Shown here: positions 1 to 64,000 of the stretch, in pieces | How positions within the stretch are numbered: the first letter of the stretch is position 1 | Layout: each line of letters starts with the position of its first letter | Virus record (IMG/VR): IMGVR_UViG_3300043449_002710 | Span: 124,001 to 188,000 of that record | Reading direction: 5' to 3' (one strand) | DNA: 64,000 nt | The notes under the pieces: model-generated | What the model was told of the DNA's origin: nothing | Databases searched by the model: none | What the model saw: only the letters and a program-made list of their open reading frames with translations | Made by a program: the position numbers and the translations under genes

Positions 1-339
1 AGAGTGAAAGATGTTGTCGCCTAAGATCAAACAGACTGGGGAATCTTGTAAGAACTCAGCCCCAAGCACAAAAGCCTGGGCGATCCCCTCAGGCCTAGGC
101 TGTTCGACATACGAAAGCTCAACCCCAAAATCCGAACCATCCCCTAAGAGGGTTTGGATGCGGGGCAGGTCTTGAGGTGAGCTGATCACTAGGATCTCTC
201 GGATGTCTGCAAGCATCAGAGTTGAAAGTGGGTAATAAATGGCGGGCTTGTCATAGACGGGCAAAAGCTGTTTGTTCACCGCTTTGGTGAGCGGGTAAAG
301 CCTTGTCCCACTTCCTCCAGCCAAAACAATCCCTTTCAT
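1..339 (-). CDS. rfbA: Glucose-1-phosphate thymidylyltransferase (runs off window); signature loop altered
   Basis: Manual translation [53 protein letters not shown]...[12 protein letters not shown]...LILGDNIF; ATG overlaps the rfbB stop (ATGA). Confidence 0.92.
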
Positions 340-1352
340 TTGGATCTCCTCATCGTCACTGCCTGACACCAAGCCTCGTTTTCGAGATACCACTGCACGG
401 TGTCTTTCAACCCCGCTTCAAAATTCGAATACTTGCGCTTAAAACCTAATTCTCGCTCCGCCAAAGAGTCGTCAATCGCATAGCGGTGGTCATGACCTAG
501 CCTGTCTGTCACGAATTTGATCGCGCTTTCATGCGGTTTCCCATCGGAGCGCGGGTGCATTTGATCGAGTTCTTGGCAAATCGTTTTGACGACCTCTCTA
601 TTGTTTCTTTCGGATCTTCCGCCAAAACAATAAGTGGCCCCAGGTCTTCCTTTTTCCAAAGCCAAGGAAATGCCTCGGCAGTGATCCTCGACATGAATCC
701 AGTCTCGAATATTCCCACCGTCTCCATAAAGAGGGAGGTATTTGTCGGAAAGAGCGCAAGTGATCATGTAGGGAATGAGCTTCTCTGGGAATTGTCTTGG
801 TCCATAATTGTTTGAGCAGTTGGTGATGATTGTAGGCAGTCTATAAGTATGATGCCAAGCGCGGACCAACATATCACCTGAAGCTTTGGAAGCCGAGTAA
901 GGAGAGTTAGGCAGGTATGGGCTTTCTTCTGTGAAAAATCCTGTTGAGCCTAAAGAACCGTAAACCTCATCGGTTGAGACTTGGAGAAACTTGAAGTCTT
1001 TTTTCCTGCCTTCGGTATTCCAATATTCCAAAGAAGCCTGCAAGAGAGTGAAGACGCCTTGGATATTGGTTTCGATGAAAGCAGACGGATGATCAATGGA
1101 GCGATCGACATGGGATTCTGCAGCGAAGTTCACCACCGCATCCACAGAATATCGATTCAAGATCCCGCTCACCAAAAAAGAATCACAGATGTTCCCTGTG
1201 ACAAAGTCTAGCTCCAAGCCCTCTAGGTTTTCTCTGTGTCCCGCGTAGGTCAGAGCATCGAGCACGACGATCTGATCGCCTTGCTCTAGTCTTTGACGAA
1301 CAAAGGTGCTTCCAATAAACCCAGCCGCCCCAGTCACAAGAAGAGTCGCCAT
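336..1352 (-). CDS. rfbB: dTDP-glucose 4,6-dehydratase
   Basis: [42 protein letters not shown] motifs. Confidence 0.97.
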
Positions 1353-1378
1353 GACTAGGGTTTTACTAGAATCGCTAC

Positions 1379-1750
1379 TTATTTTTTATCGGCTGCATCC
1401 ATTTGGCGGCAGATCTTCTTGGCCCAAGACCAACCCGCATTTCCGCCCCAGAGAAGCCAAGCCACGTACCCCGCAGTCGTGTCATCGCCTTTGTATTTTA
1501 AATCGTCGGATTGATGGCGATCGAAGTAAGCTTTCATCCTACGCACAGTCGAAGGGGACAGAACCTTCCGATTGGAAAGATCCCTAGCTCTAGCGACACC
1601 CACTTCGGTCCCACCGCGATTGAGTTTCTTTCTTAACTCCAGCCCTCTTTTGGCATTGGAAGCCATCTGCTCAGTAGGTTTGAAGTTAATATGCTTATAT
1701 TTTTCAGGCGAAGAAGCTAATATTTTTTCTAGTGTGGGGTATTTAGACAT
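1379..1750 (-). CDS. Phage protein with N-terminal YP tag (candidate internal head protein)
   Basis: Starts MSKYPTLEKILAS; GGTEVGVARA...RRMKAYFDRH...AWLLWGG block typical of phage hypothetical proteins. Confidence 0.7.
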   Translation of the reverse strand: MSKYPTLEKILASSPEKYKHINFKPTEQMASNAKRGLELRKKLNRGGTEVGVARARDLSNRKVLSPSTVRRMKAYFDRHQSDDLKYKGDDTTAGYVAWLLWGGNAGWSWAKKICRQMDAADKK

Positions 1751-1765
1751 AAACTAACAATAAGC

Positions 1766-2311
1766 TTATTGTTTTTTCACCCCGTAGAAATATAAATCCC
1801 TAGGATAAGAATTCACGAAAAAAGCAAACTCACTGAAAATGGCGTCCACGTGCAAGACTTGGCGAATATCTTTTTCGGTCAAATTCTTATAGTAATCAAA
1901 CCAATCGCCATGCGCCGCCAAGAGCGGGGCAGAGTTAGGATCTGTCCTGCGCGTGCCGTGTTCTGGCCTGCCTTCAGTTGCGCAGGTGAAAAGAAACAAC
2001 CCACCTGGGGTCAGCATTCGAACGATGTTCTGAAGTGAAAGCGCGTAGTGCTGATCGTGCTCGAAGCACTCTGTTGAAATGATGGTGTCGTAAGACCCGT
2101 CAGGGGAATCCAATTCGTGAGCTTTGCAGACTTTATCTACGTTTTTCCCCTCACCCACATCGATTCCAAAGTAAGAACAATTCTCAAACAAGAACCTATT
2201 GTTCCCATTGATGTCCAAAGACCCCACATCGAGTACCCGTTTTCCAACGAAGTGCTCTGGAAGCTTGGCCTTAACTCTCTTACAAAAATCCATCTGTTGT
2301 GGGTGCGCCAT
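1766..2311 (-). CDS. Class I SAM-dependent methyltransferase
   Basis: VLDVGSLDING, YDTIISTECFEHD, LTPGGLF; start moved to MAHPQQ at 2311 after SD GAGGGG. Confidence 0.85.
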   Translation of the reverse strand: MAHPQQMDFCKRVKAKLPEHFVGKRVLDVGSLDINGNNRFLFENCSYFGIDVGEGKNVDKVCKAHELDSPDGSYDTIISTECFEHDQHYALSLQNIVRMLTPGGLFLFTCATEGRPEHGTRRTDPNSAPLLAAHGDWFDYYKNLTEKDIRQVLHVDAIFSEFAFFVNSYPRDLYFYGVKKQ

Positions 2312-2340
2312 CCCCTCAATTAACCAAAATCGAAACGGTT

Positions 2341-2559
2341 TTAACCTAACTCTTGGCGGATTTGTCTGAAGGCCGACATCCAATTACGGGTAGATCTCGG
2401 GTCATCGCTTCGGGTTTGGCGAGGGACCACAATCACTTTACGGTCTTTGACCCACATCTCGCCGTGGCGGACTCTGCGCACGTAGACAAAACCCTCTTCT
2501 CGTAAGAGCCTGATCTTGTCTCGGTACTTCGGGGCCTGCTTGATCATGGGCCAATTCAT
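2341..2559 (-). CDS. HicA-like small protein
   Basis: LLREEGFVYVRRVRHGEMWVKDRKVIVVP pattern, 72 aa. Confidence 0.5.
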   Translation of the reverse strand: MNWPMIKQAPKYRDKIRLLREEGFVYVRRVRHGEMWVKDRKVIVVPRQTRSDDPRSTRNWMSAFRQIRQELG

Positions 2560-2608
2560 TTAACACGAGGCCCTATTTTTATAAATAGATTTATTTGATC
2601 AGGTAATC

Positions 2609-2650
2609 TTTACAAGCCTTTACAAATCTTTACAACGGTTTACAACCGTT
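2609..2650. repeat. Four TTTACAA repeats at 10-bp periodicity
   Basis: TTTACAA at 2609, 2619, 2629, 2639. Confidence 0.9.
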
Positions 2651-2651
2651 T

Positions 2652-3077
2652 TCATTCTTCAGGCAATTCCAATAGCAGATCGTACCACTCACGATAGGTG
2701 GGCTCGTCTTTTTCGGACACCGAAAAGAAGATCCCGGCAGGCAAGTCGTCCCCGGAGGGTTCCATCCCGGTCACCCCAAGAAACATATTGTAGATCCAGT
2801 CTCCGTCGCCTTCTCCGTTAAAGAAGGCTGTTTCTGGGATCAACTTTTCCTTTTTCAGCAAAGCTTCAATGTAATCTTTGGAGTCCTTGTCATTAAGTTT
2901 TCTCAAGGGCATTAAAACTGTCCCAAGCTTTTTCCCTGGAGATACTGTTCTCTGTTCCCCATCGATGGCTTCGTGAATGTCGAAAGCCAACTTTTTGTTT
3001 CCTAATTTAATATATTTTTGAGTCTTGGGACCCCATTTTTCTGAGGCCAAGACTTTTTCGACGGTGGGATATTTCAT
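2652..3077 (-). CDS. YP-tagged hypothetical protein, paralog of 3074..3511
   Basis: MKYPTVEKVLAS; shares LGNxKL, YxEALLKKEK, GxGDGD, GIF blocks with its neighbour. Confidence 0.75.
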   Translation of the reverse strand: MKYPTVEKVLASEKWGPKTQKYIKLGNKKLAFDIHEAIDGEQRTVSPGKKLGTVLMPLRKLNDKDSKDYIEALLKKEKLIPETAFFNGEGDGDWIYNMFLGVTGMEPSGDDLPAGIFFSVSEKDEPTYREWYDLLLELPEE

Positions 3078-3511
3078 AATTTTTCCCCAGTCTCAATCTC
3101 GTAACCAATTTTCTCCCACTCGTTTACCAGAGGGAGATCCTCTTCGGCGAGAATCAGGAAAATGCCCGACACCTCAAAATCATTGTCGTCATAAACCCCT
3201 TGGGTTTCCAAAAACAGATTGTCTCGGTCCCCGTCCCCTCCCCCCGTCAGTCGAGCGACACTAGAGATGATCTTTTCTTTTTTGAGTAAAGCTTCGAGGT
3301 AGGGATCGAGTTCATCGACATGGACTCCGATGATTTTTCGCATCGGTATTTCAATCGATCCGCGAGAAGCCCCTGGCTCTGGGAACCTTCCCCCATCTGC
3401 CAAATAGACGTGGTAGGTCAACTTCTGGTTGCCAAGCTCAAGATGCTTTTTCTGAAGCGGCGCTAGATCGTTGGAAGCCAAAATTTTTTCGACGGTAGGA
3501 TAGGCACGCAT
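3074..3511 (-). CDS. YP-tagged hypothetical protein (start corrected to 3511)
   Basis: MRAYPTVEKILAS directly after GATTATTTTAGAGAT; aligns with 2652..3077. Confidence 0.75.
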   Translation of the reverse strand: MRAYPTVEKILASNDLAPLQKKHLELGNQKLTYHVYLADGGRFPEPGASRGSIEIPMRKIIGVHVDELDPYLEALLKKEKIISSVARLTGGGDGDRDNLFLETQGVYDDNDFEVSGIFLILAEEDLPLVNEWEKIGYEIETGEKL

Positions 3512-3528
3512 ATCTCTAAAATAATCTA

Positions 3529-3927
3529 CTACCTGTGCTTGCGCGGTTTGCGGTGGTTGGCTTCTTCTTTCGTAACGAGGGCTTTGAAATAGCTCGCCCA
3601 TTTCTTATCCACCGGATTCTTTTCACAAAACTGTAGCAATAACTGAACGATTCTTTCCAAGCCATAAGTTCCTACAATTTCTTCCATAGTCTGAAGATCT
3701 GTCTTGGTAAATTTCCGAGTTTGTTCTTCAATCGTTTGTCTATTTTCCAAGAGAAACGTCACGTACTCGTTTAAAGTCATGGTGCTGCCATTGTTTTGAA
3801 TCTCCTTCTGGAGATCCATTTTCAGCTCGCTTTTCAACGTGGGGTCTAGTCTGAGAAACAACGGCACTTTTTTGATTTTCTTTTTTCTTACCATATCAAA
3901 ATCCCTTCTAGAGAGAGAGATTAACAC
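3529..3927 (-). CDS. Hypothetical protein, possible ribbon-helix-helix DNA-binding N-terminus
   Basis: PLFLRLDPTLKSELK...TLNEYVTFLL pattern; true start possibly MVRKKK. Confidence 0.45.
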   Translation of the reverse strand: MLISLSRRDFDMVRKKKIKKVPLFLRLDPTLKSELKMDLQKEIQNNGSTMTLNEYVTFLLENRQTIEEQTRKFTKTDLQTMEEIVGTYGLERIVQLLLQFCEKNPVDKKWASYFKALVTKEEANHRKPRKHR

Positions 3928-4236
3928 TGGTAGTCAAAAAAATGCTATCAAAAAATGCTATCTACTTTTAAACTTATTTAATTAAACCATAAGGGTTTTA
4001 ATAACTTGTAAAATATCATCGGCATCGAACTGATCGAACACTTCCGCGTCCTTTAGGCTCGCGGCGATCTTCTGATCCAAGACCTCGTCGGCCTGAGGTT
4101 TCTGCGAGCGCTTTTCCTCTTTGCACACCGGGCAAAGTCTCCAGGCGTTTTTCTGGTTTTTGAGTCTCCGCTCGAAATTCCGATCTACGTCTTCCCAGGC
4201 ACGGGAAACCCCACAAGGCCAAGCTTTGCCCCGCCT

Positions 4237-4536
4237 TTGAGCGTGGTCTGGGATGAAGACGAGGGGGTTTATTTTCTGGTCTTGGACTTTGGCGGCAAGG
4301 GGGATCTCTGGGAGATCAAGCCCAATGGGGATTCTGCCTTCGTCAGCTCCTTCACAGGCGAGTTCCAACCAAGCCCAGGTCAGATCGTCTATGACGACCA
4401 CGGAAACCGAAACTACAAAGACTATGTCGAGATTGAGGTCATCCGAGCGATCTTAGATATCACCGAGCCCGGGTGGGATGCGCCTCGGCCCGGGGAGCCC
4501 GATTGGGTTGATCCCGATTTAAAAGGCGAGGCCTGA
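4237..4536 (+). CDS. Hypothetical protein
   Basis: Protein-like composition; overlaps antisense ORF 3982..4401, so the real gene is uncertain. Confidence 0.35.
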   Translation: MSVVWDEDEGVYFLVLDFGGKGDLWEIKPNGDSAFVSSFTGEFQPSPGQIVYDDHGNRNYKDYVEIEVIRAILDITEPGWDAPRPGEPDWVDPDLKGEA

Positions 4537-4541
4537 TCTGT

Positions 4542-4751
4542 TCATTCCTGAGTGCAGGCTTCACACTGGCATTTTGTGATTTCAACCAAGCGTTTGAGGC
4601 AAGCGGTGGGGGAATTTTCATGGATCACGTGGGTTGCCGGGTCGCATTGAAATCCGGCCTTCAAATAGACCCAAAAACCATCGCCCAAGCTTCTTTCGTC
4701 CGAGATGGAATCGACACGCTTATCGCTGAGTATTCGCGCCACAGCTTTCAT
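4542..4751 (-). CDS. Small hypothetical protein with C-terminal Cys cluster
   Basis: ORF track; sigma70-like promoter immediately upstream. Confidence 0.55.
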   Translation of the reverse strand: MKAVARILSDKRVDSISDERSLGDGFWVYLKAGFQCDPATHVIHENSPTACLKRLVEITKCQCEACTQE

Positions 4752-4757
4752 AGAAAT

Positions 4758-4785
4758 AGGATAACGCTTAGCGTTACGAAGTCAA
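4758..4785 (-). promoter_or_regulatory. Sigma70-like promoter with palindromic operator
   Basis: TTGACT-16-TATCCT; perfect IR TAACGCT-T-AGCGTTA at 4762..4776. Confidence 0.6.
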
Positions 4786-4808
4786 GGCTAAATGCGCTTA
4801 GGTGAAGC

Positions 4809-6566
4809 TTAATCCTCATCCGATTTGTAGTACGCAAACGGAAGCCCTTTGCAGAGAGTCCCCTTTTTAATCGCCTTGATGATAGCAGCCGATGTCACCC
4901 CCAAAAAGTCGGCTGCGTGTTTAGGTGTGTAAAAACAGATATTCGTGGAAACTACACGGCAAGCGGATCTCAAGGGACGGGCTTTCTTGGGGGCAGAACC
5001 GTTTTCCCTAAGCCACCTAGCCTTGACCTCGGGCCTAGCCTCTCCACGCAGCACGATATTGATCCAATTCTTATCGATACCGAGCTGATCCGCGATCTTG
5101 GCTGACGGAATTCCGAGTGCTTTGAGTTTGAAGGCTTCGAGCAAATCTTCTTCTGGGATTTGGGTGTAGTCTCTTTTTTTTGGTCCATTCCAAGCTTTGA
5201 AGCGTTCAGTCTTTCGTTCTTTACTAATAAACGAATGAATAGACCCAATTTTATACTTTGACTCAATTTCTTTGACCGAGAGATTGTTAATAAAATAATC
5301 TGAAAAAATGGCACGTATCTCTTTTTCAGTTCTTTTTTTCTTCGAAGTATTCACTTCTATATGAGAAAATTTCTTTTTCCGCTCTGGGTCTATTTTCCCA
5401 TTCAGCAAATGATTTACATAGGTACGACTTGTCTTCAATTCACTCGCTATTTCGGATAACGATTTACCAGATTGGAATAAATTAAAAATAGCGTCTTTTT
5501 CAATTTCAGACATAACCCTTGGTCTAGCTAAGGGCCCGTGCTCTTCCTCAAATCTTCTTAGTAAATGAGGCCTTATTTTACCTGCTTGAATATGTTGAAT
5601 ATAACCAGGGCTCACAGATAAAATTTTTGAAATTTGCTTTAAAGATTTGCCTTTTTTTCTAAGAAAAAAGCTATCCATCAAAACCTTATCTGGTATTAAG
5701 TATGACTCGAAATCATACCCTCGATTCACGTTGTACCCGTTCTCAGTGTGATGAGATTTTAGCTTCTCAATCCACAAAGCTTCCTTGTCTTGAAGTTCTT
5801 TCAATGTCGATGCTGTATCTATTTCCTCGATCCAGAAATTTTCTAATCCAATAGATCGAATCGCTGAATGTATCGGCAAGGGGCTTCCGTTTGTGGAGTC
5901 ATAAGTATGTCGCTGAAATCTGCGAGTTAAGGCCTGAGTAGTCATTCCAACGTAAAGTTTATCGTTTATCTTGTTTTTGATACAATAAATGCTTCCGTGT
6001 ACTTCGGGGTTGCTCGGTTTCAATACATACTTGAAAATTATTTTGGGGGTTTCTTCCACTCGAACCAAGCCAATAGACTCAGCGTATTCTTTTTCTTTTG
6101 TGGACAACCTAACCGCTTTTTGCCAAATATTTTTTTTGTGAATGTAAGAATTTTTTGAATCCGTGTAATGATAAGATGACCGAGTTTTTCCAATTTCTAA
6201 AAAATTGGACGCTTTATAAATAGCTCCACTATGGCCAACTGTAGGATCTGCATAAGATATAACACTGCTGTATTGGGTATTAAGCCTCAACCACTTCAAG
6301 CATTTGCTAATAAAAAAACTAGCTGTGTTTTTGGGCGCTTCTGGCAGAATGACTAACCTACTGAGTTCAATGGCCCGACCATACCTGAGCGCGGATTGAT
6401 GCCTGCTAAAAGAAGAAAAAGTACAGGCACCTAAAAACTTATTTTCTGAATCAAACAAACCAAAACAATGAATGACCGATCGGGAATAAGTCTTAGAATA
6501 ATGATTCTCCGCGATAAATTTTCCTACTTTTTGATCGAACTCAATTCGTCTAACTTCTAGGTTCAT
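4809..6566 (-). CDS. Mom-family (GNAT-like DNA modification) domain fused to GIY-YIG endonuclease with multiple HTH repeats
   Basis: HYS, IELSRLV, ISYADPTVGHSGAIYKASNF (Mom); GSIYCIKNKINDKLYVGMTT..RRF..H, GYN (GIY-YIG); repeated GKSLxxIxxxL HTH units. Confidence 0.8.
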   Translation of the reverse strand: MNLEVRRIEFDQKVGKFIAENHYSKTYSRSVIHCFGLFDSENKFLGACTFSSFSRHQSALRYGRAIELSRLVILPEAPKNTASFFISKCLKWLRLNTQYSSVISYADPTVGHSGAIYKASNFLEIGKTRSSYHYTDSKNSYIHKKNIWQKAVRLSTKEKEYAESIGLVRVEETPKIIFKYVLKPSNPEVHGSIYCIKNKINDKLYVGMTTQALTRRFQRHTYDSTNGSPLPIHSAIRSIGLENFWIEEIDTASTLKELQDKEALWIEKLKSHHTENGYNVNRGYDFESYLIPDKVLMDSFFLRKKGKSLKQISKILSVSPGYIQHIQAGKIRPHLLRRFEEEHGPLARPRVMSEIEKDAIFNLFQSGKSLSEIASELKTSRTYVNHLLNGKIDPERKKKFSHIEVNTSKKKRTEKEIRAIFSDYFINNLSVKEIESKYKIGSIHSFISKERKTERFKAWNGPKKRDYTQIPEEDLLEAFKLKALGIPSAKIADQLGIDKNWINIVLRGEARPEVKARWLRENGSAPKKARPLRSACRVVSTNICFYTPKHAADFLGVTSAAIIKAIKKGTLCKGLPFAYYKSDED

Positions 6567-6603
6567 TCAATAAATCATATCACTGGAAAACACTTAAAAC
6601 AAA

Positions 6604-6640
6604 TAAAAAAGCCGGGAAGGTTTCTCCCCGGCTTTCTTAA
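6604..6640. terminator. Rho-independent terminator after the capsid gene
   Basis: AAAGCCGGG...CCCGGCTTT stem with flanking A/T tract. Confidence 0.8.
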
Positions 6641-6660
6641 TACTTCTATATACTTAGCAA

Positions 6661-7770
6661 TTATACACGAACTCCGTGTACGCACGCTCTGCCGTTGCCG
6701 ATGGCCAAGCCCATGATTTTCTGCATGTACCAGCCGCGCTCAGGCTTGCCGATCAAGTACATATTGATCGGAGCAGTGGTCACGTCTTTACGAACCGTTT
6801 GAGCGCCGAGAACGTTCGGAGCGGAGAGGAAGTAGAATTCCCCTGCGTTCAGAACCTTCAAGGTGTCATAACGGAAGCCGTCCGTGATGAGGTTGACGCC
6901 GTAGATCGAACCCAGGGAACCCGACATGATGATCTCACGCTTGGTGACCGGATCGAAGTAGGTGGCGAATTCTGGATCAGCCAGGATGTCGTTCCAGAGG
7001 TCCATAGCAATTAATCCAGTTGCGGCTGGGTTACCCCATTGCTGGATCTGTGTACGAGCCTGAGCGAAAACGCTCGGGGAGAAAGTGGTGAAGCCGACGA
7101 GGTCGTTGTACGAAGTAGCAGCGACATCGAGGAGCGACTTGAACACTTGGTCTTCTTTCACCATGAGCTGCTCCAGGCCGTCGATGTATTTGTCATCGAG
7201 GAGGTCGCCTGGGGCCTGTTCAAGTTCACGGTCTTCGATCAGAATGTGAGCCTTGACGTAGAACTCATCTGGGAAGAGGTAGGACTGATTGATCTGGGAT
7301 GTAGCCATTCCAGAATCAGTGACAGCGTAGAAAGCCATCACGTCCTTTTTACGGATGCGCAGACGACCGATTTCGCCTTTTTTGAGGTCCTTGCGCATGA
7401 CGCACTTGCGGAGGAAGCCATCGCGACCCATAGCCTCTAAAATTTCGTCCCCTAAGACTTCCCCGACAACGCGCCATGTTTCGCCGGTCTTGTCGGCCAT
7501 AGCAGCTTCAACGAGTTCTGCACGCTGATTGGCGAACTCGTGCTGTTCCTGGACTTCGCCCGAGGTAGCAGCCAAGGCGAGAGCGCCGATACGCTGCATG
7601 AGTTCCTTTTTGGAACCAGCGTTGATTTCGCCGTTCTTGTCTTCGAAAGAACCAGCGCCAGCTTCGACTTTACCGGACTTATTGATGTGCAGAGCAGTTT
7701 TGCTCTCGGACAGTTCGTTGCCCGAACGGGTCACAACGACCGTCTTTTTTGTGTAAGGATTGGTAGCCAT
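6661..7770 (-). CDS. Major capsid protein (jumbo phage type)
   Basis: 369 aa, strongly biased codons, own terminator, HK97-like pattern (GxLGxIYGVNLITDGFR..L.VL..GE.Y); same strand as scaffold-like gene. Confidence 0.72.
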   Translation of the reverse strand: MATNPYTKKTVVVTRSGNELSESKTALHINKSGKVEAGAGSFEDKNGEINAGSKKELMQRIGALALAATSGEVQEQHEFANQRAELVEAAMADKTGETWRVVGEVLGDEILEAMGRDGFLRKCVMRKDLKKGEIGRLRIRKKDVMAFYAVTDSGMATSQINQSYLFPDEFYVKAHILIEDRELEQAPGDLLDDKYIDGLEQLMVKEDQVFKSLLDVAATSYNDLVGFTTFSPSVFAQARTQIQQWGNPAATGLIAMDLWNDILADPEFATYFDPVTKREIIMSGSLGSIYGVNLITDGFRYDTLKVLNAGEFYFLSAPNVLGAQTVRKDVTTAPINMYLIGKPERGWYMQKIMGLAIGNGRACVHGVRV

Positions 7771-7978
7771 GGTAGCTCTCCTAAAGTTGTTAGAATCGAT
7801 TCAAATTTTCAGGTTGAGCCGTAATTCAATTATTCAGGGCTACTTCCTGTCAGCAGCCTTTGGCCCTTCTTAATTGGGAAATAATACTGTGTTGGGAGGT
7901 CTTTTAATTTTTAGGTAGGAGGGGGTCTTGAGCTAATGAAAAAGGGAGATGGTGTTATCCATCTCCCTTTCATTTTGG

Positions 7979-9316
7979 TTACCCAGAATACGGAACAGTG
8001 ACGCTATTGAAGGAGAAAGAAGTTCTGGCTTTTGCTGCAAATTGGATTTGGACATAGCCATAGTTGGCGGGAAGAGCTTGGTCCGCCAACAAGGTCGCTG
8101 CCTGAGACAAAGACGCTGTCTGAGAATAATTAACATCAGGCATATCCATATTGGCAGAATTCATTCCGTCCATATACCCCATATCCATCGTGTAATCCAT
8201 GTTGTTAGTGTAGTTCTGACCCACTGCAGCCGCAATCCCAGGGTAATTTTGCAAAAGGTACTGCTTTTGAGTTGGATATAAGTTGGCATCTGCCCAGAAA
8301 GCTACGGGATCGTTCCACTGTGCTAAAACCCAATCGATATAAAACGCATTCACATATTTGAAAAGGATATCGCTTGTAATGCCATTTACAGTCTCCCCGG
8401 CTGTAAAATTTGAGGTGGAGGCACTAGCATAAGAAAGGGAAGTGAGCTTCACCGTTTTACCTACGAGTTGTGGAACAACGCTAGTGAAACTAGCAGAATA
8501 ATAAGACTGACCAAATCTAATACCCGGAGACCAAGTTGAAGAATCAATATCACCATTGATCAGTTTATTTGAGACTGAATAGTATGATAAATTCTTACCG
8601 CTAACTTCATTACCACTACCGTTTCGAACGTACTCAAAATCCCAATAATCGCCAGCGTTAACTTGCAATGGCTGAGCTAAAGCCGCCATTCCGGTAAAAT
8701 AAAAAGCTTCTGCTAATGGACCATTAAAAATAGTGGAGTTGGACTGATCTTTAACAGTAAGAGAAACGGATGAAGGCAAAAACTGAATGTACTCAATATA
8801 CATCGATTGAGCGAAAGTGACCCTAAAACTAATTACATCACCCGCATTAAGATTTAATTGGTCTCCAGCAAACGATAGATTATACGAGTTGAATAGCTGG
8901 GTAGCTGGGTTGGTATTGTAGATAGTAACAGAGTTTCCGCCTGCTGCAGCAGGAGCAATACCAGTGGAGGCAGCTAAGTTCGGGTAAGTAACCAAAAGCT
9001 TGCCACGATTGATGACTAAGCTACCGCCATCGAAGTCGATAAGCATGATCTTGATGATCTGGAAGTCAGATCTCGATTTCGCGGAGAACTCAATGTAATC
9101 GGTAGGCGTGGCATCAGCAAAGTTGAAAACAAGAGTCTTGCTTTGACCGCCTAAAGTAGAATGATAATCCACCAAGACTTGTTTGATATTTTCCCCGCTG
9201 TTCTGAGTCCAGAAGCTATCAGCTTGGACTTCAGGCAATGCGAGAACATCAGCTTTGATCAAGGTGACCTGAGCAGGAGCACCTTTGGTTACGGCTGGAA
9301 CATTTAAAAGCGACAT
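7979..9316 (-). CDS. Putative virion structural/decoration protein
   Basis: Beta-rich S/T/N composition; GTTATTATTA at 9353..9362 and SD upstream. Confidence 0.5.
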   Translation of the reverse strand: MSLLNVPAVTKGAPAQVTLIKADVLALPEVQADSFWTQNSGENIKQVLVDYHSTLGGQSKTLVFNFADATPTDYIEFSAKSRSDFQIIKIMLIDFDGGSLVINRGKLLVTYPNLAASTGIAPAAAGGNSVTIYNTNPATQLFNSYNLSFAGDQLNLNAGDVISFRVTFAQSMYIEYIQFLPSSVSLTVKDQSNSTIFNGPLAEAFYFTGMAALAQPLQVNAGDYWDFEYVRNGSGNEVSGKNLSYYSVSNKLINGDIDSSTWSPGIRFGQSYYSASFTSVVPQLVGKTVKLTSLSYASASTSNFTAGETVNGITSDILFKYVNAFYIDWVLAQWNDPVAFWADANLYPTQKQYLLQNYPGIAAAVGQNYTNNMDYTMDMGYMDGMNSANMDMPDVNYSQTASLSQAATLLADQALPANYGYVQIQFAAKARTSFSFNSVTVPYSG

Positions 9317-9340
9317 GAGGCATTCTCCCTCGGTAGGTAA

Positions 9341-9878
9341 TTAAGGTTTATATAATAATAACCCGAGTCTAAGCTCGATCATTTGCAGGTTGCTTTCTGG
9401 AACGTAAACCCCATTTCTTCCTAACCAAATTTCAACGAAGTCATCACCAGAGTCTGTTTTGGCTACTTGTAGAGAAAATTGCAGGTTGTATGTTCCAGGG
9501 TACGCAAAAATAATATGCGATCCCGAAACAGAAACCCCATGAGCCTCGTCTGTTTGGTTATACGTGATCGTATTGATAGTGGAAGAATTTAACTGAGTAA
9601 CATTACTGAAAAAAGAACCGTAATATCCAAGCGCACCACCAGCCCCGGGCTCACCCATAGGTCCGGTAGGTCCGGTAGATCCAGTAAGTCCGGCAGGCCC
9701 ACTGGGTCACGTGGGTCCAACGACACCCATATCTCCGTCTTCGATGGCTTGCTTCAATGTTTTAGACAGACTGTTTGCTGTGACAAAAATCTTGTCGTCA
9801 TTGGTGGGAAGACGCGCTCAAACCTTGGAGAGTGAGTTCTGAGATGCTTTTGATATCTTCGTTCTGGATTTTGGACAT
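9341..9878 (-). pseudogene. Degraded collagen-containing fibre gene, paralog of 48466..48927
   Basis: MSKIQNEDIKSISEL, frameshift near 9805, then DDKIFVTANSLSKTLKQAIEDGD; in-frame TGA at 9707..9709 at a collagen Gly position; C-terminus looks truncated. Confidence 0.8.
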
Positions 9879-9915
9879 ACACTAAAAATAACAATGAAAA
9901 AGTTCCTGCTAGATG

Positions 9916-10533
9916 CTATTTAGTTTCGAGATCACTATCCCAGACGATCTTCACATTGGGTGCTTTGAGTAGGCCTGTGGGCGAAATGTAGGGCCGACCT
10001 AGACCAGCTAAATCCTCAAGATTCGCCCCGATTCGAAATTCAAAATCGGATTGATAGACCAATTCGGAGCAGTACAGCGCCTCTACTCCAAGTTGAAAAG
10101 CCGTGTCGTAAGTTGCGTTGTGGAAACTTAAGCACTTTTCAATGACCTTTTCTATGTAAGGCGGATCGAAAAAAATACACTCTAGAATCATCACTCGATC
10201 CGACTCCTTGCAGATGTCAAAGAAGTCCGACTTGGTGAAATTGGTGTGGGTCATTTCAGCCACTTCAAAAAAGTCCCCTTGAGATCTCAGTCCCACGCAA
10301 AGAGCGGCGTGGGTAAATTCGCCCCCGATCAAAACGGTGGTGAGCTTTCGCTTGTCTTTGGCGAGTAAAATATGCCCAGGCTTTAAAAATTTATATCCCG
10401 CATGATACTTCCACCCACGTAGACTTGTGTAATAAGTCGTGAAACGGATGTAAGGGATTACGTGTAACAGCAGCCATTTAAAAAATTTAGTGTTGGTAAA
10501 TCCCACGATCAATGGTTTTAAAAATTTCAGCAT
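9916..10533 (-). CDS. Permuted papain-like NlpC/P60 (YiiX/YebB-like) hydrolase
   Basis: LKPGHILL, FTHAAL (His) preceding LYCSELV (Cys). Confidence 0.75.
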   Translation of the reverse strand: MLKFLKPLIVGFTNTKFFKWLLLHVIPYIRFTTYYTSLRGWKYHAGYKFLKPGHILLAKDKRKLTTVLIGGEFTHAALCVGLRSQGDFFEVAEMTHTNFTKSDFFDICKESDRVMILECIFFDPPYIEKVIEKCLSFHNATYDTAFQLGVEALYCSELVYQSDFEFRIGANLEDLAGLGRPYISPTGLLKAPNVKIVWDSDLETK

Positions 10534-10631
10534 TGCCCACCCCTATTAAAAATAATAGCCGATCGGCATGACGCCTAGCTTCAATTTGGGATCTCGGGGG
10601 CAAGGGTATTTTTAATGTTGGAGTGCTATGG

Positions 10632-11126
10632 ATGGCAAAGGTCAAACGGAGCAAAAAAGGCAAAAAGATCTTAAAAACCAATATTCATGGGGACACCTGG
10701 ACGTATTCCGAAGTAACCCCACAAGAAATGGTCGGCATCTGTGGAGAAGAAGTTGAGGGGCTGACCAATTTGGATGAGCACCATATCTACATCAATGCGG
10801 ACTATCTTAATCAAGATGTCGTGATCCACGAATTGGTTCACGCTTACAAGAGCTATCTCTGTTTGGAGACAACCAACTTGACCGGAGAACAGCTCGAAGA
10901 GATCTATTGCGAGTTCTTCAGCAAGAACTGGCACAAGATTATCACTAAAAGTGCTCAGATCCTTTTGGATCTGCGCGACATCACTGAGTCCTCCGATGAG
11001 TTTTTAAATCTGGTGGAGTCTTTCATCCTCCTAAAAGCCTACGAGGGAAAGGGGAAAAAAACATTCACCCAAGAAGATCTTCAAGCAGCTAAACTTTTAC
11101 TGCGGGCTTTTTTAGAGACAACTTAA
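10632..11126 (+). CDS. HExxH zinc-metallopeptidase-like protein
   Basis: GLT...HIYIN...VVIHELVHAY...EE. Confidence 0.65.
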   Translation: MAKVKRSKKGKKILKTNIHGDTWTYSEVTPQEMVGICGEEVEGLTNLDEHHIYINADYLNQDVVIHELVHAYKSYLCLETTNLTGEQLEEIYCEFFSKNWHKIITKSAQILLDLRDITESSDEFLNLVESFILLKAYEGKGKKTFTQEDLQAAKLLLRAFLETT

Positions 11127-11893
11127 CCCCGTAAAACGGACATCACCGTGGGGTAGGAAGTGATCGCTTTCTTTCTTCTTTTGTAAGGTTTCAAGGAGCG
11201 AATCGTTGAAATCAGCTCCGAAACATTAGGAACGCTGTCAGAAACATTGGGAATGCTAATTATGTTTAAAAGTTTTGGACCATTATGCTTCGGCCTGACC
11301 CAGAGATCCAATTTCTTTTGGTCATCATATTTGATGCCAACTTGATGACCGCAGTCTAAATCAATGAAAAAAGTGGGCGTGGACCATCCGTCTCTTGTGC
11401 CTGCTTCGTGAATTTTGACAATTTTAATACCAGCGTTTTCTAATTCTTGAACTAGCTTTTTCCCCTCGCGATTGATGCCCGCAAAATCATAGGGTGGCGC
11501 AGGTGGCGCAGGTGGCTTCTTGGGTTTACCGTTGAGTTCATCCCTTTGGTCTTGATCATAGAAGTAGCCTTGGGTTTCATCGTGTTTGCTGAATTCTAGA
11601 TCTTTGTATTTTTCGTTTTTATAATATTTCTTTTTCACCCATTTTTGAGACGAGTAAACAGACTTAAAACTTGAATCTAGATTCAATTTTTTAAAAACAT
11701 CTTCGGTGGCCTTCAATAAATTGACTTCGCCTTGGGGTGTCACTACCCTACCATAACCGTTATAGATGCCTTCAATCACTGTATCGTCTGGTAAAACGGA
11801 CACGATATGAGATTGCTCTTTGGGAAGTTTCGCCCACGGGTAAACCGGGATGCTTTCGCCAGATTTTGCGCAGAGATTAGAAAAAAAGCCCAC
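11123..11893 (-). CDS. Hypothetical protein with C-terminal YP tag
   Basis: Ends YPTVMSVLRG*; SD GAGGG. Confidence 0.7.
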   Translation of the reverse strand: MGFFSNLCAKSGESIPVYPWAKLPKEQSHIVSVLPDDTVIEGIYNGYGRVVTPQGEVNLLKATEDVFKKLNLDSSFKSVYSSQKWVKKKYYKNEKYKDLEFSKHDETQGYFYDQDQRDELNGKPKKPPAPPAPPYDFAGINREGKKLVQELENAGIKIVKIHEAGTRDGWSTPTFFIDLDCGHQVGIKYDDQKKLDLWVRPKHNGPKLLNIISIPNVSDSVPNVSELISTIRSLKPYKRRKKAITSYPTVMSVLRG

Positions 11894-11908
11894 GTGGATA
11901 CCCTCTTC

Positions 11909-12202
11909 TTAAAGATGTTGAATTCTTTCTTTGACCCTAGGTTTATTTAACAGACTAACCGAGTTGGGAAATAACAACATCAGTTTCCTAATATCTTCCC
12001 CTTTAATCTTCAGTTGCATGGCTGGTTTGTTGAGTTCTTTAGTCAGAGCTTCGATAAAATCGAGCAAACTAAAATGCCCTTCTCTAGAGAGCGCGTTTTG
12101 AAAACGAGAATAAAGATCCGGGGTTGTGATCTTATGCTGCTCGACCGCTTCAATCAGAGTGGAAATCAGATTTACCAAACGCTGCAAGGTTTTTAATTCC
12201 AT
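11909..12202 (-). CDS. Hypothetical protein
   Basis: GTTTATTTT motif just upstream of ATG. Confidence 0.6.
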   Translation of the reverse strand: MELKTLQRLVNLISTLIEAVEQHKITTPDLYSRFQNALSREGHFSLLDFIEALTKELNKPAMQLKIKGEDIRKLMLLFPNSVSLLNKPRVKERIQHL

Positions 12203-12562
12203 GTCTTAGAAAATAAACTAAAAAATACCGGATTGATTTTTGTTCGAGTGAGTTATATAAAGCGCTTATCCAAACAGCTTCTTGATCATCTTGACTGTGA
12301 CGTTGTTGACATACTCTCCCCCTGGGATTCTCCTCCCAGGGGGTGCATAAATCATTTCCAATACAATTCTGCTTGGTGACATGAAAGATGTGGAGCGCGG
12401 AAGTTTGATTCTGGCATTGATGAAATTCCTTTATCCTACTCTGAAATCCGTGGACCATACTGGTTCCGTTTCACAAGTCCAGGTTCAACTAACACACAAA
12501 GAGATTGAAGAGATTTAAATGAAATTTGAAGCCCGCACCGCGCTGGAGGGGAAGGCAAGCGA

Positions 12563-12877
12563 ATGAATAAGCGGCGACAGATGGCGGAAAATTCTGCACC
12601 AAACCACGCGGGCACGAAAGCATACCGCGTTCAGTGGATAAAAGCCTTTGAGGCTGGATGGGAGGCAGCGTTGAACGAGCTAGAATCAGAAAACGCCCGC
12701 CTGAAAGAGGCTCTGGCTTGGTACGGCCAAGAGTGGCTATACGACATAAAGGAATTTGTGTGTGCAGCCACTCTCAGCATTGCTGGAGAACTTCCTAAAC
12801 AGGAAACAATCCAGGGGAACCCCATTCAGCACGATAGAGGGAAGCGTGCCCGCGCCGCGCTGGAGGGTGGGGAGTGA
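12563..12877 (+). CDS. Small phage protein with ENARL/ARAALEG cassette motifs
   Basis: AFEAGW, ENARLKEAL, ARAALEG. Confidence 0.6.
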   Translation: MNKRRQMAENSAPNHAGTKAYRVQWIKAFEAGWEAALNELESENARLKEALAWYGQEWLYDIKEFVCAATLSIAGELPKQETIQGNPIQHDRGKRARAALEGGE

Positions 12878-13239
12878 GCTTGTTTAGATGGACCATTATT
12901 CCAAAAAAGGAACTAGAGCGACTAAGGCATTTTGAAGCTAAAGCGGCTAGGTTCTGGGAGGTTCACAGATGGTTTTCTGGCTGGAAAGACTTGAACATCA
13001 TCTGGGAATACATTTTTAACGATACATACTTTGGAGGAATTGAAGAGGCGCGTAAAAAATACGCCGAAGCGAGAGATACCGACGTTTACAACTCCCCGAC
13101 TAAAGGCGACATGGGTTCACTATCTAAAGAAAACGCTCGACTTCGGGAGGCGTTGGAAAAGATCTCCAACCTATCGCTCTATCAAGACGAACTCAATGAG
13201 GCAGTGGTCATAGCCCGAGCTGCGCTGGAGGGGAAATGA
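12874..13239 (+). CDS. Small phage protein with ENARL/ARAALEG cassette motifs
   Basis: ENARLREALEKI..ARAALEGK; start/stop overlaps with both neighbours. Confidence 0.6.
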   Translation: MSLFRWTIIPKKELERLRHFEAKAARFWEVHRWFSGWKDLNIIWEYIFNDTYFGGIEEARKKYAEARDTDVYNSPTKGDMGSLSKENARLREALEKISNLSLYQDELNEAVVIARAALEGK

Positions 13240-13448
13240 CATTTCAAGAAGAAATTGAATTTTTAACAGACAAAATAAACTTGTTGGCAAAAAGCTACAT
13301 GGACATTTCATTGGCTTACTATAAAGCGATTGAGCATTTGACAGTCATTAAAAAGCATCATTGTGAATGTTGCGAACTAAACAAAGGTGGAGATTGTAAT
13401 TGTAAATCAGCATTAGCCAAAGACGCGCTCAATGATCTTGACAACTAG
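13236..13448 (+). CDS. Small Cys-rich hypothetical protein
   Basis: Translationally coupled ORF. Confidence 0.5.
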   Translation: MTFQEEIEFLTDKINLLAKSYMDISLAYYKAIEHLTVIKKHHCECCELNKGGDCNCKSALAKDALNDLDN

Positions 13449-13605
13449 AAATTACAAAACGCATTGCAAACGAGGTCACGAATACAACCAAAATAATACT
13501 CGGTATCATTCAAAAACAGGTGGGAGAATTTGTAAAAGATGCAACGCAATCCGAGCGGCTGAATATCGTGCTAGACGCAGAAAAAATTCCCGCAGCCTTA
13601 AATGA
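13432..13605 (+). CDS. Small zinc-finger protein (type found at HNH endonuclease C-termini)
   Basis: Manual translation MILTTRNYKTHCKRGHEY..NTRY....GRICKRC. Confidence 0.55.
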   Translation: MILTTRNYKTHCKRGHEYNQNNTRYHSKTGGRICKRCNAIRAAEYRARRRKNSRSLK

Positions 13606-13779
13606 ACTGGACCGCATTGCTCGCGGTTTGGATCTTCTTCATTCCAAATGAAACCGCATTCGGCACAAATTGAAATCGGGGCCGCGCTTCTTTATGACCA
13701 TTGTCGAGATATCATGGCGGTATGTGGTCGAAATTTTGGCAAGTCTGAATTGATGGCTTACCTTTTTAAAGCGCAATAA
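13568..13779 (+). pseudogene. Truncated, frameshifted fragment of a foreign large terminase
   Basis: KPHSAQIEIG...IMAVCGRNFGKSELMAY (PHxxQ plus Walker A), stop soon after. Confidence 0.65.
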
Positions 13780-13818
13780 AAAAACCCCCGAAGGATTACT
13801 CCCTCGGGGGTTTTTTAT
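13776..13818. terminator. Bidirectional Rho-independent terminator
   Basis: AATAAAAAAACCCCCGA...TCGGGGGTTTTTTATT between convergent genes. Confidence 0.9.
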
Positions 13819-13836
13819 TCTAGCCTGAAAGGATAA

Positions 13837-14574
13837 TTATCCGATCAGCATCGAGACGCGAAGCATTGCGCCCTGCAGGGAGCCAGAGAGGTCAGGCAAA
13901 GCCAAGACCTTGGCCTGAGGAAGCTCAACGCCTGCGCCACCGATTGTGATGATGCCGTTGTCACCCAAGGTGAGAGCAGCGCCAGTCGAATAGTCCTTCG
14001 AAGGATCGAACTGGTCGGTTGCGATTTCCACATAACCCTTGGCAACGCCGACCAAAGCGAAGTTACCAACGAGGTCGCGGTTGTTCAGAGCGCGTTCGTG
14101 GAAACGCTGACGAGCCTGCTGAACGGTCAGGTTATAGCGATAGAGGAAGTGAACAACCTTGCCAGCATCGCCAGCAGCGAACTTGATCCGGCCACCGACG
14201 AGGTCAACTTTCACGGTGCCTGTAGCAGGTGTAGCCGAGAAAGCGGTTTCGTCGATAGTGAGGTCAGAGCCGCCGACCACCATAGCGCGGTCTGCACCGG
14301 CCACGAGGTTAGCATTGCGGAGGTTGAACACGAGGCTGCCTGTGGCAGGAACTGTGAAAGCTTCGTTAGCCACGGCTGTAGCCGGGAGCATGTACGGGAG
14401 AAGAGCAACGCCAGCGATCTTCTCGGAACCGTCCACAGTAGCTTTCACGCTGACCTTCGAGACGCCGTTTTCAATGGCTTCAACGAGGATCACGCCTTCG
14501 TTTGCGATTTCAGCGCCAGCAGCAACCGGACGCTCAACTTGTTCCTGAATTTTGATCTGTTTACGATCGATCAT
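13837..14574 (-). CDS. Virion structural protein (head decoration/minor capsid-like)
   Basis: Follows scaffold-like gene, SD AAGGAG, biased codons, beta-rich. Confidence 0.55.
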   Translation of the reverse strand: MIDRKQIKIQEQVERPVAAGAEIANEGVILVEAIENGVSKVSVKATVDGSEKIAGVALLPYMLPATAVANEAFTVPATGSLVFNLRNANLVAGADRAMVVGGSDLTIDETAFSATPATGTVKVDLVGGRIKFAAGDAGKVVHFLYRYNLTVQQARQRFHERALNNRDLVGNFALVGVAKGYVEIATDQFDPSKDYSTGAALTLGDNGIITIGGAGVELPQAKVLALPDLSGSLQGAMLRVSMLIG

Positions 14575-14630
14575 GTTAGTCTCCTTAAGTTATTTAATTA
14601 CCAAAACCCTACATCGGATTTGGGTGGTTA

Positions 14631-16703
14631 TTATCGTCTGGTGGACTTCAAGCCCATCTGCGAGCGGATAACTTCACGATTCTCTCCGCTCACGCTTCCA
14701 CCCATCGCAATGGCGCTGACCGAACTCTTCACGAGGCGGTCAACGAGGCTTTCTTCTTGCTCAGGTTCGCTGCCTTGGACATCAATCTTGCCCGAAGCAG
14801 AGATGGTCTTTTCGAGGGATTCCCGAGCTTCTTTCGGCATGTCCATCATTTCGACGGCTTTATCCATGACGAAGTTGAAGTATTCAGGGGCCGATTCGAA
14901 ACCTGCTTCAATAGCCCAAACAGCGTGCTGCTCGGTCAGACCAGCTTGCACTAAGGCATTGAACAGACCGCCTTTGAGAGCGTGGCGACCTTCTTCCTGA
15001 TAAAAGTTCTTGTCTGCAGCAGCCATCACGGTGCCCACAGCGCGGAGGAAGTCCGAACGGAGTGTGCCGATCTTTTCTTCCATCTCAGCCTTAGCTTCGA
15101 GCTTGGCCTTTTCGCGGATACGAGCAGTGATAGCAGACTCGTCAATCTGGTGCGCGAAGAACTTGGCCTGAACCATCGGCAAGATTTTCTTAGCGCCCAT
15201 TTCACCGATCAGCTTGCCTAAGTTGTCAGCGTAAGCTTCGGTGGTGAAGCTAGCGCGGATCGAGGCTGCGTCATTCTGGTCAGCAAGATGAATGCGAGCG
15301 ACCGGCTCACCATCGATCATCACGTTCCAGAACGGATTTTCGGAGTCTTCGCCGTAGAGGCTCATCTCGACTTTTTCGCCTTTGAGAGCTTCCATGGAAG
15401 CCAAGAATTCCGTCTTCATGCTGAGAGCTTCTTCTTCAGCGGGGATTTCTTCAGCGGCTTCAGCAGGTGCATCACACATTTCTTCAGCGCCTTCGGCTTT
15501 TTTCTCTTCGTGCTCTTCGCCTTCTTCAGCGATCTCAAAGCTCACAGGTTCTTCGACGAGAATCTCAGGAGCCACGAATTCGAGTTCCTTTTTGGCTTCT
15601 TCAGCAGCTTCCATGTCTTCGGAGGCCAGAGCCTTGAGTTCAGCGCGAACCTGAGCGCGGACAGATTTAGAGTGAAGAGTCTTTTCAACTTCAGCGCAGA
15701 TCTTAGCAAGTTTAGGATGCTTCTTCACTTCGGCAAACTTGTCGGCATCGACAGTGGCCATGACGCGAAGTTCGCGCTTGAGAGCCATCAGAGTCTTGGC
15801 ATCGAAAGCTTCAGCTTTGGCTTCCATTTTAGCTTTGGCTTCAGCTTTGGCTTTCACAGCTTTACGAGCTTTGTATTTAGCGAAAGCGGCCTGGAGTTTT
15901 TCTTTCTTCTCAGCCTTGGCTTTTTCTTCTTTTTCGGCTTCGGCTTTAGCTTTTTCAGCCTTCTCAGCTTCTTCTTTTTTAGCAGCTTCGTCAGCTTCAG
16001 CTTTCACAGGAGCTTTAGCCAATTCGTCCATCGGCTTGATCTCTTGAACCTTGACTTCAGGTTCCATCATCTGAGCTTTTTCAGCTTTTTCATGGGTGTG
16101 AGTCTGAGCTGGTGTTTCAGCCTTCATCGCTTCTTTAGCGATATCCTTGGCGTCAGATCCGACTTTCAGAGGTTCTTTAGCTTTTTCTTCAGCAGCTTTA
16201 ACGTTGGTGGACATTTGTTTCTCCTGTAGTTTCGAGTAAACTGATTTTACTTTTTCGATCGCCCCGTCCATTGCCGAAGCACAGTGCGGACAGTGTACCT
16301 TTTCCGATTCAAGCGCCGAAGCCACTGAGATACAAAGTTCTGAGCGGCAATGCGGGCACTTATACAGCTCACTTGCTTCTTCCAACTGAGCGAGGAGGGC
16401 TTGACGCTCTTCCTCAGTCAGTTCGGCTGTCAACTGCATGGGAGAGCCATCCACCATGCTGAACATTTTTGATGCTTTAATTCCGATCTGAGTGAACCCG
16501 CTGGTATCTTGGTAGGCTCCATAAGAACCACCAAAATCGGGCGGCGGTCCAACGTAGGCATACCCACCCACGCCGTTGGCGTAATTGCCAGGACCAATCG
16601 GGTTTAATTGAACAGGTTTCTGGATCAAAGGATTGTAAGTAGAACTACGACCCTCAACCTGAATCTTTTCTTTGATTTTAGACATCAACTCTTCACGGTT
16701 CAT
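14631..16703 (-). CDS. Prohead core/scaffold-like protein
   Basis: Very A/E/K-rich coiled coil, two CPHC knuckles, many hydrophobic-x-A/S motifs. Confidence 0.6.
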   Translation of the reverse strand: MNREELMSKIKEKIQVEGRSSTYNPLIQKPVQLNPIGPGNYANGVGGYAYVGPPPDFGGSYGAYQDTSGFTQIGIKASKMFSMVDGSPMQLTAELTEEERQALLAQLEEASELYKCPHCRSELCISVASALESEKVHCPHCASAMDGAIEKVKSVYSKLQEKQMSTNVKAAEEKAKEPLKVGSDAKDIAKEAMKAETPAQTHTHEKAEKAQMMEPEVKVQEIKPMDELAKAPVKAEADEAAKKEEAEKAEKAKAEAEKEEKAKAEKKEKLQAAFAKYKARKAVKAKAEAKAKMEAKAEAFDAKTLMALKRELRVMATVDADKFAEVKKHPKLAKICAEVEKTLHSKSVRAQVRAELKALASEDMEAAEEAKKELEFVAPEILVEEPVSFEIAEEGEEHEEKKAEGAEEMCDAPAEAAEEIPAEEEALSMKTEFLASMEALKGEKVEMSLYGEDSENPFWNVMIDGEPVARIHLADQNDAASIRASFTTEAYADNLGKLIGEMGAKKILPMVQAKFFAHQIDESAITARIREKAKLEAKAEMEEKIGTLRSDFLRAVGTVMAAADKNFYQEEGRHALKGGLFNALVQAGLTEQHAVWAIEAGFESAPEYFNFVMDKAVEMMDMPKEARESLEKTISASGKIDVQGSEPEQEESLVDRLVKSSVSAIAMGGSVSGENREVIRSQMGLKSTRR

Positions 16704-16931
16704 CTTACCTTAGAGTTAATACCAGTTTATGTCGGTTCTTAATTTTTTGCGGATGGTCGGTTTGGGGGTAGGGCTGCTTCAGTGGGAAGCAGCCCCTCGG
16801 CATCGCCTACTATGAAGAGTGGACAATCTGACAATGCCGAGGGGGGAACTTAACAAGTCTTTTTTTGAACTTGAATAGGGCACTCTTGCCGATCGTTCTT
16901 TTTTTGTGGTCGTTCGTTACAAAAAAACAGA

Positions 16932-17096
16932 CTATTTCACATCGTTATAGACGAAAACCAAAACAAAGAAAGCCACCAAGAGAGAAACCCCCAGAGAGAA
17001 GAAAATATAGGCAATCGCTCCGGCCATTAAACCGACAACGCCAGCAATCTTTAGGTTAAAAAGAAACACTTCCATCTTATTGTTTTCATTTTCCAT
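16932..17096 (-). CDS. Small membrane protein
   Basis: Two hydrophobic segments after MENENNKMEVFLF; SD GAGG. Confidence 0.5.
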   Translation of the reverse strand: MENENNKMEVFLFNLKIAGVVGLMAGAIAYIFFSLGVSLLVAFFVLVFVYNDVK

Positions 17097-17907
17097 GGAT
17101 GATCCTCGTTTTAGTGACCAAAGGTTTGTCCTCTGGACCTTTGACGTGCTCGACGTGCCAAGTTCTGCCTTGTTCACAGTAATTGCCATCACGGTCTTTG
17201 CCGATCCGGCTGGTATCGAGAATCGTTTTTTCTTTATCGAGCCAAAAGTGGTGCCAAGCACCCCGGACCCACCACCTGTGACCCCACTCGATGATCTTTC
17301 CGGTTTCGCTGTTGTGTTCGGTCACCTGACTCTTTGGTCTGACATGGATCACTTTTCTAATCGTGATGAATCGTTTTGACTTGCCCGAGCCCACCTTGAT
17401 CTTTTCTCGGACATTCTCTGTCCCAAAGCGATCGGTGTTGGAGTTCATTCGATCCACAAGTGATTTCACCACGCCATCCAAATTGGTGATTAAGATGACC
17501 CCGTCTGATTCCTGAAGCCCTCGCTTTACTTTCGTCAGAGCAAAATAAAACCAACCTTGCTTGGGTTGTTCAAAAGCCAAGATGCAATCGATATCGACCG
17601 CAATCGGATCGTCAGGTCGGGAAACCGTCACGTATGTTTGACCGGGAAACTCAGCACTCCAGACCTTGAAAGGCGCGTCGTATTTCTCCTCGCTCATCAC
17701 TTCTGGCAATTCCTGCGGCCCGGTCTGCTTGGAAGGGGCGAACACGAAAGGCTGAGCGTGCTCAACCATGTGATAAAAGAACTCGGGGTCGTAGTTCTTG
17801 TTCTCTATCGGCGAATAGATGTACCCGGTTTTTTTGACGACCTCGATCATCTTTAAAAGCTTACGCATTCTTTTTCTCCGCCTTCCCAGAAGCAGACTTT
17901 TTGACAA
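17086..17907 (-). CDS. Phage hypothetical protein
   Basis: HRWWVRGAWHHFW...HVKGP motif; start probably MRKLLK. Confidence 0.6.
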   Translation of the reverse strand: MSKSLLLGRRRKRMRKLLKMIEVVKKTGYIYSPIENKNYDPEFFYHMVEHAQPFVFAPSKQTGPQELPEVMSEEKYDAPFKVWSAEFPGQTYVTVSRPDDPIAVDIDCILAFEQPKQGWFYFALTKVKRGLQESDGVILITNLDGVVKSLVDRMNSNTDRFGTENVREKIKVGSGKSKRFITIRKVIHVRPKSQVTEHNSETGKIIEWGHRWWVRGAWHHFWLDKEKTILDTSRIGKDRDGNYCEQGRTWHVEHVKGPEDKPLVTKTRIIHGK

Positions 17908-19270
17908 TCTCTTTCAGAGTTTGGATTTCTCCAAGCGAGTTGACGACCGCGATGTCATCCGAAAAAGCTTCCAAGGTTTTGCCTTCGCTTCCTAAGCCGC
18001 CTGCTCGATCGTTGATCGCAACCCCAAAGACTCTGACATCGGTTTCTTCCTTGAGGTTCAGGATCTCCTTGAGCTTGTGATCTTCAAACCGATATTCGTC
18101 GTCGGTGATAAAGATGATGTCAGCAGGTTTGAGTTCAGCGTCTTTTTTGCGCATCTCGAAAGCCGCTTTCAAAGGCCTATAGAAATCCGTACCGCCATCT
18201 GGGCCGAGTTGTGCGATCTGAATCTTGTCTTCCAAAGAGATCGAAACCGAGCGTGGAAAAAACCTCTGGAATTTGACTTCGGTATTAAACGCGATGAAGC
18301 CGAAAGCCCGCTTTTGTTTTGCGGCCAAAGTCATGAGAGATAAGGTGACGGCCTTAGCCCATTCGTCACGGCTACCTGCCATCGAGCCCGAGTGATCCAT
18401 CACGATAATGATCGGGCCACGCCCTAGCTGCTCAACACCTTTGAGGTTATAGACCTGAAGATTGCCCTCGATCATGTCTTTGTAGAAGAGCTTTGGGGTC
18501 CGTTTGAGTTTCATGAGTTCAGTCGGGACCAATCGTTCCAGGTCTGATCCCGGGCCAATGTCCACAATCTCGTCACTCCCATGCTGGTAAACCATGGCGT
18601 TAGCCGCATTGACCACGTTTTTGAAGCGACCGGCTAGATCCGCGATCCGCTTGCACTTGCCGGATTTCAGGATTTGATCGGCAAGCTCCAGCCGCTTTTC
18701 AAACGGCACCTGCTTCAATTCCTCAGGGTTGACCCCCCAAGACCGCATCGCGGTGTCCCATTCGTCTTGTGCTTCTTGAGCCTGATCCACGCCTTTACGA
18801 AGCGCATTTCTGAGATTACTCATCTCTTCTTCACTGAGCACGTCTTCTAAAATGACCTCGCCATTTTCGCCCGAGCCTTCACCGGGTTCGGGGATCTCAC
18901 CTTCTTCTTCTGCCTCGTCGATCTTTTTCTGAATATCTTGAAGTTGCTCAAGAACTTTTGGGGCCAAAGCGAGCGTACCAAAGGCCGAAGAGATCTCATC
19001 GAGCTGAGCCATCTTATGCGCTTGAGCGTACTCGGGCAGACGATGGAGCTGCTCGACCAAACCTCGTTGTGCGAGCGGGGCTTCCTCTTTAAGCTGCGGA
19101 GAGACTTTGTAGAGGGATTGAAAAACATCTTGAACCATAGCCTCGGTCTCGGGCTGGCCGGGCTGGATCAGTTCCCCCACTTTGGAGTGCTTAATCTCAT
19201 TAAATCCCAAGCGATCAATCGCATCGGTTTTGACAGCATTCAGGTTCGGTTTGGTTTCTTTCTTGCTCAT
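17861..19270 (-). CDS. VWA-domain protein (ViaA-like partner of MoxR ATPase)
   Basis: MIDAS DHSGSM, GGTDF, IIFITD. Confidence 0.9.
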   Translation of the reverse strand: MSKKETKPNLNAVKTDAIDRLGFNEIKHSKVGELIQPGQPETEAMVQDVFQSLYKVSPQLKEEAPLAQRGLVEQLHRLPEYAQAHKMAQLDEISSAFGTLALAPKVLEQLQDIQKKIDEAEEEGEIPEPGEGSGENGEVILEDVLSEEEMSNLRNALRKGVDQAQEAQDEWDTAMRSWGVNPEELKQVPFEKRLELADQILKSGKCKRIADLAGRFKNVVNAANAMVYQHGSDEIVDIGPGSDLERLVPTELMKLKRTPKLFYKDMIEGNLQVYNLKGVEQLGRGPIIIVMDHSGSMAGSRDEWAKAVTLSLMTLAAKQKRAFGFIAFNTEVKFQRFFPRSVSISLEDKIQIAQLGPDGGTDFYRPLKAAFEMRKKDAELKPADIIFITDDEYRFEDHKLKEILNLKEETDVRVFGVAINDRAGGLGSEGKTLEAFSDDIAVVNSLGEIQTLKEIVKKSASGKAEKKNA

Positions 19271-19335
19271 AAGTCAATATTATCAATATAAATATAAATA
19301 TCAATGAAAAATAAATAAAAAATAATCTAATGGAA

Positions 19336-19536
19336 TCAATTGCTTGCGGGTCTTTTTTCCTTGAGCCAATTGTGAACCCAAGGCTCATCCCACTCCGAGT
19401 CTGCTTCTGGACCGTAAACAATGGTGTGGGTTGCTTCTTGATAAAGGTCATGCGAGTATCTCACGTTGTTCACTTCGCAAAACTCGTGAACTAATTCCTT
19501 GGTGAGCATCTCCAGTTTTTGTTTCATGTAACTCAT
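19336..19536 (-). CDS. Small hypothetical protein
   Basis: ORF in operon position. Confidence 0.45.
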   Translation of the reverse strand: MSYMKQKLEMLTKELVHEFCEVNNVRYSHDLYQEATHTIVYGPEADSEWDEPWVHNWLKEKRPASN

Positions 19537-19539
19537 GAT

Positions 19540-20112
19540 TCACCCTTTGATGACTTTACTAATAGTCGGGTAATTTTTGAGGAGCGCTTGAATTTCAAGA
19601 TTAGTTCTTCGGACTAAAGCCGCCGCAAAAACAAACGTGCCTTTTCCATTCCTGAGTTCAGAATAGTTCTCAGCAATTTGGTTGGGGAGCAAGCTTTTAC
19701 CGATCGAGATCATCTCCCCAGATCGGCTCAAAAGAAAAACCTCGCCGTTAGATTTCTCAGGCTTAAATACAGCCATCTCTTGCTTGTACTCTGCGAGTAA
19801 AGCCATTACGTCTTTTTTGAGGTTTTCTGATTTGCCTTTGGGCGCTGAAACAAAAAGGCTATCCTCTTCGACTTTCTTCTCTTCTGGAGTACCTTTGTTC
19901 TCGATGAAATACCCATCCAGCCAATGATAGCCATAGCCTTTAGCCCTGACATCCGCCGCGAGCGCGAGGTTTCTTCGGATGTTTTCTTCGAGATCGTACT
20001 CCCCCCTGAAAGCGGTGAGAATGGCAAACGAACGATCTTCATTCTTCCACATTTCCCACACCCGAGAGAGTGTGGATGCGACCAGCCGGGTTTGTTTTAA
20101 GTTCAAAGACAT
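19540..20112 (-). CDS. Phage protein with C-terminal YP tag
   Basis: AILTAFRGE..N..L..D..GY..G.F.E..EDS block; ends YPTISKVIKG*. Confidence 0.7.
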   Translation of the reverse strand: MSLNLKQTRLVASTLSRVWEMWKNEDRSFAILTAFRGEYDLEENIRRNLALAADVRAKGYGYHWLDGYFIENKGTPEEKKVEEDSLFVSAPKGKSENLKKDVMALLAEYKQEMAVFKPEKSNGEVFLLSRSGEMISIGKSLLPNQIAENYSELRNGKGTFVFAAALVRRTNLEIQALLKNYPTISKVIKG

Positions 20113-20127
20113 ATAGCCCTCTTTCTT

Positions 20128-21000
20128 TTAAGATAAATGCTTTTTGATCGATCCGCTCAGGCTCTCAAGTTCCTCTTTCAAAGACTGAGCAGTCTGAACA
20201 AACAGGTCTTCATACATTTCGACTTTTCCCTTCAATTTCTTGAATCGGCGCAGATGGCTTTCCACACCGCGCTCGGTCGTGGGCGGGGTCTTGTCGAGTT
20301 CGGCTTTCTGAGCTTCCAAAGCGCCTTTGACTTCATTGACCAGAGAGTTCCACATGGATTTCTTGGCTTGAGCGGTATCAATGATCGGAAGCGTTCCCAA
20401 ATAGAAACCATCGAACTTGGCAAAGAGCGCCTGGAGTTTTTGGAACTGATCCATTTTGGAGCTTGGGATGAAATAGATCCCGCCGTTGTCGCGCACTGAG
20501 ATTCCTTCGCAATCGCCTTTGACGTAGTCCAAGACCACCTTACGGAAGTTGTCGGTATTATAAACGCCCTTCTCGCGCTCATAGCCTTCGATGATAGCGT
20601 CCTTGTTATAGCCGTCCACTTTGATCATGCCCGTCTTCTTGTCGAAAATGATCTGAGTGTCAGTCTTGAAGTCCACAGCGCGGTTAGCCACATCGACTGA
20701 CTGAGCTACGATCACAAATACCGTGTAGTCCTTGTCTTCCAAGATATTGCGGTGGAAAGAATTGGTGCGGTTGTCGGTTTCCTTCTGGATAGCTCTGAGG
20801 AGCGCCGACTTGTGACGAACCTTGTCGGCATAGTCTTCGTCGATGCCCACTTCTTTCAGGATCGCGATGAATGCTTCAAGAGGCATTTTCATCTCGTTGG
20901 CAGACCAGTACACGCAATTCCCGAGCAGCGGGTAGCCTTCAGCGGACTTGGCTAGGGTTTCACGATTGATGGTTTGGTTGGTTTTCTTGCTCATGTTCAT
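20128..21000 (-). CDS. DUF6744-like protein of the AAA/VWA module
   Basis: LLGNCVYW, VRDNGGIYFIP, C-terminal coiled coil; between AAA and VWA genes. Confidence 0.6.
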   Translation of the reverse strand: MNMSKKTNQTINRETLAKSAEGYPLLGNCVYWSANEMKMPLEAFIAILKEVGIDEDYADKVRHKSALLRAIQKETDNRTNSFHRNILEDKDYTVFVIVAQSVDVANRAVDFKTDTQIIFDKKTGMIKVDGYNKDAIIEGYEREKGVYNTDNFRKVVLDYVKGDCEGISVRDNGGIYFIPSSKMDQFQKLQALFAKFDGFYLGTLPIIDTAQAKKSMWNSLVNEVKGALEAQKAELDKTPPTTERGVESHLRRFKKLKGKVEMYEDLFVQTAQSLKEELESLSGSIKKHLS

Positions 21001-21021
21001 TTCTCCTTTATTTTTTTTTGG

Positions 21022-22134
21022 TTAGATCAGGCCTAGTTCTTCAGCCATGAACTTCTTATTCAGAGCTTCCATTTGAGAGATCGCCTGATCGAGTTTCGAG
21101 TTACTGACGCCGGGCTGTCTGAAGGACCGAAGCTTCTCTAAGCCCTTTTTGATCTTCTTGTGGGCTTCGATGTCTTCGATCTCTTTAGAGCGATAGCTGT
21201 TGATCACGTCACGGATACCATCGGTGATATCCATGATTTCCTGCCCGAGCGGGTTGGCGTACTTGGCAACAACTTGGCGGACCTTTTTGATCTCGTCAGT
21301 TTCGCGCCATAAGACATTTTCTAAGATCTCCAAGTCATCGGGTTGAACTTCAGAGTGTCCGTTCAAGTAAGCTTGAGCCTGAAGGACGGCGATGATCTGA
21401 GCCCACTTACGATCGGAGACGACTTGGCCTTGGCCACGAACTTCATTCCAGAGTTTGATGATGAGATCGATCGTGTCATCAGAGATCCCAACCTGAGAGA
21501 CTGCGTCTTGCTCAGCTTTGAGTTCTGACAGGCTCAGAGTAGGGAGAGCAGCAGGCTTAGAGGCTTGGATCTTGGATTTGAGGAGAGCCTTACGCGAAGC
21601 ATCGTCTTGAAGTTCAGAGACAAGGTATCTGAGCACAAAGCGGTCGTACATGGGAGCAAGCTCTTCAGAGTCAGGCAATTCGTTAGAAGCGCCGAACATT
21701 ACTTGAAGCGGGATCTGCTCGGGCTCAGAACCGTTGAAGAAGGTGCGCTCGTTCATGATCGGAAGCAGCGTGTTGAGTATCGAGGAAGAACCCTTAAAAA
21801 TTTCGTCCACGAATGCGATATCGGCTTTAGGGAGCTTGCCGGTAGTGACCCGAACATGCTGATCGGATTCCATGGCCTTGAACGAAACAGGCCCGAATAA
21901 TTCTTCTGGGGTGGTGAATTTCGAAACCTGCCAAGCGAAGTAGTTTCCGCCCAAGGCTTTGCACAAAGCATTGCACAGGGCCGATTTGCCAACACCCGGA
22001 GGGCCTAACATGAAAAGCATTTGGCGTGAGAGCAGGGCAACGAGCATCCCGTTGATGACCGAAGCACGCTCATAGAAGCTTTGGTTCAAGTGAGCTTGGA
22101 TATTTTGGATCTTCAGTTTACCTGACATAATCAA
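21022..22134 (-). CDS. MoxR/RavA-type AAA+ ATPase
   Basis: GPPGVGKS, TTPEELFGP, FVDEIFK, GASNELP, YDRF. Confidence 0.93.
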   Translation of the reverse strand: MIMSGKLKIQNIQAHLNQSFYERASVINGMLVALLSRQMLFMLGPPGVGKSALCNALCKALGGNYFAWQVSKFTTPEELFGPVSFKAMESDQHVRVTTGKLPKADIAFVDEIFKGSSSILNTLLPIMNERTFFNGSEPEQIPLQVMFGASNELPDSEELAPMYDRFVLRYLVSELQDDASRKALLKSKIQASKPAALPTLSLSELKAEQDAVSQVGISDDTIDLIIKLWNEVRGQGQVVSDRKWAQIIAVLQAQAYLNGHSEVQPDDLEILENVLWRETDEIKKVRQVVAKYANPLGQEIMDITDGIRDVINSYRSKEIEDIEAHKKIKKGLEKLRSFRQPGVSNSKLDQAISQMEALNKKFMAEELGLI

Positions 22135-22150
22135 TCACCTTCCTATCTCC

Positions 22151-22236
22151 AAAGTAGATTACGCGGTGCATAAAGTCAAAATAAATTTCTAAAGCACTCT
22201 CATTTTTTTTGTAAATCTAATAAAATCAATAACTTA
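22151..22236 (-). promoter_or_regulatory. Sigma70-like promoter with upstream IHF-consensus site
   Basis: TTGACT-17-TACTTT; AATCAATAACTTA at 22224..22236 fits WATCAAN4TTR. Confidence 0.6.
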
Positions 22237-22283
22237 GTTTTTTAGAGTGTTTAAAAAAGTTTGCGCGGGGATAAAATAGAAAC

Positions 22284-22320
22284 AAAAAAACCCGGTGAGA
22301 TTTCTCCCACCGGGTCTTAG
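22284..22320 (-). terminator. Rho-independent terminator
   Basis: ACCCGGTG...CACCGGGT stem with U-tract on minus strand. Confidence 0.8.
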
Positions 22321-22357
22321 TTTCCTTGTGTTGGAATAGGATATTTAGATAATACCC

Positions 22358-22813
22358 TTAATTAGGCTGTTGCATAGAAATTTTTGCTAAAGCTTCTTCA
22401 ACTTGAGTGACACGGTTGGCCAGAGCTGGAATCTCATTTGTCATCTTCAAAATATCTTCGAGAGCTTTGGTGTTCGGCGCAGAAGCTTTTTTTGTTGTTT
22501 CTTCCTCTTCACCTTCCTCTTCACCTTGGCTTTGGCGGCGTACCTGTTTGACCATGTCGGTAATAGGTACTTCCCACTTCATTCGAGTGACACCACCGCG
22601 ACGACCCACGATGAATTCACCTGCCCCAGCATCTGCCATTGCATCCAGCGTCTCTTCGATTTTGAGCTGCTGATTGACGATATAGTTTTTCAGATCCTCA
22701 ACCCGAGTTTCCCAGGTCTGTCGCTTGTACGTGGCCAAAAAGTCAAAAATCAATCGGCCTGTAGGGGTTTTAGAAATCGTTCTCAATTTATTTAAATTCA
22801 TGGCAAACCTCAC
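22358..22813 (-). CDS. Hypothetical protein, possibly DNA-binding
   Basis: FIVGRRGGVTRMKW; TTGACT-17-TAACCC promoter-like site at 22826..22854. Confidence 0.6.
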   Translation of the reverse strand: MRFAMNLNKLRTISKTPTGRLIFDFLATYKRQTWETRVEDLKNYIVNQQLKIEETLDAMADAGAGEFIVGRRGGVTRMKWEVPITDMVKQVRRQSQGEEEGEEEETTKKASAPNTKALEDILKMTNEIPALANRVTQVEEALAKISMQQPN

Positions 22814-22880
22814 TTCTTGGGAGTGGGGTTATCTGGTTTAAAAAGAAGAGTCAATAAGAAAAAAATTCTTAAAAAATAAT

Positions 22881-23147
22881 TTAATCTTTTATCTTTCTGA
22901 CCGTAGCCGGTTGCTCTTGATCCCCCCAAACATTTCGGACCAGAATAGGGCTAGAGGGCTCTGCTTGGATAATGTAGTTCGTGTTGAGGTAAGGCTTTCT
23001 CACCACGCCATCCGCATCCACAAACTCGATCTGAATCACTTCGTCATCATCTTTTCCGGCTAGCAATACTTTCGCGGCAGTGAACTCGTAGAAATCGAGT
23101 TCAATATTCCAGTATTCCCCGGGCTTCATGTGACGATTTAGACTCAT
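22881..23147 (-). CDS. Hypothetical protein
   Basis: ORF in operon position. Confidence 0.55.
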   Translation of the reverse strand: MSLNRHMKPGEYWNIELDFYEFTAAKVLLAGKDDDEVIQIEFVDADGVVRKPYLNTNYIIQAEPSSPILVRNVWGDQEQPATVRKIKD

Positions 23148-23157
23148 GTTTGTTTTT

Positions 23158-23646
23158 CTATTTTTTAACCAGCGCGCCTCTTCTGATGCACTGGGTTAAA
23201 TGCTTACAAAGGTGGGGTATGTGATGCGGGTTTGTTACATTAGGTGCCTTACCGTTGCTGTACTTGATGCTTGAGGAATCCTCCTGCGCATCGGCCACCT
23301 CACAATGAAAAAGATAATATTCACAAGAGCAAGAAACCCAGACCTTAGTATCTCGCGTAAAAGGCGGCGGATTGGCTGGACCAATATAAGGCACGCCTTT
23401 TTTCCTCAAATTAGGTGGGATATACATCGTCTTACCCCTACCACCCCAATAAAGGCGAAGCTCAAAACTTTTTGGTTTTTTTCCTGGCAGATTCGTTAAA
23501 GCCACTCCAGAAACAGATCGATAGTAGCCGTGGATATCTTTTCCGACTTTAACCGGATTGAATCTAATGGAGACCTTACTCGCGTTCGAGAGCAGAACCG
23601 GCCTATGAGATTGAGTCTGTCCTAAGAGTTCTTTTACTGTAAGCAT
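23158..23646 (-). CDS. SWIM-type zinc-finger protein
   Basis: VWVSCSCEYY...NP...LCKHL; GTTATTTTT upstream. Confidence 0.75.
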   Translation of the reverse strand: MLTVKELLGQTQSHRPVLLSNASKVSIRFNPVKVGKDIHGYYRSVSGVALTNLPGKKPKSFELRLYWGGRGKTMYIPPNLRKKGVPYIGPANPPPFTRDTKVWVSCSCEYYLFHCEVADAQEDSSSIKYSNGKAPNVTNPHHIPHLCKHLTQCIRRGALVKK

Positions 23647-23719
23647 CCCTTTAAAAATAACCTTCTCAGTTCAATGCTTCGATGTCTTGGTTTCCGTAAA
23701 ATTGGTAAAATTTAAGAGA

Positions 23720-25018
23720 ATGAAAAAGAACCCGACAGTAGAATTCCCAATAGCGCGAGCGATCCGAGAGCAGATTTTTAAGATTCCGCTTCTGCCTCAA
23801 GACCAGATCGTCGCTAGGTTCCAAGAACTGGATAGCGTACTGTACCCCCACGCTCTGAAATTGACAGAAAAATTTCCGCGTCTTCGGGACTATTTTCAAG
23901 AAGTCATGTTCCGAATCGCCTCGGGCAATACCCTGGGTAAAAATTACTACGACAAAGAAGACCATGAAGATGAAAAAGGGAAAAAATCCTCCAAGAAAAT
24001 CTTCAAGAACTCCGAGAAAAGAGTCCTAGCAAAGAGCTTTGCTTTATTTCGGTTGAAAAATCAACCCCAACGCTTCTGCTCTGTAGTGAAAGAAGCGGGG
24101 TTTCTCAGAGGCGTCTTTGAAGAAGCTATCGAGTTATTTTTGGAAATCACTCAAGGCTATACTGAGACCTTGGATGCGATGAGAAAAGCCGCCTTGGCTC
24201 ATTCCCCCGATTTCATCGAACTCGAAAGAAAAGTGCATTTCATAGAAAATGAGTTAGGGTTCTACAATTCTGACGAACTGGTTTTTCAGGTGGTGGAAAC
24301 AAATTCCGTTTGGAAGCAATACTCCAAACTCAGGGATAATCTGATCGCCCCCTATTTCCGAATGGTTTACACGATTGCTAAGAGCACTTCGACCTCCGAA
24401 GCGCAGACCCTAGACAATTTCCAAAACGGAATCTTTGGCTTGGTTCGGGCTGTCAAATGCTATACCCCCACCCGATTTGCCGCTTTTTCAGTTGTCGCAA
24501 AGACCTGGATCAAGCAATCCATCTTGCTCAACTTGAAAACCGAGGTCAATCTCATCAAGCTGCCTGTCGCGAATTGGCACCTCTATCAGAAGCTAGAAAA
24601 AATCCGACAGAAAATAGAAACAAAGATGCAACGAGACGCCACACTAGAGCAGATCTCGAAGGCTTCGAAAATCCCGTTAGAAAAAGTTCAAAAGATTTAC
24701 GAGAACGCCAAGCTCGTTCACGTCTTATCTCTTAATACCCCTAGTCAAACGGAAGACGAAAAATCCAATCAAGCCAAATGGAATTTGGAATCGATCCAAG
24801 CCAATGACACTCATCGAGAGCGGTTTGAGATTCAAAACGAATACGAATTGATTGAGCATGTGATTCATCTCTTTGATGAAGAAGAGCAGATCATCTTTGG
24901 CTTAATCTCAGGATGTTCGGATCTCATCCCAGAACCCGAGTTACCCCAGGAACTCATCCTAAAAGAATCCTTAAGGCAAAAAGCGGCCCGCAGGGGGCTC
25001 AGCGTTATTTTTAAATGA
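23720..25018 (+). CDS. RpoD-like phage sigma factor with degenerate region 4
   Basis: RMVYTIAK..DNFQNGIFGLVRAVKCY..FSVVAKTWIKQSI (region 2); IKLP..ATLEQIS..LSLNTP (region 3); no recognisable region-4.2 HTH. Confidence 0.82.
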   Translation: MKKNPTVEFPIARAIREQIFKIPLLPQDQIVARFQELDSVLYPHALKLTEKFPRLRDYFQEVMFRIASGNTLGKNYYDKEDHEDEKGKKSSKKIFKNSEKRVLAKSFALFRLKNQPQRFCSVVKEAGFLRGVFEEAIELFLEITQGYTETLDAMRKAALAHSPDFIELERKVHFIENELGFYNSDELVFQVVETNSVWKQYSKLRDNLIAPYFRMVYTIAKSTSTSEAQTLDNFQNGIFGLVRAVKCYTPTRFAAFSVVAKTWIKQSILLNLKTEVNLIKLPVANWHLYQKLEKIRQKIETKMQRDATLEQISKASKIPLEKVQKIYENAKLVHVLSLNTPSQTEDEKSNQAKWNLESIQANDTHRERFEIQNEYELIEHVIHLFDEEEQIIFGLISGCSDLIPEPELPQELILKESLRQKAARRGLSVIFK

Positions 25019-25030
25019 GAAGTGTGATGT

Positions 25031-25708
25031 ATGGATAAAGTAAAAGAACACAGCATTTTGGAAGCGGCTCAAGAGGCTTTAAAGCAAGCCAAGAAAGCCA
25101 AAGCTGAAGCCGAAAAAGAAGAGATCGACTCCTCGGTAATCCCAGAAACCAGAGAAATCGTAGGCACGATTGAAGGTTACCGACAACCCTTGCAGCCTTT
25201 GGTCTATTTGGAACAGCCCGCCCCTCCCGCTATCCCTCCCGCTCAAAAATTTGGGGACATCCCTGATCAAATCAGAGAGTCCGAGCAGATCAATACGTTT
25301 GAGGTCAAAAAGCATAACTTAGCTTCTGCCTTAGAGTCCTTGGAGCTAGCCGTGGCTTCCCACACCGCACTTCCCTCCCCAGACGCCGCTTTTGCAGTAT
25401 CGGGTTTGTCTGAGTTGGTCATGAAGCTGACAAAAGACATTGAGAAGTCTCAAGACCCAAAGAAGCTCTACGATCAGATCAATAGTGAAATTCTACAGAA
25501 GATGGTCGAGCACATCGTTTTCACGGTGGGCTCGGAGATGAAATGGCTCATCACAGAATCTCAGAAATTCGTGCCCACTGAAAAACAATCCCAGCTCACT
25601 GAGACGATTAAAAACGCAACTCGCAGGGTCGCCCCCTCCTTGAACGAGGTCTTGGAAATTGCCCAGACTCGGCTTTTAAAAACCCTCAATTTAAAGGAAA
25701 CCAAATAA
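25031..25708 (+). CDS. Helical protein upstream of terL (possible small terminase)
   Basis: Position and GTTATTTTT upstream; function inferred only. Confidence 0.4.
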   Translation: MDKVKEHSILEAAQEALKQAKKAKAEAEKEEIDSSVIPETREIVGTIEGYRQPLQPLVYLEQPAPPAIPPAQKFGDIPDQIRESEQINTFEVKKHNLASALESLELAVASHTALPSPDAAFAVSGLSELVMKLTKDIEKSQDPKKLYDQINSEILQKMVEHIVFTVGSEMKWLITESQKFVPTEKQSQLTETIKNATRRVAPSLNEVLEIAQTRLLKTLNLKETK

Positions 25709-25709
25709 A

Positions 25710-25934
25710 ATGTTTCCCACCAACTATGAAAATTTTTGGGACCTTTTAAAAGACGCGGATTTCGCACGTGGGTTTTTGACCCAATGCTACCATGAAGGGT
25801 TTTCTATCCACGGAATTAGGCATCCAGATGAAATTGAAGACATGCCTTGTACCTTGGTTGTGGAGCTTTCTAGGCAGATCTTGCCGTTTTACTACATGGA
25901 AAAAACCCCAAGCCCCAATTACTGGTTTCATTGA
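25710..25934 (+). CDS. Small hypothetical protein
   Basis: Coupled to flanking genes. Confidence 0.5.
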   Translation: MFPTNYENFWDLLKDADFARGFLTQCYHEGFSIHGIRHPDEIEDMPCTLVVELSRQILPFYYMEKTPSPNYWFH

Positions 25935-28900
25935 TGCGAAAGTCTAAAAAGTTTTTGAACCCAGAAGACCTACTGAGTCAGATCATCAGCAGTGATTTTG
26001 ATCTGTCTCAGTTTGACCAAATCGATGAAAGCCATATCCCACAGCCACCCAATTTCATCGATTGGATCACAGGCAGGGATTTCTGTAACGCAACCCTCCT
26101 ACCTTGGCAGGTTGAAGCCGGGATGCACCTGTTCTCAGATTACTGCCCAGAGTGTTCGAACCCAGAATACATCACCGAGCTATTTGATGAATCGATGGCT
26201 GAGATCCTCGATAACATCCAGTTCTTAGATCAAGGAGTTTGCCCCAAGTGCAAAAAGAATCGATTAGATCTTTTCACCTTGGGTGAAAAGCATCCGACAA
26301 AGCCATCGATTAAATCCGAGTTTATTGGAAATTTGGGCCAGAGAAGCGGAAAGACACTGGCCGAACACACCGAAGTTTTAACCCCCCAGGGGCCTGTTGC
26401 CATCAAAGATATCCAAATTGGGGATATCGTTTATGGCTGGAATCGAGACGGTTCTGTTTCTGAAACAAAAGTAGTCAATAAATTTGATCACGGTATTAAG
26501 CCTGTTCGAGACCTGATTTCTAGGGGTAGGGTACTGGCTTCTTGCACCGACGAGCACCGTTGGCTTACGTGCAGAACCAGTCGTTATGGAAAAGGAACTA
26601 GAAAACAAAGAAAATCAGATTTTTTAGAGTTAAAACTCAAAGACTTCAAGGATAACAAAGATATCGCGATTCATCGTAAATTGATCAAGATTCCTTGTGG
26701 GGAAGTTTCGGAACCCCATGCTTATGCGATTGCGGCCCTTCTTGGAGATGGGTGCTCCCGTCAAGGCACCTCAAATACGATAGATATTTCTTCAGGGGAT
26801 CAAAATGTCCCTAAAAAAGTAGCGTCTGTACTCGGAGCACAAACAATTAAACGAAACTGGGAAGATAACTATACTTGGCATATTCGCGCAGGAGATACTT
26901 ATAGCAGGGAAACATTGAACTGCCACTATTACGCGGAATGGTGCAAGGGTAAATATGCCCACGAAAAGATATGCGATCTTGAGACAATAAAAACTTGGGA
27001 TCGTGAAAGTTGCCTAGAATTCCTCGCCGGACTGATCGACACGGATGGTTCCGTACATGGAACTGGGAGACTAATTGTTGCTTTTGGTTGCCAATCCAGG
27101 TCAGTCGTAGAAGCATTCGCCTATTTGGTTTACCGCCTTTTTCAATACAAGCCAGCAATCCACATGGATAACAGACCGAAATACTTCAATGGTCCAATAT
27201 ATCAGGCAAAGGTAAACTCTACTTTTTTTGCTAAAAGAATTTTGAAAGAGATTGATCCTTATTTGGCGAGCCCAAATAGAAAATGGAAACCCGAATACGA
27301 AATGATTGGGAATCATAACTCCCATTCAGATTATACGAAACCCCAAGCTGGTGAACCCTACCTCTGTCAGACTTATGATATTGAAGTAGGGAATGAAACC
27401 AATCTTTATGTTTTGGCCCACGAAGGTCTTATAACGCACAATTCAAAAATGGTCGCGTTGTCCACAAGCTATCAGCTCAATCGCTGGTTGAGTCTTCACG
27501 ACCCGCTAGGCTTTTATGGGCTACCTCGGATGGAAGTGATCTTGGGGACTTTTTCCGCGCTCTCCGCAGAGCAAGCTGAAGAAAACCTCTGGATGCCATT
27601 CAAGGGATTAATCGACGCATCGCCTTGGTTTAAAAAGTACAATGATTTCCTCAAGTCGGAGGAGAAGCGTCTCTCCATTCCGCTTTGTGACGTGAAAGAC
27701 ACCTATATGTTCTATCCGCACAAAAGACTTCTGATCTCTTTCACAGGATCGGATGACCGGAAAAAACGCGGTCGGACTCGATTGTTTGGTGCGATTGACG
27801 AAATCGCTTTCTTGAATTCGGAAGTCGGGACTTCCAAAAAGAAGGTGATGGATGCGGATAAAAACTACGCCGCTCTCAACAACTCTCTTTCCACCATCCG
27901 GCAAAAGGCATTGATGCGATTGGCAGAGGGGCATTTCAATACGATCATGCCCATCATGTATAACGCCTCCTCGCCTTATAACGTCCAAGACAAAATCATG
28001 CGGTTGACCAAATCAGCCCCAGACAATCCCTTTGCGGTAGTGATTCACCGAGCTACTTGGGAGTCGAATCCAGACTACTCAGAAAAAACCTGTCGCGCCA
28101 TCAACCCAGGCCTTTCTCAAGTCGAGTTCGAGCGCGACTTTGGTGCAATCCCCCCGTTTTCGGATTCCCCCTATATTGGGGATGCTCGGGTGATGGAAAA
28201 GCTCTGCGCCCACAAAGATCACTATCGACCTCTTTTGAATGTGACTCGCGAAGTCCATGTCGATATGCTTGGAGACAAATATCTCTTTTTAAGAGCCAAG
28301 GCGCATCAGCTCGATAAGAATACGCCAAGGCTTTTGGCACTCGACAACGGGTACAATCAGAATGCGTTTGGTGCGGCGATCTTTGGCTATGATTCGATTC
28401 AAAAAAAGCCTGTGCTTCAGTTTTTAGTGAGCCTCTACCCAGATCCTCAATCCAATCTCTCGATTCATTTCCCATCGATGTTCGAGAATTTTATTTTGCC
28501 GATTATCCAAGGCCTCAATATTAAGCACGTCTTTTATGACCGCTGGCAGTCCCTTGATCAGATCCAGCGGTTAAGAGATATGAAAATCAACGCCGAAGCG
28601 CATTCGCTTTCTTTTGAGAAAGACATGCTGCCTTTCAAGCAGCAGCTTTTGTCTGGGAACATGGTGCTACCACCACTAGAGATCGCATCCATGCAAGAAG
28701 TCAAAGATGCGGTCAACCCCACGCAGATGACAACAGATAAACCGGTGGCCAATTTGATCTGGCAAACGCTGACTGTGAGACAGGTCGGTAAAAAAGTCTT
28801 AAAGCCTTTGGACGGGGATGACGATCTATTCCGAGCTTTTGTACTCGGGGGATCTCGCTTTTTGTCAGACGAGATCCAAAGAATTTATGCAACTTATGCT

Positions 28901-29035
28901 GGAATCAAACAAGCGGCTCAAAACGCCCAAGGCTTTTTAGGAAGCTTTCATTCTCGAAGCGGGGGAGGCAGTAGTGCAACCCCCAATCGAGGCAATCAGA
29001 TTTCTATCGCCAAGTATCGTGGCTTTTCCAAATAA
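25931..29035 (+). CDS. terL: Large terminase subunit with intein
   Basis: LLPWQ, Walker A GQRSGK/S split by intein, RGRT..AIDE Walker B, ASSP, RNase H-like LALD...YDRWQS...DDLFRA. Confidence 0.9.
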   Translation: MMRKSKKFLNPEDLLSQIISSDFDLSQFDQIDESHIPQPPNFIDWITGRDFCNATLLPWQVEAGMHLFSDYCPECSNPEYITELFDESMAEILDNIQFLDQGVCPKCKKNRLDLFTLGEKHPTKPSIKSEFIGNLGQRSGKTLAEHTEVLTPQGPVAIKDIQIGDIVYGWNRDGSVSETKVVNKFDHGIKPVRDLISRGRVLASCTDEHRWLTCRTSRYGKGTRKQRKSDFLELKLKDFKDNKDIAIHRKLIKIPCGEVSEPHAYAIAALLGDGCSRQGTSNTIDISSGDQNVPKKVASVLGAQTIKRNWEDNYTWHIRAGDTYSRETLNCHYYAEWCKGKYAHEKICDLETIKTWDRESCLEFLAGLIDTDGSVHGTGRLIVAFGCQSRSVVEAFAYLVYRLFQYKPAIHMDNRPKYFNGPIYQAKVNSTFFAKRILKEIDPYLASPNRKWKPEYEMIGNHNSHSDYTKPQAGEPYLCQTYDIEVGNETNLYVLAHEGLITHNSKMVALSTSYQLNRWLSLHDPLGFYGLPRMEVILGTFSALSAEQAEENLWMPFKGLIDASPWFKKYNDFLKSEEKRLSIPLCDVKDTYMFYPHKRLLISFTGSDDRKKRGRTRLFGAIDEIAFLNSEVGTSKKKVMDADKNYAALNNSLSTIRQKALMRLAEGHFNTIMPIMYNASSPYNVQDKIMRLTKSAPDNPFAVVIHRATWESNPDYSEKTCRAINPGLSQVEFERDFGAIPPFSDSPYIGDARVMEKLCAHKDHYRPLLNVTREVHVDMLGDKYLFLRAKAHQLDKNTPRLLALDNGYNQNAFGAAIFGYDSIQKKPVLQFLVSLYPDPQSNLSIHFPSMFENFILPIIQGLNIKHVFYDRWQSLDQIQRLRDMKINAEAHSLSFEKDMLPFKQQLLSGNMVLPPLEIASMQEVKDAVNPTQMTTDKPVANLIWQTLTVRQVGKKVLKPLDGDDDLFRAFVLGGSRFLSDEIQRIYATYAGIKQAAQNAQGFLGSFHSRSGGGSSATPNRGNQISIAKYRGFSK
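26354..27442 (+). mobile_element. Intein (363 aa) with LAGLIDADG homing endonuclease, Thr at position 1
   Basis: TLAEHTEVLT (block A), CTDEHRW (B), ALLGDG and LAGLIDTDG, TYDIEV (F), ITHN/S (G). Confidence 0.92.
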
Positions 29036-29054
29036 CCAACCCAAGGAATAAAAA

Positions 29055-30122
29055 ATGAAACTATTTTACAGTCTTTTGCTTCTATTCGTGTCTGTTCAAA
29101 GCTTAGCGGATGTTCGGTTTGTGAAAGTGTCCAATCAAGGCAAAGCTCTTCCAGATGATGCTTCAGAATGGAGCTGCGTCTATGATCGAAAAAATAAACT
29201 GATGTGGGAAGTAAAGACCAACGACAAGGGCCTGCGCGATGCTATCTGGACTTACACTTGGTATGACTCCACTCAGTCAAAAGAAAAACAGGGAACCAAA
29301 GTCGATCTAAAATCCAGAACTCAATGTTTTAACCCAGGCAACTGCAACACCGAGTATTATGTCAATGCGGTGAATAAAGCCGGTCTTTGCGGTTTCAACG
29401 ACTGGCAGCTTCCTTCTCAAACCAACACCATCCGTGATGGCTCCCACCAGGGGGCTTTAGATAGCCTGATCAATTGCCCGGGTGGGTATAGCGACAACTG
29501 GGTTTATTACTACTATTGCCTCGACGCTCAGAAATATAAACCGAATCTTCTCGATCAGAGGTTCTTTATCAACCTCGATCGGGCCACTCGTGAAAATGTA
29601 GGATATCAGTATTTCAGTCCCTACTACTGGTCCCGCCATGTTTATGATGGGAACGATAAATATACTTGGTGGGTCAACATTGAGACAGGTGGACTCACTC
29701 AAGGGGATCAGAGTTTAGCCAACCATGTTCTTCTGTCCCGCAATGCTCCGAATTTCAATGACACGATTCCCCCCACTCCCCCTGCTCCACCCACAACACG
29801 ACGAGCTTGTGTGATCCCGGCAGACACTACTGCGCTTTGTAAAGAGAACGGAATTTCCACTTTCACTTTAGCGAACGCCTCGGTCAATAACGGGGCTGTT
29901 TGCGAGAGTTACTCGACTGGCAACTTGGCCATCGCTGGAAAATCTTTTCAATGCGCTGATGGAAACTGGAATATGGTCGGCAGCAATTCCTACTGTGAAG
30001 TCACTAAAAACAATTACTACAATGGCTACTGCACTTCAAAATATGTAACCAACGGATTTTCTTGTTTTGAAAATAAAGAAGTCTATCGCTGTGTGGGCAA
30101 CAAATGGGTCTTGCTGAAATGA
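29055..30122 (+). CDS. Secreted DUF1566 (Lcl C-terminal-like) protein with Cys-rich tail
   Basis: Signal peptide; CVYDRKNKLMWEVK, LCGFNDWQLPS, YWS; Pro linker then Cys-rich domain. Confidence 0.75.
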   Translation: MKLFYSLLLLFVSVQSLADVRFVKVSNQGKALPDDASEWSCVYDRKNKLMWEVKTNDKGLRDAIWTYTWYDSTQSKEKQGTKVDLKSRTQCFNPGNCNTEYYVNAVNKAGLCGFNDWQLPSQTNTIRDGSHQGALDSLINCPGGYSDNWVYYYYCLDAQKYKPNLLDQRFFINLDRATRENVGYQYFSPYYWSRHVYDGNDKYTWWVNIETGGLTQGDQSLANHVLLSRNAPNFNDTIPPTPPAPPTTRRACVIPADTTALCKENGISTFTLANASVNNGAVCESYSTGNLAIAGKSFQCADGNWNMVGSNSYCEVTKNNYYNGYCTSKYVTNGFSCFENKEVYRCVGNKWVLLK

Positions 30123-30123
30123 G

Positions 30124-30212
30124 TGGTGCCGAGGATCGGAGTCGAACCGATACGTCCCTTGCGAAACTCAGGATTTTAAATCCTGTGCGTCTACCAATTT
30201 CGCCACCCCGGC
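30124..30212 (-). tRNA. tRNA-Leu (anticodon TAA), CCA encoded
   Basis: GCCGGGG acceptor, TGGTAGA D loop, CAGGA-TTTAAAA-TCCTG anticodon arm, long variable arm, GTTCGA, ACCA. Confidence 0.95.
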
Positions 30213-30242
30213 ACTAAGTTAGTGCATAACATTATTTTGGCA

Positions 30243-30845
30243 TTATTTGGGCAGATTCTCTTCGATGAAAGCGTAGCGATCAAAGATTTTAAGAAGCTGT
30301 GCCGCCGCCTTGATTCTTCCAAAATCAAGGTGGAGGTCCTTCTTTTCCAATAAAGACAAAATATCAATCTTGTCTTTGGGTCTGAAGCTCAAGAGTTTGG
30401 TGGCGATCAATTCCTCGGGAGCAATAATGGAGATCTGTACTCCCAAAAAATCCTGGCTCTGCGCGTGATCCAAAATGTCTTTTTGAAACTCTTTGCTCTG
30501 GAACTGAAGCACATCGAGTTTAAAACCACCACGTTCAAAATGATGGATGTTGATCCCTTTAAAATCGTTGATGCCAGTTTGAACAAACCCGTTCTTTTTA
30601 AGTTCTGACGCCACTTCTGGTAAACGGTCGGTTGCAACCGTGATGTCAAAATCGTGAGTGGCTCTGGGTTCAGCATAGTACCCAATGACAAAGCCCCCGA
30701 GAAGAACCGGATTAAAAGGTTTGAGAATCTGAAGCGCGGAGTGAGCGCCCTCAAAGAGAGTAGTTGCGGAAACATAACCGCCTTTGCTTTTACGCAACTC
30801 GTGGGTAGCTTCAACGATCCAAAAAAGTTTTTTCAAACTCTCCAT
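30243..30845 (-). CDS. Pol-beta-superfamily nucleotidyltransferase (AbiEii/DUF6036-like)
   Basis: LLGGF....Y..PRATHDFD; LDV; ELIATKL...RPKDKID. Confidence 0.8.
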   Translation of the reverse strand: MESLKKLFWIVEATHELRKSKGGYVSATTLFEGAHSALQILKPFNPVLLGGFVIGYYAEPRATHDFDITVATDRLPEVASELKKNGFVQTGINDFKGINIHHFERGGFKLDVLQFQSKEFQKDILDHAQSQDFLGVQISIIAPEELIATKLLSFRPKDKIDILSLLEKKDLHLDFGRIKAAAQLLKIFDRYAFIEENLPK

Positions 30846-30941
30846 ATCTCAATTCTAACACACTTCGGTAAGTATTTGAATTATTTGATTTTAGGTGAAG
30901 CCTTTTCAAAAGCCAGCGAAAGCGGTGTTATTTTTAAGGGT

Positions 30942-31286
30942 ATGAGCAAGCCTTTGACTAAAGACGAGATTTTCAAAAAGCTGATGAACCGTTACAAAGA
31001 AAAGGACTCAAAAATTTTGAAGGAAGTGGCGTACAATCTTTGCTTGGCTTCCACAACTGAAGCCTCGCTTGAAGAAAGAGCGTCTCGCGCTTTGAATAGA
31101 ATTCAAGCTACGCCCAGACCGCAAGAGCCGTTGAAGCAAATGGCAGCCAAGCAGCATCAGAACAAGCTCAGTGTTTGTGGGATCTGCAAGATGCCGATGA
31201 AAACGGTAAAATTACTAGAGGATCGTTCCGCTTATTACTGCCCTGACCATCGAGTCACCGTGCCGTTCCCTAAGGACGAGGAATAA
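30942..31286 (+). CDS. Small zinc-ribbon protein upstream of portal (start corrected)
   Basis: MSKPLTK after GTTATTTTTAAGGGT; CGIC...YYCPDH. Confidence 0.7.
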   Translation: MSKPLTKDEIFKKLMNRYKEKDSKILKEVAYNLCLASTTEASLEERASRALNRIQATPRPQEPLKQMAAKQHQNKLSVCGICKMPMKTVKLLEDRSAYYCPDHRVTVPFPKDEE

Positions 31287-31287
31287 A

Positions 31288-33543
31288 ATGTTTAAGTTTG
31301 GAAAATACGCGACTCCTAAGGGTCCTTATCAAAAATATCAAGACCCCTTGAGTTATGTCTCTAGCTCGGTAGCGAACAAAGGCTCTGTTGCAACCGCCAG
31401 CAAAAAGACACGCATTCAATCGAACTACACACCTACCCTTAGCGGAACTGATCCCAACAGTTCTTTCACCTCGGGTGGGGCGAATATTGGTGGGGGCAAC
31501 GGCGGATACAACTCGGATCGCTACAATCCGGTCTTTGATAATCTTGAGGAAGGAACAATCCTAGAGGATTGGATACCGAGAGACGCAGCCGGGCTAGATC
31601 TCTTATACCGCCGCATCTATTTGCGTGACCCAACGCTCGGCCCTGGGATTGATATCATCCGAAATTTGCCTTGGTCTGATTTCACTTTAGAAGGGATCGA
31701 GGACAACGAAATAAAAAAGATTTACGAAGAATGTATGTCTTCGCTCAATCCCATGCTTCTCATGCCTGATATCACGCATGAGTTTTTGGTTTTGGGTCGG
31801 TCCATCTCCTCTCTTATCTTTGACCATAAGCGTGGCATCTTTTCAGGCGTGGTTCCCCATGACCCAGACTTCGTGAGAATCACTCCGGTTCCAGTTTATG
31901 GATTTGACCCGATGTGCGATTTCACCTTGTCGCCTGGGTTTAAAAAGTTTCTTCAGAGCCAAGACCCTAGAGCCGTCGATGCTCGAAAGTCTTTGCCCCC
32001 CTCGTTCTTGGAAGCAGCCGCCAATCAACAAGGGTTCTTGCCGCTCGATCCGATCTCCACGATCTACCTTTCACGGAAAGCCGCGCCAAACGATTCGATT
32101 GGAACCAGCATCCTGACCCGCACTCTTTATTTTTGGGCGATTGAAAAAGCGCTGTTGAACGCCCAGCTTTCGTCCACTCGAAGACGAGCCCGCTCCTTCA
32201 TTCATTTGAAAGCCGGGATCGACAATATGTGGGAGCCTTCCCCAGAGGAGATCGACGCCCTTGCAGGCATTGTGATTCAAGCCAATGAAGATCCTGTGGG
32301 CGGAGTCATTGCCACCCGTACCGGAGTTGAGATCAGTGAGCCTGTGAGTGGTGGAGCGGATTTTTATAAATGGAGCGATGAGCTGGAACTTTTCGCAAAA
32401 TACAAAATGCAGTGTATCGGGATCTCCGATGCACTTTTAAGTGGAGACGCAACCTACGCAAATGCGGATCAAGCTCGATCTGTTTTTGTGGAAAATTTAG
32501 CTTCTCTCCGCTCTAGGATTGTGAACAAGTTTTTCATGCAAAAGCTTTTTCCTGTCGTGGCACGAGTCCATGGATTTGTAAAAAGAACGCCTGCTGAATT
32601 GAGTCATCGGATTCGAACTACTTCTGCCTTTGACGGCCCTCGGTTCCCAAGCTGGGCTCAAACGACGATGATCACATCTGAAAAACTCACTCAGCGCAAG
32701 GTCATGAGCTTACCGATCGAAAACTTAATGATCCCTACGATCAACTGGGCTAAGCAGCTTAAGCCCACCCAAGATGAAAAGGCTTTAGAAATTTTGGAGC
32801 GGCTCAAACAAAACGAGTACCCGGTGACTCTCAGCCAGTGGGCGAGCGCTGCGGGCTTAAACCCTAAAACAATCGAGCAAGAGCAAAAAGACAATCTCGA
32901 TCTTCAGAATCGAATTCAAAAGCTTCAAGAAGCCATGGCCCCGCAAGAGGCCGAGACTAGCGACTCGGGTGAAGATTTGGGAATGGATATTCCAGAAGCT
33001 TCCGACGAACAGCCTGCAGGCGAAGAGGCTCCCGCTGAAGAACCTGTCCAGCAATCGGTTTACGCTAAGGCTAAAAGAATTGCCAAAGGCGGACCTGTTG
33101 CAAGAATTGATCAAATCGCGATTTGGAACCATGGTAAATGCGGTGGATTGAGTAAAAAAGACGCTCAAAAAGTGACCAGTTCTTTATTGAAGGATTCCAA
33201 TCCTGGGATCTTTAAAGACCCAAGGGCCTTGTTGAATAAGCTTCAAGACAAAGTGGGTTCTGAGCGGGCTCCGATCCTAGCTTATGTACTGAATCGGTTG
33301 GGGTTGACTTCTTTCATGATTGATTCGAAATCGGCTCAAGTCATTGCCAAGTCGGCAAGAGATAATCTGAACCGGTATTCGTCTTTTTCTAGTGAGAAAG
33401 CTATGCTCGATGTCAGGCGTTACGAGACAGAGATTCAGGCTCTTTCTCGATACGCAGAAAAAATGCGTTTGAATCAGAGTCAGTTCAAGGCAAAATTGGC
33501 ACCGCCCCCGAGCATTGATTCTAAAGTTATGGGTGGCTATTAA
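31288..33543 (+). CDS. Portal protein
   Basis: YRRIY.RDP..G..IDI...LPWSDF, EFLVLG, IGISDALLSGDATYAN pattern; near terL. Confidence 0.78.
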   Translation: MFKFGKYATPKGPYQKYQDPLSYVSSSVANKGSVATASKKTRIQSNYTPTLSGTDPNSSFTSGGANIGGGNGGYNSDRYNPVFDNLEEGTILEDWIPRDAAGLDLLYRRIYLRDPTLGPGIDIIRNLPWSDFTLEGIEDNEIKKIYEECMSSLNPMLLMPDITHEFLVLGRSISSLIFDHKRGIFSGVVPHDPDFVRITPVPVYGFDPMCDFTLSPGFKKFLQSQDPRAVDARKSLPPSFLEAAANQQGFLPLDPISTIYLSRKAAPNDSIGTSILTRTLYFWAIEKALLNAQLSSTRRRARSFIHLKAGIDNMWEPSPEEIDALAGIVIQANEDPVGGVIATRTGVEISEPVSGGADFYKWSDELELFAKYKMQCIGISDALLSGDATYANADQARSVFVENLASLRSRIVNKFFMQKLFPVVARVHGFVKRTPAELSHRIRTTSAFDGPRFPSWAQTTMITSEKLTQRKVMSLPIENLMIPTINWAKQLKPTQDEKALEILERLKQNEYPVTLSQWASAAGLNPKTIEQEQKDNLDLQNRIQKLQEAMAPQEAETSDSGEDLGMDIPEASDEQPAGEEAPAEEPVQQSVYAKAKRIAKGGPVARIDQIAIWNHGKCGGLSKKDAQKVTSSLLKDSNPGIFKDPRALLNKLQDKVGSERAPILAYVLNRLGLTSFMIDSKSAQVIAKSARDNLNRYSSFSSEKAMLDVRRYETEIQALSRYAEKMRLNQSQFKAKLAPPPSIDSKVMGGY

Positions 33544-33881
33544 GCGCTCAGGACCATTTTTTCAAAGATATCAACATCAAAGGGTTTATACAGACAAGGA
33601 TAGTTATAAAGATGAACATAGCGACAGTGTTCGGGTGACATTGCCGTCACACAGATCACAGGCGCTTTTTGTGTTTTTTTGTATTCTAAAAGGAATTCAG
33701 CCCCAGAAATTCCTGGCAAAATCAGGTCTAAAATAATCAGATCAAAAGATTCTTCGGTTAATCTTTGTAACGCTTCTTCAGCCGAATTGGCTTCTGAAAC
33801 TTCATAACCCAAGTGCCAAAAGTAGGCTTTAAATGTGTATTGAGCCCCTTTTTCGTCCTCTATAATTAAAACTTTTTTCAT
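33540..33881 (-). CDS. Single-domain response regulator (CheY-like)
   Basis: VLIIEDE, LIILDLILPGISG, VTA, KPF. Confidence 0.9.
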   Translation of the reverse strand: MKKVLIIEDEKGAQYTFKAYFWHLGYEVSEANSAEEALQRLTEESFDLIILDLILPGISGAEFLLEYKKTQKAPVICVTAMSPEHCRYVHLYNYPCLYKPFDVDIFEKMVLSA

Positions 33882-33958
33882 ACTCTTCTCCCAAAATAAG
33901 CGTTAAGGGAGTCTTATAGGAATATTAAGGAAAAGAAAAATTAATTTTACAAAGCGCG

Positions 33959-34195
33959 TTAATTTAGGCGTTTATCCTGTAAGAGCTTTACTACTCCAGT
34001 TCGAATATCCTCAATGATCGTTTTCGGGCTATAAAGCCCAGCAGCATGGATAGCTCTGGCTAAAATTTCAATTTCTTCCCGATGCTTCTTGGGGTCAAAG
34101 GGATTAATCACCCCGCGCCAAAGCTCGGGCTTTTCTAGGAGCCATTGGATTCTTTTTTGTTTAGCCAGATTCGAATTCCCACCTTTAGATGACAC
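33959..34195 (-). CDS. Small hypothetical protein
   Basis: Coupled ORF. Confidence 0.5.
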   Translation of the reverse strand: MSSKGGNSNLAKQKRIQWLLEKPELWRGVINPFDPKKHREEIEILARAIHAAGLYSPKTIIEDIRTGVVKLLQDKRLN

Positions 34196-34392
34196 TAAGC
34201 CCCCAACTCGTTTAAATCCTCAATCATATCGAGCATCCGGTCACACATACCAGATAAGAACGCCAAAGACCTGAGTTCCTCTGAATCTAGAGGATCGTCT
34301 TCGTCCAAGGCATCTTTTGCTTCGAGTATTTTTTCTTTAAATTGGATTACGAGTTGTTGCCACTTTAATCTGAGTTCCAAAGTAGTTTTCAA
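34195..34392 (-). CDS. Small hypothetical protein
   Basis: Coupled ORF. Confidence 0.5.
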   Translation of the reverse strand: MKTTLELRLKWQQLVIQFKEKILEAKDALDEDDPLDSEELRSLAFLSGMCDRMLDMIEDLNELGA

Positions 34393-34637
34393 GAGTTCAG
34401 GATTCCTTCCGCCACCACTTCAGTTGCAACGACGATGTCTTGTGGGAGATCTTTTCGTTTCTTAAACCGATCCCGACAATGCAGGGCAAATCGATAGCAT
34501 CGATTCCTTTCAGCGAATTTGGCTTTTTGCGCCGTCTCGTTGAGAGCTGTAGAAACAATTTTTTTAATCTGCCTTAATTGTTTCTCGTCCAATCGAGTTA
34601 ACATCTGAATCTTTGCGATCAAGTCCTTTGAGAGCAT
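34389..34637 (-). CDS. Small hypothetical protein
   Basis: Coupled ORF. Confidence 0.5.
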   Translation of the reverse strand: MLSKDLIAKIQMLTRLDEKQLRQIKKIVSTALNETAQKAKFAERNRCYRFALHCRDRFKKRKDLPQDIVVATEVVAEGILNS

Positions 34638-34691
34638 AAGGATATCCAGTCGGAAACTTTTTCTTTATTGAAAAGGATATCTGGCTTGAAG

Positions 34692-35693
34692 TCAATTTTT
34701 TTGGATAAAATATTGAAGATCTTGAATCACTTCCAAGGGGCAATCACCTGGGTCCATTTTAGCATCAGAATCGGTTGGATCTGATAGATATCGAGTGAGA
34801 TTGGCGTCTTGAACTTCAAATCCAAACTCTTTGAATGCAGCAGCATAACGAGGCGTCTCTTCCCTGCCTGGGTTATCCGCATCTAACGCCAAGATGACTC
34901 GCGTGCAGCCTTTGGAGAGAATCTGAAGAATCTTTTGTTTTGTAAGTTGGCCCAAACCTAAAACAGCAATAGCTGGGAGCCCAAAAGACCTAAAACGCAA
35001 ACAATCGAAAGGGCCTTCAACAATGATCACCCAGCGCGGGTTTTTTTCGTAATTAAGACAGTACCAATGTTTCTGAGCTGGAAAGCCTTCTGAATTGAGA
35101 TACTTGTATTTGTTCGGGATATCACTATTTTCGCCACGGGCTGCGACATGGCCAACCAGCTTTTGACTCAAATCGTGCAGAGGAAACCAAAGCCGGTATT
35201 CTTCGGCCATCCGGTCCCAGTAGGCCTCGCAGCCGACCGATTGCAAAAATGAAGCTGTCAGCCCACGCCAAGACTCTTGCCAAGGCCCTTCTGTAATAGG
35301 TTTTTTGTAGGCGTTGTTTTGTTGAACTTTGTCTAAAGCTTTCAGATCCGTTTTGAGCTGAAGGAAAAGATTGTCGGGCTGGTTTTCGTGCTTCTTTTGC
35401 TCCCAAAGGTCTAGGCTAAGCTTGGAGGCAAGCTTGTTCCAGCCACCATGCTCTAGGCAGCTCCAGCACCGAAACCCACCTACTGAAACCCTCCCGGGAA
35501 TGTTTTGAAGCGCAATCCCAAGAGATGGGTTGTGGTCGTCATGAAAAGGACAAAGAATCTTGGCCTCAGTGGGTTTGGACAAATCCACTGCGGGTAAACG
35601 AGCAAGTTGTTGTCGAATAAAGCTGACTTTATCCATCGGATAATACAGATGTCCTTGTGAGGCAGCCATCCCATGAAAGACAGGCTTGCGCAA
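34692..35693 (-). CDS. DNA primase (CHC2 zinc finger plus TOPRIM)
   Basis: CPFHDDHNPS..CWSC; KYLNS; IVEGPFD; LDADNPG; DPGD. Confidence 0.9.
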   Translation of the reverse strand: MRKPVFHGMAASQGHLYYPMDKVSFIRQQLARLPAVDLSKPTEAKILCPFHDDHNPSLGIALQNIPGRVSVGGFRCWSCLEHGGWNKLASKLSLDLWEQKKHENQPDNLFLQLKTDLKALDKVQQNNAYKKPITEGPWQESWRGLTASFLQSVGCEAYWDRMAEEYRLWFPLHDLSQKLVGHVAARGENSDIPNKYKYLNSEGFPAQKHWYCLNYEKNPRWVIIVEGPFDCLRFRSFGLPAIAVLGLGQLTKQKILQILSKGCTRVILALDADNPGREETPRYAAAFKEFGFEVQDANLTRYLSDPTDSDAKMDPGDCPLEVIQDLQYFIQKN

Positions 35694-35704
35694 CCCCTAA
35701 GGCT

Positions 35705-35959
35705 TCACCAGCGCCTCAAGGGGCAGGATTCGCGTTCTTTGCCCACCTTGGCTGCAACTAGACATCCGCAGCGATTACAGGCCTCTTGAGATGGATTAAA
35801 ATAAGGACAGGATCGGCAAAGACCAATCCTTCTTTCCGTTAACTCCAAGGCCGAAGGGGCTTGTCCTGACTCTAAAGCCAACCGCCGAGCCGAAGCCGCA
35901 TTTAAAGCAGGTACAGAAGATAAAGGCGCAGTCTTGCGCCCCCCACAGCAATAACCCAT
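35705..35959 (-). CDS. Small Cys-rich protein (DUF6171-like)
   Basis: R...CRSCP...CNRCGC..K...CPLRRW. Confidence 0.6.
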   Translation of the reverse strand: MGYCCGGRKTAPLSSVPALNAASARRLALESGQAPSALELTERRIGLCRSCPYFNPSQEACNRCGCLVAAKVGKERESCPLRRW

Positions 35960-35969
35960 TTGAACCTCA

Positions 35970-36010
35970 AAAAAGAAAGGGTAGGTGCCCGAAAGCACCT
36001 ACCCCCCATT
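35970..36010 (-). terminator. Rho-independent terminator
   Basis: GGGTAGGTGC-CCGAAA-GCACCTACCC with U-tract on minus strand. Confidence 0.85.
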
Positions 36011-36029
36011 TTACCGATTCGCCAATAAA

Positions 36030-38444
36030 TCAGATCCGGTAAGCACCGCTGACGTAGAGGATGTCCCCAGCTTCAAGAGCTTCTGGACCGCCTGTAGCCA
36101 CGTCATTTGCGAAGGTGACCACTGTGACGCCACCCACAACCGAGAGGGTGTAATCGTCGCTAGCACCTGCGTTCAACATGAGGCGACCCACGTTGACAAC
36201 CAACGAATCCACTTCGTAGTTGTGAGCGAGAGTCACAGCCTGCAAGCTGATTTCAGCAGCGCCGAGAACGTGCTTTTCTTTATCGAAGAGATAATGATCT
36301 GCTTCGAGAGAGAGAACACGAGAACTCAAGCTACCTTCAGCAATCATAGCGCGGCTGTACTCGTCGGCGACTGCTCCGTAGAGCGAGGTCTCAGCGATAA
36401 CAGCGCGGCTATACTCGTCGGCAACTGCACCAGCGCTGATTGCAGCCAAAGACTGTTCAGCGATGTAAGCACGGCTGTACTCAGCAGCGACTGCTCCATA
36501 GAGCGAGGTCTCAGCGATAACAGCACGGCTATACTCTTCTGCCACAGAAGCTGTGCCCAACATTGCCAAGGACTGCTCAGCAATATAAGCGCGGCTATAC
36601 TCAGCGGCGACTGCTCCGTAGAGCGAGGTCTCAGCGATAACAGCACGGCTATACTCTTCTGCCACAGAAGCTGTGCCCAACATTGCCAAGGACTGTTCAG
36701 CGATGTAGGCACGGCTATACTCAGCAGCGAGATTAGCTTGGAGTGTAGTCTCAGCCAAGTATGCCCGGGTATATTCAGCGGCAATCGCTGCTTGGCCAGA
36801 GCCTTCAACCACAGTCAACTGCTTCAAGTTAACAGCATCACCTAGTTGATTGCCATCTGCTACTTCAACAATTCTCCTATTGTGAATCCAGATTCTATCT
36901 AAATAACCATAAGAGATAGCTGGAGAACCACCCCCATCACTAAATGTTCTGTTAGAAACATCCCAGTTAGCGGTCGTTCCAACTTGGACATAATTCGCAT
37001 AAAGAGCATTAAATGCAGTAGCCCCACTACCAATAGCAAGACCACCAACCCCGGCCACAATACTACCGGTCATCGTACCGCCAGCCAAAGGAAGCTTGGT
37101 TGCTTCAGCGGCAAATGCACGGCTGTACTCAGCAGCAAGATTAGCTTGGAGTGTTGTTTCAGCTAAAACAGCACGGCTATACTCTGCTACCAGATTAGCC
37201 TGGAGTGTTGTCTCAGCCAAAACAGCGCGGCTGTATTCATTGGTGATGCTGTTCAGAACATTCGTCGAGACAGTCAACTGATCGCCAACTGTGGTGATTG
37301 TTGTACCATCAACCAGAACATTCAGAATGTTTCCAGACCAAGCCAAAGCCACACCGGCTTCAATAGCGCCTGGGCCAGCAAACTCAATCCAGCTAGAGGA
37401 TGTCGAGCTGTAAACGTAGTTGTGACCGAAAGAATACGAATTATCTTCGTTCACAAATACGGCTTGGCCGTTATTCGGAGTGATAGTGGTGTAAGTCAGC
37501 GGAGAAAGAGTAGCGACAACAACGATGTCGTTTTCTTTACCTGCCAAGCCACCAGTTGCTGTTCCACCTTCAAAAGCAACACCAAAGCGATCACCAACTG
37601 CAACCAGACCTAAGTCCACCCAAACAGAGCCCACGGCGTCCCAACGGACAGCGTGGCCTTCTAAACCAGTCCAAGCACCTGTGGCAGTGGCTGCAACGAT
37701 GTAGACAAGTTTAGGATCTGGGGAACCCGGAGGTGTTGCCAGATTATCGGAGATCAGGTTTGGATCGAGGATCGGATCGAGCCAAACAAGGCCGTTGACG
37801 ACAGCGTCGAGCTGAGCTTTGTTCACAGCATCGTAAGCATTCACACCGTCAGCCAGATTGATGATCTTCTGACGGGTTTCGCTGTTCATGTCGAGAGCGC
37901 CTGTCATCGGACGTGTGCCATCGAGCAGCAAGAAGGTCGCTTCGGCGGCAAGTGCGCGGCTAACTTCCGAATCCAGACCCATCTGCAGGGTGGTTTCAGC
38001 TAAAACAGCGCGGCTATACTCGTCGGCAACTGCACCAGCACCACTGGAGGCCAGAGATTGCTCGGCAAGGAAAGCCCGGCTGTACTCAGCGGCAACCGCT
38101 GCGTAGAGTGATGTCTCAGCTACGACAGCGCGGGTGGTTTCTTCATCTAAACTGCCAGAGAGAACTGTCAGATTAGAATCCAGATTACCTGCCAAGGTGT
38201 TGAGGCTTTGTTCTGCGATATAAGCGCGGCTGTACTCAGCGGCGAGATTAGCTTGGAGTGTAGCTTCGGCCAAAACAGCGCGGCTATACTCTTCACCCAA
38301 GGCTACCTGCAAAGAACCTTCAACCAGAGAGGCGCGAGTAATCTCAGCGTCCAACTGGCTAGTTAGAGCGATGGAACTATCGACTTTAGAAGCGTCGATT
38401 GCTCCATCGAGGATAAATTTTCTTTTGATTTGAGACACTGACAT
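36030..38444 (-). CDS. Long fibre protein with AEYSRAxxAExxL coiled-coil repeats and YadA-like necks
   Basis: More than 15 EYSRA-type repeats; DAVNKAQL and DAVNLKQL neck motifs; 120-bp DNA tandem duplication around 36490..36730. Confidence 0.72.
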   Translation of the reverse strand: MSVSQIKRKFILDGAIDASKVDSSIALTSQLDAEITRASLVEGSLQVALGEEYSRAVLAEATLQANLAAEYSRAYIAEQSLNTLAGNLDSNLTVLSGSLDEETTRAVVAETSLYAAVAAEYSRAFLAEQSLASSGAGAVADEYSRAVLAETTLQMGLDSEVSRALAAEATFLLLDGTRPMTGALDMNSETRQKIINLADGVNAYDAVNKAQLDAVVNGLVWLDPILDPNLISDNLATPPGSPDPKLVYIVAATATGAWTGLEGHAVRWDAVGSVWVDLGLVAVGDRFGVAFEGGTATGGLAGKENDIVVVATLSPLTYTTITPNNGQAVFVNEDNSYSFGHNYVYSSTSSSWIEFAGPGAIEAGVALAWSGNILNVLVDGTTITTVGDQLTVSTNVLNSITNEYSRAVLAETTLQANLVAEYSRAVLAETTLQANLAAEYSRAFAAEATKLPLAGGTMTGSIVAGVGGLAIGSGATAFNALYANYVQVGTTANWDVSNRTFSDGGGSPAISYGYLDRIWIHNRRIVEVADGNQLGDAVNLKQLTVVEGSGQAAIAAEYTRAYLAETTLQANLAAEYSRAYIAEQSLAMLGTASVAEEYSRAVIAETSLYGAVAAEYSRAYIAEQSLAMLGTASVAEEYSRAVIAETSLYGAVAAEYSRAYIAEQSLAAISAGAVADEYSRAVIAETSLYGAVADEYSRAMIAEGSLSSRVLSLEADHYLFDKEKHVLGAAEISLQAVTLAHNYEVDSLVVNVGRLMLNAGASDDYTLSVVGGVTVVTFANDVATGGPEALEAGDILYVSGAYRI

Positions 38445-38780
38445 GAATAATTCTCCTTACAGACCTACCTTGTCTGCATTTAGGTTATTGGCGATGCGAT
38501 ACCACAATTAAAAATAAGACTGTTTTAAAAGATGGTTAAAAGAAATTGGGACTGAAATAAATAGGCTACTAAGAAAAATCCGGAAAGAGTTAAGGCGTAC
38601 TACAAAGCCAGAATATACTCTGAAAAAGAAAAGGCAGAAGCTAGAGAACGCGCTCGTTTTGTGGCGAATTAACAATCGGTAACAGAACAGAACAGTAACT
38701 ATCTCCATTCAAGATTATAGGCCCTACGTTTTTCCTTAGATTCGTCTTCAGAAGACACTATTTTTTAACCTCAAATAATA

Positions 38781-38816
38781 TTGGTCCTTTGAGGAACAAC
38801 CCCAAAGGACCAAAAA
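38781..38816 (-). terminator. Rho-independent terminator
   Basis: TTGGTCCTTTG...CAAAGGACCAA inverted repeat. Confidence 0.7.
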
Positions 38817-38824
38817 TTCAAGAT

Positions 38825-39586
38825 TCAAGATTTTTTCACTAATTGACGTGCATATTCTTTTGAGCCGTAAGCTTCTTCGAAATACTTCTGAAGCTTAGCG
38901 GATTCGTTTGGAGCTTTTTCAGCAGCTTGCGCTTGAAGATCCAAAACCGCTTCTTTGGCGATCACGGCTTCCTTGCCTTCTTTGGTCTTGGCTTTGAAGC
39001 CGCCTTTGATGGAAGCTGTGATTTCGAGAGGCTGAACTTCGCCTTTGAAGTAAGCTTTCACTAAATCGCCTGCGCCGATCATCTCTTTGGCAATCGCAAC
39101 AGAGGCGAGAGAGACTGAAGGGGTTTCGGTAACGAACATCCGGTTACGGCGAGCAGCAATGATCTGCTCGATGTTTTCTTTGCCGATCTTGGCTAGGACT
39201 TTCTTACCGTCCTGATCTTTGACTTCCCAGTGGTCGCCCAAGGCATTGTCGAGGTACATCATGCCTGCAATCACAGGGGTCATCTTCGACTTGTCCTGAG
39301 CTTCGCTCATTTCACGAGTCGGGACATTGAGCTTGGCCACGATCGAAACCGAGGTCGGCTTGATCGAGCAAGAAGCCATGACTGGCATGATCTTGCCTTC
39401 GAAAGTCTTGGCGAAAAAGCGTTCAATGTCATCACCCTTGGGGCGACCGAGCTTCGGTTCATATTCAATCAGAACGTGTGCGGAAACGGCATCCAATTTT
39501 TGGAAGTCCGCAATGTCCAAGTCCCCTCTGACGCCTGTAGCGAAAGAGGCTGCGACGACTTTTTTGTAGACCCTGTCAAAATTCAT
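38825..39586 (-). CDS. Putative head/core structural protein
   Basis: Biased codons, late-type motif, SD AAGGAG, several hydrophobic-x-A motifs. Confidence 0.55.
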   Translation of the reverse strand: MNFDRVYKKVVAASFATGVRGDLDIADFQKLDAVSAHVLIEYEPKLGRPKGDDIERFFAKTFEGKIMPVMASCSIKPTSVSIVAKLNVPTREMSEAQDKSKMTPVIAGMMYLDNALGDHWEVKDQDGKKVLAKIGKENIEQIIAARRNRMFVTETPSVSLASVAIAKEMIGAGDLVKAYFKGEVQPLEITASIKGGFKAKTKEGKEAVIAKEAVLDLQAQAAEKAPNESAKLQKYFEEAYGSKEYARQLVKKS

Positions 39587-39654
39587 TTCCGTCTCCTTGA
39601 AGAACTTTAATCAAAAACTTTTTCTAATTTAATAATAACCTATGTTTTAAAGCG

Positions 39655-42246
39655 TTAACGCGCACCAACACCTAATCGGTTATTGGTGTTAAACTGTTGA
39701 GTTGCGGCTGTACCAATATCGAGCACAAGCTTTTGTGTTTGAGATGTTCCAACAATCTGTCCGTTCACATAGATGGGTGGAGCGGCTGCATTGGTAACAG
39801 CCCCAGGTACGGCGGTCGGAGATGCGGCAGACATCGGCATTGGTGCCTGGGCAACTGGTGTCGCAGCTATTTCCCCAGAATAGGCAGTTGGGACTTTTGG
39901 AACTAAAATAGTTTTCTTGGATTCAACCGGAAAAATTTGATCTATTGTTTTAGAACTAGCCAAATTAACTGAATCGGAAATATTTTCTACTGAGTTCTCT
40001 AAAAGATTTTTTTCACTGGCGGATCTTAATTTATTAATTTGCTCTAGAAGAGGGGCAACCATTTTTTCATGCCGAGCCTTTTCGTAAGCTCTGTCTTCTG
40101 GTGTTTTAGCTTTTTTTAACCTCTCCAAATAATTTTGATCTTCAATGTCTTTTTTAGCAGAGTATTCTTCGATTTGTTTGTTTCGGCTGTATTGGTCAAA
40201 AATAGATAATCCCATCGATGCGGCTGCGGCAACACCAACAGCGGTCGCCCCGCCTGAAAACTTTGCTATCAATAAACCTAGAATTCCAGCTACACCAACC
40301 GAAATTTTACCTACGTTAGTATCTAACGCAGTTATAGCTTGTTGCAAACCTCCGCCAGTTAACCAAGTTCTGGCGACATTCTTTTTCTTCTCTTCTTCCG
40401 CAATTTGCTTCATTTTTTCTTCAGAGCCTTGAAGGTTATCTAATTTCTCTTGTAAATGTGCGGCCAAAGATTGGTCTCCCTTGGATTTAGCTATTTCTAA
40501 ATCTTTTTTAACCGCCTCAATCGCTTCTTCTCGCTTCTTTTTAATCTGTTCTTCAGAGGTGCCTAGAGCTTTCTTTTCTTTCTCCATCAGAATGCCTTCG
40601 ATTTTCTTTTTCAATTCGAACCGATGCTCTTCTTTTTTATAGTATTCAGCAGATGCCTCTTCCATCCCGTACATAAGCTTAATCTGCTCTTTGCTGAGAT
40701 TTTTAAAATTGTTTGCTTGCTCCGTCGCTTGCTTGCCGAGCTTTGCTTGTTGAACCATTTGATCCGCAACTAGCGGATCTGTAATTCCATAAATTTGTTG
40801 AATCGCTTGGACTGCGTTAGCGCCACTTTTTGAAACAATGTCATTGATGGATTTTTCCATAGCTTCAATGCCCACCCCAGTATCTTGTAGTAAGCGTTGA
40901 ACCATTTGTTGTTTAGTATACTCAGAAGCTTTATTGCTTGGGCTCATGATTGCAGCAATTTGTTTAGAAAGCCCAGGCTTGGCAGCCTCTAGTTGATCCC
41001 GCAAAGCCCCTGTAATATTTGAACCCGCCATTGAAGCTCGGATCGTTTTTGAGAGATCTCTGCCAGATAAAATTCTAGTCCAATCGGGGGCTTCTGTAGT
41101 CAACTTTTTGATGTAAGTTGTAGCGCCTTTCAGAGAAGCTTCGTAACTATAACCTTGAGCTTGCAAAGCCACCATGTTTTTGGTGATCATTTTTGCTAGT
41201 AAATCTTGCTCCTGAGCGCCGGATTGCGATTCTCTAGCTAAATCAAAAATAACTTTGGTGACATCTCTACCGATGATTACTGTTTTTTGTAATTCTGTGT
41301 TCGTGCTCTGAGTAATGTCACGGATGTTTTTTAAAACCATAGCAGATTGAGTGCCTGTTCTTCCGAATTTTAAATTCGCTTCCACAACATAATCTGTAGC
41401 ATCGCCCAAGGATACTTGGAGAGCGGAAGCTAAGTAACCGGTAACCTCGGTGAGGTTTTCCATGCTCTCAGCGGAATGATCAGACCAAGCTGTGATTTGA
41501 GAGAATCTTTTGAAGGAATCAGCAGTTTCTTCGGCTGAAATACCCAAACCCGCCATAGCTATTTGAGCTTTTCCCAGACTCCAACTGTAATCCTTTGCTC
41601 TATCTGCTAAAACCTTAAAGTCATCGTTTATATTTCCAGTCATCCCGATGAATGAACCGGAAGTGAGAGAAATATCTACTACGTCTTGTACTGCTCTACC
41701 CGCGCCTTTCAGCCCTGAAATCAATCTTTCAGTAGAAAGAATCCACCCGAGAGCCTGAGCCACACCGGAAGAAAAAAGCTTTCCTAAAAGACCAACCGAT
41801 TTTTTTGTTTCTTCTAAAGCTCCTTTTTGAGCTTTTATCTGCCGCTCAGTAATGCTGAGTTGAGCTTCTTCTTTTCTGATCTTTTCACCCAAAGCTTCCA
41901 AGGATTTTTTTTCTAAGGCTAAGCGCTCCTTAAGGTCTTTAGTTTCTTCTTCCTTGGCCGATTCAATGCTTTTTTCAAGTTCTTTGATTTTATCAAGTTG
42001 AGAAATTCTATCTACATAAAGCTTAGATAGCTTTCCCTCGATAACCAAAGCTTCTTTAGACCCTTTGGCGATAGCATCGTAAATGGATGCCAAAGTGTTG
42101 AGCTGCTTAGATGCTGCTGTTGCCCCAGTTTTGGCTGCCTCCGCTGCTTTTCTGGCAAAGACATCTGCAGTAGCTTCAGCCGATTTGATGGTCGCTTCTA
42201 AGCCTTTGATCGCGGCATTAGCTTGATCTATATTCTTCTCAGCCAT
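39655..42246 (-). CDS. Tape-measure-like tail protein
   Basis: Long helical A/K/Q-rich protein with hydrophobic Gly-rich segments, downstream of the frameshifting chaperone. Confidence 0.6.
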   Translation of the reverse strand: MAEKNIDQANAAIKGLEATIKSAEATADVFARKAAEAAKTGATAASKQLNTLASIYDAIAKGSKEALVIEGKLSKLYVDRISQLDKIKELEKSIESAKEEETKDLKERLALEKKSLEALGEKIRKEEAQLSITERQIKAQKGALEETKKSVGLLGKLFSSGVAQALGWILSTERLISGLKGAGRAVQDVVDISLTSGSFIGMTGNINDDFKVLADRAKDYSWSLGKAQIAMAGLGISAEETADSFKRFSQITAWSDHSAESMENLTEVTGYLASALQVSLGDATDYVVEANLKFGRTGTQSAMVLKNIRDITQSTNTELQKTVIIGRDVTKVIFDLARESQSGAQEQDLLAKMITKNMVALQAQGYSYEASLKGATTYIKKLTTEAPDWTRILSGRDLSKTIRASMAGSNITGALRDQLEAAKPGLSKQIAAIMSPSNKASEYTKQQMVQRLLQDTGVGIEAMEKSINDIVSKSGANAVQAIQQIYGITDPLVADQMVQQAKLGKQATEQANNFKNLSKEQIKLMYGMEEASAEYYKKEEHRFELKKKIEGILMEKEKKALGTSEEQIKKKREEAIEAVKKDLEIAKSKGDQSLAAHLQEKLDNLQGSEEKMKQIAEEEKKKNVARTWLTGGGLQQAITALDTNVGKISVGVAGILGLLIAKFSGGATAVGVAAAASMGLSIFDQYSRNKQIEEYSAKKDIEDQNYLERLKKAKTPEDRAYEKARHEKMVAPLLEQINKLRSASEKNLLENSVENISDSVNLASSKTIDQIFPVESKKTILVPKVPTAYSGEIAATPVAQAPMPMSAASPTAVPGAVTNAAAPPIYVNGQIVGTSQTQKLVLDIGTAATQQFNTNNRLGVGAR

Positions 42247-43331
42247 TAGCGCCTCTTGTACTGATCAGCATTCATGGTCTGATCGATCACATTGTCAGAA
42301 AGCCCAAAAACATCTCGCAATAATAATTTGAGTGTATGAGAAGAACCCGTAAATAGAAGGTTTGCCTCCTCGGACTGTTCTTCATAATCCACGATCTTAG
42401 TTGTGTTTTCAGTTAACCCCTCTTTGGAAAGCCAATCGGATAATTTTTGACGATCCACTGGGATCGTTTCAATAGAGATCTTGCTCAGGGGTATGGCTCT
42501 TTTTAGGGTTTGAACTTTCTCGGGTTCTTCTTGAGTCTTTTTCTGCTCTTCTGTTTTCGTTTTCTGAACTAAGGGCTTCCCACTTTTGATCTTTTTGATG
42601 GCGTCTTCTTTGAATCCGATCTTTTTAAGAAGCTCTTCTGCGAGATCCTTAGGTCCACTATAAGAAAGTTCTTTGGTGTCCTTGTCAAAGTGGATGGAGT
42701 CAGGCCCGTCAAAATAAAAATCCTTGTCCTGATAAAAGCGAGTGACCAAGGTTTCAATCTGGTCCTCGGTCTTTGGGCTCAAAAGATTTTCTGAATGAAC
42801 TAAGACCGTAAACTGAATGTCAGCTAATTGGTTGGCTTGCTCTTTCTTAGCTTGTTCAAGAAGCTTATTAGCTTCATTTTCTTTCATTCCAAAAGAATTG
42901 AGCAACGACTCGGCAATATCCAAAGGACCTTGGTAGCTGAGTTTTAAGCTCTCGGGCTCGAACTTGACATCATTGGGGCTATCAAATCGTAACCTGTTCT
43001 CCGTGTAGAAAAGAGCTACTTTTTTCTCGATCTCCTGGGGAGTCTTGGGTGTGGATAGTTTCTCTGGAGTAAGCTTAACTTGAAACTCTATTTTATCCTT
43101 AGAGCGCTCCACTCGGAGCAATCGCTCCAGCTCTTCGGGCTCTAAATCCAGAAGATTTCTCTTTTGTAACAATTCTCTGACCCAAGGCGAGTCTTTAGTT
43201 TGAGTATACCGTGTCTTAATCTTGTTAACTAAATCGTCTATTTTACCAGCCAACACCCGTTGGAAAGCTCGGGTGCTTTTGGTGTCGGCGGAACCTGTCA
43301 GAAAATGCAAAAGGGTATTCCTTGAAGGCAT
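42246..43331 (-). CDS. Hypothetical protein with internal domain repeat
   Basis: Two FY..F.D.P..F..LSY.GP.D.AE.LL...G units and a degenerate third. Confidence 0.6.
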   Translation of the reverse strand: MPSRNTLLHFLTGSADTKSTRAFQRVLAGKIDDLVNKIKTRYTQTKDSPWVRELLQKRNLLDLEPEELERLLRVERSKDKIEFQVKLTPEKLSTPKTPQEIEKKVALFYTENRLRFDSPNDVKFEPESLKLSYQGPLDIAESLLNSFGMKENEANKLLEQAKKEQANQLADIQFTVLVHSENLLSPKTEDQIETLVTRFYQDKDFYFDGPDSIHFDKDTKELSYSGPKDLAEELLKKIGFKEDAIKKIKSGKPLVQKTKTEEQKKTQEEPEKVQTLKRAIPLSKISIETIPVDRQKLSDWLSKEGLTENTTKIVDYEEQSEEANLLFTGSSHTLKLLLRDVFGLSDNVIDQTMNADQYKRR

Positions 43332-43340
43332 ATATTAAAA

Positions 43341-44953
43341 CTAACCTTCACCTGTCGGGACTTTGGGAAGTTTCTTTTGCCCGAAGAAATCCAAGAACTC
43401 TTGCGGAGAAACCTTCGAAAGATCGACCACCACTTCATTGGGCGCTTTTTTATAGCCTGAGGGTAATACCATTCCAGCACTGCCAACCATCCGCATCAAA
43501 CCTTCCCTGAACTCGGGTCGGATCGCAAAGGCCAAAGGCACAAGCACCTTATCGGCATTCTTGTATTCAGCGGATTCCCCATTTTTTTTACCCCAGGACC
43601 TAATCTCACCGGCTGAGAAAGTGGTGCCCAGCAAGCGACCGATCTGGCCCAAGCGTTCGTTCTCAACTTCCTTGACCCAGAAATAAAGAAAGGCTCTTTC
43701 CTCTAGGCTTAGGTCCCTTAGTTCTTCCCAGCTACGGTTGGTGGCGGCCCAAAGATACCCGAGCACCGAAAGCTCGGGATCGTCCTTGGTCGCCTTTACT
43801 GCAAAGGGAGGGCTTCTACCTCAGAGGTCAAACCACGATCATCCATGGGGATGCCATGGATCTGGCAGAAGACTGGCACTCCTTTTTCCACCGCCAAGTC
43901 ATAAACTTCTTTGCAGTCATCTACAGGGCAGGTGAACTTTCTTTGCTTAGGATCAAAAGAGGATTTCAGTCCCAAGTCTTTGAAAGAAACTTCAAAGGCG
44001 GTGTAGATTTTTTCAACCAAGTTAGGATTAAAGGGGAACAAATTGTCCAGGGAGGGTTCTCCTTGGTACATCTCGATCAAGGTTTGGGCAGTCAGGATTC
44101 TAACCTCCGTGGGAGGATTCAAAGGGTCTTTGACCGAACCTTCTGGAACTAATTCAAGCACTTCAGCAATCGGCATTTTCTCAACTCGAACAATACCTGT
44201 GGCTGCCGTACAAAGCTTCAGCATCATTTTGACTGCTTCAGTTTGACCCGCTACTTCTTGGATCTTATTGAGAACCCAAGGATAAACAGAAGACGGTGGA
44301 GGTAGAAGCTCGAAACCCACGTCTTCAACTATCACTTCCACGGGCTTTACTCTTTCAAGTGAAAGTTTCTCGCGCATCTTTTTCAAGACCGGATTCACTT
44401 CTTTTTTGAAAGTCTTTGGGGTTGCCGCTGCCTGCGGCTGCGATTGTTGTTGCTGGGCTGCTTCTTTTTCAGCCTTTCTTTGTAGTTCGAGTTTTCTTTT
44501 TTTCAATTCCAATTCTTTCAACTCGATCTCAAGCAGTTCTTCTTCAGTCAAATTACTACCTTCTTCCAAAGCTTTGGGTTCTGATGCTGGGGTTTTTTCC
44601 ACGGGTTCCACTTTCTGTTCTAATTTTTTGCCCTTAGTCTTGAGTAATTCTTCTACTGTGATCCCTCGTTCTTTGGCGATCTCTCGCAAAGCGTACTCAT
44701 TCAACTCAGGATCAAATTTTCGAGTTTGATTCCCGGCAAAAGGTTCCTCGGGCTTTGCCTTTTCTTCCATGTATTTTGAAACTTGATCTTGGGGAATCAC
44801 CGGGAAAGGAGCAGGAGTAGGATCGCCTAGATCTTTTCTTTTATTAGTAGGGCGCTCTGGCATCTTGGGCTTTGAAGGCTGAAAATCATCCACCACAGGA
44901 CGTGCATCTTTAAATCGACTACCCATGGTCTGCTTGATCTTTTCGTCATCCAT
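43341..44953 (-). CDS. Tail assembly chaperone pair: G (43796..44953) and -1 frameshifted GT (about 537 aa)
   Basis: C CCT TTG heptamer at 43802..43808 two codons before the stop; -1 frame open into ORF 43341..43766. Confidence 0.75.
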
Positions 44954-45035
44954 CTACTAACACTCCGCAATAAGTTATCTGCTCGATGTCAGATATTTTA
45001 CTAATTTCGGTAAATCTTAATCAGAAGGACTTGAA

Positions 45036-45260
45036 ATGAGCAGGTTGCGACTTGAACTAGGAAAAATCTATCAAACCTTAGGGGCTGGTACTGTCACGAT
45101 TATCGAAAAGAAAATCACGGGCAGAAAAATCTTCACTGGCCAGCTTCAAGACGGAACCTTGATTCAATATTTCAGAAACGGAAGATTCTCCAATGCCTCT
45201 CAAAGAAAGGGAGGCCATCGTTTTGACATTGTCATAAAGCCTGTAGAAGTTTATCAATAG
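45036..45260 (+). CDS. Small hypothetical protein
   Basis: SD AAGGA; LELGKIYQT..G.V.I pattern. Confidence 0.55.
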   Translation: MSRLRLELGKIYQTLGAGTVTIIEKKITGRKIFTGQLQDGTLIQYFRNGRFSNASQRKGGHRFDIVIKPVEVYQ

Positions 45261-46104
45261 CCCCTGATTCGTGTGCTTTGGCAAGCAATTTTAAGAATTC
45301 ACAATAGCCTGCCTGATCCAAATACTTCCAGATCACTTCGGCGGGCTGAAATCTCTCAAATCTTCCCACATTCCGATCCAAGACAAACTTCTTTCGAAGC
45401 TCATCGTGCATCTTTTTTCTGCCTTGCCAAACCTCAACAAACTCTTCCACCAATCGATCCACGGCTTGTTTGACCGACAGCTTCTGAGTTTCAATCCTCT
45501 CGTCCACGATTTCAGGATCTCTTGGGTTTTCTTTCTGGGCTTGCAGGGCTTTCTTAAGGACCGACCATTGCCTAGAAACATTCCCCATCAAAAGATCGAT
45601 TTCTTCGGCTTTCTTTTCGGCCATTTCAATGATGGGCTTAAAATAAATCTCAGGATCAAAGTCCTTTGGAAGAATCAAAGGAGGAAGCTTCCAGCGATCC
45701 CGCATCACATCGTAGGAGGCATCGGCAACCTCAACTTGCTCGGTCTGATCCGATGGCTTCACAAAAAGATGGATGACATATCCAGCCCAGGGAATCTCGA
45801 CATTCTTGAAAGCCTCTTGAAGAATCTCTTCATCGCCTTTGAATTTTTCCCAATCAATGTAGCACGAACAGTCAATGTCAGCGCCGCTGTGATACTGATA
45901 AGTCGCCGCTCCGCCATACAACATGACGCCAATCAGATCCGCCCCAAACTTTTTTAGTCGGTAGCGAGCTTCTTTGAGAATCTCTGCGCGAAGCTTGGGC
46001 TGAAGCCTAGGGAGCGGCTTATCTTCTTCATAAAGCCACACCTCTGGCGGAAGAGTCTTGCGCGGAAAATCTAAAATCCCAGCTTCAATTACGTGAGCGG
46101 CCAT
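45232..46104 (-). CDS. Pol-beta-like nucleotidyltransferase with short VIEA leader
   Basis: LYGGAATYQYHSGADIDC; YDV..D.W; GTTATTTTT upstream. Confidence 0.7.
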   Translation of the reverse strand: MAAHVIEAGILDFPRKTLPPEVWLYEEDKPLPRLQPKLRAEILKEARYRLKKFGADLIGVMLYGGAATYQYHSGADIDCSCYIDWEKFKGDEEILQEAFKNVEIPWAGYVIHLFVKPSDQTEQVEVADASYDVMRDRWKLPPLILPKDFDPEIYFKPIIEMAEKKAEEIDLLMGNVSRQWSVLKKALQAQKENPRDPEIVDERIETQKLSVKQAVDRLVEEFVEVWQGRKKMHDELRKKFVLDRNVGRFERFQPAEVIWKYLDQAGYCEFLKLLAKAHESGAIDKLLQAL

Positions 46105-46149
46105 AACTTAAAATAACTCTAGGGATCAAGTTTCCTGGGGTGGGCATCC

Positions 46150-46228
46150 TAATTGCTTGATATAAATACGGTTTTTAAAAAAACTTCCCTGTTGACTGTC
46201 TTTATAAATATATTTATATTGATAATAT
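46150..46228 (+). promoter_or_regulatory. Sigma70-like promoter with IHF-like site and shared 20-mer
   Basis: TTGACT-17-TATATT; TATCAAGCAATTA on minus strand at 46150..46162. Confidence 0.65.
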
Positions 46229-47000
46229 GACAATGCGTAAGATTCAAATTTTTGAGCAAGACCAAAAGTACCGCAAAGACTTGAGCGATTTTTTGATTAT
46301 GGTCCATGGGGCCAAGAGCACCGAGGATGCTTCCGTTTTGGAAGTTCCAGAGGAATTGGACGTGGATGCTTTTCACGGCATCAAGTTGGTGGACACCAAT
46401 GCGCCCAAGCTGCCGCTCATCCAACCTGCGGTTCCGTTCAAGGATCGGCATCCTGAGGTGGTCGAATGGCTCAATAACTACAAAGGCAATTTTGAATTTT
46501 ACTTGAGCTTAAAGTCTCAGCTTGAAGCCAAAGGCAGTTTGTCTGAAAAGCAGGTCGATGCGGTCAAACGTGCTATCGATAAGGACGTGCAGCGAGCGAG
46601 CAAACGGACTTTATCCACAAGTTCTCAAACCGTTCGCTTGTCTTTGTCTGCAGGCGAGATTTTGTTGATCTCCAAATTCTTCGCCCGAAAGCTTGCTGAG
46701 CAAGCAGGTGCAATCCGCCCACACTATGTCTTTGAGGTTTTATCCGTCGAAGCAGAGACTGAGAAAGCTTACAAAGTGAAGCTCCGCATGACTGCTCAAC
46801 GGACCAGCCATTGCGGAGTTTGCGGTTTGACTCTGACGAATCCCGAGTCGGTGGCGGCAGGTATTGGACCGATTTGCGCTGAAAATACCGGAATCTCTTT
46901 CGGGGCTAATTCGTCCTTGGAACTAGCCGAAGCTTTAAAAGAAACCCGCGAGATCGATACTTGGCTACCTAAGAGCGTGATCAAATCGAGGCTGTCTTAA
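46227..47000 (+). CDS. DUF6011-like zinc-finger protein
   Basis: FYLSLKSQL...LSEKQ; [23 protein letters not shown]. Confidence 0.8.
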
Positions 47001-48415
47001 TAAAACTCCTCAATAATGATGCAACCAGAACCGCCGTTGCCACCTTTACCTGAACCCGAGCCACCGCCTGTACCACCCGCACCGACTGTGTAATTAAAAG
47101 TTACACCAGTATAGGGAATAATTGCACAGATATAGCCACCTGCGCCACCACCAGAACCCCCATAATAAGTCGTCCCACCTTCAGCCGGGGCACTACTTCC
47201 GCCGCCACCGCCACCACTACCGGTATTATTGCTGGCATCGGTTGGGGAGGTCAATCCACCACCGCCTGGACCATTTCCACCAAAAAAACTGTTTCCACCG
47301 GGTTGTCCCGCTAAAACCGTCGCGGCAGCAGTGCCGCCGCCATTCCATGTGGCATAACCAGTGCCAGCACTACCAATGACGTTACAAATGACTGTTACAC
47401 CCGTATAGGCTACGGTCCCACCAGTTCCGCCATTTCTACTAGAGGATGTGGCGGCGTTCCCAGAATATGCGGTGAGCGCTATAGTTCCGGCCCCATTTGA
47501 AAACACAGTATCGACACCATCCGTGCCGTAAGCTAGAGATATTCCACCGCCAGTACCACCACCACCACCACCGACCATCTGAATCCGAATATACTTTGCC
47601 GTACTCGGCATGGTGTAGGTTCCAGCTCCAAGCGTTGTTATATAGTGAATAGTCGGTACAGTAGCTGATCCACCACTGCCTGTGGGTCCGGTAGGGCCAA
47701 CATTGCCCGTAGCGCCCGTAGCGCCCGTGGGGCCCGTGGGGCCTGTAGCGCCCACACCTGTCGGGCCGGTAGGGCCAACTAAACTGGCTCCCGTGGGTCC
47801 GGTAGGACCAACTGCACCCTCTGCGCCTGTCGCGCCCGTAGGGCCTACATCTCCTACAGCCCCTGTCGGGCCTACCGCACCATCTAAGCCTGCCGAGCCG
47901 GTCGCGCCCACCGGTCCTTCCAATCCTGTAGGACCAACTGCGCCTGTGGGGCCAACTGCGCCTGTGGGGCCAACTGCGCCTGTGGGGCCTGTCACCCCGC
48001 GCATCCCAGTCGGGCCGGTCGCCCCTCGTGGACCTAAAGGACCACTGGGTCCCATCGGTCCTGTCGCGCCCACTGTTCCTGTCGGGCCAACCGCTCCAAC
48101 CGATCCTGTAGGACCAACCGTGCCACTAGGGCCTGTCGGCCCAGTGGGTCCAAGAGGTCCCGTGGGGCCAGGAATCTGCACAGGACCCGTGGGGCCTGTC
48201 GGTCCTGTCGGTCCTGTCGGACTAGGACCAGAATTCGAAAAGACATCAAAAATTAGAGGGTCATATGTGGTGTTGATCGCGGCGTTATATTGAGTCTGCG
48301 TGATCAAAAAATCGGATAAAGCGGGTACGACCAAATTTTCAGAGGTCAGCCCATAGCTTAAAACAAAAGTTTGCTGCAGTTCTGTCTTGTTACGAATCGT
48401 CCCGTAGTAAGCCAT
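46997..48415 (-). CDS. Collagen-like (GPT-rich) fibre with Gly-rich tip
   Basis: About 60 GXY triplets; VGGGGGG...GGGAGG Gly-rich domain. Confidence 0.88.
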
Positions 48416-48465
48416 TGTGATCCCCTATAGATAATAACCTCAGGGGGATTTGGTATTTGTTTGAA

Positions 48466-48927
48466 CTACGCGAGGTAATAAATCCGCAAGCGATCCGAAG
48501 TGTCCAAGACGGATTGAAGGCCTTTGCCATCCCAACTTAAAAAATCATCAGACACAATAAAATCTTCGTCATAAGTAGCTGGACCGCCGCCGCTAAAAAT
48601 ATCCACCAAAACTTTATTGGGTTCTTTGGGTGCCAATGGAAGAGAGAGACCTTTATCCAAAAGCATCTGGCCAGTGATTTGTGGGTAAATGCAAACTTGC
48701 TGAATCGAATTACTTTCGATTAAACTTTGAAGAGATTGTTCGGCTGCGATAGCGCGAGAAGTCTCTACAGCGGTGAGATCGCCATCTTCTATGGCGTCTT
48801 TCAGAGTTTTATTGACTAAGTTGGCAGAAACAAAAATTTTGTAGTCAGGAGGTAGACTTGAAGCATCTAGTCCTAGATCCAACAACTCGGCTAAACTTTT
48901 GATATCTTCATTCTGAATCTTAGACAT
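48466..48927 (-). CDS. Fibre-associated structural protein
   Basis: MSKIQNEDIKS N-terminus; ETSRAIAAEQSL repeat shared with 36030..38444. Confidence 0.6.
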   Translation of the reverse strand: MSKIQNEDIKSLAELLDLGLDASSLPPDYKIFVSANLVNKTLKDAIEDGDLTAVETSRAIAAEQSLQSLIESNSIQQVCIYPQITGQMLLDKGLSLPLAPKEPNKVLVDIFSGGGPATYDEDFIVSDDFLSWDGKGLQSVLDTSDRLRIYYLA

Positions 48928-48959
48928 ACCGAGCCTTTTACCAAAATTGAATTTTTGTG

Positions 48960-49002
48960 AAAAACTTAATCCCGCTAGCTATGACGCGGGATTAAGTTTT
49001 TT
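48960..49002. terminator. Bidirectional terminator
   Basis: AAAACTTAATCCCGC...GCGGGATTAAGTTTT. Confidence 0.85.
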
Positions 49003-49007
49003 CCTAA

Positions 49008-49847
49008 TTAGACTAAATACCAGCAAATCAATTCTTGACCTACGACAGGTGCTGTACCGAAAGTTAGAGCACTTGCTGTCACCGTATATTGGTCTAAACC
49101 AGGACCTTGAGCAACAAGAAGCCCGTTTCTGAAAACCAAAACAAACCCTGCTGCATTCGGAGTGTGAGTCAAAGTAAATTCAGTTGTTGATCCGTTTCCA
49201 GCAAAGACTTCTTGATAGGGAACATAAGATCCGGCAGGGCCCGCAGGGCCGGTGGGTCCAACAGCTCCATCAGCACCCGCAGGGCCCGCAGGGCCAGTAG
49301 GGCCGTCTAAACCCGCAGGGCCGGTGGGTCCAACAGCTCCATCAGCACCCGCAGGGCCCGCAGGGCCAGTAGGGCCGTCTAAACCCGCAGGGCCAGTAGG
49401 GCCCACCAGACTAACTGGATCAATGAAAGCACGATTGTTAATAGATTGCAGTTTAGTCTGAAGAGGTTCGGAAATAAGTTGAAGTGAAACAGATCCGATT
49501 TCGATCAGCTTTTTATTTAAAGAAGTTCTACCAATAAAAGCTGTTCCTGCAGCAGGTCCATTGAGATCTTCCGCGCCTTCGTCGTCCCAGATCGAATGAA
49601 CCCGAATACCGTTTGTAGTAGCCCCAGGATAAGCCGAGGTTCCCACATCTTCAATCGTGACAATTTTCCATCGATTGTAAGTCCCGAAAAACGGGCTCTC
49701 ATCAACAAAAGCGTCTCCGATTTGAACGTCTGTAACAGACCAACCTTCTAATGTAGAGTCAATGACTTCCCCGATGACTTCCCAAATACCAGAGCCGAGA
49801 TCGGAAGCGCCTACGATATCAAATCGAGCATTAAACTTTTTAGACAT
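49008..49847 (-). CDS. Short collagen-like structural protein
   Basis: GPTGPAG repeats (54-bp DNA tandem); C-terminal [18 protein letters not shown] domain. Confidence 0.85.
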
Positions 49848-49859
49848 GGTAAGCCTCTA

Positions 49860-51224
49860 TTAGAAAGCCAATTTTAATACGCAAGTCACACCTGAGGTTA
49901 AACCGTTAATAGTAAGCCTATCAAAGCCAGCAGAAATTGTGGCCGCAACAGCAACAGTTGCTCCCGAATCTTCTCTCCAAGCGTGATAATTAGGACGCCA
50001 AGCATTGGCTGCACTCGTATTGGTGCCAGCTCCACCGCTTGTTCCATATACAACCGTGAATTGAGTTCCACCGATTGTCGCCATTGGGAGTCTGATTCTG
50101 GCGGAAATCAAATTCACCCCGGCTGGAATTGTAAAAGTTCCAATAGCACCAACGCGAGCAAAAGTTATCCCACTGCCGTCTGCGAAAACTTCCACCTCTT
50201 CATTAGCTGTAGAAGAAGCTATATAACGAGAAAGCGATGCCCCACCACCGCCACCTACGGTAGTCCAACTCGTGTCGTAATCAGAGGCAGAATTTTTGGT
50301 TAATACTTGCCCCATCGAACCACCGGTTGGAACACCTGCACCCGTAGGGCCGGTGGGTCCTGCTGATCCAGCGGTTCCATTTGCGCCCGCAGGGCCGGTG
50401 GGTCCAACAGCTCCATCAGCGCCCGCAGGGCCGGTGGGTCCAACAGCTCCATCAGCGCCCGCAGGGCCGGGGGGTCCAATAGCTCCATCAGCGCCCGCAG
50501 GGCCAACATCACCCTGAGGGCCTGTTGGGCCTCCCGCAGGTCCAGGTTCGCCTTGAGGCCCCGTAGGGCCCGTATCCCCTACCGCGCCAATCGGTCCTGC
50601 CGGGCCCGTAGGTCCAACTTCGCCTGCCGGGCCGGTGGGGCCAGCCGCGCCGTCAGCTCCAGGGGCACCCGGCGCACCAGGAGAGCCAGGAGAGCCCGCA
50701 ATGCCGGAGGGGCCCATATCCCCTTGAGGGCCTGTAGGGCCAGTAGGTCCCGCATCGCCATCAAAACCCGCAGGGCCTGTCGGTCCCACAGGGCCAGTAG
50801 CTCCATCAGCGCCCGCAGGGCCAGTAGCTCCATCAGCGCCCGCAGGGCCAGTAGCTCCATCAGCGCCCGCAGGGCCTGTTGGGCCTCCTGCCGGACCCGG
50901 CTCGCCTTGGGGGCCCGTAGAACCATTTGCGCCTGCAGGGCCTGTCGGGCCTGCAGATCCAGCATTACCCGCAGGGCCTGTCGGTCCCGTAGGTCCGGTT
51001 GCTCCAGGTTGTGGAGTTGGGGGAGGTGGGATAGGATCGCCTTCTAAAATGATTTCAAAAATCAAATGGTCATATTGAGTAGCGGAAGCCACTTCGAGTT
51101 GATCAAAAGTCAAAGGATAAAGACCAAAAGCAGGGACACTTAAGGACTCTTGATAAGTCGAGTAAGCCAAGGTGAAAACTTGCGGGATACCCGTTTTATT
51201 TCTAATGTTCGCTACGTATGCCAT
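49860..51224 (-). CDS. Collagen-like (GPT/GPA) fibre protein
   Basis: About 70 GXY triplets; N-terminus homologous to 46997..48415; [16 protein letters not shown] linker. Confidence 0.88.
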
Positions 51225-51252
51225 TCTTTTTCTCCCTCAAAATTAAAAATTT

Positions 51253-51618
51253 TTACGGTGCTGTATAATTCAAAACTTGTTTGGGTGTGAGCGGTGCCCC
51301 ATTGTCTTGCTGAACCTGCAGCACGTTTTCATAAATCAAGTCTAAGAGTCGGGTTAAAAAACTTACATCCCCACCATTACGAGCATTGCTCACCAAGACT
51401 TCAAAGTCGGCGTCTTCGATCAAAAAAGTTTCACCGGGTCTAAGGTTAATTTGGAAAGCACTCCCATTCCGAATCGGATCTGCCGAGGAAGCGTTAATCG
51501 GTCTTGGGATCAAAACATTCGAGATCGGCCCTAACTGAAGAGCAAAGGCATTTGCTGGGGCCGTGCTAATAACCGGGTGTGAAGCAAGGGCAGTTGGGGT
51601 AAAAGAAATGTTAACCAC
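51253..51618 (-). CDS. Small structural protein (GTG start after GGAGAGG)
   Basis: Late-type motif at 51638..51645; first gene of the fibre operon. Confidence 0.55.
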   Translation of the reverse strand: MVNISFTPTALASHPVISTAPANAFALQLGPISNVLIPRPINASSADPIRNGSAFQINLRPGETFLIEDADFEVLVSNARNGGDVSFLTRLLDLIYENVLQVQQDNGAPLTPKQVLNYTAP

Positions 51619-51694
51619 AAGTTTTTCCTCTCCCAAGAAAATAACTCAATTTTTGTCTCGGTCCTCTTTTGAATAGAATCGTTATTCTTTATAT

Positions 51695-52660
51695 ATGTCC
51701 ACTTTACGAGGTCCAGGACCGGTTCGAAGTTTAAGGCAAGCCATAGAAGACCGAAACGCGAAATTCTCCCGCACAGAAGTCTTAGAGGATGAACCGTACA
51801 AGCAAGCTCTAGAACAGCTCCTCCCTCAAATCGCAGCCGAAAGTGAACAAGCAGCCAAACCCGCAAGAGTCCCGTTTCTTTATTATCGGAAAAAAAGAAT
51901 GGGCAGGCGCTGCTCTTGTTTCCACATCGAAACTTCTCCAGACGCAAATTGTCAGATTTGTTTTGGCTGTGGCTATGTCGGCGGTTGGGATTTACACGGC
52001 TGTCGATCCGAATGGATTGATGTGACCCAAGAAAATTTAAGATTGGTCAATCTTCAAGCCGATACCCAAGCAGGGACTAGACCAGTCTATTTCACCATGG
52101 AGGATGGAACAAACAGATCTTTCTTGGAACTCGATTTAGAGATTGTCAGAAACATCAAAAAAACCCAATGCCTTCAGATCGCGGTTGGAAACAAACGTAG
52201 GGGGGCTTCAGTCGATGCTTTTGTAAAAGCATCGGGGGATTTGAATTTTGTTCCGCTCACGGAAGCTAATTTGGATGCTAGGCTAAATGAGAGTAAGCTT
52301 TCTTTTCGAATCGAATTGAATAGAAACAATACTACAGTCGAATCCCCTAGACTCAGCCATGTCTTAATTCGATATCAATTAGTCCCAGAGATTAGAATGT
52401 ACGGAGATATGAATCTTGGGGATAATGCTTTTGAGTTAGGAGATCTCGGTTTCTTCGATTCGTTTTCCACCTTGAATGTCTACGTCCCACCTAGCTTTGA
52501 TCAGATTAACAATGAAGACTTTTTGATTCGGCAATCCGACCAAAAACGATTCAAAGTCACGCGGTTTCAACGCAATGCTCCACTCGAAGTATTAACAAGT
52601 CACATGGTCACAGCTCGGCTTCTGATCCCTGGAACAGATTCTTTGATTTATTTTCCTTGA
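51695..52660 (+). CDS. Putative head-completion/neck protein with Zn finger
   Basis: GRRCSC..CQICFGCGYVGG; late-type motif upstream. Confidence 0.5.
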   Translation: MSTLRGPGPVRSLRQAIEDRNAKFSRTEVLEDEPYKQALEQLLPQIAAESEQAAKPARVPFLYYRKKRMGRRCSCFHIETSPDANCQICFGCGYVGGWDLHGCRSEWIDVTQENLRLVNLQADTQAGTRPVYFTMEDGTNRSFLELDLEIVRNIKKTQCLQIAVGNKRRGASVDAFVKASGDLNFVPLTEANLDARLNESKLSFRIELNRNNTTVESPRLSHVLIRYQLVPEIRMYGDMNLGDNAFELGDLGFFDSFSTLNVYVPPSFDQINNEDFLIRQSDQKRFKVTRFQRNAPLEVLTSHMVTARLLIPGTDSLIYFP

Positions 52661-52697
52661 TCGTTTTTAGCGGTAGATAATTTGGTTAATAGTATTC

Positions 52698-53759
52698 ATG
52701 CCGCTCAAGATCGCCGTTTACGCTATAGCGAAAAACGAAGAAAAAAATATTTCAAGTTGGTTGGAAAACACAAAAAATGCAGATTTCCGATTGGTCTGTG
52801 ACACTGGAAGTACAGACAAAACCTTGGAGATATTGAAAGAAAACAATATCGAAACTTGCCAGATTACAGTCAGCCCTTGGCGGTTTGACATTGCTCGTAA
52901 TACCGCGCTGAATCTTCTACCTTCCGATATTGATGTCTGCATTTGGCAAGACTTTGACGAAACTTTCAATCCGAACTGGAGAGAAGAATTGGAAAAGAAT
53001 TGGGTGGGTGGGACCACGACCGTCTATCACAAGTATCGAAACAACAATTCTTCCTGGCAATGGCACAGCAAAATCCACGCAAGACACTACTGCATTTGGG
53101 CAGGCTGCGTACACGAAACATTGAAATGGTCTTGTCCCGAAAAAGATATCTGGATTGCAGAGATCTATCTAGATGAAAAGCAAGACCTAGAAAAAGACCG
53201 ATCCGGTTACTTGAAGCTTTTGGAAAAGAAAATATCGGAAGGGGATAACCATTGGAGAACTTTTTATTTCCTATCCTCCGAGTATCAAAAAATTGAAAAT
53301 TGGAATCAGGACATAGCTTATAAGATAAAAAGCTTCCAGTTTTGCCAAGACGGAGGAGTCTCCAAATCCTACATCGCAAGAAACATCGCTATTTCTTACC
53401 AGCAGTTAAAAAACTGGTCGGAAGCTGAGAAGTGGTTAAAGACGGGATTGGATGAAAGCGAAGAAAGAGAAACTCTTTTTGCCTTAGCCTATTTGTATTA
53501 CGCACAGAAAAAATGGGGCGAATGCTACATCTACTCCAAAAAGTGCCTTGAAAAAAAAGAAAGAAGAGACGGATTCACTTTCGATGCGAGAGCCTGGGGA
53601 GAATCGCCTTTCGATTTAGCGGCTTTATCCGCCTACAATTTGGAAATGTATTCAGAAGCTTGTTCTTTGGGGAAGAAAGCCCTTGAATTAAAGCCCAACG
53701 ACCCTAGACTTCTTTTAAATCTCAGAATGTACGAGAACAAAAATGGTCAATCGCGCTAA
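52698..53759 (+). CDS. GT2 glycosyltransferase with TPR repeats
   Basis: YAIAKNEE, DTGSTD, FDIARN, QDFDE, VHE; TPR C-terminus. Confidence 0.92.
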   Translation: MPLKIAVYAIAKNEEKNISSWLENTKNADFRLVCDTGSTDKTLEILKENNIETCQITVSPWRFDIARNTALNLLPSDIDVCIWQDFDETFNPNWREELEKNWVGGTTTVYHKYRNNNSSWQWHSKIHARHYCIWAGCVHETLKWSCPEKDIWIAEIYLDEKQDLEKDRSGYLKLLEKKISEGDNHWRTFYFLSSEYQKIENWNQDIAYKIKSFQFCQDGGVSKSYIARNIAISYQQLKNWSEAEKWLKTGLDESEERETLFALAYLYYAQKKWGECYIYSKKCLEKKERRDGFTFDARAWGESPFDLAALSAYNLEMYSEACSLGKKALELKPNDPRLLLNLRMYENKNGQSR

Positions 53760-54846
53760 GACTTGTGTTTATGCCATCTGTTTGAATGAGATTAAATTCG
53801 TGGACGCTTTCATGAAGCATTCGAGTGAAGCGGATTTAATTCTCGTTTGTGATACCGGATCGACGGACGGAACTGCAGAGAGGTTAAAAGAACTCGGAGC
53901 TACAGTTCATCGCATCACTCAAAAACCTTGGCGCTTTGACGTGCCTAGGAATACGGCGCTGAGCCTTGTACCTAGTGACATCGACATCTGCCTCAGTATC
54001 GACTTAGACGAGCAGCTTCAGCCTGGGTGGAGCGCCGCTTTAGAAAAAGTGTGGCAAGAGAAACAAGGAACAATCAAGCGGGTGTCCTATGACTACACTT
54101 GGAATTGGAAAGCAGACGGAACGCCCGATGTCAGATTCTTTACCGATAAGATCCACCATCGCCATGGTTACCGCTGGAAGCACCCTTGTCACGAAACTCT
54201 GTATTGGGAAGGAGAAGGGTCTGAGGTTTATGTTCAGATCCCTGAGATCAAGCTCCATCACTTTGCCGACCCTACAAAAAGCCGAAGCCAGTATCTGCAT
54301 TTATTGAAGCTTGCCGTCGAAGAAGACCCCAATGGGGATCGGATGCGGCACTACTACGCTCGCGAGCTAATGTTCAAAGGTCAGTACGAAGAAGCCATTA
54401 AGCACTTTGAGCATCATTTGAAAATGCCCCAAGCTACTTGGAAAGAGGAGCGCTGCGCAAGCTTGAGATTCATTGCTCGTTGCCACAGGTATCTAGGCAG
54501 AAAAGATCTCAGCCAAGAATGGGCCATCAAAGCGATTTTGGAGTTATCTACGACCCGCGAGCCTTGGTTGGACTTGGCTCAATCCGCCTATTTCAATCAG
54601 GACTGGCCCACTTGCTTTTGGGCTGCCACCAAATGCTTGGGCATTCAAAACAAGACTTTGAGTTACATTGCGGATGCGAGCGCCTGGGGATTTGAACCTT
54701 ATGACTTGGCTGGGATTAGCGCATGGCATCTGGGCTTAAAAGAAAAAGCCAAGGAATATAGCCTAGAAGCCTACAAACGGTTTCAAGATAACCGATTAAA
54801 AGCCAACTGTTTAGTCTTAGGATGGAAGCCTGACGAATTACCTTAA
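53743..54846 (+). CDS. GT2 glycosyltransferase with TPR repeats
   Basis: YAICLNE, DTGSTD, FDVPRN, IDLDE, CHE, YYARE; TPR C-terminus. Confidence 0.92.
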   Translation: MVNRAKTCVYAICLNEIKFVDAFMKHSSEADLILVCDTGSTDGTAERLKELGATVHRITQKPWRFDVPRNTALSLVPSDIDICLSIDLDEQLQPGWSAALEKVWQEKQGTIKRVSYDYTWNWKADGTPDVRFFTDKIHHRHGYRWKHPCHETLYWEGEGSEVYVQIPEIKLHHFADPTKSRSQYLHLLKLAVEEDPNGDRMRHYYARELMFKGQYEEAIKHFEHHLKMPQATWKEERCASLRFIARCHRYLGRKDLSQEWAIKAILELSTTREPWLDLAQSAYFNQDWPTCFWAATKCLGIQNKTLSYIADASAWGFEPYDLAGISAWHLGLKEKAKEYSLEAYKRFQDNRLKANCLVLGWKPDELP

Positions 54847-54863
54847 GGGTTATTTTTTAGAGT

Positions 54864-56432
54864 ATGAGAGCCTACTTTAAATTCCCCACCCTTGCTGCGA
54901 TTGTTCTAGGGCGTAATGTTGTCAACGTTCCTGGGATTGAGGACTTTGTCGAAAAATTCGAGCAAAACGATCCAAGAATCGACAACTGGCTGAAGCGGAA
55001 TCTGAGGAATTGGCTCATCAAGGATTACGACCGTTTCAGGCAGATCACACACCAAGAAGGAAACCCCGACTGGGTAGGCAAGGCCTTGGAGCGCGGTGAG
55101 AAAGTCTATGAAGTCAGACTTGATCGAGAGATCTTTGACAAGATCTCTCATGTGATCGATTGGTTCAAATCGGACGACTCGCCTAAAAGGCTGGATGCCG
55201 TAACGGTGCCCGAAGCCCTCAAGCAATCGGACGCCTGGACTGAGAAGCTTACCAAAAAGAAAGTCGATCAAGGGATTGCTCTTGCGGGAGAAGAGATTTT
55301 TAAAAAGTACGGTGACGGGTATTCTTGGCGCAAATTGGTTTCCGAAGAAGCTTTGGTTCTTGAAGGAAAGAAAATGGGCCATTGCGTGGGCGGTTACTGG
55401 AGTTCTGTGCAATCAGGGGAGACCGAGATCCTTTCCTTACGCGACCCTAAAAACGAACCTCACTGCACAGTTGAAATTAGCCACAACGAAGTACGTCAAA
55501 TCAAAGGCAAGCAAAACAAATCGGTCATCAAAGAGTATTGGTCTTATGCACAAGACCTTTTGAAAACTTTGAAAGAAAACGGCGTTTATGTCGGTGCTAA
55601 CAACTTATCCAATATTGGTCTCTATGAGATCGATGGAAAGATTGTCACTTTCAAAGAACTTGTAGCAAACCTAGACTTAGTGAAAGCTCTTTTGAAAAAA
55701 CATTTCGGTATTGATGTGACGGATGAAATGCAAGTCCAAGTTACCGAAGATGGAATTGAAGTCGGATCTAAATTTGTGGATATCCTTTTGGGGTTTTTGC
55801 CTCTTCCACGTAGACAAATTGAAGCCTATAAAAATCTCATGGAGGATTCTTACGACACAGAATTTTCCATTCACGACCACGATGTCACCGATCTCTATGA
55901 CTATGTAGAAAAGCATTACCCCAAGGCTTACAAAAGATTGGTGAAGCTTCTTGAAAGTGTCGCAACCGAGGAAGAAGCTAAAAACGAAGACTACTTGAGC
56001 CACCGCTCGGCAAGCACTTTCTTGAAGGTGTATTCCGATGAATTGCAGCCGATTTATGATGCCGCGATCTCAGGAATCTCTGACGGCTGGAGTGTTGGAA
56101 CACAAGACGCTGCTCACAAATACGTCAAAGATAAATTGTCGGAGTACGGTTGGCTGTGCGATTCCTATACTTCCGAAGATGGAGACGGTACAGTTTGGCT
56201 TCATCTCAGTTCTAGCGCAATTGCGGATGGTTATTTAGGTGATCTCTACAAAGACCCCTACGGAAGAAGAGATGGCTTTAATAGCGAATTCGATGAAGAA
56301 GTTGCCAAGGAGCGCTTTGTCGATGCGCTATTTGAGAATGGTTTCCTAAATCAAGCGGATATGGCGAGTAAGAAAAAATTAAAATCCGCTTTGGAGTATC
56401 CGGCTTTGGGAAAAATCCTAACTAGATTTTAA
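54864..56432 (+). CDS. PcfJ-like domain protein tagged at both ends
   Basis: EGKKMGHCVGGY..ILSLRD...PHCTVEI..QIKGKQN; FPTLAAIVLG and YPALGKILTRF*. Confidence 0.75.
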   Translation: MRAYFKFPTLAAIVLGRNVVNVPGIEDFVEKFEQNDPRIDNWLKRNLRNWLIKDYDRFRQITHQEGNPDWVGKALERGEKVYEVRLDREIFDKISHVIDWFKSDDSPKRLDAVTVPEALKQSDAWTEKLTKKKVDQGIALAGEEIFKKYGDGYSWRKLVSEEALVLEGKKMGHCVGGYWSSVQSGETEILSLRDPKNEPHCTVEISHNEVRQIKGKQNKSVIKEYWSYAQDLLKTLKENGVYVGANNLSNIGLYEIDGKIVTFKELVANLDLVKALLKKHFGIDVTDEMQVQVTEDGIEVGSKFVDILLGFLPLPRRQIEAYKNLMEDSYDTEFSIHDHDVTDLYDYVEKHYPKAYKRLVKLLESVATEEEAKNEDYLSHRSASTFLKVYSDELQPIYDAAISGISDGWSVGTQDAAHKYVKDKLSEYGWLCDSYTSEDGDGTVWLHLSSSAIADGYLGDLYKDPYGRRDGFNSEFDEEVAKERFVDALFENGFLNQADMASKKKLKSALEYPALGKILTRF

Positions 56433-56462
56433 ATTGACTTATTAAGTCAATTAAGTTAAAAT
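56432..56462 (+). promoter_or_regulatory. Sigma70 promoter overlapped by perfect palindrome
   Basis: AATTGACTTA-T-TAAGTCAATT; TTGACT-17-TAAAAT. Confidence 0.75.
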
Positions 56463-56468
56463 TCTCCT

Positions 56469-56915
56469 GTGGCAAAAAAAACTCGCCTTAAAAACTATCC
56501 GAGTCTTGAAATGGTTTTATCCATGGCCTTTAGTCGGGACCGTTGGGTGGACAAAGTTAGGCACCGGTTAGAGGGGGCTTTGGGCGAATACGCCAAGCAG
56601 AAGTTTGCCGAAGCCATTGGATACACGGGTTGGGATTGGACCATTGAAGTAGAAACGATTCTGGCAGGTGTTTCGGACTTAATGAACACTAAAAAAGTTC
56701 AAACCAAAACAAAATTTGACCGCAAAAAAGCTTTCCAAGAAGCTTACCAAGATGCTCAGGGCAGTTATGATCAAATCGTCCACGCTCGAAACACCTTGTG
56801 TAGAGAGCATCCATTCAACATGGAACAATACCAAAGAATTAGGCTTGTAAAACTAGATGCCGATACTTTGCTTAGAGAAATGGTTCTTAAATTTCTCCCG
56901 GGGATTTTGAATTAA
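56469..56915 (+). CDS. YP-tagged hypothetical protein
   Basis: KNYPSLEMVLS. Confidence 0.7.
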   Translation: MAKKTRLKNYPSLEMVLSMAFSRDRWVDKVRHRLEGALGEYAKQKFAEAIGYTGWDWTIEVETILAGVSDLMNTKKVQTKTKFDRKKAFQEAYQDAQGSYDQIVHARNTLCREHPFNMEQYQRIRLVKLDADTLLREMVLKFLPGILN

Positions 56916-56924
56916 ACACGCCAC

Positions 56925-56953
56925 TTGACCTGCTAAGTCATTTGATATAACAT
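56925..56953 (+). promoter_or_regulatory. Sigma70-like promoter with related operator
   Basis: TTGACC-17-TAACAT containing TGACC-TGC-TAAGTCA. Confidence 0.6.
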
Positions 56954-56962
56954 TGCTATAGC

Positions 56963-57547
56963 ATGTCTTACTCTAAAAAGTTGATTCAGATTAGGTCCAA
57001 GAAAAACTGGAGCCAGGAAAAGCTGGCCTCCCACCTGAATGTCAGTTTCGCTACCGTGAATCGATGGGAAAATGAAAAATCTGAACCGCAAAGAGAAGCC
57101 AGAGAGTCGATTGATGTTTTGTGGGGAAGCCTACAAGAAGAAAACTACCCTGCCCTCAACCAAGTCCTCGCGCATTCGAAAAGATCCAAGCTCACCATTC
57201 TTTTGGACGAGAACCTTTTTCAGCTCAAGCCAGCCCTAAAAGACTCTGGGTTTAAAGTCATCTTAATGAAAAAAGGAACCTCCGACGAGGAGATTAGGGA
57301 GCTTGCCGAAGGCACTGCCATCCTCACAACTAATTCCAAAGACTTTATTCCCCACGCTGTCGCGGACGATTTCGATGTCATCTCGGCGGAACTGATCAAG
57401 TTCATCGATACTGAGCCCACTCGTAAAAACCAGACGGTTCAAAAGATAGCCAAAGCCATTCGAGAAAGTGGGATGGTTTTCACCCGTGGTAATTTCAATT
57501 TAGTCGTCCGAGATGACGGATCTTACGAACTCAAACCTTTAGTCTAA
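56963..57547 (+). CDS. XRE HTH fused to PIN-like (DUF5615/Mut7-C-type) domain
   Basis: SQEKLASHLNVSFATVNRWENEKSEP; ILLDENL..SDEEIRELA..ILTTNSKDF. Confidence 0.82.
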   Translation: MSYSKKLIQIRSKKNWSQEKLASHLNVSFATVNRWENEKSEPQREARESIDVLWGSLQEENYPALNQVLAHSKRSKLTILLDENLFQLKPALKDSGFKVILMKKGTSDEEIRELAEGTAILTTNSKDFIPHAVADDFDVISAELIKFIDTEPTRKNQTVQKIAKAIRESGMVFTRGNFNLVVRDDGSYELKPLV

Positions 57548-57553
57548 GTTGAG

Positions 57554-58120
57554 TCACTTCTTAGGCCGCTTAGCTTTAAAGAAAGCTCTCCCTAAGCAAA
57601 TGGCATCTGCAATGTCGTTGTCTTTGATTTTTAACTCCAGGCCATACATGGCGTTAGCAGCCCTGACGGACAGGTGCTTTTTAGTAACCCTGCCACGCTT
57701 TTTACCGGCTGAGACTTGGCGGTTATTTTTCAGATCCTCTTTGCTCATCCGAAGCTCTAAGAGCTTTCTCCACTCGCTCGGATCGAGGTAATGAACCTTG
57801 ACCCCCACAGCCCTAAAGTTCTCCAAAACCGCTTTATGGGTAAATTCTAGGATACGCTGGGTATGCCTGTTTTTTCCACGTACTGTATTCTCAGCCACTA
57901 CTTGATCGGGCTTGTACTTACCCCAAAGTTCCATCACCTTGTGAGCCATCTTGTTTGAGGCATCTAGGATGTTGTAAGGGTACTCGGGCATCTTCTCAGG
58001 GTAGCCGTTGACGTTGAAGTTGGGGACCGAGATTTCGATCACCCCAAAATCTCCTAGGTTATCATCCTTGATAACTGCCCACCCTGTCGATGTACTTAAA
58101 TCGAGCGCTAGAATTTTCAC
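57554..58120 (-). CDS. RuvC-like Holliday junction resolvase
   Basis: ILALDLSTSTGWA, VVAE, PSEWRK, DIADAICLG. Confidence 0.85.
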   Translation of the reverse strand: MKILALDLSTSTGWAVIKDDNLGDFGVIEISVPNFNVNGYPEKMPEYPYNILDASNKMAHKVMELWGKYKPDQVVAENTVRGKNRHTQRILEFTHKAVLENFRAVGVKVHYLDPSEWRKLLELRMSKEDLKNNRQVSAGKKRGRVTKKHLSVRAANAMYGLELKIKDNDIADAICLGRAFFKAKRPKK

Positions 58121-58132
58121 ACTGATGTTTTA

Positions 58133-58543
58133 CTAATCCACTTTGGATTTCAAAGCGCCCGACTCCATGTGCTTTCTGAGAGTCTTCATCATGAGCTTGC
58201 ACTTCTTGCCGCGATCCTTGATCTCTTGCCGCCAGGATTTCACGTAGTAAGCGAGATCCTCTTTGGCTTGAAGATGATCTTGAGTCATGTGGTTGAGCTT
58301 CACTTCTTCAAGCTTTCTTTTAGCCTCAATCACATCGGGTTCTTGCTCAAGCTTTTCCTTGTGCGCTTTCAGTTCTTCTTCGAGGTCGAGCTTCTTGGCG
58401 TCATTCTTGAGCATCTCTTTGGACCGCTCAAGCATCAGTTGCTCACGAGCAGCTTCAATCGCCAAATCCTCAGGCTTCATGGCGTTGATCGCGTCCACGA
58501 CTTCCTGAGGAAGGTCACCCTTCTTCTTAGGTTTCTTAGCCAT
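58133..58543 (-). CDS. Coiled-coil hypothetical protein
   Basis: SD AGGGGG, charged helical composition. Confidence 0.6.
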   Translation of the reverse strand: MAKKPKKKGDLPQEVVDAINAMKPEDLAIEAAREQLMLERSKEMLKNDAKKLDLEEELKAHKEKLEQEPDVIEAKRKLEEVKLNHMTQDHLQAKEDLAYYVKSWRQEIKDRGKKCKLMMKTLRKHMESGALKSKVD

Positions 58544-58624
58544 GCTTCCCCCTAGGCTCTCTCAAATTGATTTTGAAATCACGCTAGGGGATTTCGGATC
58601 GTCTGTCAAATCAAAGAACCCGAC

Positions 58625-59125
58625 TCACCGCTTCTTAAGCTTGGCCTTTTTCATGGTCGGGTATTCCATCTCCGCTTTAGCGCGAGCTTTTTTAGCTAAA
58701 GTTTCTTTTTCCTTTTTAGTCAACCGCTTCACTTTGGCTTTAGAAGCTTTTGCTCTTTTTCCCTTTTTGACTTTGGCTTCGATGACTTCCGAAACAGAAG
58801 CAAAGATCGAGGCAAGTCCTGGGTAGCGATTGGAATCCACTTGAACCTTGGTCACCATTTCTTTGACTGCACCACTTTTCTTCACAAGATTCTCCAGTAC
58901 GGGTTCAATCGCTTCCAAGGCTTCGTCTGCCCACTTGCGGTCGAGATCCTTGGTGGTTTCTTCAAGCTGATCGTAAGGAACAAAAGATTGCTCCCAACGA
59001 GCGCTGCGCTCGGCACTAACTTCGGCTTTGACAGCCTTTGCCCAGTGAACCCACGCCTCGTGAAAAACTTCAGCCAAGGATTCTTTGATCTGATCTTTTG
59101 TTTCTTTGTCCATTTTAAACCTCAA
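58625..59125 (-). CDS. RyR-like domain protein with YP tag and basic tail
   Basis: LAEVFHEAWVHW..FVPYDQLEETTKDLDR; YPGLASIFAS. Confidence 0.65.
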   Translation of the reverse strand: MRFKMDKETKDQIKESLAEVFHEAWVHWAKAVKAEVSAERSARWEQSFVPYDQLEETTKDLDRKWADEALEAIEPVLENLVKKSGAVKEMVTKVQVDSNRYPGLASIFASVSEVIEAKVKKGKRAKASKAKVKRLTKKEKETLAKKARAKAEMEYPTMKKAKLKKR

Positions 59126-62100
59126 ACATCTTCGTAGGTGCCGTCTTCGAAAAGAATGCCCACATGATAGCCTTTGTCGATGTGCTCTTCGGCGAGATCC
59201 ATGGCTTCTTCGTAGGTTTTAACTTTGACTTCTTTTTTTCCTTCACCTTTTTTATCAAGGATGACAGTCAGTTCTTCATCTTTCGCGGAAGCTTCTGCCT
59301 GATTGTCATATTTCTCGATGATCGACCCGATGTCAGTATACAAGAATTTATTCTTTTCTCGGTCATATACAACGGTCAAGTTGTAGGTATCGCCCGAGTT
59401 AATATACTGAAATCTTGGACGGGTCGGATTGCTTTCATTCGGGTCGTAGGCTTCCACACCGTGGTATCCCACTAAATCAGAAACGTGCTCCAAGATATTT
59501 TCGACATAGCTAGCTGGGTTATAAGTATTGTGCTTTTTGTCGTAATATCTTTCGCCGTTCTCATAGGCTTTTTTAGCTTCAGCCATGGCCGCTTTCAATT
59601 CTTCCAAGGTGGTTGAGGCTTGCGTTTTATAATAAGAAGACTCCACAACAGATATCTGAATATCCCCAATAATCTTCTTAATGGTTTCAATCGCCAAATT
59701 CGGATCGACCTTACCTGGAATCTTAAGAATGCTATCGTCGTCAAAGGAGATGCCAGAGACGCCTAAAGCTTTCTCGATTTTTTTGATCTGATCCAAAGAG
59801 ACTTTGTCAAAACCAATTTTGAGTGCAAAAGCGGTTTCTGAAGCAGAGGCTTGCGTTTTATAAGAAGACTCCGCAGTGAATCCGTCAAACCAATCACCGA
59901 ACTCTTCGGTGTGTTTGACATTCTCAGGTTTTTCACAAGTCTTAGAGCTAGTCTCGTCGTCGTTGCACCACTCTTTCGCTTCTTCCAAAGACAGCCCTTT
60001 TTTCATGACTTTTTGAGGGTGGCCTTCTTTATAAAAGCGAACGATCTTGTAGGTTTTTTCTTCTTCTTCTTCTTCCTCGTCTTCATCTGAGGAGGCTTCA
60101 ATTTTCTCGCTAGAAAGGTATTCCACCAAGTCGTCAGCCACAACCGATCCATCGGCTTCGATCACGACCGGAACACCGGCTTCTGGATCTTCACCCATGG
60201 ACTCAGCCCAGAAGATATAGACTTCATCGGGTTTAGCGGCATACTCGACCCCACGCTGAACTTCCATCAGGTCTGGGAGATCGCCCACTTTGGGTTCTTC
60301 GATGATGGTTTCATTTCCGGCCTTATCGACCAGGATGAGCTGGCAGCCTTCCATCACCTCGTCATCACCAAGCTGAAAGTAGTCTCCACGATTAGAGGAA
60401 ACTTCATCTCCGTTCTCATCGATGAGAACAGCGCTCTTATACTTCACAGCGGGGTTTTCTTTAACTGGGCCTGAGAAGAAAAAATCTTTCACCCAGAGGC
60501 GATCAATCTTGTCGCTGTCTTTGAACACGTCGATGTAAGTGCCTTGATACTTATCGAATTCGCGGTGTTCGCATTCAAAGCCATGCTTCTCAAGTTCTTT
60601 ACAGATCTTGTCAAAAGTCTCGTGATCGTAATCCTGATCGGCTTCGCCAGTGGCTTCAATCCGAACAGCGGCTTGCACCGAAGATTTGCTGGTCAATTCC
60701 ATAGTGTTGCCTTTGTCGTCCTCAATGTGTTTTCCGAACGGGCTAGAGTCTTTGACCCATTTCCAGTTGCCGGTCCCAAAAAACTTGTTTGCTTTGATTT
60801 CGGCAGCTTTAGTTGGATCGCCAGAGATCAAAACCTCCCAAGGCTTTCCGATCTTAGCGGAGTCTTCGTCATAGATATGGATGCGGTCGAATTCTTTGGC
60901 AAGATTCGGGAAAGGATCGGACTCCGCCGACTTGACGGCTTTTTTGGCGGCAGATTCCATTTTGTAAGGGCTCACATTGCCGTGATCACTCACGTACCAA
61001 ACGTTAGGCCAAAAGTTATGCTTTTGCATCCAAGCCTTGGCAGCGGCTTCTGCTTCCTCTGCCGTATTGAACTCGCCAAGGAATTCCCCATTTTTAATAG
61101 AGACAGAAATCTTTGATCCTAGTGGGCCTGAGTCAGAAAAAATAATGTCCTGGTCGTCAGGTTGATCATCTTGAAATTCTTCTTCTTCGGATTCTTCTTC
61201 TTCGGATTCTTCCGTAGCCGAAAGAACACCGTGTTCATAAACGTCTTCAGCAAATTGATCGAAATCCATCCGATCTTCGATTGAATAGTCTTGATCGAGT
61301 TTGTACTGCTGGTACATGGATTCAAGCTCTGTGAGGTTTTCTTTTAACCAAGCTTCAAAATCGGTTAGTTCTTCCACGAGTTCTCCGCCTTCCCAGTCTT
61401 CTTCAGCACCACTTTTAACTTTGTTTTCAGTCTTGGCTGTCCACATATCTTGGTTCTCGCTGTCTTCTGGCTTGGTGGTGATGATCAGAGAGTTCCCATC
61501 CACGTCACTCCACTCTGGAATAAGAGTGGGGTAGGTTTTCTTGGTTTTGAATCTCCAGAAAAAATCCGTAAGGTTATCCGCAAACTTTTCTACTCTATGC
61601 GGGTCAGCCAAGATGTCTCCGAGTTCCAAAGCCATCTTACCTTCGCCAAGCTCTTTCAAAGAGTATTCACCGTGGAGTTCTTTATCCAAAAAGATTTCCA
61701 ACGTGGTTTTGAACTTCTTCAAATCCGAATCCGAATCGTCTTCGGCTCCACCCACAGCTTGATTTCCATTTTTAGGCAGCCTAACCATTCGGCTGTGTCC
61801 GGTGAAACCAAATTTCTTATAAAATGTTCTTAATTTTGAAATCGGCATTTTGTTTTTCTCTTTAGGTACGGGCTGTAAATCAAGAATCACGCCATACTTA
61901 TCCGCTAAATCTACAATAAACTGCATTGCTCTTGTGCCTTGGCCTTGTCTTGGTTCTAAGGCTTGAATCCACTTCAGAGCAACTGAGCGTTCCCCTTTGG
62001 GTCCACCCAGCCAAGGTCTCAACTCGATCACCGCTTCATTGTTAAAAATTCTAATTTTATTTTCAAATGGGTGTGGCTGGGTTTTTCCCCAGACATCCTT

Positions 62101-62784
62101 CATAAATTTATCAATATTATCCGACTTCAAATCGGCTGGGCTAGCCTCTTGATCTGTTCGCAAGCGGAGTTTAAGTTTTTGAGTTTCGGAAGAGGTCAGC
62201 ATCTTTACACTCTTTCCAAACTTGTCTTTAAGATGAGATGCGACTAGCCCCAAAAGATTCTTATTAAAAGGGGCATCCCTGTCATCGGATGCGAATTTCT
62301 TAATGCCCATTTTAGCAAGCTTGGTCCAGTCCAAAAGGGCTTTAGCTTCAGGGGCCGCTTCCTTCTTGTGCTTCTCGGCCAAGGCTTTGGCCATCTCAGA
62401 GATCTCTTCGTCTCGGGCGATTTGGTTCACTAGATCCCTGACCTGATCCCGATAGCCGCCTGGAAGCTTCTCTGGCATCGAAGTGTTGAAAAACTCTTCT
62501 GGCTTCTGCTCGATCTTCCAACCCGAGGAACTGGCAATTTGTTCCAAGTATTTGGTGTGCTTCGAGGTGGTTCGAGAATACTTCTTCTCGTTGACGTAGA
62601 GAAGATCGCTTGGCGCATCGCGTTTAGCGATAATGGTGCGATAGCTGTAAAGGGTGTCGCCCTTGGCCCAGATGATATCTCCGTCTTTGCCTACGCTTTC
62701 GCCGGTAGATAACCAAGAACGAATCAAGCCTTCTTCTTTGGCCCCAGCCATAGCCTTCTCAGCCACAATCTTTTGTCTTGCCAT
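59122..62784 (-). CDS. Large acidic modular polyprotein-like protein including a GNAT domain
   Basis: RQGQGTRAMQFIVDLADKYGV...LRTFYKKFGF; domains separated by hydrophobic-x-A/S/G acidic linkers. Confidence 0.7.
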   Translation of the reverse strand: MARQKIVAEKAMAGAKEEGLIRSWLSTGESVGKDGDIIWAKGDTLYSYRTIIAKRDAPSDLLYVNEKKYSRTTSKHTKYLEQIASSSGWKIEQKPEEFFNTSMPEKLPGGYRDQVRDLVNQIARDEEISEMAKALAEKHKKEAAPEAKALLDWTKLAKMGIKKFASDDRDAPFNKNLLGLVASHLKDKFGKSVKMLTSSETQKLKLRLRTDQEASPADLKSDNIDKFMKDVWGKTQPHPFENKIRIFNNEAVIELRPWLGGPKGERSVALKWIQALEPRQGQGTRAMQFIVDLADKYGVILDLQPVPKEKNKMPISKLRTFYKKFGFTGHSRMVRLPKNGNQAVGGAEDDSDSDLKKFKTTLEIFLDKELHGEYSLKELGEGKMALELGDILADPHRVEKFADNLTDFFWRFKTKKTYPTLIPEWSDVDGNSLIITTKPEDSENQDMWTAKTENKVKSGAEEDWEGGELVEELTDFEAWLKENLTELESMYQQYKLDQDYSIEDRMDFDQFAEDVYEHGVLSATEESEEEESEEEEFQDDQPDDQDIIFSDSGPLGSKISVSIKNGEFLGEFNTAEEAEAAAKAWMQKHNFWPNVWYVSDHGNVSPYKMESAAKKAVKSAESDPFPNLAKEFDRIHIYDEDSAKIGKPWEVLISGDPTKAAEIKANKFFGTGNWKWVKDSSPFGKHIEDDKGNTMELTSKSSVQAAVRIEATGEADQDYDHETFDKICKELEKHGFECEHREFDKYQGTYIDVFKDSDKIDRLWVKDFFFSGPVKENPAVKYKSAVLIDENGDEVSSNRGDYFQLGDDEVMEGCQLILVDKAGNETIIEEPKVGDLPDLMEVQRGVEYAAKPDEVYIFWAESMGEDPEAGVPVVIEADGSVVADDLVEYLSSEKIEASSDEDEEEEEEEKTYKIVRFYKEGHPQKVMKKGLSLEEAKEWCNDDETSSKTCEKPENVKHTEEFGDWFDGFTAESSYKTQASASETAFALKIGFDKVSLDQIKKIEKALGVSGISFDDDSILKIPGKVDPNLAIETIKKIIGDIQISVVESSYYKTQASTTLEELKAAMAEAKKAYENGERYYDKKHNTYNPASYVENILEHVSDLVGYHGVEAYDPNESNPTRPRFQYINSGDTYNLTVVYDREKNKFLYTDIGSIIEKYDNQAEASAKDEELTVILDKKGEGKKEVKVKTYEEAMDLAEEHIDKGYHVGILFEDGTYEDV

Positions 62785-62921
62785 TCGAGTATTCCCTAAG
62801 TCGTTTGAATTGCTACTAAGAAAATAACTCGGCTTTACTCGTCTTTGACCTGAACCCCCCAGGCAACCCCACCCCTAAAAACGAACTCAGAATTAGTAAA
62901 ATCAACCCCAAGGGGAAGCGC

Positions 62922-63767
62922 ATGAGATCGGGGTTAGAAAATAAAAAGCATATCGTTTGCTATTCTGGTGGGCACTCTTCGGCTCTAGTCGCGGTGGAAG
63001 TCGTTCGCAAGTACGGCAAAGAAAACGTGATCCTGCTCAATCACGATATCCACGCATCCGTCGAGAGCGAAGACATCAAGAGATTCAAGAAAGAAGTAGC
63101 CGATTACCTCGAACTTGAAATCACCTACGCCAATCACCCCGATTGGGACAGTAAAGATCAGTTTGACGTTGTTCGCGAGGCCAATGCTTTCAAGGTCGGA
63201 AACGGCACCGCCCTTTGTACCAACCGCCTCAAGACCGCCCCTTTTGACAAGTACCTGAAAGAGAACTTCCCAGTCGAAACGGATGGCGAAAGCCCTTGTG
63301 TGATCTATTACGGGTTTGACGCCAATGAGCCAGCGCGTATTTTGAGGCGAAGCTCGATCCTAGGAACCAAGGGCTATTTGACAGCCTTCCCCTTGGCCCA
63401 TTGGCCAAGGACGATTCAGTCCACAAAAGAGATCGGAATTGAGCCACCCAACACTTACAATCAATTCAAACACGCCAATTGTATTGGTTGCCTGAAAGCT
63501 GGCCGCCAGCACTGGTACATCGTCTACTGCACAAGGCCCGATCTCTGGGAGAAAGCCAAAAGCACCGAGGACGCGATCGGATACTCGATCATCAAAGACA
63601 TTTACTTAGACGAACTCGAACCCAAGTTTGAGCTGATGAAAAAAGTAGGGGTGGTTCCGACCGAGCATCTTCACCACAAGACTTTCTGGAAACAGGTCGC
63701 CGACCAACTCAAGCAAAGTATGAGCGAAGAAGAGAAGTCCGAGAAACCTTGCGAGTGCGTGTTCTAA
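62922..63767 (+). CDS. PAPS-reductase-like (PP-loop) protein
   Basis: YSGGHSSA, CTNRLK, GFDANE..R, HANCIGC.K, C-terminal CEC. Confidence 0.85.
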   Translation: MRSGLENKKHIVCYSGGHSSALVAVEVVRKYGKENVILLNHDIHASVESEDIKRFKKEVADYLELEITYANHPDWDSKDQFDVVREANAFKVGNGTALCTNRLKTAPFDKYLKENFPVETDGESPCVIYYGFDANEPARILRRSSILGTKGYLTAFPLAHWPRTIQSTKEIGIEPPNTYNQFKHANCIGCLKAGRQHWYIVYCTRPDLWEKAKSTEDAIGYSIIKDIYLDELEPKFELMKKVGVVPTEHLHHKTFWKQVADQLKQSMSEEEKSEKPCECVF

Positions 63768-64000
63768 TGAAAAAAATATTCGTGAGCTTCTCAGGCGGCA
63801 GGTCTTCTGCCTTGATGTGCAAAATCGTTTTGGAAAAATACCCGGACTCCGAAAAAGTCTTCGTGTTTGCCAATACCGGAGAGGAGCACCCCAAGACCTT
63901 GGACTTTGTTCACCAAGTCGATCAGCACTTGGGTTTGAACTTGGTTTGGGTCGAGGCTCAAGTCGAAAGAGCGGGTAAGGGATGCACCCACAGGATCGTC
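63767..64000 (+). CDS. Second PAPS-reductase-like protein (partial)
   Basis: Manual translation MKKIFVSFSGGRSSALM...FANTGEEHPKTLDFV. Confidence 0.85.
   Translation, partial: MKKIFVSFSGGRSSALMCKIVLEKYPDSEKVFVFANTGEEHPKTLDFVHQVDQHLGLNLVWVEAQVERAGKGCTHRIV

What the first reader, a model, noticed from the sequence alone, without database searches (positions are those of the whole stretch)
1756..62828. GTTATTTTT late-promoter candidate paired with a sigma factor lacking region 4.2
Seen: TTATTTT-type elements lie on the coding strand just upstream of starts. Plus-strand coordinates: 1756, 3518, 7878 (MCP), 9353, 9884, 10548, 12210, 23653, 25004, 30927, 33893, 38510, 39631, 46110, 48430, 51638 and 51681 (divergent pair), 54849, 62821. 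In many cases only 5-8 nt separate the motif from ATG, with little or no SD (GTTATTTTTAAGGGT-ATG, GTTATTTTTTAGAGT-ATG, GTTATTTTTAAGTT-ATG). I saw no shared -35 element. The phage sigma (23720..25018) has regions 2-3 but no -35-reading HTH. Known: T4 gp55 reads a -10-only late promoter. Inference: this is the cognate late regulon with near-leaderless mRNAs; it also corrects two start calls (3511, 30942).
Basis: partly seen in the sequence, partly recalled or inferred. Interest (0 to 1): 0.75.

Follow-up and report, generated by a model that had tools for sequence, protein, structure and literature searches.

The report
Phage -10-only promoter with leaderless genes
An uncultured 223-kb freshwater jumbo phage carries about 50 copies of a conserved G-TTATTTT-TAA signal just upstream of its genes. 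It looks like a promoter that needs no -35 box, often starts the mRNA at the ATG itself, and is probably read by the phage's own unusual sigma factor.

Summary
The motif is real and far beyond chance. Exact GTTATTTTT occurs 8 times in the window against 1.24 expected. TTATTTT is the most enriched A/T 7-mer in intergenic DNA (57 observed, 7.8 expected). It points toward gene starts 48:8 (GTTATTTT 20:0). ATG follows it at exactly 6-7 nt in 22 of 162 cases against about 4 expected. Nothing is conserved upstream of position -5, so there is no -35 element. The motif sits at orthologous positions in six related metagenomic phages (sigma identity 42-68%, GC 47-57%), at variable distance from the start codon.

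Read as G(-14)T(-13)TATTTT(-12..-7), it puts the A of ATG at +1/+2. About 43% of sites would therefore give leaderless mRNAs.

- The sigma is not cleanly missing region 4. Profile alignments to RpoD run through a vestigial 4.1/4.2 recognition helix, although Pfam and fold search do not see a canonical HTH.
- The "late" label is only partly supported, because the motif also heads non-structural units.
- Two other promoter-like classes exist: AATT[A/G]GTAAAA, which precedes the sigma gene in five of the seven phages examined, and canonical TTGACT-N17-TATAAT.

The link between sigma and motif is inferred, not shown. This is a new variant of a known kind.

The parts
23720..25018 (+). Phage sigma70-family factor, 432 aa. 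It has a phage-specific N-terminal region of about 200 aa, region 2 (208-269), region 3 (290-349) and a vestigial region 4 (helices 387-397 and 410-424).
   Evidence: Pfam r2/r3. PHROG sigma. 39 full-length homologues, none with Pfam r4. hhalign and PDB RpoD alignments run through the 4.2 recognition helix. AF2 model and Foldseek match E. coli sigma70. The isolated C-terminal model has no sigma4 hit.
23700..23711 (+). Class-2 motif AATTGGTAAAAT. Its GGTAAAA core ends 9 nt before the sigma ATG. It is the predicted promoter of the sigma gene and differs from the TTATTTT class.
   Evidence: The same (G)ATTGGTAAA lies upstream of sigma in L002, L003 and L021, with an ATTAGTAAA variant in L001. It was not seen upstream of sigma in L004, L022 or L023.
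23654..23660 (-). Class-1 site: aGG-TTATTTT-TAAAGGG-ATG, 7 nt to the ATG at 23646 (162-aa gene divergent from sigma).
   Evidence: PWM 18.2. Orthologous sites in L001, L002, L003 and L021.
25005..25011 (+). Class-1 site embedded in the last sigma codons (GTT ATT TTT AAA TGA = V-I-F-K-stop), 19 nt before the ATG at 25031. It heads the unit that contains the terminase large subunit.
   Evidence: PWM 14.5. Conserved in L001, L002, L003 and L021, with variants that track the sigma C-terminus in L002, L004 and L023.
30928..30934 (+). Class-1 site: GTG-TTATTTT-TAAGGGT-ATG, 7 nt to the ATG at 30942 (114-aa gene followed by the portal gene). It supports the corrected start.
   Evidence: PWM 19.1. Orthologues are 112-119 aa and carry the motif upstream.
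54850..54856 (+). Class-1 site: GGG-TTATTTT-TTAGAGT-ATG, 7 nt to the ATG at 54864 (PcfJ-like, 522 aa).
   Evidence: PWM 17.5. Pfam PcfJ.
51638..51688 (.). Back-to-back divergent pair of class-1 sites: 51644-51638 on the minus strand and 51682-51688 on the plus strand.
   Evidence: PWM 18.8 and 11.1. Each direction heads a transcription unit.
9885..9891 (-). Class-1 site 6 nt before the ATG at 9878 of a fibre-family paralogue (MSKIQNEDI...) whose frame is interrupted.
   Evidence: PWM 18.7. Translations.
12210..12216 (-). Class-1 site 7 nt before the ATG at 12202 (97 aa).
   Evidence: PWM 16.0.
10549..10555 (-). Class-1 site 15 nt before the ATG at 10533, with a GGGG SD in the short leader. It heads the minus-strand block that contains the major head protein.
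   Evidence: PWM 15.2. Major head protein PHROG at 6661-7770.
9355..9361 (-). Class-1 variant GGG-TTATTAT, 38 nt before the ATG at 9316 (445 aa, immediately upstream of the major head protein gene).
   Evidence: PWM 12.4.
1757..1763 (-). Class-1 variant TTATTGT, 6 nt before the ATG at 1750.
   Evidence: PWM 14.5.
3518..3524 (-). Class-1 site 6 nt before the ATG at 3511. It suggests a shorter start (145 aa against 175 aa).
   Evidence: PWM 11.5. ORF table.
46110..46116 (-). Class-1 site 5 nt before the ATG at 46104 (290 aa).
   Evidence: PWM 13.0.
48431..48437 (-). Class-1 variant TTATTAT 15 nt before the ATG at 48415 (collagen-like tail fibre), with a GGGG SD in the leader.
   Evidence: PWM 12.8. 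Tail-fibre PHROGs.
38511..38517 (-). Class-1 site 66 nt upstream of the 804-aa YadA-stalk/DUF2793 fibre gene.
   Evidence: PWM 18.6. Pfam.
39632..39638 (-). Class-1 variant TTATTAT 45 nt before the ATG at 39586.
   Evidence: PWM 16.6.
62821..62827 (-). Class-1 site 36 nt before the ATG at 62784 (1220 aa).
   Evidence: PWM 14.3.
43338..43344 (-). Class-1 variant TTAGTTT 6 nt before the ATG at 43331 (361 aa).
   Evidence: genome coordinate 167344.
46192..46226 (+). Class-3 site: canonical TTGACT-N17-TATATT, then 6 nt, then the ATG at 46227. Predicted host-sigma promoter, also with leaderless geometry.
56434..56468 (+). Class-3 site: TTGACT-N17-TAAAAT, then 6 nt, then the GTG at 56469.
1361..1372 (-). 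Class-2 site TTCTAGTAAAAC. Its AGTAAAA core ends 8 nt before the ATG at 1352 (dTDP-glucose 4,6-dehydratase).

Best explanation
The conserved element R-n-G-TTATTTT-T-W-A is the core, and only, promoter element of a phage-specific transcription class. Read as G(-14) T(-13) T(-12) A(-11) T T T T(-7) plus a TAA discriminator, it keeps the two bases that every sigma70-family -10 reader flips out (A-11 and T-7). It adds invariant T at -13, -9 and -8 and has no -35 partner.

Host core RNA polymerase would open DNA here and start about 7 nt downstream of T-7. This is inferred; no phage RNA polymerase was found. The specificity subunit is most likely the phage's own 432-aa sigma, whose region 4 is degenerate.

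In 22 of 51 confident sites the start codon sits 5-9 nt after the motif, so the mRNA would begin at or within 1-2 nt of the AUG and be translated as a leaderless message. In the other sites a leader of 10-50 nt, often with an SD, follows.

The sigma gene carries a different conserved motif (AATTGGTAAAAT). Sigma would therefore be made first, from a promoter read by a pre-existing holoenzyme, and would then switch on the TTATTTT class. That class includes the packaging, portal, head and fibre units, plus some non-structural units, so it is better called middle/late than strictly late.

Shown: the motif's existence, strand bias, spacing, lack of a -35, and conservation across relatives. Inferred: promoter function, the TSS position, leaderless translation, the sigma assignment and the timing.
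For: Motif statistics.

Logo: information only from -3 to +9, nothing upstream.

Spacing: the peak at 6-7 nt matches the geometry reported for -10 motifs that drive leaderless mRNAs in Deinococcus radiodurans, about 6-7 bp upstream of the ORF (PMC12340547).

General leaderless geometry: TANNNT ends 6-7 nt before 35 of 242 starts, against a baseline of about 5 per offset. The two other promoter-like classes show the same spacing.

Conservation in six related phage loci, with variable distance to the ATG:
- GTTATTTT: 11 of 16 occurrences lie 3-30 nt before the first start of an ORF.
- TTATTTTTA: 9 of 10.
- Controls: 1/24, 1/32 and 2/26.

Not a terminator: only 4 of 51 sites have an upstream hairpin, and mean MFE equals that of shuffles.

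Unit heads: the motif occupies the heads of units in divergent intergenic regions, where a promoter is obligatory.

Sigma:
- Only one sigma region-2 gene, and no RNAP beta, beta' or T7-type gene, was found in the record.
- Its region 4 is undetectable by Pfam in 31 of 32 homologues and is not a canonical HTH in the models.
- The sigma gene is preceded by the class-2 motif in this phage and four relatives (L001-L003, L021).
- A class-1 site lies inside the last sigma codons, separating the sigma gene from the co-directional terminase unit.
Against: - No transcript data exist. The only public run that holds the sequence is a DNA metagenome, so TSSs, timing and leaderless status are untested.
- TATTTT is also an acceptable -10 for a primary host sigma, so host sigma, perhaps with a phage factor that blocks -35 use, could read it.
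- The phage sigma keeps residues that align to the -35-contacting E585, R588 and Q589 of sigma70. That is odd for a factor that reads -35-less promoters.
- The motif also heads non-structural units.
- The record is only 81% complete by CheckV, so another sigma or an RNA polymerase could lie in the missing part.
- The host is unknown, so efficient leaderless translation is assumed.
Confidence: 0.6

Rival explanations
1. The TTATTTT element is a -10/extended -10 promoter read by the host's primary sigma. A small phage protein might disable -35 recognition, as gp39 of Thermus phage P23-45 does. The phage sigma would then read another class (for example AATTRGTAAAA) or only a few promoters.
For: - TATTTT keeps A-11 and T-7, and G at -14 (55% of sites) recalls an extended -10.
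- Canonical TTGACT-N17-TATAAT sites show that the host sigma reads TATAAT-like -10s in this genome.
- -10-only late promoters with no known phage sigma exist in phage K (PMC11598898). Factor-driven switching to -35-independent promoters is known in P23-45 (PMC3950348, abstract only).
Against: - T is near-invariant at -13, -9 and -8, and TAA at -6..-4. These are not primary-sigma preferences.
- The sigma gene's only visible upstream signal is the class-2 motif, in a divergent intergenic region. Class 2 therefore cannot depend on the sigma unless the sigma is packaged in the virion.
- The motif stays constant in relatives whose GC content ranges from 47 to 57%.
Confidence: 0.2
2. The motif is the binding site of a phage transcription activator or repressor that sits over or beside a weak promoter. 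It is not the element the sigma itself reads.
For: It is a short, highly conserved, oriented DNA word at fixed positions in the regulatory regions of several phages.
Against: - It is asymmetric, only about 12 bp long and not a repeat or palindrome.
- It holds TANNNT in the exact -10 register relative to the start codons.
- No other -10-like element is conserved beside it.
Confidence: 0.1
3. The motif acts at the RNA level. It could be a U-rich translational enhancer bound by ribosomal protein S1, or an endoribonuclease site that processes polycistronic transcripts just upstream of the start codon.
For: It lies on the coding strand, close to start codons that often lack an SD.
Against: - Distance to the start codon ranges from 5 to 66 nt, and at orthologous genes in relatives from 5 to 27 nt. 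An RBS-like signal would keep its spacing.
- It heads divergent units that need a promoter.
- Sites with longer leaders carry ordinary SDs.
- A specific A at position 3 and a G at -1 are not expected of a generic U-rich enhancer.
Confidence: 0.07
4. The motif is an artefact of composition or of terminators: AT-rich intergenic DNA, or the T-tracts of intrinsic terminators.
For: Intergenic DNA is AT-rich. A few sites follow a hairpin, for example genome coordinates 48821 and 120594.
Against: - The permuted words TTTATTT, TTTTATT and T7 show no orientation or spacing bias.
- Only 4 of 51 sites have an upstream hairpin.
- The motif is conserved in a relative with 57% GC.
Confidence: 0.03

Closest known systems
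-10 motif adjacent to ORFs driving leaderless mRNAs in Deinococcus-Thermus (PMC12340547) and leaderless genes in bacteria generally (PMC3160421, PMC4633059)
   Same: A TANNNT-type -10 element ends 6-7 nt before the start codon, so transcription would begin at the AUG. It coexists with SD-led genes. It can also be used to correct start-codon calls.
   Different: Here the hexamer is a fixed, phage-specific word (TTATTTT plus flanks), not the host's TATAAT-like consensus. It sits in a virus of unknown host and is proposed to be read by a viral sigma.
Thermus phage P23-45 (gp39-driven switch of host RNA polymerase to -35-independent, extended -10 promoters; PMC3950348, PMC4124052). That its phage mRNAs, and those of phiYS40, are often leaderless is recalled from memory of Berdygulova 2011 and Sevostyanova 2007, which were not read here.
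   Same: The phage's non-early genes use -35-less promoters placed right at the start codon. The temporal switch works by abolishing the need for sigma region 4.
   Different: The Thermus phages keep the host sigmaA and add small region-4/flap-binding proteins. This phage encodes a whole sigma70 homologue whose own region 4 is degenerate. The motif sequence also differs.
T4 late transcription (gp55 sigma with gp33 and the gp45 clamp; TATAAATA at -10)
   Same: A phage-encoded specificity factor and a -10-only AT-rich promoter with no -35. Structural genes are among the targets.
   Different: gp55 is a small region-2-only protein that needs gp33 and a DNA-loaded sliding clamp. The factor here is 432 aa, aligns to RpoD from region 1.2/2 through 4.2, and has a different motif (TTATTTT). 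T4 late mRNAs are not typically leaderless. No gp33 or gp45 dependence was tested.
Bacillus phage SPO1 gp28 and gp33/34, and other phage-encoded sigma cascades (PMC13401047, seen in abstract only)
   Same: Early genes are read by host sigma. A phage sigma gene expressed from an earlier promoter class then redirects the host core to phage-specific promoters.
   Different: From memory, not checked here: SPO1 sigmas recognise bipartite -35/-10 promoters. Here no -35 exists and many units are leaderless.
Staphylococcus phage K late promoters (PMC11598898)
   Same: Alignment of late promoters shows only a -10 element, sometimes extended, and no -35.
   Different: In phage K the factor responsible is unidentified, and the -10 is host-like.

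Membership tests
sigma70 family | Region 2 (core binding, -10 recognition and melting) | tested here: met
   Pfam Sigma70_r2 in 32 of 32 family members. The profile aligns to RpoD region 2 in the PDB search, E about 1e-30.
sigma70 family | Region 3 | tested here: met
   Pfam Sigma70_r3 in 31 of 32 members.
sigma70 family | Region 4 with the 4.2 helix-turn-helix that reads the -35 element | tested here: inconclusive
   Pfam r4 hits 1 of 32 members at E=0.11. hhalign and hmmsearch against PDB align FDEEE..IFGLISG and KESLRQKAAR to sigma70 4.1 and RERIRQIEAK, with E416, R419 and Q420 conserved. In the AF2 models a proline-rich loop replaces the first HTH helix, the protein ends about 10 residues after the recognition helix begins, and the isolated domain has no sigma4 fold match.
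T4 gp55-type late system | Small sigma-like factor with only a region-2-like segment | tested here: not met
   The protein is 432 aa, has regions 2 and 3 and a vestigial region 4, and its best structural and sequence matches are primary (group-1) sigmas such as RpoD/SigA.
T4 gp55-type late system | TATAAATA -10 element without a -35 | tested here: not met
   The consensus is G-TTATTTT-TAA. The no--35 half of the feature is met.
T4 gp55-type late system | Dependence on a gp33 co-activator and a sliding clamp | not tested
   No search for gp33 or gp45 homologues was made.
Leaderless-gene promoter architecture | -10 hexamer (TANNNT) ending 6-7 nt upstream of the start codon | tested here: met
   Reference geometry from PMC12340547.
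Leaderless-gene promoter architecture | Primary transcript 5' end at the first base of the start codon | not testable with these tools
   No RNA run holds the sequence.
Extended -10 promoter (TGn) | T-15 G-14 upstream of the hexamer | tested here: inconclusive
   G at -14 in 28 of 51 sites. T at -15 in only 13 of 51. T at -13 is near-invariant, which is not part of the TGn definition.
Intrinsic terminator | GC-rich hairpin directly followed by a T-run | tested here: not met
   4 of 51 sites have an upstream hairpin with MFE <= -10, and the mean equals that of shuffles.

The most novel reading that the evidence does not exclude
A lineage of uncultured freshwater jumbo phages uses a sigma70 homologue that resembles a primary (group-1) sigma but has been evolutionarily stripped of a working -35-reading domain. 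This would be a built-in equivalent of AsiA/gp39-type sigma remodelling. It would recognise a 12-bp single-element promoter (G-14, T-13, TATTTT, TAA) and fire leaderless mRNAs. It would form the last tier of a three-tier cascade: canonical -35/-10, then AATTRGTAAAA, then GTTATTTTTAA. The promoter of the packaging unit would be written into the sigma's own conserved C-terminal V-I-F-K codons.
Probability: 0.4. Interest if true: 0.7.

Novelty: new variant of a known kind. Interest (0 to 1): 0.55.

Why it matters
- It gives a testable regulatory map (three promoter-like classes and about 75 predicted unit heads) for a jumbo-phage lineage that has no cultured member and very few annotatable genes.
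- If confirmed, the sigma would be a natural example of a full-length primary-type sigma that has given up -35 recognition. That is useful for understanding minimal promoter recognition, and possibly as an orthogonal single-element expression part.
- The motif improves start-codon calls and operon boundaries.
- The abundance of leaderless geometry narrows the range of plausible hosts.

Tried and rejected
- Unconstrained PWM iteration drifted into generic T-rich sequence. I replaced it with training restricted to intergenic sites, plus orientation and spacing controls.
- blastn of the sigma-terminase region against the phage collection found only tRNA-sized matches and no relative.
- PHROG annotation of class-1 downstream genes was nearly uninformative, so temporal class could not be assigned by function for most units.
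- The search for RNA-seq runs found only one DNA metagenome.
- Host inference from the dTDP-glucose dehydratase gave only weak hints: the few named top hits are Bdellovibrionota MAGs. I did not build on this.
- The 'moraphage' jumbo lineage paper (PMC12619734) describes phages with predicted Bacteroidota hosts and shows no link to this phage. I dropped it.
- The terminator and composition explanations were tested and rejected.
- Foldseek on the isolated C-terminal domain found no sigma4 match. This weakens but does not remove the sequence-level homology to region 4.
- The promoter/terminator scan tool call failed on a size limit and I did not repeat it. A script replaced it.

Full report
CONTEXT. 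The window is bases 124001-188000 of a single 223,260-bp contig. It is an IMG/VR virus record, linear, 81% complete by CheckV, with 46% GC. It holds a major head protein (6661-7770, minus strand), a terminase large subunit interrupted by a LAGLIDADG insert that looks like an intein (25931-29035), a portal (31288-33543) and collagen-like fibres. Outside the window it holds an intein-containing PolA, helicases, an intein-containing RecA, DnaB and a tubulin/FtsZ-like protein. blastn found no relative in the phage collection. The only public run that holds the DNA is a freshwater DNA metagenome. This is therefore an uncultured jumbo phage with no transcript data.

IS THE MOTIF REAL? Yes.
- Exact GTTATTTTT occurs 8 times in the window against 1.24 expected, and none of 100 shuffles reaches 8.
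- In an unbiased 7-mer screen of all intergenic DNA of the genome, TTATTTT is the most over-represented A/T word: 57 observed against 7.8 expected from intergenic composition, and 46% of all its genomic copies lie in about 10% of the sequence.
- It is strongly oriented. 48 copies point toward an adjacent gene start and 8 toward a gene end, with available strand-length in a ratio of 1.4:1. GTTATTTT gives 20:0. The permuted controls TTTATTT and TTTTTTT give 12:12 and 13:12.
- Without any gene model, ATG follows TTATTWT after exactly 6 or 7 nt in 22 of 162 occurrences. Other offsets average 2.1 each (Poisson p about 1e-9), and permuted words show no peak.
- A PWM built from intergenic sites gives 46 hits at score >= 14, of which 42 are intergenic.

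Of the 19 coordinates, 17 score >= 11 on the stated strand. 7878 (the 'MCP' site) and 33893 do not. Nine of the 19 have the 5-8-nt spacing. The rest have 11-107 nt. At least seven further sites in the window were missed.

ANATOMY. Fifty-one confident sites were aligned on the motif. Information is confined to positions -3 to +9: R, n, G, then T T A T T T T (A in 49 of 51; the last T in 51 of 51), then T, W, A. C is almost absent for the next 10 nt. Relative entropy is about 0 at every position from -50 to -6, so there is no -35 element. Only 4 of 51 sites are preceded by a stable hairpin, and mean upstream MFE equals that of shuffles, so these are not terminator T-tracts.

Twenty-two sites lie 5-9 nt from the start codon (21 ATG, 1 GTG). 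Twenty-six lie 10-50 nt away, half of them with an SD-like element in the leader.

Mapped onto sigma70-family geometry, the motif reads G(-14) T(-13) T(-12) A(-11) T(-10) T(-9) T(-8) T(-7). The two positions that all sigma70-type factors flip into pockets, A-11 and T-7, are the near-invariant ones. A start 7 nt downstream of T-7 falls on the A of ATG for the 6-nt class and one base before it for the 7-nt class. This is the spacing reported for -10 motifs that generate leaderless mRNAs in Deinococcus (about 6-7 bp upstream of the ORF; PMC12340547).

The geometry is a general property of this genome. TANNNT ends 6 or 7 nt before 35 of 242 predicted starts, against about 5 per other offset. A classical SD peak at 5-7 nt serves many other genes.

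CONSERVATION ELSEWHERE. The sigma has 39 full-length homologues, all from metagenomes, several on 170-250-kb contigs. I fetched seven neighbourhoods.

Synteny is conserved: a divergent gene of about 165-180 aa in L001-L003, L021 and L022 (L004 and L023 have a shorter divergent gene); sigma; a gene of about 250 aa; the terminase; a gene of about 113 aa; the portal.

The top PWM hits fall at orthologous positions in L001-L004, L021 and L023:
- Before the divergent gene.
- Inside the last codons of sigma, ahead of the terminase unit.
- Before the gene of about 113 aa that precedes the portal.

This holds even in L001 at 57% GC. Distance to the ATG varies from 5 to 27 nt.

Across 118 kb of relatives, 11 of 16 GTTATTTT and 9 of 10 TTATTTTTA lie 3-30 nt before the first start of an ORF of at least 70 aa. 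Permuted controls give 1/24, 1/32 and 2/26.

Conserved sequence with variable spacing argues for a DNA-level promoter rather than a ribosome-binding signal.

The site at 25005-25011 is written into the sigma's C-terminal codons (GTT ATT TTT AAA TGA = V-I-F-K-stop). The terminal F-K is nearly invariant in 32 homologues. Protein variants track DNA variants: VTFK with GTTACTTTTAAA in L002, and ISFK with ATTAGTTTTAAA in L004 and L023.

Class 2, (G)AATT[A/G]GTAAAA:
- It lies 7-9 nt before ATG or GTG. Read as TAAAAn, it has the same leaderless register.
- It precedes the sigma gene here (23700-23711) and in L002, L003 and L021, with an ATTAGTAAA variant in L001. It was not seen upstream of sigma in L004, L022 or L023.
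- It also precedes a dTDP-glucose 4,6-dehydratase, three glycosyltransferases and the tubulin-like gene. A near variant (TTTTGGTTAAAAC) precedes an HNH endonuclease.

Class 3 is canonical TTGACT/TTGATA-N16-17-TATAAT/TATATT with an AT-rich ATTTATATT spacer:
- It is found before small genes at 59.9-62.1 kb and at 46192 and 56434 in the window.
- Several copies again end 6 nt from ATG or GTG.

A rough census gives 41 class-1, 19 class-2 and 15 class-3 gene heads.

THE SIGMA. Pfam finds regions 2 and 3 only. Across 32 family members, region 4 is hit once, at E=0.11, whereas every cellular sigma in the same search carries PF04545.

Region 4 is nevertheless not simply absent:
- hhalign against cellular sigmas (probability 99.7%) and an hmmsearch of the family profile against PDB (RpoD, E about 1e-30) both align the C-terminus to region 4.1 (FDEEE..IFGLISG) and to the 4.2 recognition helix (KESLRQKAAR against RERIRQIEAK).
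- E416 and Q420 are invariant and R419 nearly so. They align to sigma70 E585, R588 and Q589.
- The AF2 model (pLDDT 76) has helices at 387-397 and 410-424, joined by a proline-rich loop where the first HTH helix should be. The protein ends about 10 residues after the recognition helix begins.
- The full model matches E. coli sigma70 by Foldseek.
- The isolated C-terminal model (pLDDT 78) matches no sigma4 domain.

I therefore call region 4 vestigial.

The 223-kb record holds only this one sigma region-2 gene. No RNA polymerase beta, beta' or T7-type gene was found, although the T7-type search also rang in none of its control genomes. This fits redirection of the host core enzyme.

LINKING SIGMA TO MOTIF. 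This step is inferential. The sigma gene sits at the head of a plus-strand unit in a divergent intergenic region. Its only recognisable upstream signal is class 2, in five of the seven phages examined. Class 2 must therefore be read by something present before the sigma exists. Class 1 is the most abundant phage-specific signal, has no -35, and starts a new unit immediately after the sigma stop codon. The simplest cascade is class 3 and class 2 (host holoenzyme, perhaps modified), then the sigma, then class 1. I rate this at about 0.55-0.6. The main rival is that host primary sigma reads class 1.

'LATE'? Partly. Class 1 heads the terminase unit, the portal unit, the head block, a weak baseplate-like hit and four fibre genes. 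It also heads the unit upstream of PolA (genome 36159), sits in front of two genes inside a helicase block (56552, 57465), and precedes a 2451-aa NUDIX protein (30873) and a PcfJ-like gene (54850 in the window). 'Middle/late' is the safer label. Most downstream genes have no annotation.

START CALLS. The start at 30942 gives a 114-aa product that matches orthologues of 112-119 aa. The start at 3511 removes a 73-nt overlap with the upstream ORF. Both corrections are reasonable, and the first is supported by comparison with relatives.

COMPARISON WITH KNOWN SYSTEMS. The behaviour resembles several known systems:
- -10-adjacent leaderless expression in Deinococcus-Thermus (PMC12340547).
- The -35-independent promoters of Thermus phage P23-45 (PMC3950348, PMC4124052). 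That its mRNAs are often leaderless is from memory.
- The -10-only late promoters of phage K (PMC11598898).
- In logic, phage sigma cascades such as SPO1 and T4.

It is not a member of the gp55 system. The factor is a full-length homologue of a primary-type sigma, and the motif differs.

The new element is the combination: a conserved viral sigma with a degenerate region 4, a 12-bp single-element promoter, widespread leaderless geometry, and a three-class hierarchy, all in an uncultured jumbo-phage lineage.

VERDICT. It is a new variant of a known kind, with interest 0.55.

Noticed in passing
window 23700-23711 (+), 1361-1372 (-), 48936-48947 (-), 62890-62901 (+), about 58130-58140 (-); genome-wide: A second conserved promoter-like motif, (G)AATT[A/G]GTAAAA, lies 7-9 nt before ATG or GTG. 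It precedes the sigma gene here and in four relatives (L001-L003, L021). It also precedes sugar-modification genes and a tubulin-like gene, and a near variant precedes an HNH gene.
   Followed up: partly
window 46192-46226 (+), 56434-56468 (+), 19280-19325 (-); genome 59917, 61392, 62069: Canonical TTGACT/TTGATA-N16-17-TATAAT-like promoters with a recurrent AT-rich spacer (ATTTATATT). Several end 6 nt from ATG or GTG. They cluster before small genes at 59.9-62.1 kb and are probably host-sigma early promoters.
   Followed up: partly
window 25002-25018: The class-1 motif for the downstream unit is encoded by the sigma's last codons (V-I-F-K-stop). The terminal F-K is nearly invariant in 32 homologues, and protein variants track DNA motif variants in relatives. 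This suggests a dual coding and promoter constraint.
   Followed up: partly
window 9339-9878 (-): A paralogue of the MSKIQNEDI... fibre family begins at 9878 behind a top-scoring class-1 site. It hits a stop after 26 codons, and the collagen-like remainder (ORF 9341-9658) is in another frame. This could be a frameshift, a pseudogene or an assembly error. Intact paralogues lie at window 48466-48927 (class-2 motif upstream) and genome 14749-15201 (class-1 motif upstream).
   Followed up: partly
window 25931-29035 (+); genome 40945-45039 and 95171-97549: The terminase large subunit carries a LAGLIDADG insert that looks like an intein. PolA and RecA carry Pfam-supported intein splicing and LAGLIDADG domains.
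   Followed up: no
genome 213054-214175 (+): A tubulin/FtsZ-family protein (PhuZ-like?) in a phage where no RNA polymerase gene was found. It has a class-2 motif upstream.
   Followed up: no
window 33540-33881 (-): A 113-aa ORF beginning MKKVLIIEDE looks like a CheY-type receiver domain. It has a TTATTTT core 11 nt upstream followed by an SD. The resemblance is from the sequence only and was not searched.
   Followed up: no
window 4809-6566 (-): A single 585-aa ORF combines a Mom-like DNA-modification N-terminus with GIY-YIG/HTH homing-endonuclease-like regions (PHROG hits).
   Followed up: no
whole genome, intergenic: Runs of seven G or C are almost exclusively intergenic (10 of 11 copies, 0.7 expected), for example window about 62850-62880.
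   Followed up: no
window 336-1352 (-): A dTDP-glucose 4,6-dehydratase is 64-73% identical to metagenomic homologues. The only named hits among the top 120 are Bdellovibrionota MAGs. CsrA genes occur next to sigma in relatives L004, L021 and L023. These are weak hints about the host.
   Followed up: partly
window 30124-30212 (-): A tRNA-Leu (anticodon TAA) lies between the terminase-associated gene and the portal unit.
   Followed up: no

What the first reader, a model, noticed from the sequence alone, without database searches (positions are those of the whole stretch)
4809..6566. Mom-type DNA modifier fused to a GIY-YIG nuclease next to the capsid gene
Seen: Mom-family motifs in about the first 180 aa, then GIY-YIG, then 4-5 HTH units. 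The gene is visibly AT-richer than the flanking MCP gene and lies just past its terminator. Known: Mu Mom modifies adenines against restriction; free-standing GIY-YIG homing endonucleases often sit beside conserved genes. Inference: a selfish element that carries its own protective modification (single-chain modify-and-cut), or site-targeted hypermodification.
Basis: partly seen in the sequence, partly recalled or inferred. Interest (0 to 1): 0.62.

Follow-up and report, generated by a model that had tools for sequence, protein, structure and literature searches.

The report
Mom-GIY-YIG homing endonuclease beside capsid gene
A freshwater jumbo phage carries, just after its capsid gene, a mobile nuclease gene whose protein also contains an apparently intact Mom-type DNA-adenine modifying domain, and the same pairing recurs with every major class of homing nuclease, which suggests (untested) that these selfish genes protect their own DNA by modifying it.

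Summary
Window 4809-6566 (-) is one 585-aa ORF. It holds a Mom-family GNAT domain (aa 1-185), a GIY-YIG nuclease (aa 186-290) and five HTH units. It is AT-rich and starts 38 nt after the capsid gene's terminator.

The fusion is not an assembly artefact. About ten 50%-identity clusters from independent metagenomes share the architecture. Neither domain looks dead: all six I-TevI catalytic residues are kept, as are the Mu Mom residues H58, Y59, R111, S124, D149 and Y159. Mu R151 is Thr here, but Thr is the norm in this Mom branch.

The gene behaves like a free-standing homing endonuclease gene. Among phages with 75-91% identical capsid proteins, the same spot holds this gene (in either orientation), an HNH_3 endonuclease, a Hef-type gene, or neither.

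The fusion is not unique. The closest Mom domains are joined to HNH, LAGLIDADG and Vsr-like (Hef-type) nucleases, and this genome has three more Hef-type genes with Mom-related C-termini. Iyer et al. 2021 already noted Mom-REase fusions in jumbo phages. I found no description of the GIY-YIG version.

Best reading (inferred, untested): a single-chain modify-and-cut selfish element. Verdict: real, a new variant of a known kind, moderately interesting.

The parts
4809..6566 (-). Whole gene, 585 aa: Mom - GIY-YIG - 5 x HTH (protein P0001)
6012..6566 (-). Mom-family GNAT domain, aa 1-185. Keeps H22, Y23, R70, S83, D107, Y117 (= Mu Mom H58, Y59, R111, S124, D149, Y159). T109 sits at the Mu R151 position. 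A two-helix insertion (aa 144-164) corresponds to Mu's HTH-like insertion but is shorter.
   Evidence: Pfam; alignment to PDB 8bv8; alignments A2/A3; Foldseek top hit 8bv8, E 4.9e-10
5697..6011 (-). GIY-YIG nuclease domain, aa 186-290. Y194, Y205, R216, H220, E262, N279 correspond to I-TevI Y6, Y17, R27, H31, E75, N90. It follows the Mom domain with almost no linker.
4977..5696 (-). Four tandem three-helix HTH units (aa ~291-530), presumed sequence-specific DNA-binding array
   Evidence: Pfam HTH_23/HTH_3/HTH_31/HTH_7 hits; model helices; conserved in homologs
4809..4976 (-). C-terminal winged HTH (HTH_17-like), aa ~531-585, plus stop codon. This region has higher GC (0.50).
6604..6639 (-). 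Intrinsic-terminator-like hairpin and T-run after the capsid gene. The same element sits after the capsid gene in all relatives examined and marks the insertion hot spot.
6661..7770 (-). Major capsid protein gene (P0002), the conserved neighbour

Best explanation
The gene is a free-standing, I-TevI/Seg-like GIY-YIG homing-endonuclease gene. It sits in an intergenic hot spot just after the capsid gene's terminator, and its protein carries an N-terminal Mom-family GNAT domain that looks catalytically competent. Proposed mechanism: the five-HTH array binds a long specific site. The GIY-YIG domain cuts that site in DNA that lacks the gene, such as co-infecting relatives and possibly other DNA, and recombinational repair then copies the gene in (homing, or marker exclusion). 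The Mom domain is tethered to the same DNA-binding array. By homology with Mu Mom, it would transfer glycine from Gly-tRNA(Gly) to N6 of an adenine in or near the same site, making the carrier genome refractory to its own nuclease. That would solve the self-cleavage problem of a free-standing endonuclease whose insertion does not split its target. Shown here: the domain composition, the intact catalytic residues, recurrence of the architecture, patchy distribution at a hot spot, and the general Mom-homing-nuclease association. Inferred: the DNA-modifying activity, its site-specificity, the protective role, and homing itself.
For: (1) Architecture and intact residues. (2) The fusion is real and conserved. 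P0003 (51% identity), P0004 (47%), P0125-P0129 and P0155 have the same order, and the six GIY-YIG catalytic residues are invariant in all nine. (3) Mobility signature. Relatives with 75-91% identical capsid proteins differ in what follows the capsid terminator. L011 has the fusion in the same orientation and L002 has it inverted. L009 has an HNH_3/NUMOD4 endonuclease. L015 has a Hef-type gene. L014 and L016 have none of these. The fusion proteins are far more diverged (47-53% identity) than the adjacent capsid proteins (77-87%). GC is low over aa 1-460. (4) The link between Mom and homing nucleases is systematic. Of 149 Mom-containing best representatives, about 118 are fused proteins. Pfam finds GIY-YIG, HNH_3, HNH, HNH_5, LAGLIDADG_3, MTES_1575 and Vsr among them. 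N-terminal Mom fusions form one clade with nuclease swapping. The C-terminal domain of Hef-type endonucleases matches the Mom profile (hhalign 98.7%, E 4.6e-16); Hef is cited as a unique homing endonuclease of phage U5 that cleaves nrdB (PMC2988022) and is placed in the Vsr-like family (PMC3239194). (5) The genome holds four Mom-type nuclease fusions and no stand-alone Mom. This fits one modifier per nuclease better than one global modifier. (6) Iyer et al. 2021 (PMC7824862) proposed the same protect-and-attack logic for Mom-REase fusions.
Against: No biochemical data exist for any member of this Mom branch. Mu R151, essential in Mu (PMC13219725), is Thr here. Also missing are the Mu N-terminal tail (residues 11-19, possibly tRNA-binding), the dimer residue W48 and part of the essential HTH-like insertion, so the chemistry or the substrate may differ. 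A tethered modifier and nuclease acting on the same site would race on any DNA in the cell, and nothing here shows how self and non-self are told apart. One family member (P0155) has lost the Mom residues but keeps GIY-YIG intact, so the nuclease can persist without an active Mom. I did not find a clean empty site with conserved flanks, because the region downstream of the capsid gene is rearranged between relatives. The target site is unknown.
Confidence: 0.5

Rival explanations
1. Mobile anti-restriction cargo. The Mom domain modifies phage DNA broadly, as in Mu, to evade host restriction. The homing-endonuclease part only spreads this useful gene between phages, and there is no functional coupling between cutting and modifying.
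For: Mu Mom is a proven anti-restriction enzyme with loose sequence preference (PMC13219725, PMC7261163). Stand-alone Mom genes of the same branch occur in cultured phages such as RaK2 and PMBT8. Homing endonucleases can drag or amplify useful neighbouring genes (PMC13096335, abstract seen).
Against: Cargo only needs adjacency, not an in-frame fusion repeated with five nuclease folds at either terminus. Four Mom-type fusions in one genome would be redundant for a global modifier. The tight junction between Mom and GIY-YIG (aa 181 to 191) suggests joint action.
Confidence: 0.2
2. The Mom domain no longer transfers anything. It has been recruited as a DNA-binding or adenine-flipping recognition module, or as a tRNA-sensing regulatory module, of the endonuclease.
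For: Mu R151 is replaced. The Mu N-terminal tail, W48 and part of the insertion are missing. The Hef-type branch has lost Y59, and some of its members have lost Y159. P0155 shows that decay of the domain is tolerated.
Against: H22, Y23, R70, S83, D107, H112 and Y117 are at least 90% conserved over about 145 diverged relatives, including fused forms. That pattern is typical of a maintained active site, not of a mere binding surface. Thr at the R151 position is shared with stand-alone members of the branch.
Confidence: 0.15
3. A single-chain restriction-modification weapon that is not a homing element. It degrades host or competitor DNA while phage DNA is protected, as Iyer et al. proposed for Mom-REase fusions. 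Its patchy distribution reflects ordinary accessory-gene turnover.
For: PMC7824862. Jumbo-phage context.
Against: A five-HTH array implies a long, rare target rather than frequent restriction-type sites. The architecture is that of I-TevI/Seg-type enzymes. Alternative homing endonucleases occupy the same intergenic spot in relatives. The related Hef family is cited as a homing endonuclease family (PMC2988022).
Confidence: 0.1
4. Artefact: a chimeric assembly or a mis-called ORF joins two separate genes.
For: None found.
Against: The frame is continuous. An independent Logan contig of 36.5 kb is identical over 4300-7800, with no joints. About ten diverged clusters from other samples have the same fused architecture.
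Confidence: 0.01

Closest known systems
Bacteriophage Mu Mom (PDB 8bv8), a tRNA(Gly)-dependent adenine N6 hypermodifying GNAT
   Same: Same Pfam family and fold. H58, Y59, R111, S124, D149 and Y159 are conserved. A helical insertion precedes the last beta-hairpin.
   Different: About 25% identity. R151 is replaced by Thr. The N-terminal ~37 residues and W48 are absent and the insertion is about 20 residues shorter. It is fused to a nuclease and an HTH array, whereas Mu Mom is a stand-alone dimer under Com/Dam control.
I-TevI and the Seg-type free-standing GIY-YIG homing endonucleases of T4-like phages
   Same: GIY-YIG catalytic domain with all six key residues. C-terminal modular DNA-binding region with HTH units. 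Intergenic position next to a conserved gene. AT-rich, patchy distribution.
   Different: The catalytic domain is not N-terminal but preceded by a 185-aa Mom domain. The DNA-binding part is an unusually long five-HTH array. No activity data.
Hef-type (Vsr-like/EDxHD) phage homing endonucleases, and the Mom-REase fusions of jumbo phages (Iyer et al. 2021, PMC7824862)
   Same: A Mom-family domain and a nuclease in one polypeptide, encoded by free-standing mobile genes. Three such genes are in this same genome, and Hef-type genes sit beside Mom-GIY-YIG genes in L002 and L017.
   Different: The domain order is reversed (there the nuclease is N-terminal and Mom C-terminal). The nuclease fold is different (PD-(D/E)xK there, GIY-YIG here). 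DNA binding there uses Zn-ribbon or homing-endonuclease-associated repeats instead of HTHs. The Mom domain there is more diverged: below the Pfam cut-off, with Y59 lost.
Single-chain (type IIG/IIL-like) restriction-modification enzymes
   Same: A modifier and a nuclease share one DNA-recognition module in one chain (functional analogy only).
   Different: No homology. The modifier here is an aminoacyl-transferase-type GNAT rather than a SAM methyltransferase, and there is no known hemi-modification logic.

Membership tests
Mom family (Pfam PF25680) | Profile match above the curated cut-off | tested here: met
   109.8 bits against 27.1, aa 3-182; phrog_1384, E 5.5e-35
Mom family (Pfam PF25680) | GNAT fold closest to the Mu Mom structure | tested here: met
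   AF2 model with pLDDT 89; Foldseek top hits 8bv8_B and 8bv8_A (E 4.9e-10, TM by target 0.66), ahead of other GNATs
Mom family (Pfam PF25680) | Residues essential or important in Mu Mom: H58, Y59, R111, S124, D149, Y159 | tested here: met
   H22, Y23, R70, S83, D107, Y117
Mom family (Pfam PF25680) | Mu R151 (R151A is inactive in Mu) | tested here: not met
   T109. Thr, Ser or Asn is the majority state in all architecture classes of this branch, stand-alone forms included. So this is a branch feature rather than a lesion, and its functional meaning is unknown.
Mom family (Pfam PF25680) | HTH-like insertion before the last strands (essential in Mu) | tested here: inconclusive
   Two helices at aa 144-164 occupy the position, but the segment is about 20 residues shorter and W181 is not conserved
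Mom family (Pfam PF25680) | Gly-tRNA-dependent modification of adenine N6 in dsDNA | not testable with these tools
   Needs expression plus LC-MS or SMRT sequencing
GIY-YIG homing endonucleases (I-TevI/Seg type) | GIY-YIG domain with Y6, Y17, R27, H31, E75, N90 | tested here: met
   Pfam 31.2 bits against 22.6; residue-by-residue alignment to 1mk0/1ln0; invariant in nine family members
GIY-YIG homing endonucleases (I-TevI/Seg type) | Separate C-terminal DNA-binding modules | tested here: met
   Five HTH units; NUMOD1 detected in homolog P0129
GIY-YIG homing endonucleases (I-TevI/Seg type) | Presence/absence polymorphism at a fixed site among close relatives | tested here: met
   Present in the window, L011 and L002. 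Absent in L009, L014, L015 and L016, and apparently in L012, where only 243 bp after the capsid gene are held. Other endonuclease genes occupy the spot in L009 and L015. No clean empty site with both flanks conserved was found.
GIY-YIG homing endonucleases (I-TevI/Seg type) | Site-specific cleavage and gene conversion | not testable with these tools
   Uncultured phage; needs in vitro cleavage mapping
Mom-REase fusions of jumbo phages / Hef-type endonucleases | Mom-family domain and nuclease in one chain | tested here: met
Mom-REase fusions of jumbo phages / Hef-type endonucleases | Nuclease of the PD-(D/E)xK (Vsr-like) fold, N-terminal to Mom | tested here: not met
   The nuclease is GIY-YIG and lies C-terminal to Mom. 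The protein is therefore a parallel variant, not a member.

The most novel reading that the evidence does not exclude
Mom-family domains are the immunity module of free-standing homing endonucleases in general. Tethered to the nuclease's own DNA-binding array, the domain hypermodifies an adenine in the enzyme's target on the carrier genome. This would let GIY-YIG, HNH, LAGLIDADG and Vsr-like/Hef endonucleases target invariant sequences without needing a resistant target allele. It would be a modification-based self/non-self system inside selfish genes, and it would give site-programmable adenine hypermodification.
Probability: 0.3. Interest if true: 0.85.

Novelty: new variant of a known kind. 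Interest (0 to 1): 0.6.

Why it matters
How free-standing homing endonucleases avoid cutting their own genome is usually explained by target-site polymorphism. A built-in modifying domain would be a different and general answer.

The association found here covers every nuclease class, including the long-known Hef family. Cultured phages encode many Hef-like copies (11-12 matching places per Campylobacter phage genome), so the idea can be tested directly.

Mom chemistry was only recently solved (Gly-tRNA-dependent glycyl transfer, PMC13219725). A Mom domain steered by a modular HTH array would be a natural example of sequence-targeted DNA hypermodification, with obvious tool potential.

If the Mom domains instead prove inactive or global, the finding reduces to a domain-architecture note.

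Tried and rejected
- **Megablast of window 3900-8000 against GenBank phages:** no match.
- **tblastn of the whole protein against the same collection:** no record covers 80% or more of it, so no cultured phage in that collection shows this architecture.
- **Two scans of IMG/VR for capsid relatives:** both found nothing. Relatives came from the protein word search instead.
- **Empty-site search:** seven relatives lack or appear to lack the fusion. The DNA downstream of the capsid gene is rearranged between genomes; the conserved 112-aa gene that follows in L009, L014 and L016 lies about 11 kb away in this genome. Exact insertion boundaries could therefore not be drawn.
- **Reads:** only Logan contigs were available. 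X1, probably the source sample, is identical across the stretch with no joints. X2 holds only capsid-gene fragments at 7055-7549. Neither a gene-less allele nor expression of the fusion could be tested.
- **'One domain is dead':** rejected. The R151-to-Thr concern turned out to be a feature of the whole branch.
- **'Assembly artefact':** rejected.
- **'C-terminal GC-rich part is a captured resident gene':** rejected. That part is the best-conserved HTH region with P0003, at 60-64% identity.
- **Literature:** full-text searches for Mom with GIY-YIG, LAGLIDADG or homing endonuclease found nothing beyond Iyer et al. 2021. Iyer 2009, the DOI 10.1093/nar/gkt573 and Sandegren 2005 are not held, so an earlier mention cannot be excluded.
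- **Not attempted:** no complex prediction was run. No target site could be inferred from the capsid 3' ends.
Full report
**1. What is there**

The window is bases 124001-188000 of a 223-kb IMG/VR virus record, estimated 81% complete. It comes from a freshwater metagenome. The capsid protein relates it distantly (30-36% identity) to PaBG-like and Erwinia/Dickeya-type jumbo phages.

On the minus strand, 4809..6566 is a single 585-aa ORF, P0001. Its domains are:

| Region (aa) | Domain | Evidence |
|---|---|---|
| 3-182 | Mom (PF25680) | E 1.8e-31, 109.8 bits vs cut-off 27.1 |
| 191-277 | GIY-YIG (PF01541) | E 2.8e-7, 31.2 bits vs 22.6 |
| ~300-575 | Series of HTH families | |

PHROGs give 'Mom-like DNA modification protein' and 'homing endonuclease'. 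An AlphaFold2 model built on a 70-row alignment is confident (mean pLDDT 89). It shows:
- a GNAT-type domain (aa 4-181);
- a GIY-YIG alpha/beta domain that starts only ten residues later (aa 191-268);
- four three-helix HTH units and a terminal winged HTH.

By Foldseek the best structural match in the PDB is the crystal structure of phage Mu Mom (8bv8, E 4.9e-10), ahead of ordinary GNATs.

The upstream gene 6661..7770(-) is the major capsid protein (phrog_2522, E 8.7e-55). A strong hairpin plus T-run at 6639..6604(-) separates the two genes. No Shine-Dalgarno-like sequence is evident before the ATG.

GC content:

| Region | GC |
|---|---|
| Fusion gene, aa 1-460 | 0.33-0.40 |
| Fusion gene, last 125 codons | 0.50 |
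| Capsid gene | 0.536 |
| Genome | 0.462 |

**2. Are the domains alive, and is the fusion real?**

*Nuclease.* Aligned to I-TevI (1mk0/1ln0), P0001 keeps Y194, Y205, R216, H220, E262 and N279. These correspond to I-TevI Y6, Y17, R27, H31, E75 and N90. All six are invariant in nine diverged family members.

*Mom domain.* Mu residues shown to be essential or important (PMC13219725) compare as follows:
- H58, Y59, R111, S124, D149 and Y159 are conserved, as H22, Y23, R70, S83, D107 and Y117.
- R151 is Thr.

In an alignment of 144 Mom domains from the representative search, Thr/Ser/Asn is the usual residue at the R151 position in stand-alone and fused forms alike, within a D-P-T-x-G-H-x-G-x-I-Y motif. 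H, Y, R, S, D and Y at the other positions are near-invariant. So the Thr is a property of this branch, not a lesion of this gene.

The branch also lacks Mu's N-terminal tail and W48, and has a shorter helical insertion. No member of this branch has, to my knowledge, been assayed, so activity is inferred.

*The fusion is not an artefact.*
- A Logan contig of 36.5 kb is identical across 4300-7800, with no joints.
- The word search found two full-length homologs: P0003 (51% identity) and P0004 (47%).
- The exhaustive representative search found about ten 50%-identity clusters matching both domains: P0003, P0125-P0129, P0141, P0142, P0148 and P0155.

**3. Behaviour in related genomes**

Capsid-protein relatives at 75-91% identity are common in metagenomes. 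In every one examined, the capsid gene ends with a terminator hairpin. What follows it differs:

| Locus (capsid identity) | What follows the capsid terminator |
|---|---|
| Window | Mom-GIY-YIG gene, same orientation as the capsid gene |
| L011 (87%) | Mom-GIY-YIG gene, same orientation |
| L002 (77%) | Mom-GIY-YIG gene inverted, followed by a Hef-type gene |
| L009 (89%) | 165-aa NUMOD4/HNH_3 endonuclease, convergent |
| L015 (79%) | 267-aa Hef-type fragment |
| L014, L016 (81%) | Small unknown ORFs |
| L012 (91%) | Contig ends 243 bp after the capsid gene, on the 3' end of a convergent gene |

The fusion proteins are much more diverged (47-53% identity) than the adjacent capsid proteins (77-87%). 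This patchy, orientation-independent occupancy of one intergenic spot by different endonuclease genes is the usual signature of free-standing homing-endonuclease genes in T4-like phages (PMC2988022).

A clean empty site could not be defined, because the downstream region is rearranged.

In two other contexts the gene lies in small islands of such genes. In L017 it is flanked on both sides by Hef-type genes.

**4. The wider pattern**

The Mom domains closest to P0001 (44-49% identity) are N-terminal domains of proteins of 490-920 aa. Their downstream parts are:
- HNH_3: P0130, P0137, P0140;
- LAGLIDADG_3: P0131, P0136, P0143, P0145;
- both: P0132.

Of the 149 best representatives that contain a Mom domain, 76 have it C-terminal, 35 N-terminal, 7 internal, and 31 are stand-alone length.

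A Pfam tally over the top 109 representatives gives:

| Pfam family | Members |
|---|---|
| Mom | 105 |
| GIY-YIG | 11 |
| MTES_1575 REase | 10 |
| HNH_3 | 9 |
| LAGLIDADG_3 | 7 |
| HNH | 5 |
| Vsr | 5 |
| HNH_5 | 3 |
| DUF559 | 2 |

A quick maximum-likelihood tree of Mom domains puts the N-terminal fusions in one supported clade (SH-aLRT 97). Seven of the nine GIY-YIG-labelled forms in the tree make one subclade (93), and the HNH and LAGLIDADG forms are intermixed. This indicates nuclease swapping behind a conserved Mom module. It is a quick tree only; the careful search did not finish.

The genome itself has three more large genes, at G000 107855-109519, 115820-117583 and 190865-192679. Each has Zn-ribbon or homing-endonuclease-associated repeats, a Vsr-like nuclease and a Mom-related C-terminus. 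They belong to phrog_559/3339 (E down to 1e-100). Their best matches in cultured phages are the 'Hef-like homing endonucleases' of Campylobacter phages, with 11-12 matching places per genome.

A profile of Hef-type C-termini matches a profile of stand-alone Mom proteins with 98.7% probability (E 4.6e-16). Hef is cited as a unique homing endonuclease of phage U5 that cleaves nrdB (PMC2988022). It was later placed in the Vsr-like family (PMC3239194).

The genome has no stand-alone Mom and only one GIY-YIG domain.

**5. How it most likely works**

*Established by sequence:*
- a modular I-TevI-like nuclease with a long five-HTH DNA-binding array;
- a Mom-type GNAT with a maintained active site, joined to it by almost no linker;
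- a mobile-gene distribution;
- a systematic evolutionary association of Mom domains with all homing-nuclease classes.

*Inference:* the two catalytic domains share the DNA-binding array and act on the same locus. The nuclease cuts unmodified copies, which drives homing or excludes competitors. The Mom domain aminoacylates an adenine of that site on the carrier DNA and blocks self-cleavage. This matches the protect-and-attack idea of Iyer et al. 2021 for Mom-REase fusions in jumbo phages (PMC7824862), extended to a homing context.

Four separate Mom-type nucleases in one genome fit site-specific, one-per-nuclease immunity better than redundant global modification. From memory, unverified here: published nucleoside analyses of Campylobacter phages rich in Hef genes reported guanine replacements but not modified adenine. 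That would also argue against global activity.

*Weak points:*
- activity is untested;
- Mu's R151 and tail are missing;
- it is unresolved how a tethered modifier and nuclease discriminate self from non-self;
- one member, P0155, has a decayed Mom domain but an intact nuclease.

*Rivals:* the Mom domain is a global anti-restriction cargo spread by the endonuclease (0.2); it is a non-catalytic recognition or regulatory module (0.15); the protein is a non-homing single-chain restriction-modification weapon (0.1); it is an artefact (0.01).

**6. Novelty and verdict**

Mom-nuclease fusions are known as a kind: Iyer et al. 2021 described them for REase-fold nucleases, and the Hef family carries the domain. 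The GIY-YIG version with N-terminal Mom and an HTH array appears in none of the papers I could search and in none of the 50,697 GenBank phage records. The same searches found no description of the HNH or LAGLIDADG fusions either.

I therefore file it as a new variant of a known kind. It is a genuine feature of moderate-to-good interest (0.6). Its main value is that it exposes a general and testable link between DNA hypermodification and homing endonucleases.

Noticed in passing
outside the window: G000:C1 107855-109519 (+), 115820-117583 (+), 190865-192679 (-) (loci L007 1356-3020, L005 253-2016, L008 2366-4180): Three Hef-type genes of 554-604 aa. Each has Zn-ribbon or homing-endonuclease repeats, a Vsr-like nuclease and a Mom-related C-terminal domain (phrog_559/3339). 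Two of them have lost Y59/Y159 equivalents. Four of the six recognisable endonuclease genes of this genome carry a Mom-type domain.
   Followed up: yes
L017 3079-7794; L002 942-4185: Endonuclease islands. In L017 a Mom-GIY-YIG gene is flanked by two Hef-type genes (491 aa and 497 aa, the latter with DUF7487). In L002 a 494-aa Hef-type gene overlaps the start of the Mom-GIY-YIG gene. The P0003 contig has a gene of more than 475 aa in the same position.
   Followed up: partly
window 4809-5190 versus 5190-6566: Sharp GC step inside the gene. The last ~125 codons (HTH 4-5) have GC 0.50 and GC3 0.54, against 0.33-0.40 upstream, although this part is the best-conserved HTH region with homolog P0003 (60-64% identity). 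Unexplained; possibly a recombination or co-conversion tract boundary.
   Followed up: partly
window 7979-13800: The stretch between the capsid gene and the conserved 245-aa gene (13837-14574) is about 6 kb here but only 0.3-1.4 kb in relatives L009, L011, L012 and L016. It holds a 445-aa ORF (7979-9316) and a 105-aa ORF (9341-9658) that match no family, and further ORFs that I did not scan. This is likely another variable or inserted segment.
   Followed up: no
P0155 (metagenomic homolog, 588 aa): A family member whose Mom domain has lost the H58, Y59 and D149 equivalents while all six GIY-YIG catalytic residues are intact. This shows decay of the modifier with retention of the nuclease.
   Followed up: partly
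window 336-1352 (-), 1766-2383 (-): A nucleotide-sugar epimerase (phrog_540) and a SAM-dependent methyltransferase (phrog_32762) lie a few kb downstream. They may be further nucleic-acid or surface modification functions.
   Followed up: no
window 30124-30212 (-); whole genome: The phage encodes five tRNAs (Thr, Gln, Tyr, Asn, Leu-taa; the Leu gene is in the window) but no tRNA-Gly. Any Mom activity would therefore depend on host Gly-tRNA(Gly).
   Followed up: partly
window 7055-7549: A second freshwater run, labelled metatranscriptomic (X2), holds three short contigs at least 99% identical to part of the capsid gene, with one T>C difference at 7140. It holds nothing over the fusion gene. Too little to speak of expression.
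   Followed up: partly
outside the window: G000:C1 203301-203402 (-), 204432-204566 (+): Two small HNH-domain ORFs (169 and 180 aa) close together. They are the only other recognisable homing-type nucleases in the record.
   Followed up: no
G000:C1 119304-119627 (+), about 4.4-4.7 kb before the window start: This is the homolog of the conserved 112-aa gene that directly follows the capsid locus in L009, L014 and L016. Here it lies about 11 kb away on the opposite strand, which indicates a rearrangement next to the capsid gene in this genome.
   Followed up: partly

What the first reader, a model, noticed from the sequence alone, without database searches (positions are those of the whole stretch)
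6661..62784. Recurrent hydrophobic-x-A/S/G motif suggests a prohead-protease cleavage code
Seen: motifs such as VEA, INA, VKA, IKA, IRA, VMA, IQS, ITS, ITA, IQA, IEA and IVA cluster in charged linkers or leaders. They occur in the MCP N-terminus (VEAGAGS, INAGSK, VEAAM), scaffold (more than 10), portal ends (IQSN, ITSE, VYAK), 38825..39586, 30942..31286, the NTase leader (HVIEA-GILD) and 59122..62784. Several YP tags end in such a motif (ILA-S, VLA-S, IFA-S). Known: T4 gp21 cuts after L/I-x-E and phiKZ gp175 after S/A/G-x-E. Inference: a different specificity, cutting after a small residue, marks the head proteins and removes the tag. The motif is short and low in information, so chance matches are certain. 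No protease gene is visible in this window.
Basis: inference. Interest (0 to 1): 0.65.

Follow-up and report, generated by a model that had tools for sequence, protein, structure and literature searches.

The report
Candidate head-protease cut sites and tags

Summary
The window is the head-assembly region of a 223-kb PaBG/Lu11-like jumbo myophage. I confirmed these genes:
- major capsid protein (MCP), 6661-7770(-)
- a 690-aa scaffold-like protein, 14631-16703(-)
- a 245-aa virion protein
- terminase
- portal, 31288-33543(+)

The prohead protease lies 4.7 kb beyond the window's end and has the T4 gp21 / herpes assemblin fold.

[VIL]-x-[ASG] exceeds chance only in the scaffold-like protein (49 observed vs 30 expected, z 4.6, top of 207 proteins). 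It is marginal in the MCP. It is not enriched in the portal, the NTase, the 210-aa protein or the 1220-aa protein.

Four conserved features carry the idea:
- h-N-A at MCP residues 49-51, kept in 98% of 117 homologs.
- V-L-G and V-L-A islands in the protease's disordered leader.
- The "YP tag" ([KR]-[YF]-P-x-L-x-x-[VI]-L-small): 15 copies against 0.5 expected, with tagged genes directly downstream of the protease gene in four genomes.
- A V-x-A excess in the scaffold family.

The pattern resembles the herpes assemblin site (h-x-A|S) and T4's capsid-targeting sequence.

Against it, a cut at INA removes only 13% of the MCP, while homology points to a boundary near residue 76, where a T4-type V-Q-E|Q site sits. 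Verdict: plausible, partly supported, unproven.

The parts
6661..7770 (-). Major capsid protein, 369 aa, HK97 fold
   Evidence: phrog_2522 E 9e-55. tblastn matches the PaBG, Lu11-group and BcepSauron MCPs at 30-36% identity. PDB 6wkk (phage G gp27) matches residues 80-362.
7546..7770 (-). MCP residues 1-75: N-terminal extension absent from the phage G MCP; likely propeptide
   Evidence: The PDB chain of phage G gp27 (282-aa gene) aligns only from about residue 76-80. The AF2 model has low confidence up to residue 110, with helices at 54-69 and 78-92. PaBG's MCP loses about 20% on maturation (PMC7412058).
7600..7632 (-). Most conserved island of the MCP leader: G47-[ED]-[IFLMV]-N-A-x-[SND]-K-K-[DE]-L57. 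I49-N50-A51 is encoded at 7618-7626.
   Evidence: In 117 homologs (38-91% identity), position 49 is hydrophobic in 117/117, N50 is kept in 115/117 and A51 in 112/117. It is the only conserved h-x-small site in residues 1-100.
14631..16703 (-). Scaffold-like protein, 690 aa: N-terminal zinc-ribbon region, Ala/Lys/Glu-rich linker, conserved C-domain.
   Evidence: It is syntenic and homologous with the Afa-NA1 'ATPase' and PaBG gp082, which sit upstream of the 245-aa protein and the MCP. [VIL]x[ASG]: 49 vs 30, z 4.6. V-x-A is the top i/i+2 residue pair. 28 homologs have mean z 2.6.
14631..15419 (-). Conserved C-terminal domain of the scaffold-like protein (residues 429-690). It starts M-K-T-E-[FWY]-L-A-S and holds conserved L-V-K-S-S about 32 residues from the basic C-terminus.
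   Evidence: Alignments. Short homologs (315-333 aa) consist of this domain plus an acidic leader.
13837..14574 (-). 245-aa virion structural protein (PaBG gp081 type)
   Evidence: phrog_16710 E 5e-19. 30% identity to the Afa-NA1 structural protein. No motif excess and no leader.
31288..33543 (+). Portal protein, 751 aa
   Evidence: phrog_16240 E 2.5e-106. Motif count is at chance, z 0.9.
1712..1741 (-). YP tag YPTLEKILAS at residues 4-13 of the 123-aa protein 1379-1750
3042..3071 (-). YP tag YPTVEKVLAS at residues 3-12 of the 141-aa protein 2652-3077
3473..3502 (-). YP tag YPTVEKILAS in ORF 3074-3601. The likely true start is the Met three codons upstream.
56496..56525 (+). YP tag YPSLEMVLSM at residues 10-19 of the 148-aa protein 56469-56915
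57146..57175 (+). Internal YP tag YPALNQVLAH between the HTH domain and the DUF5615-like domain of 56963-57547
58796..58825 (-). Internal YP tag YPGLASIFAS after the RyR domain of 58625-59125
9916..10533 (-). Peptidase_C92 (permuted papain-like) ORF between the scaffold-like gene and the MCP. It is not the prohead protease.
   Evidence: PF05708 E 1.6e-8. The same family lies near the MCP in L012 and near a tag cluster in L020.
10623..11126 (+). 167-aa ORF with the only HExxH motif (HELVH) in the genome's called proteins
   Evidence: No Pfam family.

Best explanation
The window carries the head module of a PaBG-like jumbo phage. Its prohead protease has the T4 gp21 / herpesvirus assemblin fold and lies outside the window at G000:C1:192702-193469.

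I propose that this protease recognises sites with a hydrophobic residue at P3 and a small residue at P1, roughly [VIFLM]-[L/N/x]-[A/G/S] followed by a small residue. This is the assemblin type rather than the Glu type of T4 and phiKZ.

Proposed sites:
- The conserved h-N-A in the MCP's removable N-terminal extension, probably one of several cuts.
- V-L-G and V-L-A in the protease's own disordered leader (self-processing).
- Many V-x-A/S sites in the scaffold-like protein (clearance of the scaffold).
- The end of a 12-residue N-terminal tag, [KR]-[YF]-P-x-L-x-x-[VI]-L-[A/S/G/T].

The tag is carried by about 15 otherwise unrelated small proteins. It would act like T4's capsid-targeting sequence, delivering cargo to the prohead before being cut off.

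Shown: gene identities, protease fold, motif statistics, conservation, and the linkage of tagged genes to the protease gene. Inferred: that any of these peptides is cut, where, and that tagged proteins enter the head.
For: Protease:
- phrog_18299 E 3e-42.
- The AF2 model matches T4 gp21 (Z 9.7, rmsd 3.3, 131 residues aligned) and VZV protease (Z 8.2). Herpes proteases top the Foldseek list.
- H118, H131, S175 and E225 are invariant.
- Residues 1-43 are disordered. They carry conserved V7-L-G (96%) and V31-L-A (92%) and no conserved Glu-type site.

MCP:
- I49-N-A51 is kept as h-x-small in 98% of 117 homologs and is the most conserved element of the leader.

Scaffold-like protein:
- z 4.6, top of 207 proteins.
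- V-x-A is the top of 400 i/i+2 residue pairs, and V-x-S and V-x-A rank high in a distant homolog.
- All 28 homologs have positive z, mean 2.6.

Pooled test:
- Head proteins 1.29-fold, fibres and enzymes about 1.0.

Tags:
- 15 observed vs 0.5 expected.
- Synonymous codons vary, so the conservation is at peptide level.
- The residue after the tag core is small in 18/21 instances found without constraining it.
- Tags are present in relatives L009, L012, L019, L020 and L021.
- The gene directly downstream of the protease is tagged in four genomes, and L020 has five tagged genes near the protease, four of them consecutive small genes directly downstream.

Precedent:
- Herpes proteases cut after Ala in h-x-A|S/T; PrV has YLQA-T and VQA-S (PMC4498786).
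- Phage prohead proteases share that fold (Cheng 2004, cited in PMC10052503).
Against: - No experimental terminus exists for this clade.
- A cut at INA removes only 13% of the MCP mass (10.8% in PaBG), against about 20% reported for PaBG (PMC7412058). The part homologous with phage G's MCP, whose 282-aa gene matches its 280-residue solved chain, starts near residue 76.
- At that boundary sits V73-Q-E75|Q76, a T4-type site, and PaBG has I-I-E|Q at what appears to be the homologous position.
- The nearest structural neighbour is T4 gp21, whose characterised relatives all cut after Glu.
- Scaffold enrichment is mostly in a conserved folded C-domain. The N-terminal and linker parts of divergent homologs average z about 1.1.
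- Offset -2 is also raised.
- Conserved h-x-small sites are no more frequent than control patterns in the scaffold-like protein or in the folded parts of the MCP and protease.
- The distant homologs PaBG gp082 and Afa-NA1 show no excess.
- The tag core predicts an amphipathic helix, so its conserved end may be a docking surface rather than a scissile bond.
- Four tags are internal to their proteins.
Confidence: 0.38

Rival explanations
1. The protease keeps the Glu specificity of its T4/phiKZ relatives. The MCP would be cut after E75 (V-Q-E|Q) or nearby Glu residues. The conserved h-x-small islands and the YP tag would be docking helices or assembly contacts for scaffold, portal or protease, not scissile sites.
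For: - The best structural match is T4 gp21 (Z 9.7).
- V73-Q-E75|Q76 lies exactly where homology with the 282-aa phage G MCP begins, and a cut there gives 19.2% mass loss, matching PaBG's roughly 20%.
- PaBG has I-I-E|Q at what appears to be the homologous position.
- [LIVMF]xE occurs in the boundary segment of 56/117 homologs against 39 expected.
Against: - Glu occupies the position-75 column in only 42/117 homologs, and half the homologs have no h-x-E in the boundary segment.
- No conserved [LIV]xE or [SAG]xE site exists in the MCP leader or the protease leader.
- Only about a third of the tags contain Glu.
- Pfam S77 does not detect this protease.
Confidence: 0.27
2. There is no cleavage code. 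The tripeptide is too low in information. The scaffold excess reflects the packing pattern of an Ala-rich helical domain inherited by all homologs, and the other matches are chance. The protease's specificity is something else or is context-driven, as in HK97.
For: - About 4.5% of all positions match the motif genome-wide (3184 matches).
- Offset -2 is also raised in the scaffold family, and the enrichment sits in the conserved C-domain.
- Control patterns give as many conserved sites.
- The second genome-wide outlier is a leucine-rich-repeat artefact.
Against: - The leader islands in the MCP and the protease, and the tag end, all converge on h-x-small.
- The tag's small residue is kept in 18/21 instances found without constraining it, against a rough background estimate of 29%.
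- Tagged genes cluster with the protease gene.
Confidence: 0.25
3. The YP tag is handled by another enzyme or system, not the prohead protease. Candidates are the Peptidase_C92-like protein, the HExxH ORF, or the MoxR-vWA pair in the window. Alternatively it is a targeting or interaction motif unrelated to the head.
For: - C92-family genes lie near the MCP in this phage and in L012, and near the tag cluster in L020.
- Iyer et al. 2021 propose that MoxR-vWA(-metallopeptidase) processes virion proteins in group 2.2 jumbo phages.
- Tagged proteins carry HTH, PIN-like, RyR and LRR domains typical of host-directed factors.
Against: - The vWA protein here has no HExxH.
- The tightest linkage of tagged genes is to the prohead protease gene.
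- The protease's own leader carries the same V-L-[AG] ending.
Confidence: 0.1

Closest known systems
Herpesvirus assemblin (maturational protease) and its h-x-A|S sites
   Same: Same fold class: VZV Z 8.2, HCMV Z 6.3. Invariant Ser and two His residues. The proposed sites have a hydrophobic P3, a small P1 and often Ser/Ala at P1'. The MCP's I-N-A resembles V-N-A|S type M-sites (the consensus is from my own knowledge; PrV YLQA-T and VQA-S are in PMC4498786).
   Different: The protease is not fused to the scaffold; the two genes are about 52 kb apart. The candidate sites lie in the MCP leader, in cargo tags and in the protease's N-terminus rather than at a scaffold C-terminal M-site. No cleavage has been shown.
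T4 gp21 prohead protease with the capsid-targeting sequence (CTS) of internal proteins
   Same: It is the closest structure (5jbl, Z 9.7). In both systems a short N-terminal tag is shared by unrelated small proteins. T4's CTS (Mullaney and Black 1996, cited) ends in the protease's own motif. Self-processing of the protease leader is also expected in both.
   Different: T4 cuts after Glu in L/I-x-E. Here the conserved tag end is [VI]-L-[A/S/G/T] and Glu is not conserved. Pfam S77 does not match. The MCP is a 369-aa HK97-type protein, not gp23-like.
phiKZ gp175 / SPN3US gp245 (S/A/G-x-E)
   Same: These are jumbo-phage head proteases that remove N-terminal propeptides from many head and ejection proteins (PMC10052503).
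   Different: They belong to a different phage lineage and MCP type. Their Glu at P1 has no conserved counterpart in the leaders examined here.
HK97 gp5 delta domain and gp4
   Same: An HK97-fold MCP carries a removable N-terminal extension, which is cut by an assemblin-fold protease and probably at several sites.
   Different: The extension here is only about 75 residues, and a separate 690-aa scaffold-like protein exists. Pfam S78 does not match.

Membership tests
gp21/assemblin-fold prohead proteases | Assemblin-like beta-barrel fold | tested here: met
   AF2 model, pLDDT 77. VIA Z 9.7 to T4 gp21 (131 residues, rmsd 3.3), 8.2 to VZV protease, 6.3 to HCMV protease. Foldseek's top hits are herpes proteases, but with weak E-values of 0.04-0.2.
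gp21/assemblin-fold prohead proteases | Conserved His and Ser catalytic residues | tested here: inconclusive
   H118, H131, S175 and E225 are invariant in 26 homologs. Which of them form the triad was not established by superposition.
Pfam Peptidase_S77 (T4 gp21) / S78 (HK97 gp4) | Match to the family HMM | tested here: not met
   No match anywhere in the genome at E<=1. No Pfam hit for the protein at E<=0.1. Only PHROG 18299 matches.
Glu-specific T4/phiKZ-type cleavage | Cuts after Glu in L/I-x-E or S/A/G-x-E | not testable with these tools
   No conserved site of this kind occurs in the MCP or protease leaders, but V-Q-E|Q sits at the predicted boundary.
Assemblin-type cleavage (h-x-A|S) | Cuts after Ala or another small residue with hydrophobic P3 | not testable with these tools
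   Conserved candidate sites are I-N-A in the MCP, V-L-G and V-L-A in the protease, and the tag ends. There is no proteomic data.
Assemblin-type system | Protease fused in frame to the scaffold protein | tested here: not met
   The protease is at genome position 192702-193469 and the scaffold-like gene at 138631-140703. They are separate genes.
T4-like capsid-targeting sequence | Short N-terminal peptide shared by otherwise unrelated proteins | tested here: met
   15 matches against 0.5 expected. Conservation is at peptide level. The carriers have diverse domains. The tag is present in five related contigs.
T4-like capsid-targeting sequence | Tagged proteins are packaged in the head and the tag is removed by the prohead protease | not testable with these tools
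   The only support is the genomic linkage of tagged genes to the protease gene.
HK97-fold MCP with removable N-terminal domain | HK97 fold plus an N-terminal extension lost on maturation | tested here: inconclusive
   The fold is met. The extension is shown by comparison with phage G. Its removal is inferred from PaBG only (PMC7412058).

The most novel reading that the evidence does not exclude
A clade of uncultivated PaBG-like jumbo phages uses a gp21-fold prohead protease with herpesvirus-assemblin-like specificity (hydrophobic-x-small|small). It pairs this with a 12-residue N-terminal 'YP' tag that works like T4's capsid-targeting sequence. The tag would load about 15 or more diverse host-directed cargo proteins (LRR, RyR, HTH-PIN-like and others) into the head and would then be clipped off.
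Probability: 0.25. Interest if true: 0.75.

Novelty: new variant of a known kind. Interest (0 to 1): 0.5.

Why it matters
As far as I know, and from what I found in the literature, every characterised gp21-like phage head protease cuts after Glu, while the related herpesvirus enzymes cut after Ala. A phage enzyme with the herpes-type rule would add substrate specificity to the known fold-level link between the two lineages.

A short, portable tag that sends arbitrary proteins into a jumbo-phage head would be useful for identifying ejected anti-host proteins directly from sequence. It could also serve as a packaging handle. Both ideas can be tested with one recombinant protease and a few peptide or fusion substrates.

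Tried and rejected
- Megablast of the MCP region against the phage collection gave no match.
- The search for related loci with the single MCP in viral contigs found no relatives.
- Pfam S77 and S78 searches of the whole genome gave nothing.
- The ORF at 17086-17907 sits at the syntenic 'protease' position of Afa-NA1 but is not homologous to that protease.
- 4809-6566 is a Mom-like + GIY-YIG endonuclease, not a portal.
- 7979-9316 lies next to the MCP but is not scaffold-like.
- The second genome-wide motif outlier (genome 189556-190416) is a leucine-rich-repeat artefact.
- The distant scaffold homologs PaBG gp082 and Afa-NA1 show no enrichment.
- A conservation test found no excess of conserved h-x-small sites over control patterns in the scaffold-like protein or in the folded parts of the MCP and protease.
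- The 245-aa virion protein has no leader or informative motif.
- The vWA protein lacks the metallopeptidase domain described for group 2.2 phages.
- Papers on PaBG, the Dickeya phages, Matilda and phage G give no mapped termini.
- The Gonzalez 2020 phage G structure paper is not held.
- PHROG and Pfam scans of the tagged proteins gave no head-related annotation.
Full report
**Context**

The window is G000:C1:124001-188000 of a 223,260-bp virus record judged 81% complete. Using the MCP and the protease as tblastn queries, it belongs with the PaBG / Lu11 / phiRSL1 / Erwinia Y3 / Dickeya JA / BcepSauron jumbo myophages at 30-41% identity. Nothing close is in the phage collection.

Genes confirmed in the window:
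- MCP, 6661-7770(-), phrog_2522.
- Portal, 31288-33543(+), phrog_16240.
- Large terminase, 25931-29035(+).
- A 245-aa virion protein, 13837-14574(-).
- A 690-aa scaffold-like protein, 14631-16703(-). It is homologous and syntenic with the 'ATPase' genes that sit upstream of the structural protein and MCP in Afa-NA1 and PaBG.

The ORF 4809-6566 is a Mom-like + GIY-YIG endonuclease.

**The protease**

In Afa-NA1 the gene order is protease, 'ATPase', structural protein, MCP. The ORF at that position here (17086-17907) is unrelated to the Afa-NA1 protease. The Afa-NA1 protease instead finds a 255-aa protein at genome 192702-193469(+), 4.7 kb beyond the window's end.

That protein matches PHROG 18299 'head maturation protease' at E 3e-42. 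It matches no Pfam family, including S77 and S78.

An AF2 model built from 26 homologs (pLDDT 77) has a disordered N-terminus (residues 1-43) and a well-folded core. Its best structural neighbours are T4 gp21 (Z 9.7) and the VZV, HCMV and KSHV proteases (Z 8.2, 6.3, 5.7). Herpes proteases also head the Foldseek list, with weak E-values. H118, H131, S175 and E225 are invariant.

The window does contain a Peptidase_C92-like ORF (9916-10533) and an HExxH ORF (10623-11126).

**Is the motif more than chance?**

[VIL]-x-[ASG] matches about 4.5% of all positions (3184 in the proteome). Against local 20-residue shuffles:

| Protein | z |
|---|---|
| Scaffold-like, 690 aa (49 observed vs 30 expected) | 4.5-4.7 |
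| MCP | 2.2 |
| 253-aa protein, 38825-39586 | 1.9 (up to 2.8 with whole-protein shuffles) |
| Portal | 0.9 |
| 863-aa protein | 0.9 |
| 245-aa protein | 0.1 |

With whole-protein shuffles, the 210-aa protein (z 0.1), the NTase (z -1.0) and the 1220-aa protein (z 0.5) are also at chance. The scaffold-like protein is the top of 207 proteins. For it, offset +2 gives 49 while offsets ±1, ±3, ±4 and -2 give 21-34. The runner-up in the genome-wide ranking is a leucine-rich-repeat protein, where the signal is a repeat artefact.

In an unbiased scan of all 400 i/i+2 residue pairs, V-x-A is the top pair in the scaffold-like protein (12 vs 5.3). V-x-S and V-x-A rank second to fourth in a roughly 35%-identical homolog.

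Pooled observed/expected ratios:
- Core head proteins: 1.29 (z 4.1).
- Core head proteins without the scaffold-like protein: 1.17 (z 2.1).
- Fibre proteins: 1.03.
- Enzymes: 0.97.

**Replication in homologs**

All 28 scaffold homologs (51-100% identical in the C-domain) have positive z, with mean 2.6 and 17/28 above 2. Four caveats apply:
- The signal lies mostly in the conserved, presumably folded C-domain, so the homologs are not independent.
- The fast-evolving N-terminal and linker parts average only z about 1.1.
- Offset -2 is also raised.
- Sites conserved as h-x-small are no more numerous than control patterns: 19 against 18, 19 and 15.

The distant homologs PaBG gp082 and Afa-NA1 show no excess. 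The scaffold signal is therefore real, but it may be structural.

**Conserved instances in the leaders**

In 117 MCP homologs (38-91% identity), the most conserved element of the first roughly 85 residues is G47-[ED]-h-N-A-x-[SND]-K-K-[DE]-L. Position 49 is hydrophobic in 117/117, N50 is kept in 115/117 and A51 in 112/117. It is the only conserved h-x-small site in residues 1-100, and no conserved [LIV]xE or [SAG]xE site exists there.

In 'LVEAAM' the invariant residue is A90, and its P3 position is not hydrophobic.

In the protease's disordered leader, the conserved islands are I-V-L-G-[TSA] (residues 6-10) and F-V-L-A-[SA] (residues 30-34). There is again no Glu-type site.

**The YP tag**

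The pattern YP-x-h-x-x-h-h-[ASG] occurs 15 times in called proteins, against 0.5 expected (maximum 4 in 200 shuffles). Synonymous codons vary freely, so this is a peptide motif, not a DNA motif.

Most copies lie 2-10 residues from the N-terminus. Four are internal, at domain junctions. The carriers are otherwise unrelated and include HTH + DUF5615, RyR, leucine-rich repeats and a weak Tpt1/KptA match.

I then repeated the search without constraining the final residue and allowing [YF]P. In 21 N-terminal instances from this genome and its relatives, the next residue is A 13, S 3, T 1, G 1. The three exceptions look like hydrophobic non-tags.

Tags also occur in contigs L009, L012, L019, L020 and L021. 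The gene directly downstream of the protease gene is tagged in this genome and in L019, L020 and L021. L020 has five tagged genes near the protease, four of them consecutive small genes directly downstream.

**Interpretation**

Taken together, these features fit a protease that recognises hydrophobic-x-small. That is the rule of the herpes assemblins: PrV has YLQA-T and VQA-S (PMC4498786), and the general (V/L/I)-X-A|S consensus is from my own knowledge. The enzymes share the fold.

The tag parallels T4's capsid-targeting sequence, which ends in gp21's own motif (Mullaney and Black 1996, cited). This parallel is my inference, not a tested result.

**What argues against**

- A cut after A51 removes 13.2% of the MCP mass here and 10.8% in PaBG. 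PaBG's MCP is reported to lose about 20% (PMC7412058).
- The phage G MCP gene encodes 282 aa, and its 280-residue PDB chain aligns to our MCP only from about residue 76-80. Residues 1-75 are therefore an add-on, and the mature end is probably near residue 76.
- At that point sits V73-Q-E75|Q76, a T4-type L/I/V-x-E site giving 19.2% loss. PaBG has I-I-E|Q at what appears to be the homologous position.
- However, Glu fills that column in only 42/117 homologs, and only 56/117 have any h-x-E in the boundary segment.
- INA could be one of several cuts inside the propeptide, or it could be a docking motif.
- The tag core (Pro-capped, with Leu and Ile/Leu on one face) may be a binding helix whose small last residue is structural.
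- I found no mapped termini for this clade in the literature.

**Verdict**

Most of the listed matches (portal, NTase, 210-aa, 1220-aa, VEAGAGS) are chance. The tag-protease linkage and the conserved leader islands are the parts worth testing at the bench.

Noticed in passing
window 1712-1741, 3042-3071, 3473-3502, 56496-56525, 57146-57175, 58796-58825; elsewhere in the genome, e.g. G000:C1:40824, 48876, 86155, 120638, 189580, 199587, 200248: A 12-residue peptide tag, [KR]-[YF]-P-x-L-x-x-[VI]-L-small, sits at or near the N-terminus of about 15 unrelated proteins. It occurs 15 times against 0.5 expected and is also found in related contigs. In four cases it lies between domains, often about 10 residues after an internal Met, which hints at internal starts or polyprotein-like processing.
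   Followed up: partly
G000:C1:193541-193693 (outside the window); L019:10778-11101; L020:10770-11099; L021:~10783-10995: The small gene immediately downstream of the prohead protease gene carries the tag in four genomes. L020 has five tagged genes near the protease, four of them consecutive small genes directly downstream.
   Followed up: partly
window 9916-10533 (-) and 10623-11126 (+): A Peptidase_C92 (permuted papain-like) ORF with a hydrophobic N-terminus and a divergently oriented 167-aa HExxH (HELVH) ORF lie between the scaffold-like gene and the MCP. C92 genes recur near the MCP (L012) and near a tag cluster (L020).
   Followed up: partly
window 17861-22134 (-): A cluster of MoxR AAA+ (21022-22134), DUF6744 (20128-21000), S-AdoMet lyase-like (19540-20112) and vWA (17861-19270) genes sits next to the scaffold-like gene. 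Iyer et al. 2021 describe MoxR-vWA-metallopeptidase pairs in group 2.2 jumbo phages, but the vWA protein here has no HExxH.
   Followed up: partly
window 4809-6566 (-): A 585-aa fusion of a Mom-like DNA-modification domain, a GIY-YIG nuclease and several HTH domains lies directly downstream of the MCP. It is probably a homing endonuclease insertion.
   Followed up: no
window 7979-9658 (-): Two Ser/Asn/Thr-rich ORFs (445 and 105 aa) with no family match are inserted between the 245-aa virion protein and the MCP. In relatives these two genes are nearly adjacent.
   Followed up: no
window 46997-48415, 49008-49847, 49860-51224 (-): Three collagen-repeat (G-P-T) proteins. Two of them share a similar N-terminus (MAY..IRNKT), so they are likely fibre paralogs.
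   Followed up: no
window 25931-29035 (+): The large terminase is 1034 aa, and its PHROG match is split into two stretches (137-416 and 481-1021). Relatives carry intein or LAGLIDADG signatures in the same gene (L008, L012), so an intein or other insertion may be present.
   Followed up: no
window 30124-30212 (-): A single tRNA-Leu (anticodon TAA) lies just upstream of the portal region.
   Followed up: no
window 14631-14730 (-), scaffold-like residues 657-690: A conserved L-V-K-S-S-V-S lies about 32 residues from the basic C-terminus of the scaffold-like protein. From memory, it resembles the HCMV release site Y-V-K-A|S-V-S. This is a lead only and is probably coincidence.
   Followed up: no
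G000:C1:189556-190416 (outside the window): A YP-tagged 286-aa protein is made of about 21-residue leucine-rich repeats (NQLTSLEGAPxxVGGxFxC).
   Followed up: no
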